Positions 1 to 64,000 of a stretch of DNA of 64,000 nucleotides are shown piece by piece. The notes beneath the pieces are model-generated. The model saw only the letters and a program-made list of their open reading frames with translations. It was not told the DNA's origin and made no database searches. The DNA is taken from assembly GCA_037481795.1 (NCBI GenBank), contig JBBFLA010000006.1, positions 10,910 through 74,909 of the forward strand, in the 5' to 3' direction. The position numbers were made by a program, and so were the translations under genes. The DNA is from Spirochaetota bacterium. GTDB taxonomy: Bacteria > Spirochaetota > UBA4802 > UB4802. How positions within the stretch are numbered: position 1 is the stretch's first letter; the number at the start of each line of letters is the position of its first letter.

Positions 1-213
1 CCTTTATTAGAACGTAAATCAATAACAATAACCTGTAACGGTACATCTATCTGAGGACCTGCAAGCCCAATCCCCTGCTCTTTATGCATGATTTCAAACA
101 TCTCGTCAACTAAATCGCGTACCATTTGTGATACCTGCTTAACCTCCTGAGCAGGGGTACGCAATGTCTGATTTCCATAATAAACCAATCTGTGCTGAGT
201 GCCTGTTACCATA
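1..213 (-). CDS. def: peptide deformylase, C-terminally truncated by window edge (N-terminal 71 aa visible)
   Basis: Reverse translation gives MVTGTQHRLVYYGNQTLRTPAQEV...EQGIGLAGPQIDVPLQVIVIDL, the typical PDF N-terminus including the G(I/L)AAPQ-type motif. ATG at 213. Too short for the ORF track because it runs off the edge. Confidence 0.7.
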
Positions 214-558
214 ACTATCTCTTAATTAATAAATTTAATTATACTAATATATCACGTTTTATTTGTATTGTCAATATATGAATAGGAATTTATTTGTTTT
301 AGCTTAAGGTAGTGTTTTATTAAATTGAATTATTTTTACAAAAATATATATTTCATCGTTGACAAGCACTATCATTAACTTTACCATTAACAAAGTATAG
401 TGTTCAATTTTTATAATCTAATATTGGATAGTCATCCAAGATTATTGTTTACTTTTTGGGTCGTCTGGGGATGTTTGTATAGTTTTTCACAATACGGGAA
501 TAGCTATTGTAACGTTATTTTATTTGTTCATACATACAACTTCAGGAGGAGTAATTAT

Positions 559-2046
559 ATGACTTTTAAAGAATACAATAATTACGACGCTACCGGCCTT
601 GCAGAGCTCATCAAAAAAAAGAAAGTTTCTATTAAAGAGGTTACCACCGCAGCAATACAACATATAGAAAAGATTAACCCTTTAATTAATGCTATTATTA
701 CACCAATGTATGAAAATATTGACAGTGAAATAAAGAATATCCCCAAAGGACATTTTTATGGTGTTCCTTTTTTAGTTAAAGATTTGCTGACTTCAATAAA
801 AGGTGTCAGGATGGCCAGCGGCTGCAGGGCTTACCGTAATTACATACCTGATTTTGATAGTGAAGTTGCAAAACGGTATAAATCGGCCGGCCTTGTTATC
901 CTTGGAAAAACAAACACACCTGAATTTGGATTGGTTGCATATACCGAACCCAAAATTTTTGGGCCCACCCGCAATCCCTGGAACACTAACCTAATTCCAG
1001 GGGGTTCAAGCGGAGGTTCGGCTGCTGCTATTGCAAGTGGCATGGTACCGTTTGCTGGTGGTGGCGATGGTGGCGGTTCTATCCGCATCCCATCAGCATA
1101 TTGTGGTTTATTTGGCTTTAAGCCATCCCGCGGACGTGTTCCAGCAGGTCCTGAATACGGGCAGATATGGCAGGGAGCCGCTGTTGAGCATGTCTTAACC
1201 CGCTCAGTTCGCGATAGTGCAGCCATGCTTGATATTTTACAGGGCTCTGACCCCGGAGCACCGTATATCATTGAACCACCAAAATTGCCATACAGTAAGG
1301 AAATTCAAAAATCACCCGGGAAACTTAAAATAGCCATTTCCACTGATTCACCTATAGGTACTGCCGTGCATCCTGAATGTAAAAAAGCAGCTCTTGAAGC
1401 AGCAAAACTATGTGAACGTTTGGGTCATCATGTTTCAATTGACTCCCCAAAAGTTGATGGTGTTGCACTGGCTAAAAGTTACCTCATGCTTTATTTTGGT
1501 GAAGTTGCTGCTGATATTAAAACTATTGGAATTAAATTAGGCCGAAAACCAAAACAAAGCGACGTTGAAGTAACCACATGGACATTGGGGCTTTTAGGAA
1601 GAACCTATAGTGCCGGTGACTTTGTAATGGCTCTGAGGGAATGGAACACTGCTGCACGTGCATTGGGTGAATTCTTTACAAAGTATGATGTATACTTAAC
1701 ACCAACGACAGGACAACCCCCTGCACCAATAGGCTCGTTAGCCCCAAAACCAATTGAACTTTTTGGATCAAAGATTATGAATTTACTGGGGCTTGGTGGA
1801 CTACTTAAAATATCTGGCATTGTTGAAAAGCTGGCAATACAGAGCTTATCTCAGGTGCCATTTACTCAGCTGGCCAATTTAACCGGAATTCCTGCAATGT
1901 CACTTCCTCTCCATTGGGGTGAAGATGGACTGCCTTACGGTGTTCAGTTTATGGCATCGTTTGGGAATGAGGCACTCCTATTCAGGTTGGCTGCCCAGCT
2001 GGAAAAAGCAAAACCATGGTTTCATAAACGTCCTCAGTTAATTTAA
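559..2046 (+). CDS. amidase-signature family amidase (GatA-like)
   Basis: GGSSGGSAAA amidase signature motif and a Ser-cisSer-Lys context. Start moved to ATG 559 (MTFKEY...) because of AGGAGG at 545-550 with 8-nt spacing; the ORF as listed extends back to 400. Confidence 0.8.
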   Translation: MTFKEYNNYDATGLAELIKKKKVSIKEVTTAAIQHIEKINPLINAIITPMYENIDSEIKNIPKGHFYGVPFLVKDLLTSIKGVRMASGCRAYRNYIPDFDSEVAKRYKSAGLVILGKTNTPEFGLVAYTEPKIFGPTRNPWNTNLIPGGSSGGSAAAIASGMVPFAGGGDGGGSIRIPSAYCGLFGFKPSRGRVPAGPEYGQIWQGAAVEHVLTRSVRDSAAMLDILQGSDPGAPYIIEPPKLPYSKEIQKSPGKLKIAISTDSPIGTAVHPECKKAALEAAKLCERLGHHVSIDSPKVDGVALAKSYLMLYFGEVAADIKTIGIKLGRKPKQSDVEVTTWTLGLLGRTYSAGDFVMALREWNTAARALGEFFTKYDVYLTPTTGQPPAPIGSLAPKPIELFGSKIMNLLGLGGLLKISGIVEKLAIQSLSQVPFTQLANLTGIPAMSLPLHWGEDGLPYGVQFMASFGNEALLFRLAAQLEKAKPWFHKRPQLI

Positions 2047-2063
2047 CTTTGCGGAGTTATATT

Positions 2064-2804
2064 ATGGGAAAGTTTACAACAGCTCTAATTGAAATTGTAT
2101 ATTTTATATACCGGCCTGTGTTTTACCTTTTAGTTATTATCGATACAACTATTTTAGGCATTCTCACCATTGCCCTATCTTTTTTTGATCCAACGGGCAA
2201 TACTGTTCACTACATTGGTGTATTCTGGTCAAGGCTTAATCTTTTTTTATCTGGAGTCAGAGTTCGTGTTCATAACAAGGAATACATACAAAAAGATCAG
2301 CCTTATATTGTTATGATGAACCATCAAAGTCACTATGATGTGTGGGCTGCCATTGGTTACATTCCATTGCAGTTACGATGGGTAATGAAAATGGAATTAC
2401 GAAGGATACCCATTTTTGGATTGGGCTGTGAGCGCATGGGACATATCTATATAGACAGGGGCGATTCACATCAAGCACGCGAAAGCCTGAAAGCTGCCGG
2501 TGAAAAAATAAGAAACGGAGCATCAGTAGTATTTTTCCCCGAGGGAACCAGAAGCCCTGACGGGAAACTGTTGCCCTTTAAGAAAGGTGGATTTGTCATA
2601 GCAATAGAATCGCGCGTACCTATTCTTCCTATTACCGGAATTGGTTCACGTGCAATTTTACCCAAGGGGAGCATGGCAATTCGTCCAGGAACCATTGACC
2701 TTTTCATTCATCAGCCTATTGAGGTTACAAGCTATACTCAGGAAAACAAAGAAGAACTCATAAGAAAAGTACGCAGTGTCATAGCAAGCAGGCTTGAAAT
2801 ATAA
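2064..2804 (+). CDS. plsC: 1-acyl-sn-glycerol-3-phosphate acyltransferase (PlsC family)
   Basis: NHQSHYD (HX4D) and FPEGTRS acyltransferase motifs plus an N-terminal TM helix. ATG 2064 is preceded by GGAG at 2053-2056; the TTG at 2049 is an alternative start. Confidence 0.75.
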   Translation: MGKFTTALIEIVYFIYRPVFYLLVIIDTTILGILTIALSFFDPTGNTVHYIGVFWSRLNLFLSGVRVRVHNKEYIQKDQPYIVMMNHQSHYDVWAAIGYIPLQLRWVMKMELRRIPIFGLGCERMGHIYIDRGDSHQARESLKAAGEKIRNGASVVFFPEGTRSPDGKLLPFKKGGFVIAIESRVPILPITGIGSRAILPKGSMAIRPGTIDLFIHQPIEVTSYTQENKEELIRKVRSVIASRLEI

Positions 2805-2879
2805 CATTTGCCATTCACCATTAACAATTACCACTGTTACCTACACTCATAGCATTTTGCTAAAATTTGAATTATTTTC

Positions 2880-2908
2880 TTGACAATTTTGAAGTACAAC
2901 TTCAAAAT
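2880..2908 (+). promoter_or_regulatory. putative sigma70 promoter (TTGACA-17-CAAAAT) with a 7-bp palindrome (TTGAAGT-ACA-ACTTCAA, 2889-2905) in the spacer; possibly leaderless start at 2915
   Basis: Perfect -35 TTGACA at 2880-2885, 17-nt spacer and a weak -10 at 2903-2908. No SD before either candidate start codon. Confidence 0.3.
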
Positions 2909-2914
2909 ATTAAT

Positions 2915-4099
2915 ATGTGGATTGAAAGAAATATTGAAAAAATAATTTTACAAATTTCCAATATAAGGCCATGCATTTTAGTCACAGGATGCAGACAGGC
3001 CGGTAAAACCAGCCTTTTAAAAAAAATCTTTCCTGATTTTCGTTATATTTCCCTGGACATTCCTTTATATGCATCAGAAGCTGAATCAGCCGGGGATATA
3101 TTTTTACAAAAAATTGGAGAACCTGTCATTATCGATGAAATTCAATATGCTCCTGCATTATTACGGTACATCAAAGTAAAGATTGATGAAGATCGTGACA
3201 AAAATGGTCGCTTTTTTGTTACTGGCTCACAAAAATTTTCCTTAATGCAGGGAGTATCAGAAAGCCTTGCCGGACGTGTTTCAATCATAACCTGCCTGCC
3301 ATTGAGTCTTGCAGAACTGGAAAAATGGTATGGCAAGCAAATAGAAGGAAATACTTTGATACGCCTGATGTTTCTGGGTGGTTATCCCGAACTCCACGCC
3401 AAAGAACTTGATCCGGAACGTTTTTTTAGTGATTATATAGTAACGTATCTGGAAAGAGATGTCCGACAAATTGTGAACGTTAAAAATTTACGGGTTTTTG
3501 ATACTTTCCTGCGTCTTTTGGCATTAAGATCCGGACAAATTTTATCAAGCAATTCTCTTGCTTCTGAAGTTGGTGTCAGTGCACACACCATTAAAAGCTG
3601 GATTGATGTTCTTGAAGCTTCCAATATCATTTATCTTCTTAAGCCATACTACGCAAACTTAGGCAAGCGTCTTATAAAATCACCCAAGATATTTTTTCTT
3701 GATACCGGACTTCTTGCATATCTTCTTGGCATTCATAGTGAAGATGAACTTATTAAAAGTTCATTTCTTGGAGCCTTTTTTGAAACACTGGTGCTTGGTC
3801 AATTATTAAAGGCATATACATCTTTAGGTAAAAATCCAGATATCTACTTTTACCGTGATCTTTATGGTCATGAGATAGATTTTATAATACCACGAGCTGA
3901 CAGATTCCATCTTATTGAATGTAAATGGTCCGCAAGTCCTGAAGACATACCCCGGGGATTTTTGCTTATGGAAAAACTAATAGGCAAAGAAAGAATCCTG
4001 TCAAAAACCGTCATTAATCAGCGAAGAGGCTTTTTCCAGAACGCCAATGGTATTGTGTATGCCGATTGCGTCGATTGGAAATGGCTTGTTGAAAAATAA
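2915..4099 (+). CDS. AAA+ ATPase, DUF4143-like (archaeal-ATPase family)
   Basis: Walker A GCRQAGKTSLL and a Walker B-like FFVTGS, with a C-terminal DUF4143-like region. The ORF as listed starts at TTG 2867; ATG 2915 is the first ATG. Confidence 0.65.
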   Translation: MWIERNIEKIILQISNIRPCILVTGCRQAGKTSLLKKIFPDFRYISLDIPLYASEAESAGDIFLQKIGEPVIIDEIQYAPALLRYIKVKIDEDRDKNGRFFVTGSQKFSLMQGVSESLAGRVSIITCLPLSLAELEKWYGKQIEGNTLIRLMFLGGYPELHAKELDPERFFSDYIVTYLERDVRQIVNVKNLRVFDTFLRLLALRSGQILSSNSLASEVGVSAHTIKSWIDVLEASNIIYLLKPYYANLGKRLIKSPKIFFLDTGLLAYLLGIHSEDELIKSSFLGAFFETLVLGQLLKAYTSLGKNPDIYFYRDLYGHEIDFIIPRADRFHLIECKWSASPEDIPRGFLLMEKLIGKERILSKTVINQRRGFFQNANGIVYADCVDWKWLVEK

Positions 4100-4346
4100 T
4101 CGATACCTTACCAGGAAACACACTTGACATTATGGTATCATTCAATTTCATCAATCATAATCCGTTGCATAATTAATAATCTGATTGAACAAAGCAAGTA
4201 TTTATGAATTGTGAAGACGGTAACATTATTTTATCTGTTACGTAAGGATATTATGTATGACATTATTGACATGTCGTTAAATGATAGGTAATAATATATA
4301 AATAAAATAAATTGTAAGAATTTAATAACAAGGAAGGTATCGTGCT

Positions 4347-6764
4347 GTGAATTTTAAAGAACGATTACAAAAGCCCTATCCACTTATTATGGATGGTGCT
4401 ATGGGCACAATGCTCTTTAATGCAATACCAGATTACAAAGGAAACCTGGAATTACTTAATATAGAGCGTCCTGATATTATTGCATCAATACACGCTGAAT
4501 ATATTAACGCAGGTGCTGATATTGTTGAAACAAATACCTTTGGCGGAAATACAATAAAATTGGCCGAAGCTGGATTGGACTCAAGATGTGAAGAAATCAA
4601 CAGAGAAGCAGCAAGAATTGCAAAATCAGTGGCAAACGGAAAAGCATTTGTAGCAGGTTCAGTTGGTCCAACAGGTACTCTTGTAGAACCAATGGGAATA
4701 ACCCCGGCTGAAGCAGTATACAACGCATTTAAACGACAGATTCAGGGTTTGGTTTCAGGAGGTGTTGACTGCATCGCTATCGAAACTATGACCGACTTAC
4801 AGGAAGCTCGTCTGGCGTTGCGCGCTGCCAAAGATGTGGCAGATATTCCTGTAATTTGCAGTATAACATTTGAAGCTAATGGAAAAACCGTTACCGGCAC
4901 CGATATCGTGACTGCACTTGCCACACTTTCACAGATGGGTGCGGATGTTGTTGGGGCTAATTGCAGCATGGGCCCTGATGGCTTAGTTGCACTTTTCAAA
5001 GGAACTATCGCCCAGCTTAATGAATTGGGAGTTCCTCTTTCAGTGTGGGCAAATGCAGGGCTGCCAGAGCTTGTTGATGGAAAAGCAGTTTATACTCTTA
5101 ACCCACAACGCTTTGCATCACTTTCACTGGAATTTGCAAAATTGGGATTTGCAATAATTGGTGGTTGTTGCGGTACAACCCCTGCACATATAAAAGCGCT
5201 TGCAACAGTTGTAAAGAATACGTTGATAAAAATAAAAAGCTCAAAAACATACTATTACATTACAAGCAGATATACGAATATTAATGTTAATACTCATGAG
5301 GGTTTGCTTATCATTGGTGAACGGCTAAACCCAACTGCACGCAAACAATTTGCTGTTGAACTTAAAGAAAATACATTTACCTACCTGCGTAATGAATCCA
5401 GGAAACAGCAGGATGAAGGTGCTCATTGCTTGGATATTAATGTTGGCGTTCCCGGGATTGATGAACCAAAAGCAATGAAAAAAGCTGTTACTATTCTTTC
5501 TAATAGCGTTACCATTCCGCTTATGATTGACTCAGATAATCCAGTAGTAGCTGAAGCTGCGTTATGGCACTATCCCGGCATACCAATTATTAACTCCATC
5601 AGCGCAAAAAAGCAAAGCTTTGAAGCTATGCTTCCGCTTTTAAAGAAATTTGGTAGCTTTGTGGTAGCAATGTGCCTTGATGAAAGCGGCATTCATAAGG
5701 AAGCCAGCAAGCGCATTGCCATTGGGGAAAAGCTCATCGAATTGCTGCAACATCAAGGTATTGCACCGTCACGCATTTTTGTTGACCCACTCATTTTAGC
5801 CGAAAGCGCAGAAAGCGGCGCAGCACAGGAAACGCTGCAGGTTATTGAACATTTTGCAAAAAAGGGAATCAAAACAAGCATTGGATTAAGCAATATATCG
5901 TTTGGTTTGCCACAGCGCAAATTTATTAATACTGCATTTTTGAAGCTGGCTTTGCAAAAGGGGCTATATGCTGCAATAGTCAATCCAGGAGCCATAGACA
6001 CAAATACCGCAAAACCTTACTCTACTGAGGAACTGCTGGCACTTGATTTTCTTGAAGGCAGAGATAAGAATGCTTCACACTATATTGCACATTTTCAAAC
6101 AGGTCAGCAACAAACACAACAAAAGAAAAATACTGTATCTATACTTTCAAGGATTTTTGAACTTGTTGTTGCGGGAAATACCGATGATATTGAACCAGCC
6201 GTCAAAGAAGCGTTGAACCAGCACACTCCCGAAACTATTATGAATGATGCTCTTATTGCCGCCTTAGAAAAGGTTGGCCAACTTTACAGTAATGGCGAAT
6301 ATTTTCTGCCTCAGATGATTGCCTCGGCTGACACCATGAAAAAAGGTTTCAATCTTTTAAAACCGCTTATGCTGCAAAAGAAGGAATCGGTACTGGGCAG
6401 GATAGTAATCTGCACCGTTAAAGGTGATATACACGACATTGGTAAAAATATCGTTGCCATGATGCTTGAAAATCACGGCTTTGATGTGATTGATTTAGGT
6501 AAAGATGTGCCAAATGAAAACGTTATTGAAGCAATACATCAGCATAAACCAGACATTGTGTGCTTAAGTTCACTTTTAACAACTACTATGCCTAATATGG
6601 GTACTATTGCAAATGAAATTAAAACCCAAAAGCTGCCATGTAATTTGATGATAGGTGGTGCGGTTGTGACAAAAGAATATGCTGACAGCATTGGTGCGTT
6701 TTATGGAAAAGATGCTGTTGAAGCTGTTGCTGTGGCAAAAGGTATTGTGAAGAAATCTCAATAA
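4347..6764 (+). CDS. metH: methionine synthase, short form (Hcy S-methyltransferase + pterin-binding + B12-binding domains; no AdoMet reactivation domain)
   Basis: GGCCGTTP Zn-binding motif in the Hcy domain, a pterin-binding barrel region, and the B12 cap plus DxHxxG (GDIHDIGKNIV) motif. GTG start at 4347 with AGGAAGG SD at 4331-4337. Length 805 aa versus about 1230 for full MetH. Confidence 0.85.
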   Translation: MNFKERLQKPYPLIMDGAMGTMLFNAIPDYKGNLELLNIERPDIIASIHAEYINAGADIVETNTFGGNTIKLAEAGLDSRCEEINREAARIAKSVANGKAFVAGSVGPTGTLVEPMGITPAEAVYNAFKRQIQGLVSGGVDCIAIETMTDLQEARLALRAAKDVADIPVICSITFEANGKTVTGTDIVTALATLSQMGADVVGANCSMGPDGLVALFKGTIAQLNELGVPLSVWANAGLPELVDGKAVYTLNPQRFASLSLEFAKLGFAIIGGCCGTTPAHIKALATVVKNTLIKIKSSKTYYYITSRYTNINVNTHEGLLIIGERLNPTARKQFAVELKENTFTYLRNESRKQQDEGAHCLDINVGVPGIDEPKAMKKAVTILSNSVTIPLMIDSDNPVVAEAALWHYPGIPIINSISAKKQSFEAMLPLLKKFGSFVVAMCLDESGIHKEASKRIAIGEKLIELLQHQGIAPSRIFVDPLILAESAESGAAQETLQVIEHFAKKGIKTSIGLSNISFGLPQRKFINTAFLKLALQKGLYAAIVNPGAIDTNTAKPYSTEELLALDFLEGRDKNASHYIAHFQTGQQQTQQKKNTVSILSRIFELVVAGNTDDIEPAVKEALNQHTPETIMNDALIAALEKVGQLYSNGEYFLPQMIASADTMKKGFNLLKPLMLQKKESVLGRIVICTVKGDIHDIGKNIVAMMLENHGFDVIDLGKDVPNENVIEAIHQHKPDIVCLSSLLTTTMPNMGTIANEIKTQKLPCNLMIGGAVVTKEYADSIGAFYGKDAVEAVAVAKGIVKKSQ

Positions 6765-6906
6765 CTTTTTTTATAAATTTAGTTGACATAAAGATTGTAT
6801 ATACAAGAATTCGCTTATGTTATTATGGTGGATTGTTGTACAAATCCGCTTCTTTTACTATAATTTTACAGGTTTTTACATTACAACAAAGATTAAGGAG
6901 CACGTC

Positions 6907-7426
6907 TGTGAAAGGGACACGTTCTTTTCTACTCTTTTTCTTACCTTTTGTTATATTTGCATACATCTCATTTATAGTTTTTCAGCAGGCCTGTGATTAT
7001 GCTATGAATGTACAGGCAAAGAAACTTCTTCCATTCAATCATCGCACACATACCACTAAATACGGTGCTTCAGACTGTGAAATATGCCACAGCTATGATA
7101 GCAATGGAAGATTCAATGGCATCCCTACGGTAGCAGCATGTAAACAGTGTCATGATCCAAACAAAGCAAATAATCAAGTGTTTTTTGCTGGTTTTGGCGA
7201 TAATGACAAACCATGGGAATCTTTTGCCCAGCAGCCCGACCTGGTATATTTCAGCCACATCGCTGTGATGAAAAATGAAAAGAAAGCACAGTGTATTTCA
7301 TGCCATGGTGATAAGGGCAATTCTACTACAACTGCTAAAATTAAGGGGAAAATGGCTATGGGTACATGTATGGATTGCCACACAGCTTTAAAAATAAGCA
7401 ATGCATGTACAGTATGTCATGATTAA
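6907..7426 (+). CDS. membrane-anchored pentaheme cytochrome c (QrcA/ActA-like)
   Basis: Five CxxCH motifs (CEICH, CKQCH, CISCH, CMDCH, CTVCH) and an N-terminal hydrophobic anchor. GTG 6907 is preceded by AAGGAG 6894-6899; the ORF track starts at 6833. Confidence 0.7.
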
Positions 7427-7471
7427 ATTCTTATTATTGAATCGAAATTCAAGCAAGGAGTTATTACATCC

Positions 7472-9439
7472 ATGAAACTCGAACGAAAAGATTTTCTAAC
7501 AATGATAGGTGGTGCGGTGGTAGGTACCGGTGTTGGTACGCTGATTTCACCCGGTCCATGGATGGGTCTTCAATGGCTGGTTGAATGGACCCAGGACCAG
7601 TATCGCCCTCCTAAAGGTGAAGAAAAATATTTAGCAAGTATTTGTGACCAGTGTCCCAATAAATGTACCGTACAGGTCAGAATGATTGGGGATAGAGCTG
7701 TTAAAATTGAAACATCCAATCAGGGTTGTGCTGCAGGACAACTCCTTTTACAGGTCCTTTACCACCCTGAACGAGTAAAAACCCCATTGAAACGAACCGG
7801 CAAAAAGGGAAAAATTGATTTTGAGCCGGTTTCATGGGAAAGTGCAATAGCAGATATCTCCAGGAAAATAAATGATGCCATAAATAACAAAAAACAGGAC
7901 CAGATTGTAGCAATAAATCCTGCTTTCCCCGATGCAACAGCAATGTTAAACGAACGGATAGCGCTTTTTGCTGGTAGCCCTCATATATATCAGGAATCAG
8001 GATACTGGGCTCTATCCAATGCCTGTTCAGTAGCAACCCAGAAAACTGAAGGAGCTATCGATTATGATTTTGAAAATGCTGATTGCGTTGTAAGCTTTGG
8101 TGCACGCCTTTTTGAAGGGTGGGGAAATCCCGGCAGGATGCACAAGGTATTGAATATCTGGAAGCAAAAAGGTGTAAAATTTATACAGGTTGATTCCATT
8201 GCATCACGTACAGCTTCATTAGCAGACCAGTGGGTTGCAATAAAACCTGGTAGCGAACCAATTTTTGCCATGGGTGTTGCAAATTATCTGCTGAAATATG
8301 GTAGGCGCTCTGTTGCAACTAATTTTGGCAGATTTACAGAGCTACTGATTAATAAATTCACTCCTGAAAAGGTTTCTGAGCTCACTGGTGCATCACTTGA
8401 AACAATTGAATCTGTAGCAAAAGCATTAATCCAGGCACGAAGACCTATTGCAGTAGCTGGCAAAGGCGGAAAAGTTGTATCTTCTTCAGTTGCCGAATTT
8501 GCAATAATTCAAACAATAAACAGTATGATTGGCAGTCTTGGTAACAGTGTTAAACTTGTTACTTTTGCAACTCCTGCAAAGCCAGTAGTAGCAAAGAAGT
8601 CCAAGGGATTGGATGAATATATAGCAAGCGATATGACCTGTGATATAGTGCTGGTAAACAATGCTAATCCAGTGTATTCAAGTGTATATGGCAAGCGCCT
8701 TTCTGAAAAGCTTAAAAAAGCTTCAATGGTTGTGCTATTTACTTCGTTGCTTAATGATACTGCACTGTATGCTGATTATATTTTCCCAACACTTACTTCG
8801 CTTGAAATTCCTTTTACAGGTCAGGCTGTATCAGCCAAGTTTGAAGCAAAACATGCTGGCGACTCATTGCTGGCAATAGCAAAAAACATACCCAATTTAG
8901 CTGCTCAATTCCCATGGAATAGTTATTTAGATGTGGTAAAAGCTGTGAGTTTCCAGTCTAAAAATGTAGCAAATCTGGATATCCCTGTTGATGTTATCAC
9001 TGCAAAGCTGGAAGAATTAGAAAAGTTGCTGCAAGCTTCAGGCTCATATTCTATTTCTATGGTACCATTTGAAATACCAGTAGTTGGTGAGGGAAATGGA
9101 CTTGCACTTCCTTATGTATTAAAGGCACTTCCAGACACAGTTTTAAAAGGTGATACAAGCTGGGTATGGATGAATCCAGTTACAGCATCAAAAGAAGGAA
9201 TTTCCGAAGGCTCCAAAATCGATATTGAATCTCCCCGTGGTGAACTTGATACAGTCAGAGTACATTTAACCAAACGCGTTGCTTACGATACTGTTGCAAT
9301 GCCTATCGGTTTTGGCCATGAGGAATTAACCGAATATGGTAGTGAAAAAGGTGTTAACCCCAAACCCATAATGTCAGATGCATTAGACCCTCTCAGTGGT
9401 TATGCTGACTGGTGGTTAACACGTGTAAAATTGAGTTAA
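7472..9439 (+). CDS. molybdopterin-oxidoreductase-family large subunit with TAT-like signal (QrcB-like)
   Basis: N-terminal ERKDFLTMIGGAVVGTGVG, a twin-arginine-like signal with an RK variant. An N-terminal Cys cluster CDQCPNKC...C of Fe-S type. MopB-family architecture, 655 aa. AAGGAG upstream. Confidence 0.7.
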   Translation: MKLERKDFLTMIGGAVVGTGVGTLISPGPWMGLQWLVEWTQDQYRPPKGEEKYLASICDQCPNKCTVQVRMIGDRAVKIETSNQGCAAGQLLLQVLYHPERVKTPLKRTGKKGKIDFEPVSWESAIADISRKINDAINNKKQDQIVAINPAFPDATAMLNERIALFAGSPHIYQESGYWALSNACSVATQKTEGAIDYDFENADCVVSFGARLFEGWGNPGRMHKVLNIWKQKGVKFIQVDSIASRTASLADQWVAIKPGSEPIFAMGVANYLLKYGRRSVATNFGRFTELLINKFTPEKVSELTGASLETIESVAKALIQARRPIAVAGKGGKVVSSSVAEFAIIQTINSMIGSLGNSVKLVTFATPAKPVVAKKSKGLDEYIASDMTCDIVLVNNANPVYSSVYGKRLSEKLKKASMVVLFTSLLNDTALYADYIFPTLTSLEIPFTGQAVSAKFEAKHAGDSLLAIAKNIPNLAAQFPWNSYLDVVKAVSFQSKNVANLDIPVDVITAKLEELEKLLQASGSYSISMVPFEIPVVGEGNGLALPYVLKALPDTVLKGDTSWVWMNPVTASKEGISEGSKIDIESPRGELDTVRVHLTKRVAYDTVAMPIGFGHEELTEYGSEKGVNPKPIMSDALDPLSGYADWWLTRVKLS

Positions 9440-9452
9440 GAGGTGATGAATT

Positions 9453-10283
9453 ATGGCCAAGATGACAAGAAGATGGGGAATGGTTATTGATTTAGATAAA
9501 TGTACTGGTTGCGGTGCATGCAATATTGCTTGTGCACAGGAAAATAATCTTCCAATTTTCAAAGATGATTCTGATGTACCCAAAAGGGTCACGTTCCTTG
9601 ACCTTATAGAGGTAACTAATGATAAAGATTCTAAAGCTCAGTATCCTGATGTTAAAGTGGCATATATACCCAAGATGTGTCAGCAGTGTTCAGGGAACGA
9701 TCCAAATAATCCGCATCCACCATGCGTTTCAGTGTGCCCGGTTGTTGCAACTGACGTAGGTGAAGATGGCGTTGTAAGCCAGATATGGTCACGATGTATA
9801 GGTTGCCGATACTGTCAGGTAGCCTGCCCATATGAAGCACGTGTATTCCACTGGTGGAAACCTCGCTATGAAGGATCTTTCAAAGAATCTCTTAATCCTG
9901 ATGTTTCAATAGCTTCACGTGGTACCATGGTAAAATGTACATTCTGTTCACACATCTGGAAGCGTGAACGTGACAAAGCCATAGCTCAGGGTATAACCGA
10001 TATAAACGCAGTTACGTACACTCCAGCCTGTGCAAGTGCATGCCCAACTAATGCCATACTATTTGGTGACCTCAATGATCCTTCTTCGCCAGTATATGAA
10101 CCTAAAATACAAAAGGATCCCAGGGCTGTACGTCTGGTACATTCCATAGATGAATTACGTACAAAAGATCCGTCTGAATATGAAAAGCGGACTAAAATCA
10201 AAGAATATCCAAATCCAAAAGTATATTATTTAACCAGCCAGCAATGGCTTCGTGATAAAATATCTATATTTAAAAACTCCTAA
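9453..10283 (+). CDS. 4Fe-4S ferredoxin-type iron-sulfur subunit (QrcC/PsrB-like)
   Basis: Multiple CxxCxxCxxxCP clusters (CTGCGACNIAC, CQQCSG..., CIGCRYCQVACP, CASACP). GAGGTG SD. Confidence 0.75.
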   Translation: MAKMTRRWGMVIDLDKCTGCGACNIACAQENNLPIFKDDSDVPKRVTFLDLIEVTNDKDSKAQYPDVKVAYIPKMCQQCSGNDPNNPHPPCVSVCPVVATDVGEDGVVSQIWSRCIGCRYCQVACPYEARVFHWWKPRYEGSFKESLNPDVSIASRGTMVKCTFCSHIWKRERDKAIAQGITDINAVTYTPACASACPTNAILFGDLNDPSSPVYEPKIQKDPRAVRLVHSIDELRTKDPSEYEKRTKIKEYPNPKVYYLTSQQWLRDKISIFKNS

Positions 10284-10306
10284 AAAAAGCAGAAGGAGAG
10301 TATACC

Positions 10307-11539
10307 GTGAGCAAAGTAATTGAATTTTTGAAAAATGAATGGAATAGTTACCCCAGAAATATACAGATATCTCTGTATGTGCTCTTTGCACTGGTAGCAC
10401 TGTTTGTAATTTTTGCTATTCAGATCCTTTTCTGGGGCTTAGGTTACACCGATATGAATAACCGCTTTGCAATGGGGATATGGATAATCGGTGATTTAGG
10501 ATTTGTTGCGCTGGGCGGTGGAGCGTTCTTTACAGGTTTTATGCTGTATATATTCAGGGTTGATAAGCTACAGCCGTTAATAAATTCCACTGTCCTTATA
10601 GGTTTCATGTGCTACCTGTTCACATTTATATTGCTGGTATTTGATATTGGACAACCACTAAGGGCCTGGTTTGGATATGCATATCCCAACTGGGGACCAC
10701 ATACTATGCCACAGTCAATGCTTACCGAAGTAGTCTGGTGTTTGACATTTTACTTTATTGTTCTTTGCATTGAGCTTTTCCCCATCATACTAAGCAATAA
10801 ATATTTAGATAGATATCCAGCAGTTCATTATTTTGCACATTACTTGCACAAATTAATGTGGATATTTGCAGCAGTTGGAACATTCCTTTCATTCTTCCAT
10901 CAGGGCTCTCTTGGTGGCGGAATGTGGGGTGTACTATATGCCAAGCCATACTGGTTCAGGCATCATTATTTCTATCTGGCGATAGTAGCTGCAATAGCTG
11001 GCGGTCCTTGCCTGATGATGCTTGCTCCAAAAATTGCAAGCTGGATTGCTAAAAAAGAGTTTGTTCCCAAAGATGCGTATATGACATTAGCACAGATAGC
11101 CGGAGTAACATTTATAGCATACTTTTTATTCAGAGTCTATGATCTTTACACACTGGCAAAACACTTTGCCCCACTATTTGACCGCAATCTTGTTGACATG
11201 ATGGGTGGATATTATGGCTGGTGGGTAGTTGGATTGGAATTGCTTGCTTCTCTGGCAGCAATTGTTATACTGAATGTAAAAAAATTCCGTGAAAATGAAC
11301 AGTATTTCATTGCTGGTTTAATTAGTGGCGTGCTTGCCATAGTAATGCTAAAAGTGGATGTGCTCCTCCATGGATTTTCCATACCTAACTTCCCATGGCA
11401 GAATTTCTTTGGATATAATCCAACTATTCAGGAATGGTTTATATTCTTGGGTTCTCTTGCATCCATGACCCTTATTTATATGTGGTTTGTAAAATACATT
11501 CCGCTATTTCCTGAAAAACACCATGAAGAAGCTCACTAA
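10307..11539 (+). CDS. NrfD/PsrC-family integral membrane quinone-interacting subunit (QrcD-like)
   Basis: About 10 predicted TM helices over 410 aa; typical NrfD partner of an Fe-S subunit. GTG start with AGGAGAG SD. Confidence 0.75.
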   Translation: MSKVIEFLKNEWNSYPRNIQISLYVLFALVALFVIFAIQILFWGLGYTDMNNRFAMGIWIIGDLGFVALGGGAFFTGFMLYIFRVDKLQPLINSTVLIGFMCYLFTFILLVFDIGQPLRAWFGYAYPNWGPHTMPQSMLTEVVWCLTFYFIVLCIELFPIILSNKYLDRYPAVHYFAHYLHKLMWIFAAVGTFLSFFHQGSLGGGMWGVLYAKPYWFRHHYFYLAIVAAIAGGPCLMMLAPKIASWIAKKEFVPKDAYMTLAQIAGVTFIAYFLFRVYDLYTLAKHFAPLFDRNLVDMMGGYYGWWVVGLELLASLAAIVILNVKKFRENEQYFIAGLISGVLAIVMLKVDVLLHGFSIPNFPWQNFFGYNPTIQEWFIFLGSLASMTLIYMWFVKYIPLFPEKHHEEAH

Positions 11540-11562
11540 GATTTTGGTATAGTAAATTAAAC

Positions 11563-11593
11563 AAAAAACCCCGCATATTGCGGGGTTTTTGTT
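11563..11593. terminator. bidirectional rho-independent terminator (AAAAAACCCCGC-atatt-GCGGGGTTTTTG)
   Basis: Perfect 6-7 bp GC stem flanked by an A-run and a T-run. Sits between the convergent qrcD-like and folD genes. Confidence 0.7.
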
Positions 11594-11620
11594 TATATAA
11601 CTCACCGTCGGAAGCGGCAG

Positions 11621-12517
11621 TTATTCATTAATAGATATGTTATTTTGTAATTTAAATGCCTTCACTGTATTTTTTAGTAGCATTGCTATTGTCATGGGCC
11701 CTACCCCTCCTGGAACGGGGGTTATAGCATAGGCTACTTCAGAAACCTCATCAAACTTCACATCACCCACTAATTTTGTTTTACCCGTATTTTCAGGATC
11801 CTCTATTCTGTTTATACCAACATCAATAATAACCGCACCTTTTTTAACCATATCTTTTGTAATCATATTAGCTTTACCAACAGCAACTACCAGAATATCT
11901 GCCTGTTTGGTGTAATACCCTATATCCTTTGTTGCAGTATGGCATACAGTTACAATGCAATTTGCTCTGTTATTTTTCTGCACCATTAAATTGGCAAGTG
12001 GCTTGCCAACAATATTGCTGCGGCCAACAATTACAATATGTTTTCCTTTAATATCAGGCATCGTCCTAACAATCAGTTCCTGACATCCATACGGTGTACA
12101 GGGGATAAAGCAGTCTTCACCAATGACAAGCTTCCCGATATTTACTGGATGAAAACCATCGACATCTTTATCTGGATTAATTGCATTAATGATTTCATTT
12201 TCATTAATATGTGACGGCAATGGCAACTGCACAAGAATGCCATTAACATTATTATCACTGTTAAGCTGGTTAATGAGAGTTAGCAACTCTTTCTGGGTAG
12301 TATTTTCATCCAGTATTATCTGTATAGAATTAATTCCTACTTCTTCAGAGTTTTTCTTTTTGTTGCGTACATATACTTCAGATGCAGGATTATTACCCAC
12401 CAGAATGACAGCTAATCCTGGCTTTTTCCCATACTTTTGTTCAAGCTTTTGTACTTCTTTTTTTACATCTTCTTTAATTTCACTGGCTACAGCTTTTCCA
12501 TCAATGATTATTGCCAT
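11621..12517 (-). CDS. folD: bifunctional methylenetetrahydrofolate dehydrogenase/cyclohydrolase
   Basis: MAIIIDGKAVA... N-terminus, the VGRSNIVGKP Rossmann motif and the YxxK catalytic region. Confidence 0.9.
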   Translation of the reverse strand: MAIIIDGKAVASEIKEDVKKEVQKLEQKYGKKPGLAVILVGNNPASEVYVRNKKKNSEEVGINSIQIILDENTTQKELLTLINQLNSDNNVNGILVQLPLPSHINENEIINAINPDKDVDGFHPVNIGKLVIGEDCFIPCTPYGCQELIVRTMPDIKGKHIVIVGRSNIVGKPLANLMVQKNNRANCIVTVCHTATKDIGYYTKQADILVVAVGKANMITKDMVKKGAVIIDVGINRIEDPENTGKTKLVGDVKFDEVSEVAYAITPVPGGVGPMTIAMLLKNTVKAFKLQNNISINE

Positions 12518-12541
12518 GTTTACCTCATGTTTTATTATAAA

Positions 12542-12991
12542 TTATACATCTATTACTATAAACGACTCCCACTCGTCATCATTAATTTTTTCACATTTTA
12601 CCTTATGCATCGTTACAGCTTTTGGATCAATATTAATATCATATCCATTTGTTATATAATCACCAATACAATCAGCTTCAAAAGTGAAAACATCATTGCT
12701 ATATATAATTTGTATAGCTTCAGGATATACTAACAGCCCTCTGGTATCTTTAATAAATATTAACTCATTTAAAAATTTGACAAGCAAAAGATCTAGATAG
12801 TTATGCTGAAGGAAAACATGACATTTTTCAACTTTTTTCAATTTTGAAGGTTCTTCAAGGCACACATGCAATAAAGCTTCAGCATTTAATTTAAAGATCT
12901 TTTCAACCGTTTTAGCTTTGCAGTGGATTGCTATATCCGCTAATGTTATATCCTCAACAAATTCAAAATATTCGTTACTATCTTCACTCAT
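12542..12991 (-). CDS. archease (RtcB activator)
   Basis: Size 149 aa and position translationally coupled to rtcB (4-bp overlap). Conserved N-terminal acidic region FEFVEDITLADIA. Confidence 0.65.
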   Translation of the reverse strand: MSEDSNEYFEFVEDITLADIAIHCKAKTVEKIFKLNAEALLHVCLEEPSKLKKVEKCHVFLQHNYLDLLLVKFLNELIFIKDTRGLLVYPEAIQIIYSNDVFTFEADCIGDYITNGYDINIDPKAVTMHKVKCEKINDDEWESFIVIDV

Positions 12992-14442
12992 CCTTTTATT
13001 GAACCTATTGGAATCATACGTGCAACAGGAATACTCAACCCTGCCCTGGTAATTGCATCAATAACTTCATCAATATCTTTATATGCAGCACCTGCTTCCT
13101 CAGCTAAACCACTGAAAGACCGTGTTTTCACTATAATTCCTTCTCTTTCCATCTGGTTAGCTAAATCTCTGCCTTTGAAACGCTTCTTGGCTTGCTGTCG
13201 TGACATTACCCTTCCACTTCCATGAACAGTACTATAGAAAGATTCTTTTGCCATGGGTCCACCAACCAGAATATATGAAGCAGATTGCATACTTCCACCA
13301 ATTAATACAGGTTGCCCTATCTCCCTGTACAATTCAGGTATACCCTTCATGTCTTTGGTGAATGCTCGTGTAGCACCTTTCCTGTGTACCAGTAATTTTT
13401 TATTCTTACCATTAATATCATACTGTTCAATTTTTGCTGTATTATGGCATACGTCATATATTAATTTTATTCCCAACTCTTCAGGCGATTTCTTAAAAAC
13501 CTGGCACAACACATCACGAACAATATGAAATATTAATTGCCTATTTAGAAATGCAATATTTATTGCACAATTCATTGCATGAAAGTACGACTGTCCTTCC
13601 TTTGAATGGAATGGTGCACATGCAAGTTCTCTGTCGGGAATATCTATGTGATACTTTTGCTTCATTACGGAAATAAAAAGTTCCAGATAATCAGTTGCTA
13701 TCTGATGACCAAAACCACGACTACCGCAATGTATCATACATGCAATTTGATTATTGCCCGTAATACCAAACCTGTTTGCAATATCCCTGCTCTGAATATC
13801 ATTTTCACGTATAATTTGAAACTCTAAATAATGATTACCTGACCCCAATGAACCAATCTGTTCTTTGCCACGTTCCCGTGCTTTTCCTGAAACAGCTTCA
13901 GGTTTTGCATTTGCAATACACCCATTTTCCTCACAAAAAGTTAAATCCTCGTTTATCCCATACCCGTGTTCAATAGCCCACTGGCAACCCTTAACCATTG
14001 CTTCATCAAATTGTTTGTCATTTAATGACACTATGCCTTTTCCTCCAACTCCACTTGGTATTCGTGAAAAAAGCATGTCCATTATCTGATTAAGTTTTGG
14101 AGAAAATTCCTGAAAGGTTAAACTGGTAATAAAAAACCGCACACCGCAATTAATATCAAACCCTATTCCTCCCGGAGAGATGACACCATCTTCAATATCT
14201 ATTGCCGCTACACCTCCTATTGGAAATCCATAACCGGAATGCCCATCAGGCATACACAGTGCGTAATTCTGGATCCCGGGAAGCATGGCAACATTTGTAA
14301 GCTGTTCAAATACAGCATTGTCCATGCTACCAAGCAATTCTTCAGAAGCATAGATACGTGCCGGTACACGCATCCCCTTTTTATAATCTCTGGGTATTTC
14401 ATATAAGCAATTTCCAATTTTTTTTGCTATGCCATTTACCAT
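12988..14442 (-). CDS. rtcB: RNA-splicing ligase RtcB (archaeal-type)
   Basis: N-terminus KKGMRVPARIYASEELL matches the archaeal RtcB start. Metal-binding motifs PDGHSGYGFPIGGV, NCGVR and HRKGATRA are present. Confidence 0.9.
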   Translation of the reverse strand: MVNGIAKKIGNCLYEIPRDYKKGMRVPARIYASEELLGSMDNAVFEQLTNVAMLPGIQNYALCMPDGHSGYGFPIGGVAAIDIEDGVISPGGIGFDINCGVRFFITSLTFQEFSPKLNQIMDMLFSRIPSGVGGKGIVSLNDKQFDEAMVKGCQWAIEHGYGINEDLTFCEENGCIANAKPEAVSGKARERGKEQIGSLGSGNHYLEFQIIRENDIQSRDIANRFGITGNNQIACMIHCGSRGFGHQIATDYLELFISVMKQKYHIDIPDRELACAPFHSKEGQSYFHAMNCAINIAFLNRQLIFHIVRDVLCQVFKKSPEELGIKLIYDVCHNTAKIEQYDINGKNKKLLVHRKGATRAFTKDMKGIPELYREIGQPVLIGGSMQSASYILVGGPMAKESFYSTVHGSGRVMSRQQAKKRFKGRDLANQMEREGIIVKTRSFSGLAEEAGAAYKDIDEVIDAITRAGLSIPVARMIPIGSIKG

Positions 14443-14469
14443 AGTTCCTATTTTTATTGTACCATAGTA

Positions 14470-14892
14470 TTACTCTTTAGCTATTAGTTCTTTCTGGTTT
14501 TGTTTTTGCTTTTGAACAGGTATTGGACTTTTAATCATTTCACATTTGCCTTCAAATACAACACCATCAGCTATTATAAGCTTCGATGTTTGTATATTCC
14601 CAAATAGCTTGCCATCGCTTTGTATTTCAATTCTATCCTTGGCTTCAATATTCCCGTATACTGTTCCCTTTATAATAACTGTATTAGCTTTGATATTAGC
14701 TTTAACAGTAGCTTTCTCACCTATAACCAAAAAATCTCCTGAAGCAATTTCACCTTCAAAGTATCCATTAATCTGCAATGATTTCTCAAATGTTAGATCA
14801 CCGTAGAATTCTGTATCTTTTCCAAATACAGTTGCTATCATTCCAATTTCATATACCGGATTTTTATTAACCTGAATAACTTTTTTAGCCAT
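14470..14892 (-). CDS. bactofilin (CcmA/DUF583)
   Basis: Repetitive beta-helix pattern (VIIKGTVYGNIEAKDRIEIQSDGKLFGNIQT...). Confidence 0.7.
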   Translation of the reverse strand: MAKKVIQVNKNPVYEIGMIATVFGKDTEFYGDLTFEKSLQINGYFEGEIASGDFLVIGEKATVKANIKANTVIIKGTVYGNIEAKDRIEIQSDGKLFGNIQTSKLIIADGVVFEGKCEMIKSPIPVQKQKQNQKELIAKE

Positions 14893-15005
14893 TGTACATA
14901 CCTTCTTCTGTTAAAATAAACATTTATATTGAAAAATTCAAATTATTACAAAAGCAAGTTTGATTTTTGAATTTAATTATACAAGCTAAATTTATAAAAT
15001 ATATT

Positions 15006-15227
15006 TTATTTTGTTGTCATTGTGAAAACACCATCCCAATCATCCGGTGGCGGAGTGAGTTTATATTGCTTGCACCTTTCTAAATATAATTTTGACGGCC
15101 CGTCATTGGGGTCAACTTTTAAAGCTTTTTCAAAAAAATCTATAGCCTCATCCCATTTACGCTTTTTATAGGCATCTAATCCAGCGTTGTATAACCTTAA
15201 AACATCTTCTTTTTCTTTTGTTATCAT
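15006..15227 (-). CDS. small TPR-like protein
   Basis: A single TPR-like helix pair (WDEAIDFFEKALKVDPND). 73 aa. Confidence 0.35.
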   Translation of the reverse strand: MITKEKEDVLRLYNAGLDAYKKRKWDEAIDFFEKALKVDPNDGPSKLYLERCKQYKLTPPPDDWDGVFTMTTK

Positions 15228-15285
15228 AATTTAGCCTCGCTGATAATATTTTCAATATGCCTCCAATTGACAAATAATAAAACAA

Positions 15286-16287
15286 TTAATATCTTCTGTC
15301 AATAAAGAATAATGCCAGCTCAGTCATAACATTCTTAAATTGAGTATCCGGAAATACTGATAGAAGTTTTACTGCTCTTTTAACATATTCAGCTGCAATA
15401 TTTATACAATATTCAACTACATTATAGTTTGTGGCTTTTTCAAGAACATAATTCCAGTTTTCATTATTTGGATGTTTTGCATAATTAATTATTAATTCTT
15501 TCTCTTTATCCCCTACTATTTGTAATAGCCGTAACAATGGCAAAGTAATTTTGCCATTAATAAAGTCGTTGCCTGCATCCTTACCAGTAATTTCCGCATT
15601 ATTCAAATAATCCATCGCGTCATCAGTAATCTGAAATGCATAACCCAGTTGCAAACCACAATTATACAATATATCTGACTGCTCATTATCCATTTTTGCA
15701 ACACATGCACCAAGCTTTGCACAGGCAGCCATAAAACGGGCTGTCTTCATTTCAATAATACGGTAATAATGATCTTCGGTGATTTTATCAATATTAGAAT
15801 ATTGTATTTGATACAATTCACCTTTCACCATTTCAATGGTTGCATCCACCATAATAGGAAAAAGGTCAGTACGGTTATTTCCTACAGCAATTTCTAAGGC
15901 TTTAGTGTACATATAATCACCAGCCAGCACCGCAACTTTTGGCCCATATAGCCTGGCAACGGTTGGCAAACCCCGACGCAAATCTGCGTTATCAATAATA
16001 TCATCGTGTACCAAAGAAGCAGCATGAATTATTTCAGCAGCACAGGCAATATCAATAATGTCATCCGGGATAGAATTATTCAATCCACTTGATAAAATAA
16101 TCATTGAGGCACGTATTTTTTTTCCGCTTTTTTTAAACGTATGCATACTACTGTCGTCTAAAAGATTAATGCCTGTGTGCAACTTGTTTTTTATAGCTTC
16201 ATCAACAGCTTTAAGGTACTGTTCTATAGGCCTAAGAATTGACTGCAAATCTTTTTTAGGGGTCATTTTTGTGTGTTCCTTAATCAA
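15286..16287 (-). CDS. polyprenyl diphosphate synthase (IspB/HepT-like trans-prenyltransferase)
   Basis: First DDxxD motif LVHDDIIDNADLRRG and second ITDDAMDY. Confidence 0.85.
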   Translation of the reverse strand: MIKEHTKMTPKKDLQSILRPIEQYLKAVDEAIKNKLHTGINLLDDSSMHTFKKSGKKIRASMIILSSGLNNSIPDDIIDIACAAEIIHAASLVHDDIIDNADLRRGLPTVARLYGPKVAVLAGDYMYTKALEIAVGNNRTDLFPIMVDATIEMVKGELYQIQYSNIDKITEDHYYRIIEMKTARFMAACAKLGACVAKMDNEQSDILYNCGLQLGYAFQITDDAMDYLNNAEITGKDAGNDFINGKITLPLLRLLQIVGDKEKELIINYAKHPNNENWNYVLEKATNYNVVEYCINIAAEYVKRAVKLLSVFPDTQFKNVMTELALFFIDRRY

Positions 16288-16610
16288 TCAAATGCGCTAA
16301 GACATTCACGTTGTGATTCAAAAATTTCAAATACCTTATCAAGCATTGTAGTCTGGAAAAGCTTAAGCAGATTTTCATTTGTAATGACTAACTTTATATC
16401 ACCTTCGTTTTTTATCTTTCTTTTGAAAGCAACAATTACGCCAAGTGCAGAACTGCATATATGCTTCACATCGGTCATATCCATACAGATATTATTATAA
16501 CCTTCATCAATTAATTTTTGTAATGCATTTTCCAGATCCTCTGATATTTCCTGATCTATTCTTCCATCTAAGGTAATAATAGCTAAATTATCATCTTTTT
16601 TAATTTTCAT
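16284..16610 (-). CDS. STAS-domain anti-sigma-factor antagonist-like protein
   Basis: SpoIIAA-like fold signature, including the phosphorylatable-Ser region DMTDVKHICSSALGVIV. Confidence 0.65.
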   Translation of the reverse strand: MKIKKDDNLAIITLDGRIDQEISEDLENALQKLIDEGYNNICMDMTDVKHICSSALGVIVAFKRKIKNEGDIKLVITNENLLKLFQTTMLDKVFEIFESQRECLSAFD

Positions 16611-16781
16611 ATTCTACCTCTTGTATTCATATATTACTTTGTTATTATACATAATTATAATTCATATTAAATATAATTACAATAATTATTTTAACAGCAA
16701 CTGTTATACAATAAAATATTTTAAAGCTAACAACAATGTACCATTAAACTGTACTTACTGATTATATAAATTAGAAAAAGT

Positions 16782-17531
16782 CTATAGAATCATTTCTTTC
16801 AACATTGCATACGCAACGATACAAGCATATACATGTTTTACTCCATTTATTTTTAGCAGGCGTGCACATTCATTAATAGTTGCCCCTGTGGTATAAACAT
16901 CATCAATAATAAGAACCGATTTATCAACAATATCACTGCTATGCTTAATAATTTCATATTTCTGGTATGTATTGATAAACCGTTCATTGCCACTCAACTT
17001 TTTTTGAGCAGCTTTCTCATTTTTTATATACAATAAATTCAACACATCTTTATTGCACATTTTACTTATATAGCGTGCCATAACTTCCGACTGATTAAAC
17101 CCTCTTTTCCATAAACGATCTTTAGTTACAGGTATGTATGTTATGTAATCAAAATGCCATTTCATTATATTAATAGCATCAGTACAATACTGTGCAAATA
17201 ACATGGCAATAGATTTATTATGTTTAAATTTCATATCGTAAATCAGTTTTGTGACAGGATCCTCATATTTAAACAGCCATACACCATCATCTAAAAACCA
17301 TTTTCGTTTGCCATGGATTTTTTCCTCAATTTGAAAAACGTAATCACCTGTGTAGTTCCTCATATCCATGTCTATTAACTGCTTGCATTGACTGCAGACT
17401 CCTGTATCATTATTGGAAATGATTTTTCCACAAATACTACAAAAGGGCGGAAATACAATATCAGTCAGTAGAAAATGTATTGTTTTCTCTATGCTCAAAT
17501 TTCTCATACTATCGGTCCAAAGCAGGGTCAA
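16782..17531 (-). CDS. comF: ComF-family protein (double zinc ribbon + phosphoribosyltransferase domain)
   Basis: N-terminal CSICGK...CSQCKQ zinc ribbon and a C-terminal PRTase motif VLIIDDVYTTGATINE. Confidence 0.75.
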   Translation of the reverse strand: MTLLWTDSMRNLSIEKTIHFLLTDIVFPPFCSICGKIISNNDTGVCSQCKQLIDMDMRNYTGDYVFQIEEKIHGKRKWFLDDGVWLFKYEDPVTKLIYDMKFKHNKSIAMLFAQYCTDAINIMKWHFDYITYIPVTKDRLWKRGFNQSEVMARYISKMCNKDVLNLLYIKNEKAAQKKLSGNERFINTYQKYEIIKHSSDIVDKSVLIIDDVYTTGATINECARLLKINGVKHVYACIVAYAMLKEMIL

Positions 17532-18186
17532 TTATACCTGCTTCCTCAAATCCTTTCCTGCGTATTTTACAGCTATCACATACTCCGCATGGCTTGCCAT
17601 CAGGTGATGGATTATAACAACTTGATGTTAATGAATAATCTACACCTAAGGACATACCTAATTGTATTATTTGACTTTTGGTAAGATTTATAAGAGGTGT
17701 TTCAATAACTATGGGTTTGCCCTCTATACCTGTTTTTGTGCCTAAATGAATCATATTCTGAAAAGCTTCAATAAACTCAGGCCTGCAATCGGGATATCCA
17801 CTATAATCAATTGCATTGACGCCAATGAAAATGTGTGATACATTAACAGTTTCTGCATAAGCCAGTGCCATTGATAAAAAAACAATATTTCGTGCAGGGA
17901 CATACGTTGCTGGTATATCACCCGAATGATTCAAAGGTATGTCCTTTTGAGATGATCGTACCAACGCTGAAGATTTAAATAATGCATCCGGTAGATGAAT
18001 TATTTCATGGGAATGAACCTTAAAATAACTGGCTAACTTTGAAGCAAACATTACCTCGATTTCATGCCTTTGTCCGTATACAAATGTTAATGCAAAAAGA
18101 GTATATCCTTTGCTTTTTGCAAAAGCAGCCACTGTGGCGGAATCAAGACCGCCACTTAGCAACACTACGCATCTATTGGCATCCAT
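17509..18186 (-). CDS. queC: 7-cyano-7-deazaguanine synthase
   Basis: SGGLDS PP-loop and the C-terminal Zn-binding CxxC...C motif. Overlaps comF by 23 bp. Confidence 0.9.
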   Translation of the reverse strand: MDANRCVVLLSGGLDSATVAAFAKSKGYTLFALTFVYGQRHEIEVMFASKLASYFKVHSHEIIHLPDALFKSSALVRSSQKDIPLNHSGDIPATYVPARNIVFLSMALAYAETVNVSHIFIGVNAIDYSGYPDCRPEFIEAFQNMIHLGTKTGIEGKPIVIETPLINLTKSQIIQLGMSLGVDYSLTSSCYNPSPDGKPCGVCDSCKIRRKGFEEAGIIDPALDR

Positions 18187-18200
18187 TTTCTATCTTGTTA

Positions 18201-18443
18201 TCAGGCTTCTTTTTTTGCTTTCCGCATTGGAAAGTATTCATAAGGTTTCATGCCATATACTTTTTCAAAGTCCTTTTCAAAGGGACACATGTTACAGCTT
18301 GCCCTATATACACTTTCCAATGTCATTATTGCTTCATCATACAGAACACTGTTTTTATCAATTTCTGCATTCCTTATTTTAAGGAATGCGCATGATTTGC
18401 ATTTTTCAGCATTTTCTTTTATCTTGTCGGTAATTAATCCCAT
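18201..18443 (-). CDS. Cys-rich small protein (paralog of 52953..53216)
   Basis: CKSC...C..C pattern and a ...KVYGMKPYEYFP C-terminus like the protein at 52953..53216. Strong GGGAGG SD upstream; 14 bp upstream of queC. Confidence 0.4.
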   Translation of the reverse strand: MGLITDKIKENAEKCKSCAFLKIRNAEIDKNSVLYDEAIMTLESVYRASCNMCPFEKDFEKVYGMKPYEYFPMRKAKKEA

Positions 18444-18624
18444 TTAAATACCTCCCACAAAATTGTAAGTATATAAAATATAATTTATACAATATTACAA
18501 AAATAGCAATAAAAAATCCAGCATAATTTTAATAAATAGAAAATAATCAACAGTAACTATCGCCCAGATAACATGTTTATACTATTAAAACAGTACATTA
18601 AATATCAGGATATTTGCTTGTGGT

Positions 18625-19080
18625 TTACAGCTGTTTGTATAATAACAGATTGAATAATCGTGCAATAAAGTATGCCCCACAAAATAAAAAGAAAGGCATA
18701 GTAAAAAAGAAAATTAAAATTTCTTCAAATTTGACGACAGTTCCATGCAATACTTTTTTACCAAAATAATTGTAATGAAAATGTTGTGGGTTCTTGCTCC
18801 TTCTGTATATTGCTCTGGCTATACTGATTTTTATAAATAGCATAATAAGCATTATAAATCCTGTCATTAACCATAAAAGCAGCTTAAAATCAACCTTTGT
18901 TACATAAACAGGATGAATAACTGCTAAAGCAGTGATAGATCCAGCCAGAAGCACATTACTGATAGTTGTATTGATGAATCCTTTAAGATATTTATTTTCT
19001 CTTCGCAATACATACAGAACAAGTGAATAAATGTGTAACGAAAAGGAAATTTGCAGAAGTATGAAAAGGGCAATTAACAT
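18625..19080 (-). CDS. hypothetical membrane protein (4 TM)
   Basis: Hydrophobic helices only; no recognisable motif. Confidence 0.35.
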   Translation of the reverse strand: MLIALFILLQISFSLHIYSLVLYVLRRENKYLKGFINTTISNVLLAGSITALAVIHPVYVTKVDFKLLLWLMTGFIMLIMLFIKISIARAIYRRSKNPQHFHYNYFGKKVLHGTVVKFEEILIFFFTMPFFLFCGAYFIARLFNLLLYKQL

Positions 19081-19197
19081 CAGTATTCCTGTATACTATT
19101 ATTCGAATAGCAAAACACTTTTTATGATACAGGACAATACTTTAATTTGCAAGCATTCTTTATTATTTATTATTTTATTTTTTATAATATGAAATTG

Positions 19198-20514
19198 TTA
19201 TCGGGTACGCGAATTTATGTTAATAAGGATTCCAGCACTTATAAGTGACATTATTAAATTTGAACCACCATATGATAAAAAAGTCAGGGGAAGACCGGTA
19301 ACTGGCATTATACCCAATGCCATGCCAATATTAATAATCACATGAAAAAATATCATGCATGTTATTCCACCTGCAACAAGCATGCCAAATTTATCTGAAG
19401 CTTTTAATGCAATGGTAAATCCCTTATAGATGATATAGGCATATAACAAAAGTACTATAATTGCACCAATAAAGCCCCACTCTTCGGCAATAACAGAAAA
19501 AATGAAATCAGTGGATTTTTCGGGTAAAAAACCCAGTTGCGATTGTGAGCCTTTTAAAAATCCCTTGCCTATAATTCCACCTGAACCAATAGCTATCTTT
19601 GATTGTATCACATTATATCCTGAACCATAAGGGTCTAAATCAGGATTTAAGAAAACTAAAATTCTTCGCTTTTGATATTCTTTTAAAAATCGCTGAATAA
19701 TTACCGAAAAGAATAAACCTGATGAAAATATAAATGAAGGAATATAGATTGCTCTGTATATTTTAGAATTAAAAAAGAAATAAAGAATAAACGTTATAAT
19801 AGCAACAATTAATAGCGATCCAGAAATTATATATAAAAGATCATTGCCCTTTAAGAATGAGAAAATACCACCCGATATACTTACCCCACTCCATTCCAGA
19901 TATGTCAGCATCATTGGCACAAACAGGGCTATAGTGGCTATCCCTACAATAGAAATCAGTTGTGGGATGTCGGCACCACCTAAAAATAATAATGTTAAAA
20001 ATATTGGAACATAAATCATTGCCGTGCCAAAATCAGGTTGCAGGTAAATGAGCAAAACAGGAATGCCAATAATAGCAAACGGGATAAATAATTCACGCAA
20101 TCTTTTTATATCAAATTGCCGCAATTCCAGATATTTTGACAGTATCAAAATGCTTGCCAATTTCATAAACTCAGACGGCTGTACGGCAAAAAACCCAAAA
20201 CTTAACCATGCACGGGTATTACGTATTTTTGCTCCAAATATGGTTGTAATTAAAAGGAAAAATAGCAATATTAAATATATATATAGCGAATAATCACCCA
20301 GTAACCTATAATGTATTCGTGAAACCGCAAACATACATCCTGCACCAATGATAAACCATAACAACTGCTTTTTGTACAGCCCACTGTTGACCTTTTCAAT
20401 TGGGTCAAAGCCTGTTGCATAAATAGTAATAATACCAATTAAGACAAGAGCAATAATGGCAAAAAGGAAATTAACATCATATTCCTGAAAGGCTGATTTT
20501 ATGGTTTTGAACAT
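19198..20514 (-). CDS. rodA: SEDS-family peptidoglycan glycosyltransferase RodA
   Basis: FtsW/RodA topology and conserved motifs; last gene of the mre operon. Confidence 0.85.
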   Translation of the reverse strand: MFKTIKSAFQEYDVNFLFAIIALVLIGIITIYATGFDPIEKVNSGLYKKQLLWFIIGAGCMFAVSRIHYRLLGDYSLYIYLILLFFLLITTIFGAKIRNTRAWLSFGFFAVQPSEFMKLASILILSKYLELRQFDIKRLRELFIPFAIIGIPVLLIYLQPDFGTAMIYVPIFLTLLFLGGADIPQLISIVGIATIALFVPMMLTYLEWSGVSISGGIFSFLKGNDLLYIISGSLLIVAIITFILYFFFNSKIYRAIYIPSFIFSSGLFFSVIIQRFLKEYQKRRILVFLNPDLDPYGSGYNVIQSKIAIGSGGIIGKGFLKGSQSQLGFLPEKSTDFIFSVIAEEWGFIGAIIVLLLYAYIIYKGFTIALKASDKFGMLVAGGITCMIFFHVIINIGMALGIMPVTGLPLTFLSYGGSNLIMSLISAGILININSRTR

Positions 20515-20515
20515 A

Positions 20516-22342
20516 TTAAAAATATCCCTTCTTTATAAGTGTACTGAAAACTTGTTCAGCAACTGGTACGGCTGTAGCTGCTCCTGCAACGCCATATTCA
20601 ACCATGACAACTATAGCTACAACCTTTTCTGGCTCTGCATCATATGGGCCAAAACCTACAAACCAGGCATGCTGACTTGTATCTTCCTGCCTTTTAGAAC
20701 GTGTTTGTGCGGTTCCTGTTTTGCCACACATTTGCACTTTCAAATACCCTAACCGTGCTGCAGTACCACTGATTACAGCCATTCTCATTCCCTGTTTGAT
20801 AGTTTCCAGTGTTGTTGGCGACAAAGGGATTTCCCGCAATTTTTCAGGAACAACAACTGAAACTATAGATGAATTATCATTTGAACGAATCTCTTTCACA
20901 AGATGAGGTTTAAAAACAACCCCTGAATTAACAATTGCAGATATAAAATCCATCATGCCCATAGGGGTTACCAGCATAAAACCCTGACCAATGGAAAGAT
21001 TTACCGTATCACCATCAAACCATGGCTGACCAAAGGTCTTTAGTTTCCATTTTTTTGAAGGTATGAATCCTGTAATCTCACCTGGTATATCAATACCTGA
21101 AGGTTCAGCTAAACCTAAATAGCCCGCATAGTTAAAGATGGTAGTTGGCCCTAATTTTAAGCCAAGCTGGTAAAAATAAACACTACATGATTTTGCAATA
21201 GCCCACAATAAATTAACTGAACCATGAGCCTGATAGCAATAAAAATCCCTGTCTACATATCCCTTCAATGTATATTTACCAGAGCAATATAATGTTACAT
21301 TGGGATTCCATTTTTCTTCTTCCAATGCAGCAATTGCAGTAACCAGTTTAAAGGTTGATGCAGGGGGGTATCGCGACTGGATAGTCCTATTTAAAAATGG
21401 TTTATTCTTATCATTATTCAATTGTGTTATTATTTTTGCATTATTTTTTGATATAATCAGATTTGGGTCATAATCAGGCTTGCTTACTAAACTTAAAATT
21501 TCACCAGTTGCTGGCTTCATGACAATAACAGAACCCCTATTATCGCCCAATGCTGTATAGGCTGTTTTCTGGACATCATAATCAATCGTAAGAACGATAT
21601 TATACCCTGGCTTGGGATGCTGGCCAATTTCTTCTCCTTCAGTTCTGTTTTTGGCATCAACAATACGGCGTACATAACCATCAACACCTCGTAATGTTGA
21701 ATCATACTGCCGTTCAATTCCTGCTTTCCCTATCTTCTGATAGTATTTGTATCCAACATCCTTATAGGTATTATATTCATCTTTAGTCAAGCTTCCAATG
21801 TATCCCAACACATGCGAAAACATGTTTGCAAAAGGATATACCCGTACCGGTGCATCTTCCCACATAATGTTTGGAAATTTATCTTGATTAGTAGCGATAG
21901 TTACTACAATATCAAAAGGAACATCTTCCTGAATAATATATCTGTTATATGGATTACTTGACTGGATATCCGCAATTATCTCATTATAGGGAAGTTTTAA
22001 AAGTGCACATGCATTTTTTATTGCATAATATAATGTTTGTTTTTCCTGATACCGAGCGGGAATAACAATGATATTAAAAGATGGTCTGTTTGTTGCCAGT
22101 ACCATATTCTGTTTATCAGGAGCAAAATTTGTGTCATAAATTTCGCCACGGGATGCAGGAATAGGAATATTGTTTTCCATGTTCATGCGTGATTTTTCCG
22201 AATATTCCTTCCCCTGAATTATCTGCAGATTTACAAGCTGAAAGAAAAAAATACCAAACATGGCAATAACAATAATGCCAACAAAAAAAAGCCGTTTTCT
22301 GAACTCTTCTATTATCTTTGTTCTTATTGAAGCAAATTGCAT
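20516..22342 (-). CDS. mrdA: penicillin-binding protein 2 (elongasome transpeptidase)
   Basis: STFK active-site motif (PASTFKLVTA), SGN and KTG (CGKTGTAQ) motifs. Confidence 0.85.
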   Translation of the reverse strand: MQFASIRTKIIEEFRKRLFFVGIIVIAMFGIFFFQLVNLQIIQGKEYSEKSRMNMENNIPIPASRGEIYDTNFAPDKQNMVLATNRPSFNIIVIPARYQEKQTLYYAIKNACALLKLPYNEIIADIQSSNPYNRYIIQEDVPFDIVVTIATNQDKFPNIMWEDAPVRVYPFANMFSHVLGYIGSLTKDEYNTYKDVGYKYYQKIGKAGIERQYDSTLRGVDGYVRRIVDAKNRTEGEEIGQHPKPGYNIVLTIDYDVQKTAYTALGDNRGSVIVMKPATGEILSLVSKPDYDPNLIISKNNAKIITQLNNDKNKPFLNRTIQSRYPPASTFKLVTAIAALEEEKWNPNVTLYCSGKYTLKGYVDRDFYCYQAHGSVNLLWAIAKSCSVYFYQLGLKLGPTTIFNYAGYLGLAEPSGIDIPGEITGFIPSKKWKLKTFGQPWFDGDTVNLSIGQGFMLVTPMGMMDFISAIVNSGVVFKPHLVKEIRSNDNSSIVSVVVPEKLREIPLSPTTLETIKQGMRMAVISGTAARLGYLKVQMCGKTGTAQTRSKRQEDTSQHAWFVGFGPYDAEPEKVVAIVVMVEYGVAGAATAVPVAEQVFSTLIKKGYF

Positions 22343-22345
22343 ATC

Positions 22346-22846
22346 TTAACGACCTTCCCTGGACAACTCCTGTTCAAATATCTTATCAAAAAGGAAGAAT
22401 AATGGTGGGGATAATAAAGCATTATAAAATGATTCAGGTAAAATAATTGAAGTTATTGAGGATAATAATCCCTGATGAAATAAATAACATAATATAAGTG
22501 TTATGACACCTTTGGCAACAGAAGCAAAAAAGATCAAAAGAAAAACAGTAAAAAGATTTTCTTTAAAAATTGACCTTCCAAAAAAACCAATTATATACCC
22601 CAGAGCCATTTTTGGGAAAGCCAGTAATCCTAATGGTGAGTTGGAAATAGCATCATGCAATAGTCCACCTATAAATCCAGTAATCTCACCATATAATGAG
22701 CTAAAGCTGTAGGCAAAATATACAACAACGATAAAAACCAGGTCAGGTTTAACTCCACCTATTCTCAGAACATCAAAAGAAGAATGCCCCTGTATTATAA
22801 GTGATGCCAGCAATAGAGCCCCTGTTATTATATACATTAAAATCAT
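22346..22846 (-). CDS. mreD: rod shape-determining protein MreD
   Basis: Position and size; polytopic. Confidence 0.65.
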   Translation of the reverse strand: MILMYIITGALLLASLIIQGHSSFDVLRIGGVKPDLVFIVVVYFAYSFSSLYGEITGFIGGLLHDAISNSPLGLLAFPKMALGYIIGFFGRSIFKENLFTVFLLIFFASVAKGVITLILCYLFHQGLLSSITSIILPESFYNALLSPPLFFLFDKIFEQELSREGR

Positions 22847-23712
22847 AATTGTGATTCATCCTGAATTAATTTTAAAATCTCTTTATCCGGCTCTTTTTTT
22901 ATGACTACAACATTCTCAATAAGGTCAAAATTAATGTATGGCTTAACAAGAACACGCTGAAATGCACCAGATTCAGATGGGAATGATTTAACCGCAACTC
23001 CCACAAGTAACCCAGGAGGGAACACACCACCCTGGCCAGAAGTGATAACTATATCACCTGACTTGATAGTTGCCGTCTTATCAACATAATCAATGACACA
23101 TAATTTACCAATAGCCGAATACCCACTTAAAAGGCCGGGATATCTACTTTCTTGAAAAACAACACCAATCTTTAAATCAGGAGAAATAATTGGCACAATG
23201 CGTGATATTGAACCCCGTACTTCAATAATTTTGCCAACTATTGCCTTTTCATCTCCAAAAAATGCAACTACTGGCATATTGACTTCTATACCGTCAGAAC
23301 TACCTCTATTAATAATTATTGTTCTGAACCAATTGTCAGGATCTTTGGATATTATTGTAGCCAGAACTGAGTCATATTTTAGCCTTTGCTTAAGGCCTAA
23401 AAGGTTCCTTAGCTGCTCGTTTTCTCTCTTTATTTCTTCAAGCTCTTCTGCAACAGATTCATATTGCTGTAGCCGTAATCGTGTTTTTTCCAGTTCCTGT
23501 TGAGCATTCCGCAACTGTGAAAAACCTGACCATAAAAGAGATACATTGGTTTGAACAGCATGGTATAACTTCTGGAAAGGGAAAATAACAGCATTACCAG
23601 CTCCCTCCACAGCATTTGTCACCCCGGACGATTGTAAAGAGAGTGATATAAAACAAAATAGGGTAAATAGTATAAATAATACAATTGTTTTATGCTTTAT
23701 AAAAAATTCCAC
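22843..23712 (-). CDS. mreC: rod shape-determining protein MreC
   Basis: N-terminal TM, a coiled coil (LRNAQQELEKTRLRLQQYESVAEELEEI) and a beta-rich C-terminal domain. Confidence 0.85.
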   Translation of the reverse strand: MEFFIKHKTIVLFILFTLFCFISLSLQSSGVTNAVEGAGNAVIFPFQKLYHAVQTNVSLLWSGFSQLRNAQQELEKTRLRLQQYESVAEELEEIKRENEQLRNLLGLKQRLKYDSVLATIISKDPDNWFRTIIINRGSSDGIEVNMPVVAFFGDEKAIVGKIIEVRGSISRIVPIISPDLKIGVVFQESRYPGLLSGYSAIGKLCVIDYVDKTATIKSGDIVITSGQGGVFPPGLLVGVAVKSFPSESGAFQRVLVKPYINFDLIENVVVIKKEPDKEILKLIQDESQL

Positions 23713-23801
23713 AACAAACCTATCATTTATTTTAAGTATAAAATAAATACTCCTGCATAATATGCAAGAGCATTTGTATATAGAATGAATTACAGCCAGA
23801 A

Positions 23802-24827
23802 CTACTTCAGGTTAGAGCGGTAAAGATTTTTAATCTCCTCTAAGAATTTGCCCGCTCCCATGACCACACAGGTTAAAGGATTTTCAGCTCTTATAACCGG
23901 GACACCCGTTTCTTTGCTGATATACTTATCAAGACCTTTAAGCAGTGATCCACCACCTGATAGTACAATTCCACGCTCAACTATATCAGCTGCAAGTTCA
24001 GGGGGAGTACGTTCCAGGGTATGCTTAACAGCATCTAAAATCTGGTCCACAGGCTCTTTTAATGCTTTTCGTATTTCAGTAGAATCTATTTCCAATGTGC
24101 GAGGTAAACCAGAGATAGCATCGCGTCCTTTTAATTCCATAGTTTCAATTTTCTTTTCGGGGAAAGCATTGCCTAACCTGAATTTAACATCCTCGGCCAT
24201 TCGTTCACCAATAACCAGGTTGTACTGAGTTCGCATATATTTTATAATTGCTTCGTCAAATTCATCGCCCGCAATCCTTACTGAATCAGCAATAACCATA
24301 CCACCCAGTGATATAACAGCAATTTCAGTTGTACCGCCACCAATATCAACAATCATGTGACCGGCTGGCTCATGAATTGGAATGTTGGCACCGATTGCCG
24401 CCGCCAGTGCTTCTTCAATGAGATATATTTCCCTGGCACCAGCCTGTTCAGCAGACTCCCTGACAGCACGTTTTTCAACTTCCGTAATACCTGATGGCAC
24501 ACCTATAACAACCCTTGGGCGAACCAGAGTGGTACGCTTATGTACTTTCTGTATGAAATATCGTATCATTTTTTCTACCGTTTCAAAATCAGCAATAACA
24601 CCATCTTTCATTGGGCGTATTGCAACTATATCACCAGGAGTTCTCCCAAGCATCCTCTTTGCTTCATGTCCAACCGCTAAAACCTTACCTGTACTGGTCT
24701 GAACAGCAACAACAGAAGGTTCACTTAAAACAATACCCTGACCTTTTACATGAACCAGAGTGTTGGCGGTTCCTAAATCTATCCCCATGTCATTTGAAAA
24801 TAAACTATAAACCGAATCAAAAATCAT
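23802..24827 (-). CDS. mreB: rod shape-determining protein MreB
   Basis: Actin-fold phosphate motifs DLGTANT and [11 protein letters not shown]; 341 aa. Confidence 0.95.
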
Positions 24828-24949
24828 AATAAGTTTACCTTTTAGTCAATAAATTGATTGTCAGTATATTATGTGCAATTGAATGATACTTTTGAGCCGT
24901 TTTTGTCAAGCGATTATCATTAAATTTTTTTATCAAAAATGAAAAAAGA

Positions 24950-26002
24950 TTACATTATCCCCAGTAATCGCTTGGCTTCGGCATTTTCTGAATCAAGCAA
25001 AAGGACCTCACTCCATAACGCCTTTGCCTGAGATACATTCCCAACAGCTGAATATACTTTCCCTAACCAAAGTTTACACTGCACATCATGATCATCAATC
25101 TGGAGGGCAGCATTCAGATGTTCAAGAGATTGTTCATAAACTCCTTTTCTATAAAATATCTTTCCTAATTCAATGTGAACTTCTTTAATAATAGTATTAT
25201 CCCTGGAATTCTGGAGTATATTTCTATATTGGATTATTGCATTACTCTGCTGATTGGCATAAAGATATGATGCAGCTAAAAACATTCTTCCTTCAATATT
25301 ATCTGAAATGCCTCTGGATTTTACAAGCTCAATCCCTTCTTCATAATGCCCACTTTTTATGGCTATAAGGGAATACATTCTGATATTATGTAAGGATAAT
25401 TTTTGTATATTTGAAACTTTTTGAATTATGGTATATATTTCATTAACAGGATAATATCCACTTAAATATAAAGATGCAGCCTGAATAACCCTTGTATTGT
25501 CATCAATTGAAGACCGGCCTCCCAGAGCTATCCCTTTATTTATAGCTTTTATAGATAAAAGAAAATACTGGCGTATATTAGCTGAGATATTCTGTAATAC
25601 CGTTTCATCATATAGCGAATAAATTGGTTTATTTAAAAGACTATAGGCATAATGACAATATGATTCCCCCAGTAAATAATATGCATCTGAACTCAACGGA
25701 TTGCTTTCAGCATATTTATATGCTGCATTGCAGAGATCTTTTAACTGCTGCTGGCGGATGGTAATATCTGGCTGCTTTGATGCTATCTCAATTTTTTCCT
25801 GTAATTTATTTATTGTATATTTCCAGAAGAAAATATATTGATGATACTGGTGAATAACATAGAAAGCAGCAACTATTAATAATATATTAACAACCCATTT
25901 AGTTGTAATTTTTCTTCTCTGTTTTGATTTATAGCGATAGTACATGATAAAAAACCCACCCTTAAAATTAAGATTTGGTAAAACTAAAATATTCCTTTTC
26001 AA
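24950..26002 (-). CDS. TPR-repeat protein with N-terminal TM
   Basis: Multiple TPR-like repeats. Confidence 0.55.
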   Translation of the reverse strand: MKRNILVLPNLNFKGGFFIMYYRYKSKQRRKITTKWVVNILLIVAAFYVIHQYHQYIFFWKYTINKLQEKIEIASKQPDITIRQQQLKDLCNAAYKYAESNPLSSDAYYLLGESYCHYAYSLLNKPIYSLYDETVLQNISANIRQYFLLSIKAINKGIALGGRSSIDDNTRVIQAASLYLSGYYPVNEIYTIIQKVSNIQKLSLHNIRMYSLIAIKSGHYEEGIELVKSRGISDNIEGRMFLAASYLYANQQSNAIIQYRNILQNSRDNTIIKEVHIELGKIFYRKGVYEQSLEHLNAALQIDDHDVQCKLWLGKVYSAVGNVSQAKALWSEVLLLDSENAEAKRLLGIM

Positions 26003-26654
26003 TATTCAGTAATATATCAGACTCTTCATTAAGAACTATGCAATTAACAGTATTTTTGCCTTTTATTGTAAATAACATGTAATTATCCTGTGCTTTCATA
26101 GAAGCAATACGATAAAAGTCATAGCGATACAATTTATTATTAATTGTAATATTGATTCCCTGTTGTACATATTGTAAATAACCTGATCCAATTCTTGTCA
26201 GAAAACTCCAGTCATGCGAATTTAGATGATCAGAAATAGCACCAATTTTACCACTACTATCAACATATAGAATAACATTATACCCCTTTCTGGCTTCTTG
26301 AGATTGCAATATACTATCTTTATCTTTATCTTGATCTTTATTCTTATTCACAGACTCTTTTTCAGGTTTGGTTGAAATTTCATGGGTTACATCAATATCA
26401 ATATCCGGTAAATCATCAAGATTTTGTTCATCCATTTGTGAAATTACTGTGTTTGTTGTTTTATGATGTTTGGATGCAAAAAAGTCATCATCAAAATTGG
26501 GTACAAATCTATCCTGCGGTAGTGTCTTTTTTATAGAAACTTCAAAAAACTCAGAATACAATACAAGCAAAACACCTGCAAATACTAACGCAACTGCTAC
26601 ATATAATAAAATCATTTGGCTATCCTGCATGATAATAATAAAATTAAAACACAC
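25968..26654 (-). CDS. hypothetical membrane-anchored protein
   Basis: N-terminal TM and a low-complexity KD-rich linker. Confidence 0.35.
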   Translation of the reverse strand: MCFNFIIIMQDSQMILLYVAVALVFAGVLLVLYSEFFEVSIKKTLPQDRFVPNFDDDFFASKHHKTTNTVISQMDEQNLDDLPDIDIDVTHEISTKPEKESVNKNKDQDKDKDSILQSQEARKGYNVILYVDSSGKIGAISDHLNSHDWSFLTRIGSGYLQYVQQGINITINNKLYRYDFYRIASMKAQDNYMLFTIKGKNTVNCIVLNEESDILLNIEKEYFSFTKS

Positions 26655-26760
26655 ATCTTAAATAAGATATCAAGATTAATACGTTATTATGGAAAAATTG
26701 GTTTTTCCTATAAATATTGTCGAAATTATAAATTTACAAGTCAAGGATTAATTACAAAAA

Positions 26761-27711
26761 TTACGGTATTTTCCATAAACCAGCTTTAAGGTAAGGCTTA
26801 CTTTTTGAGGGGAAATCTTCTGGTTCATGTTCCAAAAACTCTAATTTCCAGTGTTGTGGATGTAATGACCGGTAATCACGTACACTCATGGAAACGGCAT
26901 TAATTGTTGTCAGGGCATACCCTCCTTCTGTAATATGCTCAATGAATGATAGATAATCTCTGTAATGTGTTTTAACACTGAAATTTTGCTTTTTATTTCT
27001 TGAAAACGTCGGCGGATCAAAAATCACAAAATCAAAATGCGCTTTTTGCTTAACCTGCCTTTTTAAATACTGCCTGCAGTCCATTTTAATAAAATCCCTT
27101 AAGTCATACTGAATATCATTTAATACATAATTCTGTTTTACTCTGTTCAAAACCGTTTGTGAGATATCCACATTAACCGCATACTGTAAGCCATTTTTCA
27201 GTGCATGAACTGAAAACAGTCCTGTATAACAAAAAAGATTACATAACCTCCCACCGTTTTGATAATAATTGACCATTGTTTCACGCACCTTTCGCATATC
27301 AAGAAAAACGCCCGTATTCTGTCCATGAATAAGATCAACATATGCAGCAATATTATTTTGTTTAATTGCAAAATTATCTGGTGGCAGGTTCCCATCTATA
27401 AGGATGCTGGTGCGCAGCTTTGCAATTTGCTGGGGGTCATTAACTTTGGTTCTGTCTTTAAGCAATATCCCATTTACAGGAATATGTAATGAAGAAAGGA
27501 TTTTTTTACAATCGTTACATATTTTAGGGTAGTCCTGATACAATGAACTATCGTACAACTGTAATAAAACAAAGCTATTATAATAATCAATAATAAGACC
27601 TTCACAATTATCGCCATCACTATTGAATAACCTGAAAGCATTGGTGTGAGTGCTTTTAAAAAGATGCTCGCGTTTTTGTATGGCCTGCTCTATGATTTTC
27701 AAAAATGGCAT
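26761..27711 (-). CDS. class I SAM-dependent rRNA methyltransferase (RlmI/RlmK-like)
   Basis: SAM-binding LCNLFCYTGLFSVHA motif followed by VNVDIS, plus catalytic DPPTF. Confidence 0.7.
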   Translation of the reverse strand: MPFLKIIEQAIQKREHLFKSTHTNAFRLFNSDGDNCEGLIIDYYNSFVLLQLYDSSLYQDYPKICNDCKKILSSLHIPVNGILLKDRTKVNDPQQIAKLRTSILIDGNLPPDNFAIKQNNIAAYVDLIHGQNTGVFLDMRKVRETMVNYYQNGGRLCNLFCYTGLFSVHALKNGLQYAVNVDISQTVLNRVKQNYVLNDIQYDLRDFIKMDCRQYLKRQVKQKAHFDFVIFDPPTFSRNKKQNFSVKTHYRDYLSFIEHITEGGYALTTINAVSMSVRDYRSLHPQHWKLEFLEHEPEDFPSKSKPYLKAGLWKIP

Positions 27712-28338
27712 TTACCGTGTAATACTATCCAAAGTTTCTTTAATACGATTTTCAAGGACATGAAAATCATTTTTGTCAATTAATGAACTATCAACAATAT
27801 ACGACATTCCGCAGGCAATAACATTAGGAATTGCTAAATACTGTTTAATGCTGGAAGGCATAATACCGCCTGTTGGTATAATGGAAAACGAAAATTTTAT
27901 AAACGGCTCTATAATTGCCTTAAGATATTTAACGCCACCTGTATATTCTGCCGGGAAAAACTTTAACATTGTACAACCTGATTGCAAAGCATGTGCAAGC
28001 TCAGTGGCTGTTGTAAAACCAGGTATGTATTGTATATCGGTAAAGCTGTGCGATAGTTCTATTAATGAGTCGCTGATGCAAGGAGAAATCACAAATGCAG
28101 CTCCTGCATTAATTGCGTCCTTAAAGTCATCCTGGCTCAACACACTTCCTGCTCCTATAGTAAGCTGCGGGAACGATTTTTTTAGTGCAGTGATACATTC
28201 AAGTGCCTGTGGAGTCCGCAGTGTGACTTCGATACAGTTTATGCCATATTGAAGTAATATTTTGGCAATAGTTATTATTCTGGAACTATCGCTAAAAACA
28301 CCAATTGGGATAACTGGAACTGTAAGGTTGAACTGCAT
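27712..28338 (-). CDS. eda: KDPG/KHG aldolase
   Basis: IEVTLRTP...GAGSVL...GAAFVISP motifs of the Eda family. Confidence 0.7.
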   Translation of the reverse strand: MQFNLTVPVIPIGVFSDSSRIITIAKILLQYGINCIEVTLRTPQALECITALKKSFPQLTIGAGSVLSQDDFKDAINAGAAFVISPCISDSLIELSHSFTDIQYIPGFTTATELAHALQSGCTMLKFFPAEYTGGVKYLKAIIEPFIKFSFSIIPTGGIMPSSIKQYLAIPNVIACGMSYIVDSSLIDKNDFHVLENRIKETLDSITR

Positions 28339-28351
28339 GGCATGTAAGAAC

Positions 28352-28726
28352 TTACAATGAAAGCCGTGGATATCGCAATTCTATCTTGTTGCCGTCCGGG
28401 TCAGTAAAAACAACCAGACGACCTTTACGAATATTTTCTGGTCCAAATACTATAGGAATATTTTTTTCCTCTAATTCATCAATCGCATCATCAAAATCTT
28501 CTTCATCAATATAAAAGCATATATGGCTTTTTGAGTTCTCAGGTGCTTTGTAGTCTTTCACTTCTGCAAGCTTGATTAAAATATCACCAACTTTTATATA
28601 CGCTTCACCTGAATTGCTTGCTCTTTCAACCACTTCAAAATCAAACAAATCACTATAAAATTCAATAGATCTATCCAGATCTGATACAGTTATACCTATG
28701 TGATCAACATTCTCTATTACTATCAT
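28352..28726 (-). CDS. VOC/glyoxalase I family protein
   Basis: Metal-ligand containing N-terminal beta-alpha-beta-beta-beta module (VDHIGITV). Confidence 0.65.
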   Translation of the reverse strand: MIVIENVDHIGITVSDLDRSIEFYSDLFDFEVVERASNSGEAYIKVGDILIKLAEVKDYKAPENSKSHICFYIDEEDFDDAIDELEEKNIPIVFGPENIRKGRLVVFTDPDGNKIELRYPRLSL

Positions 28727-28876
28727 TTCTGTTTCTCCTTTTCAATTTCTTGATATATAAAATGACAGATCCTTTAATTCAGTATTACTATTAGAAATCA
28801 TATTCAACCATGTTTTAAAACTCTTTTAAGTATTGTCAATTATTTAAAGCCATTCACATGAAAAATATTTTCTTTT

Positions 28877-30706
28877 TTATTCAACAGTAACACTTTTTGC
28901 TAAATTTCGTGGCTGATCTACATTACACCCGCGCAAGACTGCAATATGATATGCCAGAAGCTGTAAGGGAATAACCGTTAAAAGTGGTGATACAATCTTT
29001 CGTGTTTGCGGAACATACAAAACATGATCAGCATATTTTTTAATGTCTTCGTCACCTTCGGTAGCAATTGCAATGATTTTTCCTTTACGGGCTTTTACTT
29101 CTTGCATGTTGCTTATAACTTTCTGGTATACCTCATCCTTAACTGCAATAAAAACAACCGGCATATCTTCATCAATAAGGGCGATAGGCCCATGCTTCAT
29201 TTCTGCAGCAGGATACCCTTCTGCATGGATATACGAAATTTCTTTCAGTTTTAATGCACCTTCAAGTGCTACTGGAAATTGAATTCCCCGTCCTAAATAC
29301 AGAAAATTACGGTGATCCTTATATAATTGTGCAATTTTTTTTATTTCATCATTTTTATCAAGAATCTGCTTTACACATTGTGGTGCATTAATCAATTCCT
29401 GCAAAAACTCCCTTCCTGCATCAGCGGTCATATACTTTCTTCGTGCTAAATAAAATGTTAATAATATTAACACAGTAATCTGTGATGTGAACGCTTTAGT
29501 GGAAGCAACACCTATCTCAGGACCTGCGTGTATATATACTCCGCCATCACTTTCCCGCGCAATGGTGCTTCCCACAACATTGGTTATACCAAGCACCTTT
29601 ACTCCACGGGCCTTTGCTTCGCGCAGGGCAGCCAGAGTATCGGCTGTTTCACCTGACTGGCTTATGACAATTACCAAATCGCCTTTATCAAGTATTGGAC
29701 TTCTATACCTGAATTCTGATGCATATTCAACTTCAACCGGTATCCGTGCATACTCTTCAATAAGATATTCACCTATTAATCCAGCATGCCAGGATGTACC
29801 GCATGCAATAAAGATAATTCTTCTGATTGCATTTAATTCATCTTCAGTTAATCGTAAGCCATCCAAACGCGTTTTGCCCTCATCCAGTAGAATTCTTCCT
29901 CTGAAAGCATTCTGTATGGTTTCAGGCTGCTCAAATATTTCTTTGAGCATAAAGTGGGCAAAACCCTGCTTTTCAATATCAGCAATATCCCAGTCAATTT
30001 TGTCAGTATGCTTTTCAACTGTTTGCTTTTTCAGATCAAAGGTTTTAACCGCATTCTTTGTAATTTCAATTATCTCCCCATCCGATACATATATTACATT
30101 ACGGGTGTGTTCCACTATTGCACTGGCATCAGATGCCACTATCATTTCACCATCACCCACACCAATGATTAATGGACTACCATTACGTGCGGCAATTATT
30201 TTATCCGGTTCTTTTTTTGAAATCACGACAATGCCATACGTGCCCTCAACTTTGGTTAATGTCTTTTGAACTGCATCTACCAGTGGCATTGTCTGGTGAT
30301 AATACTCAATAAGGTGTACCAAAACCTCGGTATCTGTTTCACTTTTAATAGTATGTTCATGCTGTATGAGAATTTTTTTTATAGCTGCATAATTTTCTAT
30401 AATGCCATTATGCACCAGAGCTATTTCACCATTACAATCAGTATGGGGATGCGCATTAATATCATTTGGCTCACCATGAGTAGCCCACCGTGTATGCCCA
30501 ATCCCAACGTTAAAATTTTTAAATTCGTCATAATTTAAAATGGCATTGAGCTCAGAAACTTTTCCTTTTTGTTTTTGAACAATTAGCTTGTTATTGAGTG
30601 CGGCAATACCCACAGAGTCATACCCCCTGTATTCAAGGCGGCGCAATCCATTAATGAGAACTTCCGCTACGTTTTTATTGCCAATATAACCCACAATGCC
30701 ACACAT
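28877..30706 (-). CDS. glmS: glutamine--fructose-6-phosphate aminotransferase
   Basis: MCGIVGYIG N-terminal nucleophile and two SIS domains; 609 aa. Confidence 0.95.
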   Translation of the reverse strand: MCGIVGYIGNKNVAEVLINGLRRLEYRGYDSVGIAALNNKLIVQKQKGKVSELNAILNYDEFKNFNVGIGHTRWATHGEPNDINAHPHTDCNGEIALVHNGIIENYAAIKKILIQHEHTIKSETDTEVLVHLIEYYHQTMPLVDAVQKTLTKVEGTYGIVVISKKEPDKIIAARNGSPLIIGVGDGEMIVASDASAIVEHTRNVIYVSDGEIIEITKNAVKTFDLKKQTVEKHTDKIDWDIADIEKQGFAHFMLKEIFEQPETIQNAFRGRILLDEGKTRLDGLRLTEDELNAIRRIIFIACGTSWHAGLIGEYLIEEYARIPVEVEYASEFRYRSPILDKGDLVIVISQSGETADTLAALREAKARGVKVLGITNVVGSTIARESDGGVYIHAGPEIGVASTKAFTSQITVLILLTFYLARRKYMTADAGREFLQELINAPQCVKQILDKNDEIKKIAQLYKDHRNFLYLGRGIQFPVALEGALKLKEISYIHAEGYPAAEMKHGPIALIDEDMPVVFIAVKDEVYQKVISNMQEVKARKGKIIAIATEGDEDIKKYADHVLYVPQTRKIVSPLLTVIPLQLLAYHIAVLRGCNVDQPRNLAKSVTVE

Positions 30707-30733
30707 ACAAATTTCTCCTTTGAAAATTGCAAA

Positions 30734-30760
30734 TTATAATATTCATTCCAGAGTTTTCAA
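30734..30760 (-). promoter_or_regulatory. sigma70-type promoter for glmS (TTGAAA-16-TATAAT on minus strand)
   Basis: On the minus strand, TTGAAAactctggaatgaataTTATAAT lies about 25 nt upstream of AAGGAGAAA-ATG. The 5' UTR is too short to contain a glmS ribozyme. Confidence 0.45.
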
Positions 30761-30974
30761 TAGCACCCAGGATGTCACCACCTAAAGAGTTTGTAACAAT
30801 AGATTTAATTTAACAACAACATTTATACTATTACTACAATTGATACACTTAATCAATATAAATACTATTTCATGTTTAAATATATCGCCACGTAGGTTGT
30901 TAATAATGACTTAATTATAAACTATTTTTTTATATAAAGCAAAACATTTTTTTATATTTGGTATTTATTAACAG

Positions 30975-30998
30975 CAATGGGGCCTTAAAGCCCCATTG
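30975..30998 (-). terminator. stem-loop (CAATGGGGC-cttaaa-GCCCCATTG) just downstream of the ferredoxin stop
   Basis: 9-bp perfect inverted repeat 4 nt beyond the stop at 31002. The U-run is weak. Confidence 0.4.
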
Positions 30999-31001
30999 AT
31001 A

Positions 31002-31172
31002 TTATACTTCAACTATTGCTTCAGCGGGACAGACATCAACACATGTACCACATTCTGTACAAGCATCCTGGTCTATAACATATCTATCTTTGCCCTCAGA
31101 AATTGCCTGAGATGGGCATTCAGCGGCACAGGTTCCACACATTGTACATTCTTCAGTTATTTTATAAGCCAT
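31002..31172 (-). CDS. 2x[4Fe-4S] ferredoxin, 56 aa (absent from ORF track, under 60 aa)
   Basis: Translation MAYKITEECTMCGTCAAECPSQAISEGKDRYVIDQDACTECGTCVDVCPAEAIVEV has two canonical CxxCxxCxxxCP motifs. AGGAGG SD (plus strand CCTCCT 31181-31186). Confidence 0.75.
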   Translation of the reverse strand: MAYKITEECTMCGTCAAECPSQAISEGKDRYVIDQDACTECGTCVDVCPAEAIVEV

Positions 31173-31558
31173 GTATATATCCTCCTAAATTATAGTAGTA
31201 AGTTTAACTATAACAATTAAAATAAATTAGTAGCACAATTTTTATTACAAAACAAAATTTATAGAGATATTGATGCCAGTATTGTACAAAATATAAATAA
31301 ATTATCATTAATATGACCAGTTTTTTATTTCCAACCATTATTTCAATGATATTAAAAATATATGTTTTATTACAATTATATTTCATATATTTATGAAAAA
31401 AAAATGCTTATGTATACCTTTTAGTCGGTTTTTGAATTGACTTTTTATTGGCTTCAATAACATTATTATCATAGTGTTATATGATAATCTACTGAGTGAA
31501 TATTCACTCAACTTGCCATTGCCTATATATTAAATTCTATTTTTTTAAAGGGGGTTCT

Positions 31559-32551
31559 ATGAAATATATTTGGAAAATTAGTATTGTATTATTGTTCGTT
31601 TTTACATGCACTGCAGTTTTTGCGGGCCAATGGGTATATAAACCAATGAGTATTAATGCCCAGAAAGGTGATATCATCTTATCAACCAGTCCCGGTTTTA
31701 TTATGGATCTATTAGCTATTTTAGGTTGTTATTGGAGTCACAGTGGGATGGCTGTTGATAATGGTTTCAATATTCGCCATAACACCATGTATGTGAGTGA
31801 AGTACCCATTGAATATAATTATATCTGGTTTATTAAAACAACACCAAAACGCATGGATCCTAACCGATTAAGCAATGGATTACCGGGAATACTTACTGAA
31901 GATATTGACACAACCTATAATGTAACTAAGAATTTCCATGCTGCGGGCGGTGCAGTATTAAAACCAACAGCTGCAAATGAAGCATTATACCGGCAGTATC
32001 TGCTGTTAGCTGCTGACAAATTGCTTTATGTAAAAGGTTATTATCGCGTTAATGCGTACGTTAATATGTACCAGTTAGATTATGTAAACTATTACATTAC
32101 CGGCCGTGGCAACCACTGCTCCGGTACATGCTGGTATGCCAATTACTTTGCAGGAAAAACCATGAATGTTGCCTATATCCCGCCTTCACTGGTAACCCAA
32201 TGTGCCTACAATCTTTATAATTCAGTAAAGAACATGGTAAGGGACGAAGCTGGTGGCTTTGGAGCATTCATCATTGACATTGAGGGCCTCTTTGGCACTG
32301 GTGCTGATGAAAAGATAGCAAATCAGATTGTAAACACGTTTGGCTGGGACAGGTCATGGGATACCTCTTCATACTGGAGAAGCTATATAAATCAGAAATC
32401 CGCAACAGCTAATGCTCCTGACCATCTGTTGCTATATACATACACCAATCCTGCTGGATATAATCCTGGTGTACAAACTACCTCCTCTTCATACTATGGA
32501 CAGGTTGATCCACTGGTTATTACCTCCGGATACTATTACTGGGTGGATTAA
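31559..32551 (+). CDS. secreted hypothetical protein, possible permuted papain-fold (NlpC/P60-superfamily-like) hydrolase
   Basis: Signal peptide MKYIWKISIVLLFVFTCTAVFA. SHSGM then later GNHCSGTCWY resembles the His-then-Cys order of permuted NlpC/P60 enzymes (DCSG-like); the assignment is weak. AAGGGGG SD before ATG 31559. Confidence 0.45.
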   Translation: MKYIWKISIVLLFVFTCTAVFAGQWVYKPMSINAQKGDIILSTSPGFIMDLLAILGCYWSHSGMAVDNGFNIRHNTMYVSEVPIEYNYIWFIKTTPKRMDPNRLSNGLPGILTEDIDTTYNVTKNFHAAGGAVLKPTAANEALYRQYLLLAADKLLYVKGYYRVNAYVNMYQLDYVNYYITGRGNHCSGTCWYANYFAGKTMNVAYIPPSLVTQCAYNLYNSVKNMVRDEAGGFGAFIIDIEGLFGTGADEKIANQIVNTFGWDRSWDTSSYWRSYINQKSATANAPDHLLLYTYTNPAGYNPGVQTTSSSYYGQVDPLVITSGYYYWVD

Positions 32552-32566
32552 CTGCATGAACACAAC

Positions 32567-32602
32567 AATCCCGGGTGTTATTTTTGCCCGGGATTTTTTT
32601 AT
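32567..32602 (+). terminator. rho-independent terminator (AATCCCGGG-loop-CCCGGGATT + T7)
   Basis: Perfect 9-bp stem followed by TTTTTTTATT, 16 nt after the stop. Confidence 0.7.
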
Positions 32603-32696
32603 TGGTTAAATTAATTAATTATAATAATATTGCCAAATATAAAATTAGAGTATTTAATAATCTTATAACACTATTGTGTAACACGGGATACCATCT

Positions 32697-33962
32697 ATGA
32701 AACGCACTTACATTATAACTGGAATCATTATTTTTTGCATTGCAGTAGTTTTATTAATACTATCTGTTTACAACAGCAATCAACATGATGATGCTTCATC
32801 AAAAACACAATCACTGCTTAATGTATTTCAATTTATGTCTGCACCCGAACCACAGGAAGAAATACCACAGCCTGACCCTGAAAAGGTTGAAACATATGAA
32901 ATTGAGCAGGCAAATTTCATTAAAGAGATAATTCTAGAAAAAAATCCAGTCTGCACAGGTGAGGATTTTAAAGTTACTGTTATTGCCAAAAATCCCTTTG
33001 GGCCTGATGCACATTTAGTGTATCGCATCAGCAACAAACTGGGCAATCCTGCAATTTTACGATTTACCAAGGCAGGTTTACGCGAATTCTATGTAACAGT
33101 ACGTGATGAAGGTAAACATATTGATATGCGTAAAGTCCAGATAAATGTTGTTGATTGTGCTGATAAACCAATAGTTACCTTGAGTACGCGGTTACACAAT
33201 CTGGAACCTGAATCAGCAATATTTGAAGTTACTTCACAGAAAGGGCTAACCGGTAAATGTACATATGATTGGGATTTTGGTGATGGTACATACGCAACAA
33301 CACAAACGGGTTATATTACACATAGTTACGCCTCACGTGACCAGAAAGGATTGCAGTCAAGCTTTATAGCACAGGTCAAAGTGACTGATGCTAACGGAAT
33401 ATCTGCAATTGGCAGAGGGAGTATATCATTCCCTAATGTTCACTATCTATCCAATCTTATGGGAAATCCTGTAATACCAGTTCTTTATAATAAATTTCCT
33501 TCCATTGATAATGCTTACATCACTGTTGAAATTAATATGAAAAATATTTTTGATGAACCGGTTGCATTCAATAATGCTGTTCTTGAATGCAGGCCGTGCA
33601 ATACTGCACTTTCACCTGATTATAAAAATATTAATCCAGACCAAATTTTAGAATCAACATATATAGCCCCAAAATCATCTGTGAAACAGTTGTTGAAAGT
33701 GCCAAAATCATTATTGCCCAGGTCTACATGCAATCTCAATATTACCTTATCAGGTCCATATCCAGATAAACGGGAAGTATATGCAAAGATTTTTCTCAAT
33801 ATCCCGCCTCAGTCAAAAGATGATATTGACACATCACGGGATAAAATAATCACCGACGATGAAATGATACAAAAGCTCAATAAAGCAGCTCAAATACTGG
33901 GGAAAGACAGGCCTATAACACCACAGGATATACAGAAATTGGAGCGTGAAGGTAAATTATAA
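32697..33962 (+). CDS. membrane-anchored PKD-domain protein
   Basis: N-terminal TM and the PKD signature TYDWDFGDGTYATTQTGYITHSY (WDFGDG...HxY). Confidence 0.55.
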   Translation: MKRTYIITGIIIFCIAVVLLILSVYNSNQHDDASSKTQSLLNVFQFMSAPEPQEEIPQPDPEKVETYEIEQANFIKEIILEKNPVCTGEDFKVTVIAKNPFGPDAHLVYRISNKLGNPAILRFTKAGLREFYVTVRDEGKHIDMRKVQINVVDCADKPIVTLSTRLHNLEPESAIFEVTSQKGLTGKCTYDWDFGDGTYATTQTGYITHSYASRDQKGLQSSFIAQVKVTDANGISAIGRGSISFPNVHYLSNLMGNPVIPVLYNKFPSIDNAYITVEINMKNIFDEPVAFNNAVLECRPCNTALSPDYKNINPDQILESTYIAPKSSVKQLLKVPKSLLPRSTCNLNITLSGPYPDKREVYAKIFLNIPPQSKDDIDTSRDKIITDDEMIQKLNKAAQILGKDRPITPQDIQKLEREGKL

Positions 33963-33967
33963 AATAT

Positions 33968-35356
33968 TTATGATAGCAGTATAAACAGCAATATAGCAAT
34001 TACAATTAAACCTGCTAAAATTCCAATAACCAGGCTTGCTTTTGAAGAAGTAGTTTCTTCATCTAATACAGCAAGTTTAGTTTTTACTTTTATATCCTGT
34101 TCCTCTGTTGTTTTGCCATAAAGGCTTTCGGTAATTTTTACAAAAAGAGTATATCCCTTTTTCTTATTATAATTAACCGAATAAACTTCAGCTTCAATTG
34201 GTGTGTTTTTATTGTCAACTATCAAATTCAGTGTCCTGGCAATGTCATAGCCATACGGAGTTGATGTATCTATTAATACATAAATAAGATCTCCTTTTTG
34301 CAATTGTGAAACCTTTTTGCCAGAAGTTGGCGATAATACTAAATCAACAGCAACCAGCTTTTTATCAAATTTACTATCGCCCTCCTCCTGATTTTCCTTT
34401 TTTTCAAACTGCGATGGGTTATACAGCATATGAAACCTGATAACATCTGTGCGGTGCAATTCAGCACGTACCTGAATATCTTTAAACTGCTGTAACAAAG
34501 ATGCAAATAACTGGCTGGCTAAACCTGATGCTTCATGTTCAATTGCATGTATTAAAGCATCAACATCTACTTTCCATAAATTTGATTGAATTTCGTGCTG
34601 TACAGGCGTAAATCTGTTTGTTTTTTGTGCTGCCTTAACAATTCTACTAAATAAATCGTATAATGCATCACCACTTTTTACTTCAGACTGTACTACACTG
34701 TAATCATCTAACCAGCAAAAGCAATATAACAATTTGTGAGTTGTACAATTGACAAAACAAAAACAGATTCCACTAAATTGGCTTGAATCAAGGTAAAGCA
34801 TAGTAATGCCAATATCCTGTTTGCTTTTTTTTATGGATTCCTCAGCTACCTGCCTGTCATTATCATAATACGGTGCAGCAATTTCTACCAGCTGAGCCAA
34901 TGTTAAGGAATCAATTTTTTGAGTAATAATGATTTCATTGTATTGAGCATTTGAAATACTGTCAAACTCAGAATACACATCAACTATATCAATATTCAAC
35001 GCTGACTTAATTATACGTTGTACTTCATTTACTGCAGTTATTGAATTATTTTCAATATTATGAAGCAATACATTTATATTTTTCTGGTCCACTCTTTGCA
35101 GAAGATAATTTTTAATGATTTCAAAATATTCTTTTTGAATAGCATATTGCTGGGATGCGATGGTAATAGCTTCAATAAAATCAATAGATGAAACGTTAGT
35201 TCGGGCATTTTTTAAATTATCCCCTGAAATAAAAACGCCGTTTACACCTATGATTCTGTTATTTTCTTTATCAATAACAGTCAAGAGTAAGCCCGATATA
35301 TTGAGTTTGGCACAATATAGTTTACTTTTTATTGATATAAGTGTTTTTGCTGACAT
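33968..35356 (-). CDS. hypothetical tail-anchored (C-terminal TM) Cys-rich protein
   Basis: C-terminal LVIGILAGLIVIAILLFILLS and a CFCFVNC...CFC cluster. No confident family assignment. Confidence 0.4.
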   Translation of the reverse strand: MSAKTLISIKSKLYCAKLNISGLLLTVIDKENNRIIGVNGVFISGDNLKNARTNVSSIDFIEAITIASQQYAIQKEYFEIIKNYLLQRVDQKNINVLLHNIENNSITAVNEVQRIIKSALNIDIVDVYSEFDSISNAQYNEIIITQKIDSLTLAQLVEIAAPYYDNDRQVAEESIKKSKQDIGITMLYLDSSQFSGICFCFVNCTTHKLLYCFCWLDDYSVVQSEVKSGDALYDLFSRIVKAAQKTNRFTPVQHEIQSNLWKVDVDALIHAIEHEASGLASQLFASLLQQFKDIQVRAELHRTDVIRFHMLYNPSQFEKKENQEEGDSKFDKKLVAVDLVLSPTSGKKVSQLQKGDLIYVLIDTSTPYGYDIARTLNLIVDNKNTPIEAEVYSVNYNKKKGYTLFVKITESLYGKTTEEQDIKVKTKLAVLDEETTSSKASLVIGILAGLIVIAILLFILLS

Positions 35357-35535
35357 AATTAAAATCCTTAATTTTTAATTTAAACACACATTATGAGCAA
35401 AAGCAATCCTTTTTTATTATATTAATTTTATCATTATTGAGATAAATATTTTCACCAAAATATTGTTGACGTTTAGTTAATTCCTGCATTTAATAATTGA
35501 ATATTATTATAATAAATAAGCAGGGATTAAACAGT

Positions 35536-37830
35536 ATGAAAAAAATAATACCTAAATTAAAAAATAGAATACTGGAATTTAAAAATTTTATAATACAGAT
35601 AATTAATCAGATTTACCGTGGTGAAGAAGCTTTCAACTGGCTAACTACCAAGATTATCAATATGATAAAAGTATTCATTGTAGCATCGCGGAAATTTATG
35701 AAAGATGATTGTCTTACTAAATCTTCTTCAATTGCCTATACAACAATTGTATCGCTTATTCCAACGCTTGCAGTTGTACTTACCATTTATTCCATTTTCT
35801 CAGGGGTTGGCGACAAAAAAGATGAACTGTTCAGGCAAATTACGCTCTTTCTTGTTGAACATAATATTAAAATTAACGTTGATCCATTCTTCCAGACAAT
35901 CAGTACATTAATTGATAACGCTGCTAAAATAGGTGGCATAGGCGCCGTGGTTCTGGCTTTTTCAGCAACTGCTGTTCTCAGAACTCTGGAAAAATCTCTT
36001 AATGACATCTTCAGGGTTACCAAACAACGCTCAATGTTTTTAAAAGTTATTTATTACTGGGCAGCATTGACACTGGGTCCAATCATGATTATTGCAGCAA
36101 CAGCCGTAGCAACACAAATCTCAAATACATTGTCTGCTCCCCATCTGCATGCAATAGCTCATTATAATAATGCCCATTACGTAGTGGGCAACAAAGCTAC
36201 GATACTCTTTAATAATAACGATGATCTTAATTTTACTCCTTTGCCCATTGAAAAAATTGATTTTGATAATCAACACATTTTTTCATATAATCCCAATGAT
36301 AAGCAGTTTAATGCAGAAGAATTCAGAATAGAGCTTATTGAATATAAACGTACTAAATTTTCTGACATTGCCCTTGCAGGCCAGAAAGGATTCATTATTG
36401 GTGATAATGGAATTATACTCAAATCATATGATGCTGGTAAATCATGGCTTATAGAAAAATGGGGAAATTTTTCTTTCAATGATATAGAAATGATTGATGA
36501 AAATACAGGGTTTATTGCTGCAAATAATGGGTATCTTTTAAAAACAACTGATGGCGGTAAGTCCTGGCAGGTTATAGAATGGGAAAATGTGAATTCTAAT
36601 TTTAATGCAATAAGTTTTTATAAAGATAAAGGGATTATAGCTGGCGACAGATCATATATACTAACAACTATCGATAAAGGAAAAACCTGGCAAATAAAAC
36701 AGCTTGCTGAAGGTAAATACAAAAAGAATTTCCTTAATTTTAACGATGTCCAGATAATTGATGATTCTAATGCTATCATTGTAGCTGATGAAGGCTTCTA
36801 TTTAATCAGTTCAAAAAATTTCACTTCCTGGACTGCTCACAAGTTTAAGGATAATAACCTGTATGCAGTATATTTCATTAATCAAAATGAAGGTTTTCTG
36901 GGGGGCGAAAAAGCTGATATTTATATAACGACAGACGGTGGTGAAAAGTGGACAATTAAAAAACTTAAAGGTGAACGTATTAATGAACTATCACTTAATA
37001 ATAATCTGTTGTGGGCAATTGGGAACAATAGTTTTCTCATGCTTTCAAAAGATATGGGAGCAACGTGGCAAGGCCTAAAGGGAAGCAGTATTTTAGTGTA
37101 TCTGCTCAATTTCTTTGCACCATTCTTCTTTATCTGGATTTTATTTTTAATGTGTTATATGATACTTCCAAATACAAAAGTTCCTTTAAAACCAGCAGCA
37201 CTTGGTGCATCATTTACCAGTGCTGTTTGGGTTATCTTTATTCTGCTGTTTATAGTATACATTAAAGCATTTGCAAAGAGTACATTTGCCATCTATGGGG
37301 CTCTTGCTGCATTCCCAATATTTTTACTGGTAGTGTATTCTTCAGCCGTGATCATTTTATATGGAGCTGAAATTTCATACGTTTTGATGAATCCATTAAG
37401 CTATAAATATTTAAACAGGGCATTGAAGGATAAAAAGGATATTCACGTTTATTCGGCTATAGCCATGTTACATCATATATATAAAAAATTTGAATCAGGA
37501 AAAGGCGCAACAAGTTTTCAGGAATTGTTGCCAATGACGTTGAATGATGTTGACCTGCTTGATATGCTGTTAGACCTTTTTATTAAAGAAAAGTTTATAA
37601 CACACACTGAAGACTTTGGCATCATTCCGGCAAATGCAAGCAAAAACATAAACATTGCTAAAATCATTGATACAATTTACAGCATATCACTGGATATTCC
37701 AGTTACCAAACAGGATAAATTAAAATCGTATTTAGCTGATTTATTCAAGGATATGAAACATTCACTGGAATCTATCGTCAAAAATAAAACGTTAGCTGAT
37801 GTAATAAATGCAACAGAAAAGAGTGAATAG
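35536..37830 (+). CDS. YihY/BrkB-family membrane protein with inserted BNR/Ycf48-like beta-propeller repeats
   Basis: N- and C-terminal polytopic regions like RNase BN/YihY. Central repeats are DAGKSW, TTDGGKSWQ, TIDKGKTWQ, TTDGGEKWT and SKDMGATWQ (Asp-box/BNR). ATG 35536 is preferred over the ORF-track start at 35497. Confidence 0.55.
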   Translation: MKKIIPKLKNRILEFKNFIIQIINQIYRGEEAFNWLTTKIINMIKVFIVASRKFMKDDCLTKSSSIAYTTIVSLIPTLAVVLTIYSIFSGVGDKKDELFRQITLFLVEHNIKINVDPFFQTISTLIDNAAKIGGIGAVVLAFSATAVLRTLEKSLNDIFRVTKQRSMFLKVIYYWAALTLGPIMIIAATAVATQISNTLSAPHLHAIAHYNNAHYVVGNKATILFNNNDDLNFTPLPIEKIDFDNQHIFSYNPNDKQFNAEEFRIELIEYKRTKFSDIALAGQKGFIIGDNGIILKSYDAGKSWLIEKWGNFSFNDIEMIDENTGFIAANNGYLLKTTDGGKSWQVIEWENVNSNFNAISFYKDKGIIAGDRSYILTTIDKGKTWQIKQLAEGKYKKNFLNFNDVQIIDDSNAIIVADEGFYLISSKNFTSWTAHKFKDNNLYAVYFINQNEGFLGGEKADIYITTDGGEKWTIKKLKGERINELSLNNNLLWAIGNNSFLMLSKDMGATWQGLKGSSILVYLLNFFAPFFFIWILFLMCYMILPNTKVPLKPAALGASFTSAVWVIFILLFIVYIKAFAKSTFAIYGALAAFPIFLLVVYSSAVIILYGAEISYVLMNPLSYKYLNRALKDKKDIHVYSAIAMLHHIYKKFESGKGATSFQELLPMTLNDVDLLDMLLDLFIKEKFITHTEDFGIIPANASKNINIAKIIDTIYSISLDIPVTKQDKLKSYLADLFKDMKHSLESIVKNKTLADVINATEKSE

Positions 37831-37831
37831 T

Positions 37832-38713
37832 TTACTGTGATACAATCCTGAATAAAAATGGTATAACTATCACTCTACCCTGAATTTCATCCGGCACTTT
37901 GCCAAAATTTTTAGAAAGACGAATTGCATCAATACAGGATTCATCTATAGCTTTATTCCCTAATGAATCCACAAGAACAACGTCAAGAACGTTACCTTCA
38001 CGATCCATAGTAAAATATAATTTAACATCCTGAGTAGGCACAGCCATAATCCTCATCCTTCCGGGTGCCATACTTCCTGTCATTGGATTATAACCATATA
38101 TGACTGCATTGGCAAGAAGTGGTGGGTGCCAGTTGGCAGCAACCTTATCTTTCATATTTTTAAAGTATTCAAAAGGTTTGAATTTTACCGTATTGAAAGA
38201 AAAGAGTCCATCACTGGTAAAAAACAGCGCATTTTTTGGTGTGATACTATATTTATCAGGGATGCGTGTAAATTCATTATCGCCCTCAAATTCAGGGACT
38301 CCTCCCGCCACTTCTTTAAAGAAAGTAATGCTATATTCCGTATTTTCCTGTGCAACCATGATTTTGTCTTTTGCAGCTGTGCTACTTGCTATCCCACCTT
38401 TACCTAACTGCCGAAGCCCTTTTTGCATCTTAAAATCCAGTGAATTATTGAGCCATCTATCACCTTTTTCTTTTGTGATATAGCCTTTGGCTTTTGACGT
38501 TTTATCAGAAAGAAGTGTATTTTTATTTATGTCTTTGATATCATCCTGATTAATGTTGACAATGATATCCCTGCCTTTGAATAATGAATCGGCTTGCTGT
38601 TTTGCAAACACTCCATACCGTATTTGTGCAATTAAAAAAGAAACAATCACAATACTGTGCATGAAAAATGAAACCAGAAGTACAAGGTCAAATCTTATTT
38701 CAGCACGTTCCAT
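37832..38713 (-). CDS. TonB-like energy-transducer family protein (N-terminal TM, C-terminal TonB-C-like domain)
   Basis: Single N-terminal TM; the C-terminal region YFTMDREGNVLDVVLVDSLGNKAIDESCIDAIRLSKNFGKVP resembles a TonB C-terminal domain. Low certainty. Confidence 0.35.
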   Translation of the reverse strand: MERAEIRFDLVLLVSFFMHSIVIVSFLIAQIRYGVFAKQQADSLFKGRDIIVNINQDDIKDINKNTLLSDKTSKAKGYITKEKGDRWLNNSLDFKMQKGLRQLGKGGIASSTAAKDKIMVAQENTEYSITFFKEVAGGVPEFEGDNEFTRIPDKYSITPKNALFFTSDGLFSFNTVKFKPFEYFKNMKDKVAANWHPPLLANAVIYGYNPMTGSMAPGRMRIMAVPTQDVKLYFTMDREGNVLDVVLVDSLGNKAIDESCIDAIRLSKNFGKVPDEIQGRVIVIPFLFRIVSQ

Positions 38714-39945
38714 CTTCCAATACCTTTTCTGTATATTTTTGTTTGACCACGCACCTCTTCCAGCAGTTTACGATGTTCAGCAGTAAATTCTACATTGCGA
38801 CGTGACATCATTATTTTGCATGTAGCAAATAATTTCTCCTCTGAAGGCAGGTCAACAATCTTACCATCTATATACCAGCTGAAGGGTGGTATAAACTTTG
38901 GTGTGATTGCACCATTGTGAATAACCATACAACCCGGTCCCATAACAGTACCGGTATTAATTAATGTTCCTATACTGGTCATAGTGTAATCACCTATAAA
39001 ACATCCCACCTTAAGCAATCCTGTGTTTATCTTCTCTTCACCTATAAATAATTTAACCGTTGTATAATTATTTTTCAAATCACTGTTGGTAGTCAGTGCC
39101 CCTAAATTTACCCAGCTACCAACATACGAATGCCCTATAAATCCTTCATGGTATTTATTGGCATATCCCTGAAAAATACATTCTTCCACTTCACCACCAA
39201 TCCTGCAGCAGGGCCCAATACTGCAACCTTCTCTCACTTTTGCCTGTAATAATATTGTATTATCTGCAACTGCACATGGTCCTTCAATTCTGGTAAAGGA
39301 TTTTATTGAGCAACCTTTTCCAATATATACAGGTCCTTTTGTACAATCTATAACTACATACGGTTCTATTGTTACATCATCTTCTACTATTAATTGGGAA
39401 CTATCGCCTAAAATTGTTACACTATTATGCCCACAGGTTTTTTTTATAAGCCTGAAATCCTGTGTTATAATATCCCCGTTTTTACCAACCAATTCCCACA
39501 GAGATGTCAGCACATAATCGTTATAATTTTCTATTTGAGCTTTGTCCTGTAAAAAATTTTGTACATCTTCAGTGGTGGTAAATTGTGGAATGGTAGTTTC
39601 ATGTATTTTTGCAAGTACAGGGATGCCATTATGCATATAAATGGTATTATTATGTAAGTGCGATAGTTCCGGGTATATTACTCTTGCATTAATAAACAGC
39701 AACTCTTCTGAATGGTTGATTTTCACCGGTTCATTAATATGGAGATGTGGATACTGTATATGAACTATCGCTTCTAAATGATGTCGTGTATAAAAATAGA
39801 TTGAGTCAGGAAACTGAGATGTGAACAAGGTGGCATATCGCTGGTGAATGGTGAAAAGTCCGCAGCGAATATCCCATACGGGCCTTGTTAGGGTTATTGG
39901 GAAAAAGTCATTATACTGTGAATCTTCAAAAATTATTATTTTCAT
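38695..39945 (-). CDS. left-handed beta-helix (hexapeptide-repeat) protein with divergent N-terminal nucleotidyltransferase-like domain
   Basis: C-terminal tandem hexapeptide repeats (IGKGCSIKSFTRIEGPCAVADNTIL...). The N-terminus lacks the canonical GGxGTRL, so sugar-nucleotidyltransferase activity is uncertain. Confidence 0.45.
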   Translation of the reverse strand: MKIIIFEDSQYNDFFPITLTRPVWDIRCGLFTIHQRYATLFTSQFPDSIYFYTRHHLEAIVHIQYPHLHINEPVKINHSEELLFINARVIYPELSHLHNNTIYMHNGIPVLAKIHETTIPQFTTTEDVQNFLQDKAQIENYNDYVLTSLWELVGKNGDIITQDFRLIKKTCGHNSVTILGDSSQLIVEDDVTIEPYVVIDCTKGPVYIGKGCSIKSFTRIEGPCAVADNTILLQAKVREGCSIGPCCRIGGEVEECIFQGYANKYHEGFIGHSYVGSWVNLGALTTNSDLKNNYTTVKLFIGEEKINTGLLKVGCFIGDYTMTSIGTLINTGTVMGPGCMVIHNGAITPKFIPPFSWYIDGKIVDLPSEEKLFATCKIMMSRRNVEFTAEHRKLLEEVRGQTKIYRKGIGRWNVLK

Positions 39946-40035
39946 AATGCATACTGTGAATTAATGTAGATAGCTCAGGGTAAACATTTATACAATATTT
40001 ATTTTGATTTATTTTTTACCTCTTTACATTAACTT

Positions 40036-40270
40036 TTGCCTTCCTGTCATTGCCAGGAGTCCCGATGCAATCGAGATGACGAAGCAATTCCCTCTTGCGT
40101 GGTATTGAGATTGCTTCCCTTCGACAAGTGGTTGCTGAGCTCGTCGAAGCACTCATGGCAGTCGGTTACTGAGCTTGTTGAAGCACTCAGCACAAGCACT
40201 GCGCTCACAGTGACGCACACTGTGGTCATTGCATGCCCCACGGTTTCTTTTGAAACGGCCCCTTTTTAAA
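40036..40270. other. GC-rich structured island (candidate ncRNA or foreign insert) in the intergenic region downstream of the EF-G paralog
   Basis: Local GC far above the window average. Hairpins GAAGCAAT...ATTGCTTC and CACAGTG-acgca-CACTGTG. A 20-nt imperfect direct repeat CTGAGCTCGTCGAAGCACTC / CTGAGCTTGTTGAAGCACTC. 3' hairpin plus TTTTT on the plus strand. ORF-track ORFs here lack an RBS. Confidence 0.3.
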
Positions 40271-40289
40271 TAATACATTGCTGAAAACA

Positions 40290-42428
40290 TTATTTATTTG
40301 CGTCTTCTTCAGCAAATTCTTTCTTGCGTTCTTCAATAACTTTTTCAGCAATCCTGCCTGAAATTGGCTCATAATGTGAAAAGCGCATTTCAAAGGTAGC
40401 CTTACCACTTGTCATTGCACGCAGGTCAATTGAATATCGCAGCATCTCGGCCAGTGGCACCAGCGCTTTAACTACTGATATTGGGGATTTCCCTTCCTCA
40501 TCCGAACTTCCCATGCCCAGTACCTTGCCACGGCGGCTGGTGATATCATTCAAAATATCACCCATTGAATCCTTTTCAACATACACATCCACTTCCATGA
40601 TGGGCTCTAACAGAATGGGACCTGCAGCTTCAAGACCTTTTTTCAATGCCTGTCGCGCTGCAATTTTAAATGACATTTCAGAAGAATCAACAGGATGATA
40701 TGAACCATAGTAAAGCTCAACCGAAACATCCACAACCGGAAAGCGTGCAAGCACACCCTCATCCATTCCTTCTCGCAATCCCTTTTCAACAGCCGGTATG
40801 AAGTTACGTGGAATAACACCGCCAACAATGCTGTCTATAAATTCAAATCCTTTGCCACGTTCAAGTGGTGCAACTCTTATAAATACTTCACCATATTGCC
40901 CATGTCCACCTGTCTGCTTTTTGTGCTTATACTGAGCTTCAGCTTTTTTGGTGATAGTTTCCCTGTATGCAATCTTAGGTTCGGACGTAACAAGCTCAAT
41001 TTTATTCTTTTCTTTTATGGATTTCAATATAATATCCAGCTGCATTTCACCCATTCCTGACAGAACAGTTTGTTTGGTTTCAGGATTAAATATATAGGTG
41101 ATAGTTGGGTTTTCATCAGTTATTCGTGAGAATATCTGGCCAATTTTATCTTCATCGCCCTTCTTGGATGCCTGTACCGCATATGAAAACACAGGATTTG
41201 GTAACTGTATTATTGGCAACAACACTGAATGCTTTGTATCACATAATGTATCAAGAGTTGCTGTTCTATCCAGTTTAACAACAACACCAATATCACCAGG
41301 AAGAAGTTTTGGCACTTCAACCGGTTTGTTGCCAATCATAGTATATAGTTTTGTAACGCGTTCTTTATAATTCTTGGTGGAATTTAATACTTCAGTTTCA
41401 GGTAATAATGTTCCAGAAATGATTTTCAAATAATTGAATCTGCCAGCATACTGGTCAATGTATGTTTTCCATACAACTGCAGCAAATGGTGCATCAGGTT
41501 TTGATGTAATAACCACTTTTTCTTCTTTATTGTTGGGATTTAGACCTTCAATCTGTTTGTTTAATTCCCATGCAGGAACATAATTTTTAATAACGTTAAG
41601 CAAATTCTTTATACCAATAGCTTTCAGTGAAGAACCACAAATAACCGGAAAGACCTCTGCTCTTGCAACAAGTTCTTTCAAGCCTTTTTTCATTTCATCT
41701 TCAGTTAATGGTTCACCCTCTAAATACTTTTCTATCAGTGCGTCATCGCCTTCAGCTGATAGTTCCATCAGACTATTGCGTGCATCTTCTGCAGCCTTTT
41801 TCAAATCTGCCGGGATATCGCTTGCTTGAATTTTGCCATCAGGTTTAGGCATCATAGCCTTCATTTCAATCAGGTCAATAACACCGCTGTGTTTATCAGC
41901 TTCACCAACAGGAATGCAAACAGCTGCAAATTTAGCATTAAAATGGGATCTCAGGTTATCAATAATAGCATTGAAATTTGCCCGTTCTTTATCCATTTTG
42001 TTTATAAAAATGATTCGTGGAATCTTTTTTGATTCTAAATAACGCCACACTTTTTCAGTTTCTATCTGTACACCATCAACTGCATCAACCACTACTATAG
42101 CTGCTTCGGCCACCTGAATAGCGGCTCGTGCTTCACCAACAAAATCTGACATACCAGGTGTATCAATAATATTTATTTTAACATCATCTATCTCAACATA
42201 ACCCAGTGCACTACGAATTGACATTTTCCTGCTTTTTTCTTCCTCATCATAATCCGATGTCAGCGACCCGTCATCCGGCTTGCCAATTTTGTCAATTTGA
42301 CCACCTATAAACAACATTGCATCAAATAATGTAGATTTTCCGGTACTTCCATGCCCCACAATGGTAACAGTTCTAACGTTTTCAGTAGAATATTCTTTTA
42401 GCATCATACCCTCCAGCGTACTATTCAC
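40290..42428 (-). CDS. elongation factor G paralog (EF-G2-like translational GTPase)
   Basis: G1 GHGSTGKST, G3 DTPG and G4 NKMD motifs, with EF-G domains II-V. The likely true start is the second/third Met (MMLKEYS, about 42404) after a GGAG. Confidence 0.85.
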   Translation of the reverse strand: MNSTLEGMMLKEYSTENVRTVTIVGHGSTGKSTLFDAMLFIGGQIDKIGKPDDGSLTSDYDEEEKSRKMSIRSALGYVEIDDVKINIIDTPGMSDFVGEARAAIQVAEAAIVVVDAVDGVQIETEKVWRYLESKKIPRIIFINKMDKERANFNAIIDNLRSHFNAKFAAVCIPVGEADKHSGVIDLIEMKAMMPKPDGKIQASDIPADLKKAAEDARNSLMELSAEGDDALIEKYLEGEPLTEDEMKKGLKELVARAEVFPVICGSSLKAIGIKNLLNVIKNYVPAWELNKQIEGLNPNNKEEKVVITSKPDAPFAAVVWKTYIDQYAGRFNYLKIISGTLLPETEVLNSTKNYKERVTKLYTMIGNKPVEVPKLLPGDIGVVVKLDRTATLDTLCDTKHSVLLPIIQLPNPVFSYAVQASKKGDEDKIGQIFSRITDENPTITYIFNPETKQTVLSGMGEMQLDIILKSIKEKNKIELVTSEPKIAYRETITKKAEAQYKHKKQTGGHGQYGEVFIRVAPLERGKGFEFIDSIVGGVIPRNFIPAVEKGLREGMDEGVLARFPVVDVSVELYYGSYHPVDSSEMSFKIAARQALKKGLEAAGPILLEPIMEVDVYVEKDSMGDILNDITSRRGKVLGMGSSDEEGKSPISVVKALVPLAEMLRYSIDLRAMTSGKATFEMRFSHYEPISGRIAEKVIEERKKEFAEEDANK

Positions 42429-42677
42429 TAAATTAAAATGAGATATTCTCTTTTAGGACGAAAAGACAAAAGCTTTTGCAGAAAAGTAAAATGCTATATG
42501 TTTTTTGTAAAGTATTTTATTTTATAAAATTGAAAGCTATAGCACAAGTTCACAAAGAATATTCATAATCAAGTTAGAAAAGTAGTTTAATAAAACATTA
42601 TCTTTTGAAAAACAAAAGTTTTTCTTACCACTTCCTGGTATCGTAGTTATGTAGCAGTATAGTATAGTGATAGGCAG

Positions 42678-43130
42678 TTACTGTGCTGCTTTTTGTAGTA
42701 ATTCTGGTGGTGGTCCCCAGTAAAATTGACAACACGGGATGCCTTCTTCTAAATAAAATGAAAATGTGTAGCCACTAAAACGATAGTTATCGGTATTATC
42801 TTCACTGTCTAAGGCTGCAAGATAATCATAAAGATAATTCTCTACACAATAGGCTATAACCTTTGCCAAAGACATCTTACAGACTTTGCGCACATCCATC
42901 ACAAACTCATACTCGTTCTCATACAAATAAAGATGCACCCGCTTCCAAGCTTGATACCGCTTTCTATATTTCAATCGCGAATAACTTTTTACCGGTATAT
43001 GTTTATACGACAGCACATAGTTTATGAAATTAATAATAAATGTATGAAGCGATAGTTTACGGATAGTGGCATTTTCTTGTAAAAGCTCTAAGTGTTCATA
43101 GGCAATACAGGTAGTCGTTTCTATATTCAT
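42678..43130 (-). CDS. hypothetical protein
   Basis: No recognisable motif; 150 aa. Confidence 0.35.
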   Translation of the reverse strand: MNIETTTCIAYEHLELLQENATIRKLSLHTFIINFINYVLSYKHIPVKSYSRLKYRKRYQAWKRVHLYLYENEYEFVMDVRKVCKMSLAKVIAYCVENYLYDYLAALDSEDNTDNYRFSGYTFSFYLEEGIPCCQFYWGPPPELLQKAAQ

Positions 43131-43421
43131 GTGTTTCCTCCAAAGTATATATATAATACAACAATACTACTACTGAAACAAATTTCAACTAGAAATTGAA
43201 TATTGTAAAAAAATAAAAAAACAAGTATTACGGGATTCCTTCAAGCAAATAGAATTGTAAATATAACTTGGTATGAGGTTTTACAGGGATAACTTACTGT
43301 AGTACGTTCTAACTTGAACGTGCACAACTTCATAAGAACTATATATAAAAAAGACTTGCAATTACGCCTTCTTTTTAGTATACGTTAAGAAGATAGTATA
43401 TCTGCAAATTTTTTATTCATT

Positions 43422-43814
43422 TTGATTATCATGGAAAGTACATTAGAAAAAATTCAATTCAGGCTAAACCAGAGCAGAGAAAAAATTAAGCTGGCTTCTA
43501 TTTTCCTTGATAAGAAGAAATATTGTGATTCGGTTTTGGCTTCTTACAGGGCAATTTTTTACGCTATCCGTGTGTTTTTAGTTGATAAAGATATAGATTC
43601 AGATGATCCAGACAGGATTATAGAAATATTTGAAAAATATTTACAATCTACATTATTTGGGAATACAAAAATTATTGAAATTGCAAAGCAATCAAAAGAG
43701 ATCAAGGATTATGCTGTTAATTCAAATGGTCAGATCCAGTATGAACAAGCTGAAGTGATGCTGAACAATGCAACAGCAATTTTACATGAAGTTGAGCGGT
43801 ATTACTCACATTAA
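43422..43814 (+). CDS. HEPN-like small all-alpha protein (degenerate Rx4-6H)
   Basis: N-terminal helix pattern LASIFLDKKKYCDSVLASYRAIFYAIRVFL is typical of HEPN. The C-terminal region ends HEVERYYSH with only R-x3-H. Confidence 0.3.
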   Translation: MIIMESTLEKIQFRLNQSREKIKLASIFLDKKKYCDSVLASYRAIFYAIRVFLVDKDIDSDDPDRIIEIFEKYLQSTLFGNTKIIEIAKQSKEIKDYAVNSNGQIQYEQAEVMLNNATAILHEVERYYSH

Positions 43815-44221
43815 CCACTTTTCCATTGGGCACCATCATTGAAATATTCCTTTTTCCATATAGGAACACTTTTTTTTAATTCATCAATTATAAACTGAGA
43901 TGCATTAAACGCCTCTTTTCGATGCATGGCAGTAACAATAATTACCACGCTTGCCTGCCCTATATCCACCCGGCCTAATCGATGTACCACAATGCAATCA
44001 TTAATGGTAAATTGTTCTGAAGCATTCTGAATAATTCTATTCAGTTCTTTTATTGCCATTGATTGATGTGCTTCATATTCTAAGTATACTACTTCCCTGC
44101 CATTGTCAATATTCCGTGGTCTGCCAATAAAACAAACCACCGCACCATCGGAAGGGTTTGTGCACTGTGCCAGCAATGCATCCACATTAATTGGCTCATA
44201 TTGTAATGTACACTGTATCAT
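43811..44221 (-). CDS. moaE: molybdopterin synthase catalytic subunit MoaE
   Basis: MoaE-family fold residues (VVCFIGRPRN, HRKEAF). Its stop overlaps the HEPN-like stop (convergent, 4 bp). Confidence 0.8.
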   Translation of the reverse strand: MIQCTLQYEPINVDALLAQCTNPSDGAVVCFIGRPRNIDNGREVVYLEYEAHQSMAIKELNRIIQNASEQFTINDCIVVHRLGRVDIGQASVVIIVTAMHRKEAFNASQFIIDELKKSVPIWKKEYFNDGAQWKSG

Positions 44222-44228
44222 AGAAAAA

Positions 44229-44474
44229 TCAGCCTCCTCCTACGGGAGGGATAATGTCAACAACATCATTTTCATGGATTACCGCATCAGGGGAACAATA
44301 CTCTTCATTTATTGCTACAAATATAGTTTTGGCAATACGCTTAAATTCTTGATTTGAATGCGCTAAAAGACGTACCAGTTCAGACGCTGTTATATCACTT
44401 TCTACATCAAATTGTTTTTCCCTGAAGCCTAACACTTCAGCTGCTTCAGCAAATGCCTGTACTACAATTTTCAT
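44229..44474 (-). CDS. moaD: molybdopterin synthase sulfur-carrier subunit MoaD
   Basis: 81 aa beta-grasp ending ...IIPPVGGG (C-terminal Gly-Gly). Confidence 0.7.
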   Translation of the reverse strand: MKIVVQAFAEAAEVLGFREKQFDVESDITASELVRLLAHSNQEFKRIAKTIFVAINEEYCSPDAVIHENDVVDIIPPVGGG

Positions 44475-44480
44475 AATTTT

Positions 44481-44771
44481 TTATTTTTTCTTGGTGTTTC
44501 GTTTTTTCATAAAAAGGTAATGTTTCACATAAGGGTGAAACATCTCCGGTAGTGTTGTCAGCTCTAATTCATCTGAGTGATCAATAATCTGATTAATAAG
44601 ATTTTTGGTCAAATCCTCTTCAGCAGAATCTATTACAGTCCTGAAACGTTTTACCACCTCTTTGTCAACAGCATCAACAGAAAGTTTATTCATAACTGTA
44701 CATAATTTCAAAAGATTTGTTTTTCTTTTACCTTTTGACTGTGGCTTTTTTGAATCCTTCTTCAATGGCAT
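44481..44771 (-). CDS. hypothetical basic protein
   Basis: Lys-rich termini. Start set at MPLKK (GGGAGG SD 9 nt upstream) rather than the ORF-track start at 44804. Confidence 0.35.
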   Translation of the reverse strand: MPLKKDSKKPQSKGKRKTNLLKLCTVMNKLSVDAVDKEVVKRFRTVIDSAEEDLTKNLINQIIDHSDELELTTLPEMFHPYVKHYLFMKKRNTKKK

Positions 44772-45026
44772 GAGACAATTACCTCCCAAAAAAATAATCT
44801 GCAATGTTAAAAGTATTCTATATTATGTAAAGATTAATTTCAAAAAAATATAAACAATAATAATGTTAAAAACTATGTATTCCCATATACAAAAATTATG
44901 GAAGAAAAATATGAAATTCATATGTTGATTCTTATACCACAAAATTTTTTTATAATAATTACTGTTTTAAAAATATTCTTTTACCGAAACATGTAATGTA
45001 TCATTCTTTATGCAGGAGAAACGTAT

Positions 45027-45158
45027 ATGAAATGTGACAAATGCGGTTGCAAGATAAACCAATTAAATCATTATTATATTCCTGATCCAAAACACCATAA
45101 AGGGAAACGATATTGTATCCGTTGTGCTAAAGAAGAAAATATCATAACGCTCATTTAA
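45027..45158 (+). CDS. 43-aa zinc-ribbon protein (not in ORF track)
   Basis: MKCDKCGCKINQLNHYYIPDPKHHKGKRYCIRCAKEENIITLI has a CxxC...CxxC layout. AGGAGA SD at 45014-45019 with 7-nt spacing. Confidence 0.45.
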   Translation: MKCDKCGCKINQLNHYYIPDPKHHKGKRYCIRCAKEENIITLI

Positions 45159-45261
45159 CTGCAATAAATAGCTTTTTCTTAAAAACTTTTTTGCATAACA
45201 GCTACTACAACTAAAAACATTTAGCTTGACATAGAAACATAATTCATGCCACAATTTAAGT

Positions 45262-46365
45262 ATGACAAGCAATCAAATTACAATTTTAATTGTGGATGAT
45301 GAAGAAAAGATCTGTAACAGATTGGCATCTGTCATCCAGAGAGAAGGTTATTCTGTTACAGCAACCACGCAACCTGATAAGGCAATTGAATTTCTTTCAC
45401 AGCAGCCATTTGATATAATTTTAACAGACCTCAATATGCCACAAAAAAGTGGCTTTCAGATAATGGAATTTATTCAGCAGGCAGGACTTAATGTTCTTAT
45501 TATAGTCATCACAGGCTATGCTTCTGTTGATACTGCAATACAATCAATCAAATTAGGCGCTTACGACTTCATACAGAAACCATTTGATATAGAAACACTT
45601 AAGTTAACCATTAAGCGTGCAGCATTAACAATAAAACTCAGGCGAGAAAACGAACGATATATTGAAGAATTGAAAAAACTTAATACCTTAAAAAATGAAT
45701 TTATATCAGTAGTATCACATGACCTTCGCTCACCGCTTGCAACTATTGGTGCCTATGTTAAATATCTTACTAAAAAAGACGATTTCCCTCAACAGTATGT
45801 ACGATATCTTCATATCATAGGCGAAATTGCAGAAAATTTATATTCACTGGTTAATGAATTGCTGGATATTTCAAAAATTGAATTAGGTATTTTACATTTA
45901 AACTATGAGGATGTTGATATTAATGCTGTTATACATTCAACAATTGAAAATTTTTCAACACTGGCAAAAGAAAAATATAATGAAATTGTATATACACAAA
46001 AACCTGATAATCCTATTATCAGAATTGATAAAATTAAAATTATGCAGGTTCTGAACAATCTTATAAGCAATGCAATTAAATTTACTGAAAATGGTACAAT
46101 AGAAGTTTCTGCGGTTTCCAGCAATAACGGGATAATCATTAATGTTAAAGATAACGGCATGGGAATTGACGAAGAATTAAAAAAAAGTATTCTTGACCCA
46201 TATACCATTTTCCATACTAACGGTACCCGTGGTGAAACGGGAACTGGTCTAGGGCTTGCCATATGCAAGCGTTTTGTAGAACTTCACGGAGGAAACATTG
46301 CACTTGAAAGTGAGCTTGGGAAGGGCAGCACTTTTACAATATATATTCCTCATGCAAAACAGTGA
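45262..46365 (+). CDS. hybrid response-regulator receiver / histidine kinase (REC-HisKA-HATPase_c)
   Basis: Receiver D-box region ILIVDDE...DIILTDLNMP, H-box SHDLRSPL, N-box NLISNAIKFT and G-boxes DNGMGI / GTGLGL. Confidence 0.8.
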   Translation: MTSNQITILIVDDEEKICNRLASVIQREGYSVTATTQPDKAIEFLSQQPFDIILTDLNMPQKSGFQIMEFIQQAGLNVLIIVITGYASVDTAIQSIKLGAYDFIQKPFDIETLKLTIKRAALTIKLRRENERYIEELKKLNTLKNEFISVVSHDLRSPLATIGAYVKYLTKKDDFPQQYVRYLHIIGEIAENLYSLVNELLDISKIELGILHLNYEDVDINAVIHSTIENFSTLAKEKYNEIVYTQKPDNPIIRIDKIKIMQVLNNLISNAIKFTENGTIEVSAVSSNNGIIINVKDNGMGIDEELKKSILDPYTIFHTNGTRGETGTGLGLAICKRFVELHGGNIALESELGKGSTFTIYIPHAKQ

Positions 46366-47456
46366 TAAGTGCCAATATCATGAAAAAAATTTTTACAGTC
46401 AGTTTTTCTAAACGCTTCCCACTATTGATAATAGTAACTATCACATCCTGTATTATTGCAGTAAGCTTTATAACAATTAAAACAATTTCCCGGATATATA
46501 CAACTTCACTTGATTATGCACACAAGACAACCATTGAGCACATTGAATCCATGAGCATGGTGCTATATAATTTTTTGAATAAAGCATATACTGATAACAA
46601 AACTTATGAAGATGAATTATTAATGCCTGTTAAAAACAATATCTCAGTGTATACCGCATATATTGTGAAGCCAACTGATGATGACAGGAACTATACGGTA
46701 AAGAAAGTTATTAAAGGAAAACCACAGATAAAAAATTTAACCCGTGTTGATACATCACATGAGTTCTTGATACGCAAAGGTTGTGCGTATGTTACCATTA
46801 ATCCTGCAATAGAAAAACAGGGCACCATTACCTATATCGAAAGTTATATACCACTTCATGGCAATAACAAAACACAGTGTTTAATTATACAGTGGCTTGC
46901 ACCCAATATTGCAATCTTACAACAAAAACATGACTTGCTCATAAAAACATTAATGCAGACTATTGCCATCGTCATTTCGGCAACCATCATTATCATTATT
47001 GTTATCTCAATCATTCAGTCATACCGAACAAAATCACTTATTCAGGAACTATCGCACAGTATTCAAAGCATTGCAACAGGCTCTCTGGATATTGCCCTTA
47101 ATGATAGCAGTGATACTGAACTTAAAACTATTGCAACCTCATTTAACAGTCTTGTGGAAAAGATAAAACACAGTGACCAGATGTTACACACAATTAAAGA
47201 AGAAACACTGACAGACATTTTTAAAAAAGGTGTTGGGTTGCTAAAAGATGGAAAGCTGGATGAAGCCCTGGCTTGTTTTACTGTGACCATACTGTATAAG
47301 CCTCAAAGCTTTGCAAGTTATTTTAATGCTGGCGTGTGTTTAGCAAAAAAAGGGCAGTTTAATGATGCACTGCAATACTTTGAAAAAGCAAGGGAACTAA
47401 ACCCTGACAATGAACTGGTCCTGCGCTATATTGGTAAAATAAAAGCAATACAATGA
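46362..47456 (+). CDS. membrane protein with periplasmic sensor-like domain, HAMP-like linker and C-terminal TPR
   Basis: Two TM helices flank a roughly 170-aa loop. The C-terminus has TPR-like helices. Translationally coupled to the kinase (4-bp overlap). Confidence 0.45.
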   Translation: MISANIMKKIFTVSFSKRFPLLIIVTITSCIIAVSFITIKTISRIYTTSLDYAHKTTIEHIESMSMVLYNFLNKAYTDNKTYEDELLMPVKNNISVYTAYIVKPTDDDRNYTVKKVIKGKPQIKNLTRVDTSHEFLIRKGCAYVTINPAIEKQGTITYIESYIPLHGNNKTQCLIIQWLAPNIAILQQKHDLLIKTLMQTIAIVISATIIIIIVISIIQSYRTKSLIQELSHSIQSIATGSLDIALNDSSDTELKTIATSFNSLVEKIKHSDQMLHTIKEETLTDIFKKGVGLLKDGKLDEALACFTVTILYKPQSFASYFNAGVCLAKKGQFNDALQYFEKARELNPDNELVLRYIGKIKAIQ

Positions 47457-47469
47457 CACAATGCAGTAA

Positions 47470-49266
47470 ATGAACAACAATCTTGAACAGAAAATAAAGA
47501 ACCTGCCATTAAAACCCGGTGTATATCTTTTTATTAATCAGAAAAAAGAGATTATCTACATTGGTAAAGCTTCATCATTAAAGAAACGAGTTGCTTCGTA
47601 CTTTCAGAAAAATTTGGATGCAAAAACACGCGTCCTTGTTTCACATATTTCTGATATTGACTACATTGTTACTCAGAGTGAAATTGAAGCTCTGTTATTA
47701 GAAAGCTCCTTAATAAAGAAACACAAACCAAAATATAACATACAGCAGAAAGATGATAAGCGTTTCCCGTATATTGCCATAACGCTACATGAAAAATACC
47801 CGCGGGTAATTTTTACGCGCAGGCTTGTCCATAATGGCGATAGATACTATGGACCCTACACCGATGCTCATGCAGCGCGCAAAACGGTAACACTGCTCAA
47901 TAAAACCTTTAAGCTTAAAACATGCACCAGGGATTTACCCTTAAAGCCACATGAGAGGCCCTGTCTTAATCATCAGATGGGACGATGTCAGGGTGTATGC
48001 ACTGGCATTGTTACTGAAGATGAATATCGCAGTGTGATAGATACTGTTATGCAATTTCTGGATGGCACTATTGACCCGGTGCTTGAAAATCTTACGGCAC
48101 TTATGAATTCGTATTCACAGGCAATGCGTTTTGAAAGTGCAGCTTGTGTACGCGACATGATATTTGACATTCAGAAGATGCTGCAATCACAACACGTTGT
48201 TACACCATTGGGGCAAAATCAAGATTATATTGGCATTACCACACACAAGGATGAAGCGTATGTTCTGGTTTTCCAGTTCAGGCATGGCAGCCTGACAGGC
48301 AAACGTATCTTTGTGTATAATAATGCTCTTTACACCAGCCGTTCATCACTTATTGCACAGTTTATTGTTGAATACTATGCTAATAATGAACCACCACAAA
48401 CCATAGTCATTCCTGACATGATTGAAGACCGTAATATACTTGAAGAGTATTTAAGCGCTAAAACCTCTCAACCTGTACACACCGTTACTCCCAGAACAGA
48501 TCACGAAAAAGCTGTTATGCAAATGCTTCATAAGAATTTAGATCTGACCTTAGCTCAAAAGATTGCCCCAGGCTGGCAAAAGGCTCTTTTTGAATTACAG
48601 GAAGTGTTAAAACTTCCAGCGCTGCCCATGGATATAGAATGTTTTGATATATCAAACATTCAGGGAACCTTTGCTGTTGCCTCTATGGTGCATTTTACTG
48701 ATGGGATGCCAAACAAAAAGGAATACCGCCGCTACCGCATACGTGCATATTCCAAGCCAGACGATCCTGGCATGATTCACGAGGTTGTGGGAAGGCGCTT
48801 GCAACACCTTTTAAATGAAGGACTTCCAATTCCGGATCTACTGGTCATTGATGGCGGTAAGGGGCAACTTTCACGCGCACGTGAGGTGATGGAAGCGTTG
48901 GAATGCTCTGTCCCCGTTATAGCGCTTGCAAAACGGTTAGAAGAAATTTACCTGCCACAGGGCTCTGACCCCCTGCGCCTCCCCAGGACATCACCTGCAC
49001 TGAAACTACTGCAGACTATCCGTGATGAAGCCCATCGCTTTGCCATAACCTATCACCGCAACATTCGTGATAAAACCATGACTGCTTCTGTCCTTGATCA
49101 TATAGGCGGTGTTGGTGCTCAGTATAAAAAGAAACTGTTGCAAAGCTTTGACACAATAGAACACATCAAACAATCAGATGCAAAAACTATTGCTGAAAAA
49201 GCAAAGATTCCTGCATCAGTTGCTCATAAGATCTATGATTTTTTTCACAATGAGGAAAGCAATTAA
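47470..49266 (+). CDS. uvrC: excinuclease ABC subunit C
   Basis: N-terminal GIY-YIG (GVYLFINQKKEIIYIGKASSLKKRV), a UvrBC-interaction region and a C-terminal RNaseH-like/HhH region. Confidence 0.95.
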   Translation: MNNNLEQKIKNLPLKPGVYLFINQKKEIIYIGKASSLKKRVASYFQKNLDAKTRVLVSHISDIDYIVTQSEIEALLLESSLIKKHKPKYNIQQKDDKRFPYIAITLHEKYPRVIFTRRLVHNGDRYYGPYTDAHAARKTVTLLNKTFKLKTCTRDLPLKPHERPCLNHQMGRCQGVCTGIVTEDEYRSVIDTVMQFLDGTIDPVLENLTALMNSYSQAMRFESAACVRDMIFDIQKMLQSQHVVTPLGQNQDYIGITTHKDEAYVLVFQFRHGSLTGKRIFVYNNALYTSRSSLIAQFIVEYYANNEPPQTIVIPDMIEDRNILEEYLSAKTSQPVHTVTPRTDHEKAVMQMLHKNLDLTLAQKIAPGWQKALFELQEVLKLPALPMDIECFDISNIQGTFAVASMVHFTDGMPNKKEYRRYRIRAYSKPDDPGMIHEVVGRRLQHLLNEGLPIPDLLVIDGGKGQLSRAREVMEALECSVPVIALAKRLEEIYLPQGSDPLRLPRTSPALKLLQTIRDEAHRFAITYHRNIRDKTMTASVLDHIGGVGAQYKKKLLQSFDTIEHIKQSDAKTIAEKAKIPASVAHKIYDFFHNEESN

Positions 49267-49277
49267 AAGTTTTTGCA

Positions 49278-49316
49278 CAGTAACTATCGCCCAATAATAT
49301 TAATTTGCGATAGTCC
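49278..49316. repeat. inverted pair of the window-wide ACTATCGC motif forming a hairpin between convergent uvrC and marC
   Basis: CAGTAACTATCGCCC (49278-49292) ... GCGATAGTCC (49307-49316). The 8-bp arms ACTATCGC/GCGATAGT are separated by 16 nt. Confidence 0.6.
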
Positions 49317-49913
49317 ATTGATAATAAACTGAACTGCCATTGCCGAAAGGATAAGCCCCATAAGTTTGTGAATCACGGAAATCCCTGTTTGACCAAGCAT
49401 CTGCTGTAGCCTGCCAGCAAGTGCCATGACAACCATGGCAATAATGAATGTAACCGCTGATATAACCGATATTATGGCAAGCTTTATAACATCACCTTGC
49501 GCCTGCGAACTAAACATGAGCAGTGCAGCAATATTTCCCGGACCACACAAAAAGGGAATAGCAAGCGGAAACACGGCAATATCAGTGTCGGCCTCATATT
49601 CTTTATCGTCAAGCTTTTGCGTTCGCCGCGGCCGTGCAAGCAACATGTCCATGGCAATGACAAATAAAAGTATTCCCCCTGCAATCATAAATGCACCAGG
49701 CGTTATTCCGATGAAGCGTAAAAAAATATGAGCACTGAAAATGAAAAAGAGTGAAACAATAATTGATATGGCCGTGGATTTCACAATTACCTTTTTGCGA
49801 TACAATGCATCATACGGTGCTAAGTATGCCACAAATACAGGAATAAGGCCCAATGGGTCCACCACAAAGAAAAGCGTAAAGAATACCGCTGGTATAAACG
49901 TTGATTCAGGCAT
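49284..49913 (-). CDS. MarC-family (UPF0056) integral membrane protein
   Basis: Six-TM MarC topology. Confidence 0.7.
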   Translation of the reverse strand: MPESTFIPAVFFTLFFVVDPLGLIPVFVAYLAPYDALYRKKVIVKSTAISIIVSLFFIFSAHIFLRFIGITPGAFMIAGGILLFVIAMDMLLARPRRTQKLDDKEYEADTDIAVFPLAIPFLCGPGNIAALLMFSSQAQGDVIKLAIISVISAVTFIIAMVVMALAGRLQQMLGQTGISVIHKLMGLILSAMAVQFIINGLSQINIIGR

Positions 49914-49915
49914 AG

Positions 49916-51502
49916 TTACACAACAACATAGTTAACATCAAGAATTTCTGGTAACTGTGCAAGGTTTTCAAGCACTGCCTGCTGGATATCCTCATCTATT
50001 TCCAGTATCACCAGCGCCTTACCGCCACGGCGTGTCCGTGCCAGATGTAGGTTGGCAATATTTATATGATTTTTGCCCAAGAATGTCCCTATTGCACCAA
50101 TGACATTGGGAACATCATTATTGTGCATAACAAGCATTTTCCCAGAAGGTATAAAATCGATAAGATATTCATCACAGCGTACAACCCACGGCTGCTTTGC
50201 AATAACCGTTCCCCACAGTTCATTGGTAAGCGTACCACCTTCAGCCTTAGCCTGTACAAGGTGAGCCCAGTCACCAGATTGCGTACTTTCACCAACATGC
50301 ACCTTAATGCCACGTTCTGCTGCTATCATTGTAGCATTGACATAGTTTATAGGCCTGTCAATATAGGGCGATAGTAACCCTTTAAGGTATGCTGCTGTTA
50401 ACGGTTCCCTGCTATATTTACCAAACTCTCCAGAATAATACAGCTGAACAGAACGCACCTTGCCAGCTAACATGATTGCCTGAAATTTCCCCATGCGCTC
50501 TGCCAGATTAATAAATGGCTTGAGGAAATCATACTGCTGCATATCAACTGATGGATAATTGACACTGTCATGAATCACACCCTTTGTAAAGTAATCGATT
50601 ACAGTTTGTGCTGCCTCAATGGCTACTGAAACCTGAGCTTCATACGTGTATGCACCTAAATGAGGCGTGAGGATAACATTATCAAGCTGGTGGAATGGAG
50701 GCAGATTTTCAGGTGGTTCCTGAGTAAACACATCTAATGCTGCACCCGCTATTCGTTTTTCTTTCAATGCTTTGTATAAATCCTGTTCATTAACAATGCC
50801 TCCCCGTGCACAGTTTACAATGCGTACTGTTGGTTTTAATTTTTTTATAACATCAGCATTAATGATGTTTTTTGTTTCATCGGTTAATGGTGTATGAACG
50901 CTGATAAAGTCAGCTTTTTTCCATATTGTTTCTAAATCAACAATGTCGATATCCATAGCTGCCAATTTTTCTTTTGCTAAATAGGGGTCAAAGCCTAACA
51001 CCTGCATCCCCAAAGCCTTGCACAATTTAGCAAGCTCTGCCCCTACTCGTCCCAATCCTATAATGCCAATAACTTTACGTCGCAGTTCAACTCCTTCAAA
51101 TTTTGTCTTTTCCCATAGTTGCTTTTTCATTGATGCATCAGCCTGTGGAATGTTGCGGGCAACTGAACATATAAGTGAAAGAGCAAACTCTGCAGTGGAA
51201 ATGGTATTCCCACCTGGAGCATTGGTAACAATGATACCTTTGGCCGTGGCAGCTTCAACATCCACATTATCAACACCTATACCAGCACGGGCAATGATTT
51301 CCAATGCTTTAGCTTCTTCAATTATATCAGCTGTAACATGGGTTGCTGAACGGATAATAATAGCATGGGCATCTTCTATCTCTTTCTTTAATGCAGTTTC
51401 TTGCAGCCCTGGCCTGTATACTATATCAAAATCAGGATTGCTCTGTAAAAGCTGCAACCCTTCGGGAGCAATGTCATCGGTAATAAGAATTTTCTTTTTC
51501 AT
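49916..51502 (-). CDS. serA: D-3-phosphoglycerate dehydrogenase with C-terminal ACT domain
   Basis: NAD-binding GIIGLGRVG and a catalytic R/E/H region, plus ASB and ACT domains; 528 aa. Confidence 0.9.
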   Translation of the reverse strand: MKKKILITDDIAPEGLQLLQSNPDFDIVYRPGLQETALKKEIEDAHAIIIRSATHVTADIIEEAKALEIIARAGIGVDNVDVEAATAKGIIVTNAPGGNTISTAEFALSLICSVARNIPQADASMKKQLWEKTKFEGVELRRKVIGIIGLGRVGAELAKLCKALGMQVLGFDPYLAKEKLAAMDIDIVDLETIWKKADFISVHTPLTDETKNIINADVIKKLKPTVRIVNCARGGIVNEQDLYKALKEKRIAGAALDVFTQEPPENLPPFHQLDNVILTPHLGAYTYEAQVSVAIEAAQTVIDYFTKGVIHDSVNYPSVDMQQYDFLKPFINLAERMGKFQAIMLAGKVRSVQLYYSGEFGKYSREPLTAAYLKGLLSPYIDRPINYVNATMIAAERGIKVHVGESTQSGDWAHLVQAKAEGGTLTNELWGTVIAKQPWVVRCDEYLIDFIPSGKMLVMHNNDVPNVIGAIGTFLGKNHINIANLHLARTRRGGKALVILEIDEDIQQAVLENLAQLPEILDVNYVVV

Positions 51503-51769
51503 AGTTTTCTCCCTTAAAAAAGTAAAATTTAGTGTACTATGTCAATACCACCAAAACCTGTCAAAATAACAAAGTAATTATACCGTTTAAAAATTAGAAT
51601 TTCCATTTCACTAATACTGACAATGACTTTTATTATAATCATTCCCTGACTTCAATACATGATTGCCAGGGCCAATTAATGCACTTAACAGTCGCCAGAA
51701 CTATTCACCCTTAACTATAAAACATTTTAAATGAAATGTCAACACATAGAAATGGTTATTCAATGTAGC

Positions 51770-52681
51770 CTACTTTCTTTGCCACCACCATGCAGCAAGA
51801 GAACCTGAAATATTATGCCATATACTGAAAATTGCACCGGGCAGCGCAGCTAAAGCCTCAAAATGTACAATAGCAAGTGACACCGCAAGCCCCGAATTCT
51901 GCATACCCACTTCAATAGCAATGGTTTTTCTCACCTTGTTATCAAATCCCATTACAGTAGCAGCACCATACCCTAATGTTAACCCTACCACATTATGCAG
52001 CACTACCACAAGTATGGTAATACATCCCACAGTGTGCAGGCTAGGAGCATTTGCCGCAGTGATCCCTGCTATAATAGTAACTATCGCCACAACTGATACC
52101 GAAGGAAGCACCATTAACACACGGTCAATATATTTTTTTAAAAGAATCCGAACCATAATGCCCAATGCAACCGGCACAATAATAACCTGTACAATAGAAA
52201 TAACCATGGAAATAAGTGGAACCGGCACCCACCGCCCGGCAAGAAGGTACGTTAACAGAGGGGTCAGAGCAGGTGAAAGCACAGTGCTTGCAGTAGTCAT
52301 TGCCACAGAAAGCGCTACATCACCTTTTGCTAAGTACGTAATAACATTGGAGGCGGTTCCTCCGGGGCATGTGCCAACCAGAATCACACCAATGGCAAGC
52401 AGCGGCGGTAGATGAAAAAGCATACACAAAAGCCAGGCAACAAGCGGCATGATAATAAACTGCGCCACCACACCGGTAACAAGCGCCAGCGGGTATTTTA
52501 TCACCACAACAAAGTCAGAGGGCTCTAACGTTATGCCCATTCCAAACATAATTATTCCTAAAAAAAGCGGTATGTAGTTTACCAGAGGTTTAAACGCCAA
52601 AGGGAAATAATACCCGCATAACGATAACAGAACAACCCATACTAAAAAATATTTTTCAATGATGTGTGTAAACCTGAGCAT
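51770..52681 (-). CDS. bile acid:sodium symporter (BASS) family transporter
   Basis: About 9 TM with BASS-like repeats. Confidence 0.65.
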   Translation of the reverse strand: MLRFTHIIEKYFLVWVVLLSLCGYYFPLAFKPLVNYIPLFLGIIMFGMGITLEPSDFVVVIKYPLALVTGVVAQFIIMPLVAWLLCMLFHLPPLLAIGVILVGTCPGGTASNVITYLAKGDVALSVAMTTASTVLSPALTPLLTYLLAGRWVPVPLISMVISIVQVIIVPVALGIMVRILLKKYIDRVLMVLPSVSVVAIVTIIAGITAANAPSLHTVGCITILVVVLHNVVGLTLGYGAATVMGFDNKVRKTIAIEVGMQNSGLAVSLAIVHFEALAALPGAIFSIWHNISGSLAAWWWQRK

Positions 52682-52803
52682 ATAGGTGTACCATCTAAAA
52701 AAGGGTGGCGATAGTTACTGGTAAGAAATACCGTATGCACAATAAAATTTTTGTACCATTTACTTCTATTTTGTTTACGCAATCATATATATAGAAAATC
52801 ATG

Positions 52804-52875
52804 CGCTCTCCCCGGGAATCGAACCCAGACGCACGGCTCCGGAGGCCGACGCTCTATCCATTGAGCTAGGAGAGC
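52804..52875 (-). tRNA. tRNA-Arg (anticodon CCG)
   Basis: Reverse complement is GCTCTCC-TA-GCTC-AATGGATA-GAGC-G-TCGGC-CTCCGGA-GCCGT-GCGT-CTGGG-TTCGATT-CCCGG-GGAGAGC-G. Perfect 7-bp acceptor stem, TPsiCGAUU loop and anticodon loop CU-CCG-GA. CCA is not encoded. Confidence 0.85.
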
Positions 52876-52952
52876 ACATATACCATATATGGGCATATAT
52901 ACCAGAAGAGCTTTATATGTGTCAAGATTATTTGAGATACTGTAGAGTAGTT

Positions 52953-53216
52953 TTAACGCAATCGATATTCTTTAGCAATATCCTCTATAGTTTGAATTGA
53001 ATGTGGCAATACTGTATCCGGCACATAACCATATTTCTGCATACATTGAAATCGTTTGCACTGATTACGGCCTTCAATACCAGCTTCACAATAGAAAGAT
53101 TTAAAAACTTTTGTGGTTACAACCATATCCTGTAAAATACCCGTAAATATTGGGCATTTATCTGCATATTGACATTTATCCTTCATAGTCGCAATCGTGA
53201 ATATTTCTTTATACAA
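52953..53216 (-). CDS. Cys-rich small protein (paralog of 18201..18443)
   Basis: CQYADKCP...YCEAG...CKRFQCMQKYGYVPDTVLP; same Cys spacing and a KYG..P..P tail as the queC-adjacent protein. Confidence 0.4.
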   Translation of the reverse strand: MYKEIFTIATMKDKCQYADKCPIFTGILQDMVVTTKVFKSFYCEAGIEGRNQCKRFQCMQKYGYVPDTVLPHSIQTIEDIAKEYRLR

Positions 53217-53644
53217 CCTTAATTACAACAATGATTCATGTACTGTTTTATTAATATCACTTATTTACGAATTATTCAATTATAATAAATTTAAAAACAA
53301 AACCCTCTTTTTATACAATACCTATGGTATATAACAAAATTTTTTCATTTTTAAAAATTATATCCATACCATTCCGTCTTTTAGTATAAAACATTTTGTT
53401 ATATCATACAGAGTATGGGGAGTACGCAGGTAATAGGTAATACATAGCAAACAGAATGATACACATTTCTTGGTATGAAAAAAAGCAAAGAATAATACTG
53501 CACAATAAAATAATAATATACACTATACATTATATAGACATGAATAAAGGAATTTTTTAAAGGATTAATACAAAATTTTTTTGTTTTTTTTGCCGATATA
53601 CGCTATAAATATACTTGACAAGTAAGCAACAAAATTTTTTTTGG

Positions 53645-53727
53645 TGCTATACTTTCCTCCAATTTAATGATTGGCGAACCTCCAAATTCTCTTTAGAGGG
53701 GAACCCTCTTCCCCTCTACTTTTTTAT
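53645..53727 (+). ncRNA. candidate small RNA: extended -10 promoter (TGCTATACT) and intrinsic terminator (AGAGGGG-aaccctctt-CCCCTCT + T6), transcript of about 65 nt
   Basis: TGnTATACT at 53645-53653. Internal hairpin CCAAT-ttaatg-ATTGG and two CCUCC tracts. Terminator stem at 53695-53717 followed by TTTTTTATT. No coding potential with an RBS on this strand. Confidence 0.3.
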
Positions 53728-53755
53728 TACGAGTGATGTGAAAAGATCAAAGATA

Positions 53756-53899
53756 TTAATAAAATCCCTGGTATTCGTTGCGGGAAATGCGGTACTTTCG
53801 TCTATAATACTTGACAATGGCAGGCTTGATCATAAGGTAGCTGGCAATTATCCTGTCAGGCCAACCATATTCCAGGAGTTTTATAATTGTTTTTCTCAT
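53756..53899 (-). CDS. 47-aa helix-turn-helix protein (transposase-N-terminal-like HTH or small regulator); not in ORF track
   Basis: MRKTIIKLLEYGWPDRIIASYLMIKPAIVKYYRRKYRISRNEYQGFY. Perfect SD AAGGAGG with a 5-nt spacer. HTH-like G-W-x-x-IA-x-x-L-x-I-x-x-x-x-V-x-x-Y-x-R-K pattern. Confidence 0.35.
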   Translation of the reverse strand: MRKTIIKLLEYGWPDRIIASYLMIKPAIVKYYRRKYRISRNEYQGFY

Positions 53900-54109
53900 G
53901 CTTTCCTCCTTGATTTTTGGGCAGACTATTCCGTTGGATTTATATTATAAGTAATTATAAATTTTGCAAGCTTTTTTTAGTAAAAAATTTAAAAATTTTT
54001 CCGATATATATAGTTTTGGCACAAAAATTTTATGTCACATTAGAATGGGTAATACAATCAACACCCCATCTCTTCTTTATGGCAGGGATGTTTATTAATT
54101 TGATAATAA

Positions 54110-54236
54110 GAGAACTTTTAAAAACTATTTTTTTTGTATGTTCCCTTGTGGGCACAATATATTTAGGATAAAACTGCTTTCTATTATATGAATAATTTTG
54201 GAAAAAAGCAGTTTTTAGAGGTGCCCATAAATAATA
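54110..54236 (+). repeat. direct repeat copy A (about 125 nt) with nested inverted repeats
   Basis: Shares a near-identical 5' half with copy B (GAACTTTTAAAAACTATTTTTTT..GATGTTCCCTTGTGGGCACAATATAT.TAGGATAAA). Outer inverted repeat TGGGCAC (54149-54155) / GTGCCCA (54221-54227). Inner hairpin AACTGCTTT...AAAGCAGTT followed by TTTTT. Confidence 0.6.
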
Positions 54237-54300
54237 CTTGTTTTTTAACCTGTTATTTTGTAGTGTATCCTGCATAAACAAAGTAGTGCGTAAAAAATAA

Positions 54301-54423
54301 GGGAACTTTTAAAAACTATTTTTTTGGATGTTCCCTTGTGGGCACAATATATTAGGATAAAGCCGCTTTCTTTTTATTGTATCCGTAATGATAAAATCGG
54401 TTTTTTTACAGGTGCCCATAAAT
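54301..54423 (+). repeat. direct repeat copy B (about 123 nt), ends 25 nt upstream of bactofilin ATG
   Basis: Same outer inverted repeat (TGGGCAC 54339-54345 / GTGCCCA 54412-54418). Inner hairpin AAGCCGCTTT...AAATCGGTTT has a U-A to C-G compensatory change relative to copy A, followed by TTTTTTT. Confidence 0.6.
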
Positions 54424-54447
54424 ATTATATTGATAAATAATAGGAAT

Positions 54448-54807
54448 ATGGCACGGACAAATAAATTTAATATCGAAGACAATATTGTTAACAGTATCAT
54501 AGGCGAAGGTTCTGAATTCAAAGGCGAATTCAACATTAACGGACTTTTGCGTATAGATGGCAAATTCAAGGGAACTATCGCCACTGATGGGAAGGTGCTT
54601 ATTGGGCAAACAGGCGAAGCCATAACCGACATCAAGGCACGCGTGGTGGTGATAGGGGGCACTGTGAAAGGCAATATCTATGCCACTGAGCGGGTGATTA
54701 TGTTGTCAACAGGCACCATACATGGCAATGTCATAACGCCAAGCCTTATCATGGAAGATGGTGTCATCTTTGAGGGTAACTGCACTATAAACAAGAGGCA
54801 GGAATGA
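54448..54807 (+). CDS. bactofilin (second paralog in window)
   Basis: Beta-helical repeat pattern GKFKGTIATDGKVLIGQTGEAITDIKARVVVIGGTVKGNIYATERVIM. ATG 54448 rather than the ORF-track start at 54388. Confidence 0.75.
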   Translation: MARTNKFNIEDNIVNSIIGEGSEFKGEFNINGLLRIDGKFKGTIATDGKVLIGQTGEAITDIKARVVVIGGTVKGNIYATERVIMLSTGTIHGNVITPSLIMEDGVIFEGNCTINKRQE

Positions 54808-54808
54808 C

Positions 54809-55252
54809 ATGATTGAGATAGTACCCCCAAACCCCAAGAAAGAAGAACAAAAAATTGTTAAACGCAAAAAAGGCACAAAATCCGCCGGCGTGCATTCAAC
54901 ATTCAGATCCACCTTTGAGGGAACTCTTGAATTTTTGCTGCCTGAAACCTTAGATGAACTTCTTGAAGATTTAAAAGACCAGGAAAAAAAATTTATGGCC
55001 GATCCCTCATTGTACAACATGCAGCGGTACAAGGCACTGGTTCAGCGTATACTAAAAATCCTTGTGAGCGAAGAATATGTGGTAAACACGTTACAACGAA
55101 AACGCCGCGATCGTGCTGATTTTGTGGTTATACAGCAAATACAGAATAAGCTTGAAGAGATAACAAAAGCCTATATAACAAACAACAAGGCTTTTGATAT
55201 ATTAAAAGCCTTTGATGAAATCAGAGGATTAATCCTGGACCTTACCCACTAA
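54809..55252 (+). CDS. YaaR-like DUF327 protein
   Basis: Size and position immediately upstream of holB-yaaT, as in Bacillus; helical, with a conserved central LYNMQRYKALVQRIL region. Confidence 0.55.
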   Translation: MIEIVPPNPKKEEQKIVKRKKGTKSAGVHSTFRSTFEGTLEFLLPETLDELLEDLKDQEKKFMADPSLYNMQRYKALVQRILKILVSEEYVVNTLQRKRRDRADFVVIQQIQNKLEEITKAYITNNKAFDILKAFDEIRGLILDLTH

Positions 55253-55256
55253 AACC

Positions 55257-56189
55257 ATGACACAAATTTTAGGCAATACTGTTCAGCAATCAATATTATT
55301 GCACGCTGCCAGCAACAACATCCTCCCCCATTCTTTGCTTTTTTCAGGGCTGGAAGGCATTGGCAAAAAACTTTGTGCAATTAAACTGGCCAAAACAATG
55401 CTATGTGCCAGTGGCAATGCGTGCAACACCTGTCCTTCATGCAGGCAAATAGATCATGCCACACACCCCGACGTTATCATAATTGAACCCAATGAAAAAG
55501 GGAACATCCCCATCGGCAGCGACGAACAGGAAGGAAGTATACGATGGCTTATTGGTCGCGTGAATTTAGCTTCCCTTAACCAGAAACGAGTCATCATCAT
55601 TAATGATGCTCATTGCATGAACATTCAGTCCCAAAATGCATTGCTCAAAACCATTGAAGAACCACCAGCACATACGTTTATTATCCTTATTAGCTCTGAA
55701 CGCAATCAACTGCTGCCAACCATACGTTCCCGTGTTACGGAATATGTCTTTCATCCTTTAAGCGATAGCGACCTCGTGTCCATCCTGCAAAATAGTGGCA
55801 TTGACAGGCAAACATATGATTCCATCATCCCCGTTGCAGGAGGGTCCGCTTCCTATGCTCTGACCCTTGCTCGTGATACTCTCTTTTCACAGCTTAAAGA
55901 AGCATACAGCGCTATAGCCAGCTTTCTATGTCAACCTGAAGTTTTTTCCTATGATCTATCGCCCATAATTCAGGAAATTGGTGCATACAGAACAGTTGAC
56001 CTTTTGATTAATATATTCAGACTGCACTGCACTAAAAACGCGGTGCCGTGGTTACACAGCGCACTTGACCAAACGCAAGCTGTAGAAATTATTAAAATAT
56101 TACTTGAACTGCGAAAGGGTATTTCCCACAATATTAATATTAGAATGGCACTTAAAGGTATGCTATACTCTTTATGTTTTACTAAATAA
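55257..56189 (+). CDS. holB: DNA polymerase III delta-prime subunit
   Basis: HSLLFSGLEGIGK Walker-A-like motif, a CxxCxxC Zn module (CNTCPSCRQ) and a SRVTEY sensor-2 like motif. Confidence 0.8.
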   Translation: MTQILGNTVQQSILLHAASNNILPHSLLFSGLEGIGKKLCAIKLAKTMLCASGNACNTCPSCRQIDHATHPDVIIIEPNEKGNIPIGSDEQEGSIRWLIGRVNLASLNQKRVIIINDAHCMNIQSQNALLKTIEEPPAHTFIILISSERNQLLPTIRSRVTEYVFHPLSDSDLVSILQNSGIDRQTYDSIIPVAGGSASYALTLARDTLFSQLKEAYSAIASFLCQPEVFSYDLSPIIQEIGAYRTVDLLINIFRLHCTKNAVPWLHSALDQTQAVEIIKILLELRKGISHNINIRMALKGMLYSLCFTK

Positions 56190-56210
56190 TTTTTTTGCGA
56201 AGGTTTACCT

Positions 56211-57074
56211 ATGGATATAACAGGTGTAAAACTTAGATGCAGCCAGCAGGTTTATTATGTATATACAAACAATCTTTTTGTTCGTCGTAATTCCCTGTGT
56301 GTTGTGGAAACGGAACATGGTATAGATATTGGCAGGGTTTTTAAGAAACTTACTTCCTTGCCCGATGAATCAATAAAGGTGACAGGGAAGCTTTTACGCC
56401 TTGCCACACAGGAAGATTTAAACCTTTTGCCTCAGATTGAGGCTCTGGAAGACAGGGCTTTTGCGGTGTGCAAGGAAAAAATCATTGAAAAAAAATTAGA
56501 GATGAAACTTGTCATGGTGAAAAGCCTTTTTGATAAAACCAAGATTATCTTCTATTTTGTGGCTGACGGGCGTATTGACTTCAGGGAACTGGTGCGGGAT
56601 TTAGCTGCAGTTTTCAGGACACGCATTGAGATGCGACAGATTGGCGTGCGTGATGAAGCGCGCATGTGCGGCGGGTATGGAACCTGTGGCAGGCAGCTGT
56701 GCTGTGTTAACCTGAAAGAAGAATTTGAACCGGTTTCCATCAAAATGGCAAAAGACCAGAATATGAATTTGCACTCACTGAAAATTTCCGGCATGTGCGG
56801 AAGGTTACTATGTTGTCTTGGATATGAATATCACATTTATCGTGAGATTAATGAATCATTGCCAAGCCCGGGTTTCCAGTTTATTGTCAATAATATTCCG
56901 TTTGTGGTGGAAGCTATTGATAGCTTAAAAGAATCATTAATACTGAGGCATAACTCCAATACTGTTGCCATTCACAGGGATGAAATCAGCAATATGAATG
57001 GGACATTTGTATTAAGCGATACAGCAATTGAAAAATTAAAACATTCACTGGAAGTTGTTACTGAAGAGGTATAA
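56211..57074 (+). CDS. ricT: PSP1-domain protein (YaaT/RicT-like)
   Basis: PSP1 C-terminal conserved region with Cys clusters (CGGYGTCGRQLCC, GMCGRLLCC). Confidence 0.8.
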   Translation: MDITGVKLRCSQQVYYVYTNNLFVRRNSLCVVETEHGIDIGRVFKKLTSLPDESIKVTGKLLRLATQEDLNLLPQIEALEDRAFAVCKEKIIEKKLEMKLVMVKSLFDKTKIIFYFVADGRIDFRELVRDLAAVFRTRIEMRQIGVRDEARMCGGYGTCGRQLCCVNLKEEFEPVSIKMAKDQNMNLHSLKISGMCGRLLCCLGYEYHIYREINESLPSPGFQFIVNNIPFVVEAIDSLKESLILRHNSNTVAIHRDEISNMNGTFVLSDTAIEKLKHSLEVVTEEV

Positions 57075-57077
57075 TTA

Positions 57078-58994
57078 ATGGAAAAGCGCTTTTATGTTAC
57101 TACGCCTATTTACTATGTCAATGCTGAACCACATATAGGCCATGCCTATACTACCATAGTGGCTGATTTTGTAACACGCCTGTATAAAATGCGTGGCTAT
57201 GAAACCTTCTTTTTAACCGGCACCGATGAACATGGCGACAAGATAGTCAAAGCTGCCATGCAGAACAATGCTAACCCCCAGGAATACACTGACAAAATAA
57301 GTGCCATCTTCAAGAAGCAGTGGCAGTCAATGGGCCTGGAGTTTAACGATTTTATCCGCACCACTGAAGAGCGTCATAAAAAAGTGGTGCAGTACGTATT
57401 GCAAAAAGTGTATGATAATGGCGACATATACTTTGGAAGCTACGGGGGTTTTTACTGCTTTGGCTGCGAGCGCTATTTTACCGAAAAAGAGATGGTTGAT
57501 GGCAAATGTCCCGATCATCAAAAACCTCTGGAATTTATTAAAGAAGATAATTACTTCTTTAAAATGAGCAAATATCAGCAATGGCTGATTAATTATATTA
57601 ATGAACATCCCGACTTTATACGGCCTGAACGCTATAAAAACGAAGTACTGGCAATGCTTGAAGGTGAGGCACTGGAGGATTTATGCATTTCACGCCCCAG
57701 GGCACGTCTTTCATGGGGTATACCGCTTCCCTTTGACAACAACTTTGTAACGTATGTGTGGTTTGACGCCCTCATTAATTATATCAGTGCTATTGGGTAT
57801 CCCGACAGTGACCTGTTTAAAAAATTCTGGCCTGTATCCAACCATATCATTGCAAAGGATATTGTTAAACCACATGGTGTGTTCTGGCCAACCATGCTGA
57901 AAGCTGCAGGCATTGAGCCTTACCAGCACCTCAATGTCCATGGCTACTGGAATATGGAAGCTGCAAAAATGTCAAAGTCATTAGGCAACGTGGTAACACC
58001 ATCACAGCTCTTAGAAAAATATGGCAATGACGAAATCCGGTATTTCTTTTTACGGGAAATGACGTTTGGGCTTGATGCAAAATTTTCAGAAGAGGCGATA
58101 ATTAATCGTATTAACTATGACCTTGCAAATGATTTAGGTAATCTAATAAACCGCACCTTTAACATGGTACAGAAATACTGCGATGCTAAAGTGCCACCAT
58201 TTCATGGCGACAGCCCCGCAGGAAGAACTGACATGCAGAAGGCACTGAATGATGCAATGAACCATTATTTTAATTATATTGATGGCTTCCAGTTTAACCT
58301 GGCGCTTGAGCGTCTGTGGGATTTTATACGCTACTGCAATAAATATATAGATGAACATAAACCATGGCAGTTAGCCAATGAGGGGAACACCAGGCAACTT
58401 CAGTCCCTTCTGAGGAACCTGTTAGAAGGAATCTATGCAATAGCATGCCTCCTTGCCCCGGTGTGCATCACCAAATCACCTGTCATCATGAAATCACTCA
58501 AGGCTCCTCTACAGTATCCAGTTGAACAACTTGTAAACTTAATGGCCCTTACCGAAGGCAGCATCATTGATAATCCAGGCATACTGTTCCCACGATTAGA
58601 AAAGGAAAATGATAAGGCATCACAAAAAGCCAAAAAAGAGGAAAAACCTATGGAACAAACAGAAGGCCTCATTGACATCAAGGATTTTATGAAGGTTGAA
58701 CTCCGTATCGCAAAGGTATTGCAGGCACAGGCTGTTGAAGGCTCAAATAAACTCATTGAATTACAGATAGATACTGGCAAGGATACTCGCACTATTGTTG
58801 CGGGGCTTGCACCTCATTATACTCCTGAATATCTTGTTGGGAAAAAGATCATTGTTGTGGCAAATCTTAAACCAGCCACATTGTTTAAACGAACATCACA
58901 CGGGATGCTTTTGGCGGCTAAACTTACAAAAGATGATAAACCCATTTTGATTGAAGTTAATGATACAGTGCCGGTTGGTGCAGTACTCAGTTAA
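57078..58994 (+). CDS. metG: methionyl-tRNA synthetase with C-terminal tRNA-binding (EMAP/Trbp111-like) domain
   Basis: HIGH motif (PHIGHAYT), KMSKS (KMSKSLGN) and a Zn knuckle CFGCERYF...CPDH. Confidence 0.95.
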   Translation: MEKRFYVTTPIYYVNAEPHIGHAYTTIVADFVTRLYKMRGYETFFLTGTDEHGDKIVKAAMQNNANPQEYTDKISAIFKKQWQSMGLEFNDFIRTTEERHKKVVQYVLQKVYDNGDIYFGSYGGFYCFGCERYFTEKEMVDGKCPDHQKPLEFIKEDNYFFKMSKYQQWLINYINEHPDFIRPERYKNEVLAMLEGEALEDLCISRPRARLSWGIPLPFDNNFVTYVWFDALINYISAIGYPDSDLFKKFWPVSNHIIAKDIVKPHGVFWPTMLKAAGIEPYQHLNVHGYWNMEAAKMSKSLGNVVTPSQLLEKYGNDEIRYFFLREMTFGLDAKFSEEAIINRINYDLANDLGNLINRTFNMVQKYCDAKVPPFHGDSPAGRTDMQKALNDAMNHYFNYIDGFQFNLALERLWDFIRYCNKYIDEHKPWQLANEGNTRQLQSLLRNLLEGIYAIACLLAPVCITKSPVIMKSLKAPLQYPVEQLVNLMALTEGSIIDNPGILFPRLEKENDKASQKAKKEEKPMEQTEGLIDIKDFMKVELRIAKVLQAQAVEGSNKLIELQIDTGKDTRTIVAGLAPHYTPEYLVGKKIIVVANLKPATLFKRTSHGMLLAAKLTKDDKPILIEVNDTVPVGAVLS

Positions 58995-59010
58995 TACACC
59001 TTGAGGATAT

Positions 59011-59505
59011 ATGAAGATTGGATTAATATCCGATACACACAATGATATTGAACTGGTTCAGAAGGCAATTGCTATATTTAAAGAACGCAATATATCTGTT
59101 ATTATCCATGCTGGGGACCTTACCTCATCCAAGATCATTTCTCTGTTTAAAGGCTTTGATGGCAGATTTGTGCTGGGTAACTGTGACATTGATGTTGAAG
59201 AAATAAATTCAACTGCTTCTGAATGCGGGTTTGGCTGCGTTGAACATTCATGCCAGTTCACGCTGGATGGCAAGAAATTCATGGTGTTTCACGGAAACAA
59301 TGTCCCCATGTTCAGAGAAGCTGTTAACAGTGGAAAATACGATTACATCATCAAAGGGCATACCCACATCTTTGAAAATTATGTCAGCGGAAAAACACGA
59401 ATTATTAACCCCGGATCCCTGTACCGCGGTGAGGAACACACTGTTGCCATTCTTGATACTGATACTGATAAAGTGGAAAAAATTCGTATAGATATTGAAG
59501 AATAA
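59011..59505 (+). CDS. YfcE-like metallophosphoesterase
   Basis: MPE motifs D-x-H (ISDTHND), GD (HAGDL), GNCD and GHTH. Confidence 0.75.
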   Translation: MKIGLISDTHNDIELVQKAIAIFKERNISVIIHAGDLTSSKIISLFKGFDGRFVLGNCDIDVEEINSTASECGFGCVEHSCQFTLDGKKFMVFHGNNVPMFREAVNSGKYDYIIKGHTHIFENYVSGKTRIINPGSLYRGEEHTVAILDTDTDKVEKIRIDIEE

Positions 59506-60375
59506 CTACCGGTCACCTTTTATAAGGCTTACAATGCGTTCAAAATCATCAAGTGAATAAAAACTTATTTCAATACGCCCCTTCCCCGCTGAATGCCGTA
59601 TCTCAACACGGGTACCTAAAAATGAGATTAACTCTTCTTCCAGTTTTCGGATATGTGCATCCTTTGCTTTCTTTTTCTTTTTGCCAGGGGTTTTTGGAAC
59701 TTCAGCTATTGCTTTTTCTACTTCACGCACCGACAGTCCCTGATGAATAATCCTGTCAAACAATGCCTCCTGTTCATCCCCGGAAACACCTAAAAGCAAT
59801 TTTGCATGTCCAACATTAATCCTGCCATCCTGTAACGCTTCCTGCATGTGCTCGGGCAGATTAAGTAAGCGCATGATATTGGCAACCGTTGCCCTATCTT
59901 TGCCCACACGATCAGCTATTTCTGATTGTTTGAGCTTGAAGCGTGTTGCAAGCATTTTGTATGCTTTTGCTTCTTCTATGGGGTCTAAGTTTGTTCGTTG
60001 AATATTCTCAATAAGAGCCAGTGTCAGATTCTGCTCTTCGGTTGTGTTCATGACAATGGCCTTGATAGTGGGTTTTCCTAATAATTTGCATGCACGCCAC
60101 CTGCGTTCACCGGCCACGATAAAATATTCCTCACCCTGCTTGCGCACAATAATTGGTTGAAGCAACCCCACGTGCTGTATGGATTGTGCAAGCCCTGCTA
60201 TCTCTGCTGCATCAAAATGGACTCGTGGCTGGTCAGGATTTGGCATTATGGCATTAATAGGAATATCCACAACACGTTCTCTGTCCTGTAGTAAAACCTT
60301 TTCAAAATCACTTACCGGGGTAGGTGATGTGGTAATGATTGCTCCTAATCCTTTGCCTAAAACTTTTTTTGCCAT
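59506..60375 (-). CDS. parB: chromosome partitioning protein ParB (Spo0J)
   Basis: ParB box GERRWRA and HTH region. Confidence 0.9.
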   Translation of the reverse strand: MAKKVLGKGLGAIITTSPTPVSDFEKVLLQDRERVVDIPINAIMPNPDQPRVHFDAAEIAGLAQSIQHVGLLQPIIVRKQGEEYFIVAGERRWRACKLLGKPTIKAIVMNTTEEQNLTLALIENIQRTNLDPIEEAKAYKMLATRFKLKQSEIADRVGKDRATVANIMRLLNLPEHMQEALQDGRINVGHAKLLLGVSGDEQEALFDRIIHQGLSVREVEKAIAEVPKTPGKKKKKAKDAHIRKLEEELISFLGTRVEIRHSAGKGRIEISFYSLDDFERIVSLIKGDR

Positions 60376-60402
60376 TGTCTGCTCCAGTACGGTATCCTGT
60401 GA

Positions 60403-61167
60403 CTATCGCACATTCTGAATCAGTTCATGTGCTAACTGCTCATAGCTCATGCTGCCACTTGAAGTCCTGTCATAAAGATTAATGGGTTTGCCAAATGACG
60501 GTGCCTCAGAAAGCCGCACATTACGCGGGATTATTGCTGAAAACACTTTATTTTTAAAAAATTGTTTTACATCAGAGACCACCTGTTGCGAAAGATTGGT
60601 GCGCGGGTCATACATGGTAAGTAGTACTCCTTCAATTTCCAGCTTTGGATTAAGTGTATCCTGTACCATGGAAATAATTTTCAATAGCTGGCTTAAACCC
60701 TCAAGTGCATAGTATTCACACTGCAGCGGAATAATGACCGAATCTGATGCAACCAGGCTATTTAAAGTGAGTATTCCCAGTGAGGGTGGGCAGTCAATAA
60801 GTATAAAATCAAATGTGTCGCGTACCTTTTCCAGCGCCCTTTTTAATAAATACTCTTTATCCTCCATATCCATCAGTTCAACTTGAGCCCCGGCTAAATG
60901 CATATTGGATGGAACTATATAAAGATTTTCAATAGTTGTCTTGAATATTGCTTCCTGCACGGGAATGGTTCCCAGCAAAACCTCATACACCGTTGTTTCC
61001 ATTTCCTCAACATTGACACCTAAGCCAAATCCTGCGTTTGCCTGGGGGTCAATATCTACAACCAGAACCTGTTTGCCCTTTTCTGCTAAAAATGCAGCTA
61101 AATTAACAGCGGTTGTGGTTTTGCCAACTCCTCCTTTCTGGTTGGAAATGGATATAATTTTACCCAT
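60403..61167 (-). CDS. parA: chromosome partitioning ATPase ParA (Soj)
   Basis: Deviant Walker A KGGVGKTT, a MinD/ParA fold. Confidence 0.9.
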
Positions 61168-61251
61168 TGATAGCTCCCTTTGAAAAATATTCCCATTTGT
61201 ACAGACTATAAGCCAGTAGCAATCACTATATACCGGTAATCAAAATAGTTA

Positions 61252-61274
61252 TATATACGTGCAGTGCGTATATA
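61252..61274. promoter_or_regulatory. inverted repeat TATATACG-n7-CGTATATA upstream of parA, with nearby GTATAC repeats
   Basis: 8-bp perfect arms about 80 bp upstream of the parA start. Additional GTATAC palindromes at 61300-61335. Confidence 0.3.
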
Positions 61275-61396
61275 CTGTTGTAACATATTGGCACTGTAAA
61301 ATGTATACATATGTATGAATTGTATACCTTCAATTGCAAGCTTTTTTTGTTATATACTCACACCACCTGAAGTTGTGAGGTAATATTAATATCAGT

Positions 61397-62590
61397 TTAT
61401 TTTTGCCTATGAATAAAATGCCCATCCCTGAACCAGTAGCGGCGTTTTCCAGTAAACTTTCGTGGATTTATCCTTTTCCATGTTAACCCTAAAAGCACCA
61501 TGACAGCAATAGCACCCATGCAAAGGCGCACTACTGGCATATAAGGGAGTATACGTCTACCCTGTGCTATAACCAGTGCAAAAGGTTTATAGGCTGCCCT
61601 GTTACACTGATATACATGCACTGTAACATCCTGTGTTGCAGGGTTATAGAATGATATTTCATTTATAAATCCAGCGTCCCATGAACCCAGGAGTTTTTTA
61701 TTGGCAAAAATATCAACCTGCACCGGATAAGAAGCTGGAAGATATATAGTAATAGCACCCCGAGGCAATGTGCACGTATAACTTCTGGCATATTCATCAG
61801 CCTTGAATGTATCAACCACCGATAACGCTATGCTCTGACCCCAATACCATGCTTTCTGTAACAGCTCATCAAGCAGCATGCCATACGCTGTTCTGAAAAT
61901 AAAATAGCGCATGTAGAGAGAGTCTTCACTGGTATGGTATGCCGAATAATACACCATACCATTGCCATATTTTTTAAAGAATGCAACAGGCCCTTCTTGC
62001 TCACCACCAACAGTGGGGAAATACCCTTTGGCCAGTATGGATGCATTTGCTTTTTGCAATGCTACCCATCCATTATAGTTGACATTAAGCTGCATGTCAT
62101 CACGCATAACAAATGAAGCAAAATCATCATTTAAAAAGCTGTGTATCCTGCCACTGGTGCCATAATGCGGGAAATTATTAAAAAAGGACAGAGAACATCC
62201 CAATGTTTCAACAAACCGGTATGAATATCCTGCAGCATACAACCTGCCACCGCTTTTAACAAAATCCTGAAGCAGCGCATGTAATCGCTTATAATCTATA
62301 CCCTCATAATCATCTTTTAATGCAACGCCCTGAATACGCTGACCGTGTGCCATTACCTGGATGCTTGCCTCAATAGGCTGCTCAACACCGCAGGGTATAA
62401 ACACAGCATCAAATCCTGACAGGGAACTATCGCCCGCCACTACCGATGCACGTTTTACAATATACGGAATACGATATACATCAAGTAGATAGGTAAGGTT
62501 ATCATGATACGATTTGAACACCAGAACACGTGGTGCAGCCTCAACGCCCACCGTAAAAAAAAGCATAACAAGGATGACCAAAAGCCTCAT
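61397..62590 (-). CDS. secreted/membrane-anchored hypothetical protein with class-I-glutamine-amidotransferase-like (ThuA/DUF4159-like) N-terminal domain
   Basis: Signal peptide MRLLVILVMLFFTVGVEA; VLVFKSY...GFDAVFIPCG...GGRLYAAGYS resembles GATase1-like folds; C-terminal TM. Confidence 0.4.
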   Translation of the reverse strand: MRLLVILVMLFFTVGVEAAPRVLVFKSYHDNLTYLLDVYRIPYIVKRASVVAGDSSLSGFDAVFIPCGVEQPIEASIQVMAHGQRIQGVALKDDYEGIDYKRLHALLQDFVKSGGRLYAAGYSYRFVETLGCSLSFFNNFPHYGTSGRIHSFLNDDFASFVMRDDMQLNVNYNGWVALQKANASILAKGYFPTVGGEQEGPVAFFKKYGNGMVYYSAYHTSEDSLYMRYFIFRTAYGMLLDELLQKAWYWGQSIALSVVDTFKADEYARSYTCTLPRGAITIYLPASYPVQVDIFANKKLLGSWDAGFINEISFYNPATQDVTVHVYQCNRAAYKPFALVIAQGRRILPYMPVVRLCMGAIAVMVLLGLTWKRINPRKFTGKRRYWFRDGHFIHRQK

Positions 62591-64000
62591 GAAAGACTCC
62601 GGATTTGCGATAATATTTTTGTACGTTCATCCAGTATGCCATACAGCCTGTCATTGAGACATACATGTGCCACCTGCAGGCAATAGGCAACCATCTGTGG
62701 AAATACTCCATCACGCAGTGTGGGATGTATTACCGGCTTGTGCAACAATAGTTTTGACAGCGGCCGCATTTTTGAAAACCCGGTTATAATACAATCTGAA
62801 AAGGGAACAGGCATTGCTTCTGTGTCATCAAGTGATGATAAACCTGATGTATGCACAGAAAACGCTGTGCGCATCACTGCATCGTCTTTGCCCGGTGAAC
62901 CACTTAAAACCCACCTGCGGTGACGGTTATACAGTGTAAACAACTCAATGCCAATATCATAACACATATCGCCAATCACGGTCATAAATCGTTCAATGGG
63001 ATACAGGCTTTTTTTCTTTTTATTTATACCTTCTATTAATTCATCACGGGTTACATGAAAGGTGGGATTGTTGGACCTGAATGTATTAATTTCTGAAAGT
63101 ATCTCAGAAAAACGTGCTAATTCATGCGAAAAATAATTTTCAGTAAATATACAGCCTTCGTAGTGATTCTTATTGTTTTCAAAATATATCGTTGTGCCAT
63201 CAAGCAGTGCGCCATATTCATTAATAAAACCCAGAAGCATCCCTTCAAGTGCAATGAGTATATCTTTATTGTATACATCATCAAAAACCTCATTGCGTTT
63301 ATCTACCATTTTACGCTGATCATCAAACCCCTGAATGGCAACTTCCTTCCCCTCAGGAGCATAGGACAGGAACCTGTACAATTCATCGTACGGGTCAAGC
63401 TTTCTATGCAGCTGTTCCTTTGCTTTCTTCTTTAACGATTCAGGGTCTTTGCCTGCTTTTACCAGTTCATCGTGATCAAAATTCCAGTCAGTATCGGAAA
63501 CCTTTGGAGCAGTTATATCAAATAGCGTAACTATATCAGATAACACAACAGGTTTTCCCAGAACCAGTGCCTCAACGCAGGCAATACAAAATGCTTCAAA
63601 TGATGGCAATGACCCTTCTTTTTTAAGAAGGTTGGTTAGTGAGCATTCATTAGTGAAAGAAGGATAGAGCAGACATCTAAGCGTGGTGATGAAATCATAG
63701 ATATATTGTTCAATGGTCAAATTCTTTTTATTCATTGCTTCATTCTTCTTCAGATCCTGGCTTTGACGCAATTTCTGGTCAATTAATTGAATCATTGATT
63801 CTTTGGTCTGAGCATCACACAGGGAAAGCTTTAGCATTGAATCTATATAGGGCGATAGTAACTGCTTAAACTTCTCAGGCCGTGTCCATTTGAGTTCAAT
63901 ATACTGCTTATCAATCAAGCATGAGGATGCAAGTGCATTGTACAGAACAACACAATAATTAAAAATCTTAGGGTCAGATATTGACTGATCATCGACAATA
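62587..64000 (-). CDS. hypothetical protein, 5' end beyond window (reading frame open to position 64000)
   Basis: The listed start at 63918 is a TTG. The frame continues without a stop to the window edge (...IVDDQSISDPKIFNYCVVLYNALASSCLIDKQY...). Confidence 0.45.
   Translation of the reverse strand, partial: IVDDQSISDPKIFNYCVVLYNALASSCLIDKQYIELKWTRPEKFKQLLSPYIDSMLKLSLCDAQTKESMIQLIDQKLRQSQDLKKNEAMNKKNLTIEQYIYDFITTLRCLLYPSFTNECSLTNLLKKEGSLPSFEAFCIACVEALVLGKPVVLSDIVTLFDITAPKVSDTDWNFDHDELVKAGKDPESLKKKAKEQLHRKLDPYDELYRFLSYAPEGKEVAIQGFDDQRKMVDKRNEVFDDVYNKDILIALEGMLLGFINEYGALLDGTTIYFENNKNHYEGCIFTENYFSHELARFSEILSEINTFRSNNPTFHVTRDELIEGINKKKKSLYPIERFMTVIGDMCYDIGIELFTLYNRHRRWVLSGSPGKDDAVMRTAFSVHTSGLSSLDDTEAMPVPFSDCIITGFSKMRPLSKLLLHKPVIHPTLRDGVFPQMVAYCLQVAHVCLNDRLYGILDERTKILSQIRSLS

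Follow-up and report, generated by a model that had tools for sequence, protein, structure and literature searches.

The USS of Pasteurellaceae (AAGTGCGGT / ACAAGCGGT) and the DUS of Neisseriaceae (GCCGTCTGAA and its dialects) are the closest known systems to the word described here. To our knowledge, sequence-specific DNA uptake is known in two proteobacterial families only. The logic of uptake sequences is disputed between molecular drive and selection for self-recognition. Both systems resemble our word in that a short core (8-10 nt, not palindromic) is surrounded by a less strict consensus with an AT-rich flank, both orientations are used equally and, within genes, the least costly frames are used. 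Both are clade-wide, with variant dialects, and absent outside the clade. The second group consists of HIP1 (GCGATCGC) and other cyanobacterial highly iterated palindromes, which likewise have an 8-mer core, occur in genes and spacers and are conserved at orthologous sites; the function of HIP1 is still debated. Finally, Chi and KOPS/AIMS are over-represented octamers in core DNA.

In the 64-kb window, that is, the whole stretch of DNA analysed, which comes from an uncultured Spirochaetota lineage, ACTATCGC has 23 exact copies, 12 on the plus and 11 on the minus strand (~0.36 copies/kb). Dinucleotide shuffles yield 0.63 expected copies (maximum 5 in 100 shuffles) and an order-3 Markov model yields 1.13; the excess over chance is ~20-36-fold. 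The extended word ACTATCGCC has 12 copies versus 0.13 expected. The original prediction had counted at least 19 copies of this 8-mer and suggested a k-mer ranking against an order-3 Markov background. Made on the 64-kb window, this ranking places the word first at each k=7-12 as the top outlier, and the over-representation is stronger than had been claimed. The copies listed at that time are real; four were missed (10979 minus, 28285 plus, 39400 plus, 39660 minus) and several coordinates were 1-2 nt off. The GC content, taken then as 35%, is 36.8%. The copies are listed below, with the relatives' loci in which they are kept.

1211..1218, minus: amidase gene (400-2046, plus), antisense frame 1 (..RDS..)
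5004..5011, plus: GGAACTATCGCCC; MetH-like gene, sense frame 0 (TIA)
10979..10986, minus: QrcD-like gene, antisense frame 0 (AIV); kept in L054, L055, L056
18556..18563, plus: CAGTAACTATCGCCC; intergenic; kept in L054
21894..21901, minus: PBP2 gene, sense frame 0 (TIA); kept in L054, L055, L056
25934..25941, minus: TPR-protein gene, sense frame 1 (YYR)
28050..28057, minus: KDPG-aldolase gene, sense frame 2 (ELSH); kept in L054, L055
28285..28292, plus: the same KDPG-aldolase gene, antisense frame 1 (SDS)
34373..34380, plus: hypothetical gene (33968-35356, minus), antisense frame 1 (GDS)
39400..39407, plus: sugar-nucleotidyltransferase gene, antisense frame 1 (GDS)
39660..39667, minus: the same sugar-nucleotidyltransferase gene, sense frame 2 (ELSH)
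39764..39771, plus: the same sugar-nucleotidyltransferase gene, antisense frame 0 (AIV)
43049..43056, minus: hypothetical gene (42678-43130, minus), sense frame 2
47048..47055, plus: TPR gene (46362-47456, plus), sense frame 2 (ELSH)
49283..49290, plus: CAGTAACTATCGCCC; convergent uvrC/marC junction, CTA being the marC TAG stop; kept in L003, L004, L046
49307..49314, minus: marC 3' end, inverted partner of 49283; absent from L003, L004
50368..50375, minus: GTTACTATCGCCCTATAT; serA, sense frame 2 (LLSP); kept in L003, L004, L043, L046
52080..52087, plus: SBF-transporter gene, antisense frame 0 (AIV); kept in L003, L004
52708..52715, minus: CAGTAACTATCGCCA; intergenic, between the SBF gene and tRNA-Arg; kept in L003
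54574..54581, plus: GGAACTATCGCCA; bactofilin gene, sense frame 0 (TIA); kept in L004, one mismatch in L003
60402..60409, plus: edge copy at the parB/parA junction, CTA being the parA TAG stop; flanks poor
62426..62433, plus: GGAACTATCGCCC; hypothetical gene (61397-62590, minus), antisense frame 1 (GDS); kept in L003
63852..63859, minus: GTTACTATCGCCCTATAT; glycosyltransferase-like gene, sense frame 2 (LLSP); kept in L004

The edge copy at 60402 was created by a 1-nt deletion found in the window only, and is probably a chance copy.

Extended on both sides, the consensus reads T-rich..CAG(T/G)A-ACTATCGC-C(C/A), the whole word comprising 12-15 bases. The core is flanked by G at -3 (16 of 23 copies, p=1e-7), G/T at -2, A at -1, C at +8 and C/A at +9. 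Positions -10 and -9 are T-rich (T at -9 in 16 of 23 copies, p=2e-4) and form a tract one helical turn upstream of the core. The consensus is asymmetric, and the core is non-palindromic (reverse complement GCGATAGT). The core is also sharp: its one-mismatch variants occur near expectation, apart from three products of C>T/G>A decay, ATTATCGC (8 copies versus 2.7 expected), ACTATTGC (11 versus 5.4) and ACTATCAC (5 versus 2.2). Singly mutated copies are moderately enriched in DUS and USS as well.

Some copies share 14-18 nt, and every longer shared flank quoted in the original prediction was found. The peptides TIA, LSP and GDS recur at the copies. Such features might be produced by remnants of mobile elements or MITEs, or by shared protein motifs and codon usage. 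However, the information content is at background beyond ~-10/+9, the identity that remnants of a larger repeat would share is absent past ~15 nt from the core, and the word itself makes up the largest repeat families of the window (17-28 nt). REP and MITE units are longer, mostly extragenic and structured, whereas here 19 of 23 copies are intragenic and identity ends ~15 nt from the core. On the protein side, the copies occupy all five stop-free frame/strand combinations, where at least three reading frames had been noticed before. The sixth combination reads TAG, and the copies at 49283 and 60402 supply the stops of marC and parA. The 19 copies lying wholly within genes (11 sense, 8 antisense) are hosted by unrelated housekeeping genes, and the earlier calls of MetH-like, SerA, bactofilin and ComF-family genes were confirmed; intergenic DNA is ~2-fold enriched in the word. 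Shuffling of synonymous codons removes the excess, leaving 1.57 copies in genes (maximum 6) versus the 19 observed. This supports the earlier claim that selection or drive acts on the word as DNA and not through the encoded proteins, and an origin from elements or shared peptides is refuted by these results.

The word is found in a core-gene region near parAB, and as an over-represented 8-mer it could be a polar word of the Chi/KOPS type, guiding RecBCD/AddAB or FtsK. However, Chi and KOPS/AIMS show a strong strand skew that follows replication, and their excess is only a few-fold, whereas the ~30-fold excess observed here is far above that of any known Chi or KOPS word. Indeed, plus and minus copies are interleaved along the window, including the region of uniform negative GC skew at 12-64 kb. 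Skew with respect to strand or transcription is absent, the rough strand balance having been noted in the original prediction; thus the word is not Chi/KOPS-like, and a guiding role of this kind is very improbable.

The copies at 49283 and 49307 form an inverted pair with an 8-bp stem and a 16-nt loop (dG -13.2 kcal/mol, z -3.6), lacking a T-tail. We considered this hairpin as a terminator and rejected that reading. The 49307 arm lies inside marC and is missing in L003 and L004; the pair is not conserved. No further inverted pairs at junctions were observed in ~220 kb of clade DNA, and the argument from hairpins and terminators comes down to a single junction. The pair described in the original prediction is thus real, but it makes a weak argument for a DUS/USS-style arrangement. 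About half of known DUS and USS lie in terminators or inverted pairs (10.1101/2025.10.24.684340), whereas here inverted-repeat terminators are hardly used. The single junction with an inverted pair, its missing T-tail and the intragenic position of 19 of 23 copies speak against a role in uptake.

Only a single clade of uncultured Spirochaetota carries the word. Loci of relatives with SerA at least 68% identical contain 0.2-0.7 copies/kb (0.33-0.7 in loci longer than 5.9 kb), the range seen in ~250 kb of relatives' loci; those with SerA identity of at most 65% contain ~0. There are also ~0 copies in 19 unrelated loci and in two separate 21-kb loci of a syntenic sister lineage. Relatives at ~80% SerA identity carry ACTATCG[C/T], which is possibly a dialect. 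The sister lineage was considered as a carrier of its own word or dialect; this was rejected because its top k-mers all come from one 10-bp x9 tandem repeat. The ComF-family gene of the window (TIGR00201, E 1e-30, below the cut-off) had been put forward as a sign of DNA uptake. The gene is present; however, such genes are widespread, and since a comF-like gene occupies the same position in the motif-less sister lineage, it is uninformative.

Individual sites are retained within the clade. In one region, 57 of 83 orthologous copies are kept versus 23.7 expected from average 8-mers. In a second region retention is 6/6, 3/6 and 2/3 versus 0.53, 0.12 and 0.12 expected per site, or 11 of 15 versus ~4.3 when pooled. 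Retention is 2-5x background across ~27% nucleotide divergence, which suggests that particular sites are maintained, not randomly replenished. New copies arise via synonymous or conservative substitutions. In one clear de novo case, in parB of L004, three nucleotide changes turned ATVA into ATIA, at the cost of only Val to Ile.

Gains through such clustered substitutions, together with the enrichment of precisely those one-off variants (C>T/G>A) that such repair would correct, would be consistent with a functionless word left as a neutral by-product of sequence-specific repair or conversion bias, for instance by a very-short-patch-type endonuclease that has a long recognition site and turns one-off sequences into the word. 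However, known VSP-type biases (E. coli Vsr/CCWGG) yield less than 2-fold excess, in contrast to ~30-fold here, and this explanation also has to contend with the 2-5x retention over ~27% divergence. No VSP-type endonuclease or comparable repair enzyme is encoded in the window. We consider such a bias improbable.

Positional conservation would be equally expected from selection for a function in cis, as has been argued for HIP1 (PMC5861425). One possibility is that the word is read by an abundant DNA-binding protein or an orphan methyltransferase in a process unlinked to uptake, under ordinary selection for a role in organising the chromosome or nucleoid, in repair or in replication. The excess of 20-36-fold falls in the HIP1 range of 15-300-fold, and conservation extends to copies in ORFs as well as to those between them, the pattern from which selection on HIP1 was argued (PMC5861425). 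The copies are mostly intragenic, with almost no association with terminators, and the GCGAT- part of the core is similar to HIP1 by eye. Moreover, the same clade has a second hyper-abundant word, GGGTCAGAGC, and thus the lineage may be prone to such words for other reasons. On the other hand, all described HIPs are palindromic (PMC4390886), whereas our word is not, and an asymmetric one-strand site is a poor fit to strand-discrimination models. Among the genes of the window there is no DNA methyltransferase; an RlmI-like rRNA enzyme is the sole methyltransferase. A HIP1-like role therefore seems rather unlikely, if a serious candidate; it would provide the first non-palindromic example and argue against explanations based on methylation symmetry.

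The likeliest reading, which we hold tentatively and at a little short of an even chance, is that the word is a tag of self DNA of the DNA-uptake-signal type. It fits most of the sequence hallmarks: excess, strand balance, frames, clade limits and retention are all published for DUS and USS (PMC1939737, PMC3630211, 10.1101/2025.10.24.684340). From the original prediction, the action at the DNA level and the balance stand, and the hairpin and comF drop out as evidence; its interpretation is further supported by the clade specificity with a possible dialect and by the lack of a larger repeat. The 0.36-0.5 copies/kb seen here implies hundreds to thousands of copies per genome, somewhat less dense than DUS and USS (~0.5-1 copy/kb), and the word sequence is unrelated to theirs. 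The host phylum has no known competent member; indeed, we know of no naturally transformable spirochaete. ComEC-domain proteins are present across Spirochaetes (PMC6299819). A literature search found no paper with the word, and for this group none that deals with competence or with words in excess.

We infer that a sequence-specific protein reads the 12-15-bp site in either orientation. Under the uptake reading this protein would be part of an apparatus leading from a pilus or pseudopilus via ComEA/ComEC to ComF/DprA/RecA. Word-bearing fragments from dead relatives would be preferentially imported and recombined into the chromosome, and because of that word-creating mutations would spread and decayed copies would be replaced, that is, molecular drive. 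Coding constraints would direct the word into tolerated frames (TIA, xLSx, AIV, GDS and TAG stops). With somewhat greater reservation, the word may represent a third, independently evolved uptake-sequence system, the first outside Proteobacteria. If so, a genus of uncultured Spirochaetota would undergo natural transformation that selects DNA by sequence, a clean third case in a distant phylum without known competence, and natural transformation would shape spirochaete genomes. As the motif-less sister lineage is syntenic, the receptor and the origin of such words would be tractable by comparative genomics, and the receptor could emerge from comparison of word-bearing genomes with this lineage.

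In practical terms, the word marks the DNA of this clade sharply, which is of use in binning and in detecting foreign sequences. Leptophage LE1 has one copy in 73.6 kb; this control is weak, since cultured Leptospira fall outside the clade, and no named Leptospira was observed among the best 120 SerA, UvrC and PBP2 matches. A scan of viral_contigs with CAGTAACTATCGCC gave chance matches only; one family has 3-5 copies of the core, with the flanks absent and 48% GC. Nothing in the plasmid collection matched the window, and tRNA-Arg was the sole match in an Rfam search of it. The motif-free gap at 11-18.5 kb was considered as a foreign island and rejected, because its genes are housekeeping ones (RtcB, bactofilin, ComF, QueC).

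The 8-mer ACTATCGC occurs 23 times in the window, 12 times on the plus strand and 11 times on the minus strand, whereas dinucleotide-preserving shuffles of the window give an expectation of 0.63 copies and a maximum of five. The abundance noted in the original prediction is thus real. However, four copies were missed there (10979 and 39660 on the minus strand, 28285 and 39400 on the plus strand), several positions were off by one or two nucleotides, and the GC content, given as 35%, is 36.8%. The longer flanks quoted were all found in the window. The extended form ACTATCGCC has 12 copies in the window against 0.13 expected, and GGAACTATCGC has seven against 0.01 expected under an order-3 Markov background. 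The ranking of 8- to 12-mers against such a background, proposed as a check, was run on the 64-kb window: the word and its overlapping neighbours take the first rank at each length from 7 to 12.

Nineteen copies lie wholly within 16 unrelated genes, among them those encoding MetH-like and QrcD-like proteins, PBP2, KDPG aldolase, SerA, MarC, an SBF transporter and a bactofilin. Sense frames 0, 1 and 2 hold three, one and seven copies, respectively, and antisense frames 0 and 1 hold three and five. The sole combination unused within genes is antisense frame 2, in which the word would read TAG; two copies at gene edges, 49283 and 60402, are in this frame and provide the TAG stop codons of marC and parA. 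When synonymous codons are shuffled with each protein sequence and the total codon usage kept constant, genes contain 1.57 copies (no more than 6 in any of 300 trials) versus the 19 observed. Together with the spread over frames, this supports the earlier claim that selection acts on the DNA word and not on the protein. Four of the 23 window copies are intergenic; over six lineages the fraction is 17 of 70, versus a 13% share of intergenic DNA, an approximately two-fold enrichment.

Three classes of hyper-abundant genomic words are recognised, namely Chi-type words, uptake sequences and HIPs (PMC4390886). A Chi- or KOPS-type word is excluded, as the excess is too large and there is no polarity. 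Indeed, the balance of strands was predicted correctly: no strand bias is seen, including within the stretch of uniform negative GC skew at 12-64 kb, and orientation relative to transcription (11 sense and 8 antisense copies) is unbiased as well.

Nearly all of the 24 single-mismatch variants of the core occur in the window at close to the expected frequency. The enriched ones, ATTATCGC (8 versus 2.7 expected), ACTATTGC (11 versus 5.4) and ACTATCAC (5 versus 2.2), are transition products, as expected of decaying copies. The flanks are conserved in part (positions upstream of the core are negative, and the first downstream position is +8). Among the 23 window copies, G is found at -3 in 16, G or T at -2 in 21, A at -1 in 15, C at +8 in 12, and C or A at +9 in 20, with a T-rich tract at -10 (14 of 23) and -9 (16 of 23; background T 0.32). 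The consensus of 53 distinct sites pooled from close relatives is T-rich..CAG(T/G)A-ACTATCGC-C(C/A), and its fullest form, CAGTAACTATCGCC, is found at truly intergenic copies. No shared sequence extends past approximately 15 nt around the copies, and the largest repeat families of the window are the word itself; hence it does not represent what is left of a larger element. Origin from a mobile element or a protein motif is excluded by this short extent, by the use of multiple frames and by the loss of the excess upon shuffling. The regions 50358-50385 (serA) and 63842-63869 (the last gene) are identical over 18 nucleotides that include the word, GTTACTATCGCCCTATAT, encoding the peptide LLSPYI; this match exceeds what the consensus explains, and its chance probability is roughly a few percent.

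Two related MAGs carry the submitters' label Leptospira. However, no protein of cultured Leptospira is present among the best 120 matches to each of SerA, UvrC and PBP2, and matches to Leptospira-specific families are only faint. The host is accordingly regarded here as a lineage of uncultured Spirochaetota. The density of the word in loci from relatives is as follows.

Copies of the word in loci syntenic to the window
Syntenic to 43-64 kb (public genomes and metagenomes), SerA identity at least 68%: 0.17-0.7 copies per kb (0.33-0.7 in loci over 5.9 kb; none in one 2-kb fragment)
Syntenic to 43-64 kb, SerA identity at most 65%: 0-0.05 copies per kb
L054, syntenic to 10.5-32 kb, 91% nucleotide identity: 10 copies in 21.8 kb
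L055, syntenic to 10.5-32 kb, 75% nucleotide identity: 8 copies
L057, fully syntenic sister lineage, PBP2 identity 66%: 1 copy in 21.8 kb

L057 and the motif-less sister locus L047 come from one sample. In 19 unrelated control loci the word is about absent. The group with approximately 80% SerA identity has ACTATCG with C or T as the next base (in its locus L043, 8 and 5 copies, respectively), which may be a dialect. No dispersed word of the sister lineage's own was found: its top k-mers derive from a single 10-bp tandem repeat, ACACGGATGA x9 at L047:17058-17145, which mimicked a lineage-specific word in the ranking. Since this syntenic lineage lacks the word, the protein that recognises it could in principle be found from gene presence and absence.

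At orthologous positions the exact 8-mer is kept in 57 of 83 comparisons of a window site with a relative, versus 23.7 predicted from the retention of all aligned 8-mers; the comparisons are phylogenetically non-independent, and the effect is large despite this. At 73% nucleotide identity five of seven sites are retained (0.11 expected per site), and in the second region 6/6, 3/6 and 2/3 (0.53, 0.12 and 0.12 expected per site). The closest relatives, L001 and L002 (92-93% nucleotide identity over 56384-64000), keep none of four comparable copies, which is not statistically significant, and have a lower density, 0.16-0.21 per kb. In L002 each of the ancestral copies at 62426 and 63852 has lost the word through a single substitution; these numbers are too small for decay to be called. 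New copies also arise. The parB gene reads GCA ACG GTT GCC (ATVA) in four genomes and GCA ACT ATC GCC (ATIA) in the relative L004, three substitutions in eight bases yielding a perfect extended copy with one conservative amino acid change. Several further sites are perfect in one genome and one mismatch away in the rest.

Conservation of orthologous sites is a feature of HIP1, which Xu et al. interpret as a sign that a chromosomal function is under selection (PMC5861425), and the fold excess of the word also matches. However, the word is not palindromic, and palindromy is the defining feature of HIP1; a HIP1-like role in cis is somewhat unlikely. The word resembles USS and DUS in its asymmetric core with an AT-rich flank, density and strand symmetry, placement in genes in tolerable frames, restriction to a clade with a variant form, enriched decay products, and continuing creation of copies. 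Unlike these, it occurs in a phylum from which no competent member is known, although proteins with a ComEC domain are widespread among Spirochaetes (PMC6299819). It is also nearly absent from terminators, whereas predicted terminators contain about half of all DUS and USS (10.1101/2025.10.24.684340). Given these likenesses and departures from USS/DUS and HIP1, our tentative first choice is that the word may be an uptake-signal-like drive; the HIP1-like role comes second, and production of the word by biased repair, which seems improbable, third. The remaining explanations have a small probability.

Two other arguments for uptake, an inverted hairpin at a gene junction and a comF gene, fare less well. 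The inverted pair 49283/49307 does exist (8-bp stem, 16-nt loop, -13.2 kcal/mol, z -3.6), but it has no T-tail, its right arm, within marC, is missing from the relatives L003 and L004, and no inverted pairs were found at other junctions in approximately 220 kb of clade DNA. The independent formation of an inverted pair at the same junction in the group with approximately 80% SerA identity is mildly suggestive. A comF-like gene is present at 16782-17531 (TIGR00201, E 1e-30, below the curated cut-off), but the motif-less sister lineage has one at the same position, and thus it lends no weight to the uptake reading. No paper in the literature searched contains the word; the phenomenon is of a known kind, and what is new in this case is the sequence, the phylum and the clade.

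A second word, GGGTCAGAGC (reverse complement GCTCTGACCC), is likewise dispersed and over-represented.

Copies of the second word in the window
1244-1253, minus strand, exact
48962-48971, minus strand, exact
52261-52270, plus strand, exact
55857-55866, minus strand, exact
61832-61841, minus strand, exact
20402, 48905, 50985 and 51034, one mismatch

The 11-mer GGGGTCAGAGC has four exact and three one-mismatch copies versus 0.2 expected. All copies of the second word lie within genes, in three frames, seven of nine being antisense to the gene, and the synonymous shuffle gives 0.11 versus five observed. Its density in the clade loci is 0.1-0.2 per kb, and it is absent from outgroups and phage LE1. 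It is possibly a polar word.

Other features of the window
6833-11539, Qrc-like menaquinone reductase cluster (multihaem cytochrome c3, molybdopterin oxidoreductase, 4Fe-4S protein, QrcD)
12542-14442, RtcB RNA ligase with archease
14470-14892 and 54388-54807, two bactofilin paralogues
43422-43814, lone HEPN-domain gene
54117-54236 and 54307-54427, tandem duplication (approximately 190 bp spacing, 87-92% identity)
59506-61167, chromosomal parB and parA, with holB and metG nearby

The Qrc complex is one typically found in sulfate reducers; here the cluster occurs in a spirochaete, and the QrcD match (NF041784, E 3e-96) is below the cut-off. The tandem duplication lies just upstream of the second bactofilin gene and reaches past its start at 54388. 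The sign of the GC skew switches near 12 kb, coinciding with a change in gene orientation. Given parB and parA with holB and metG, the replication origin may be close to the window's right end.
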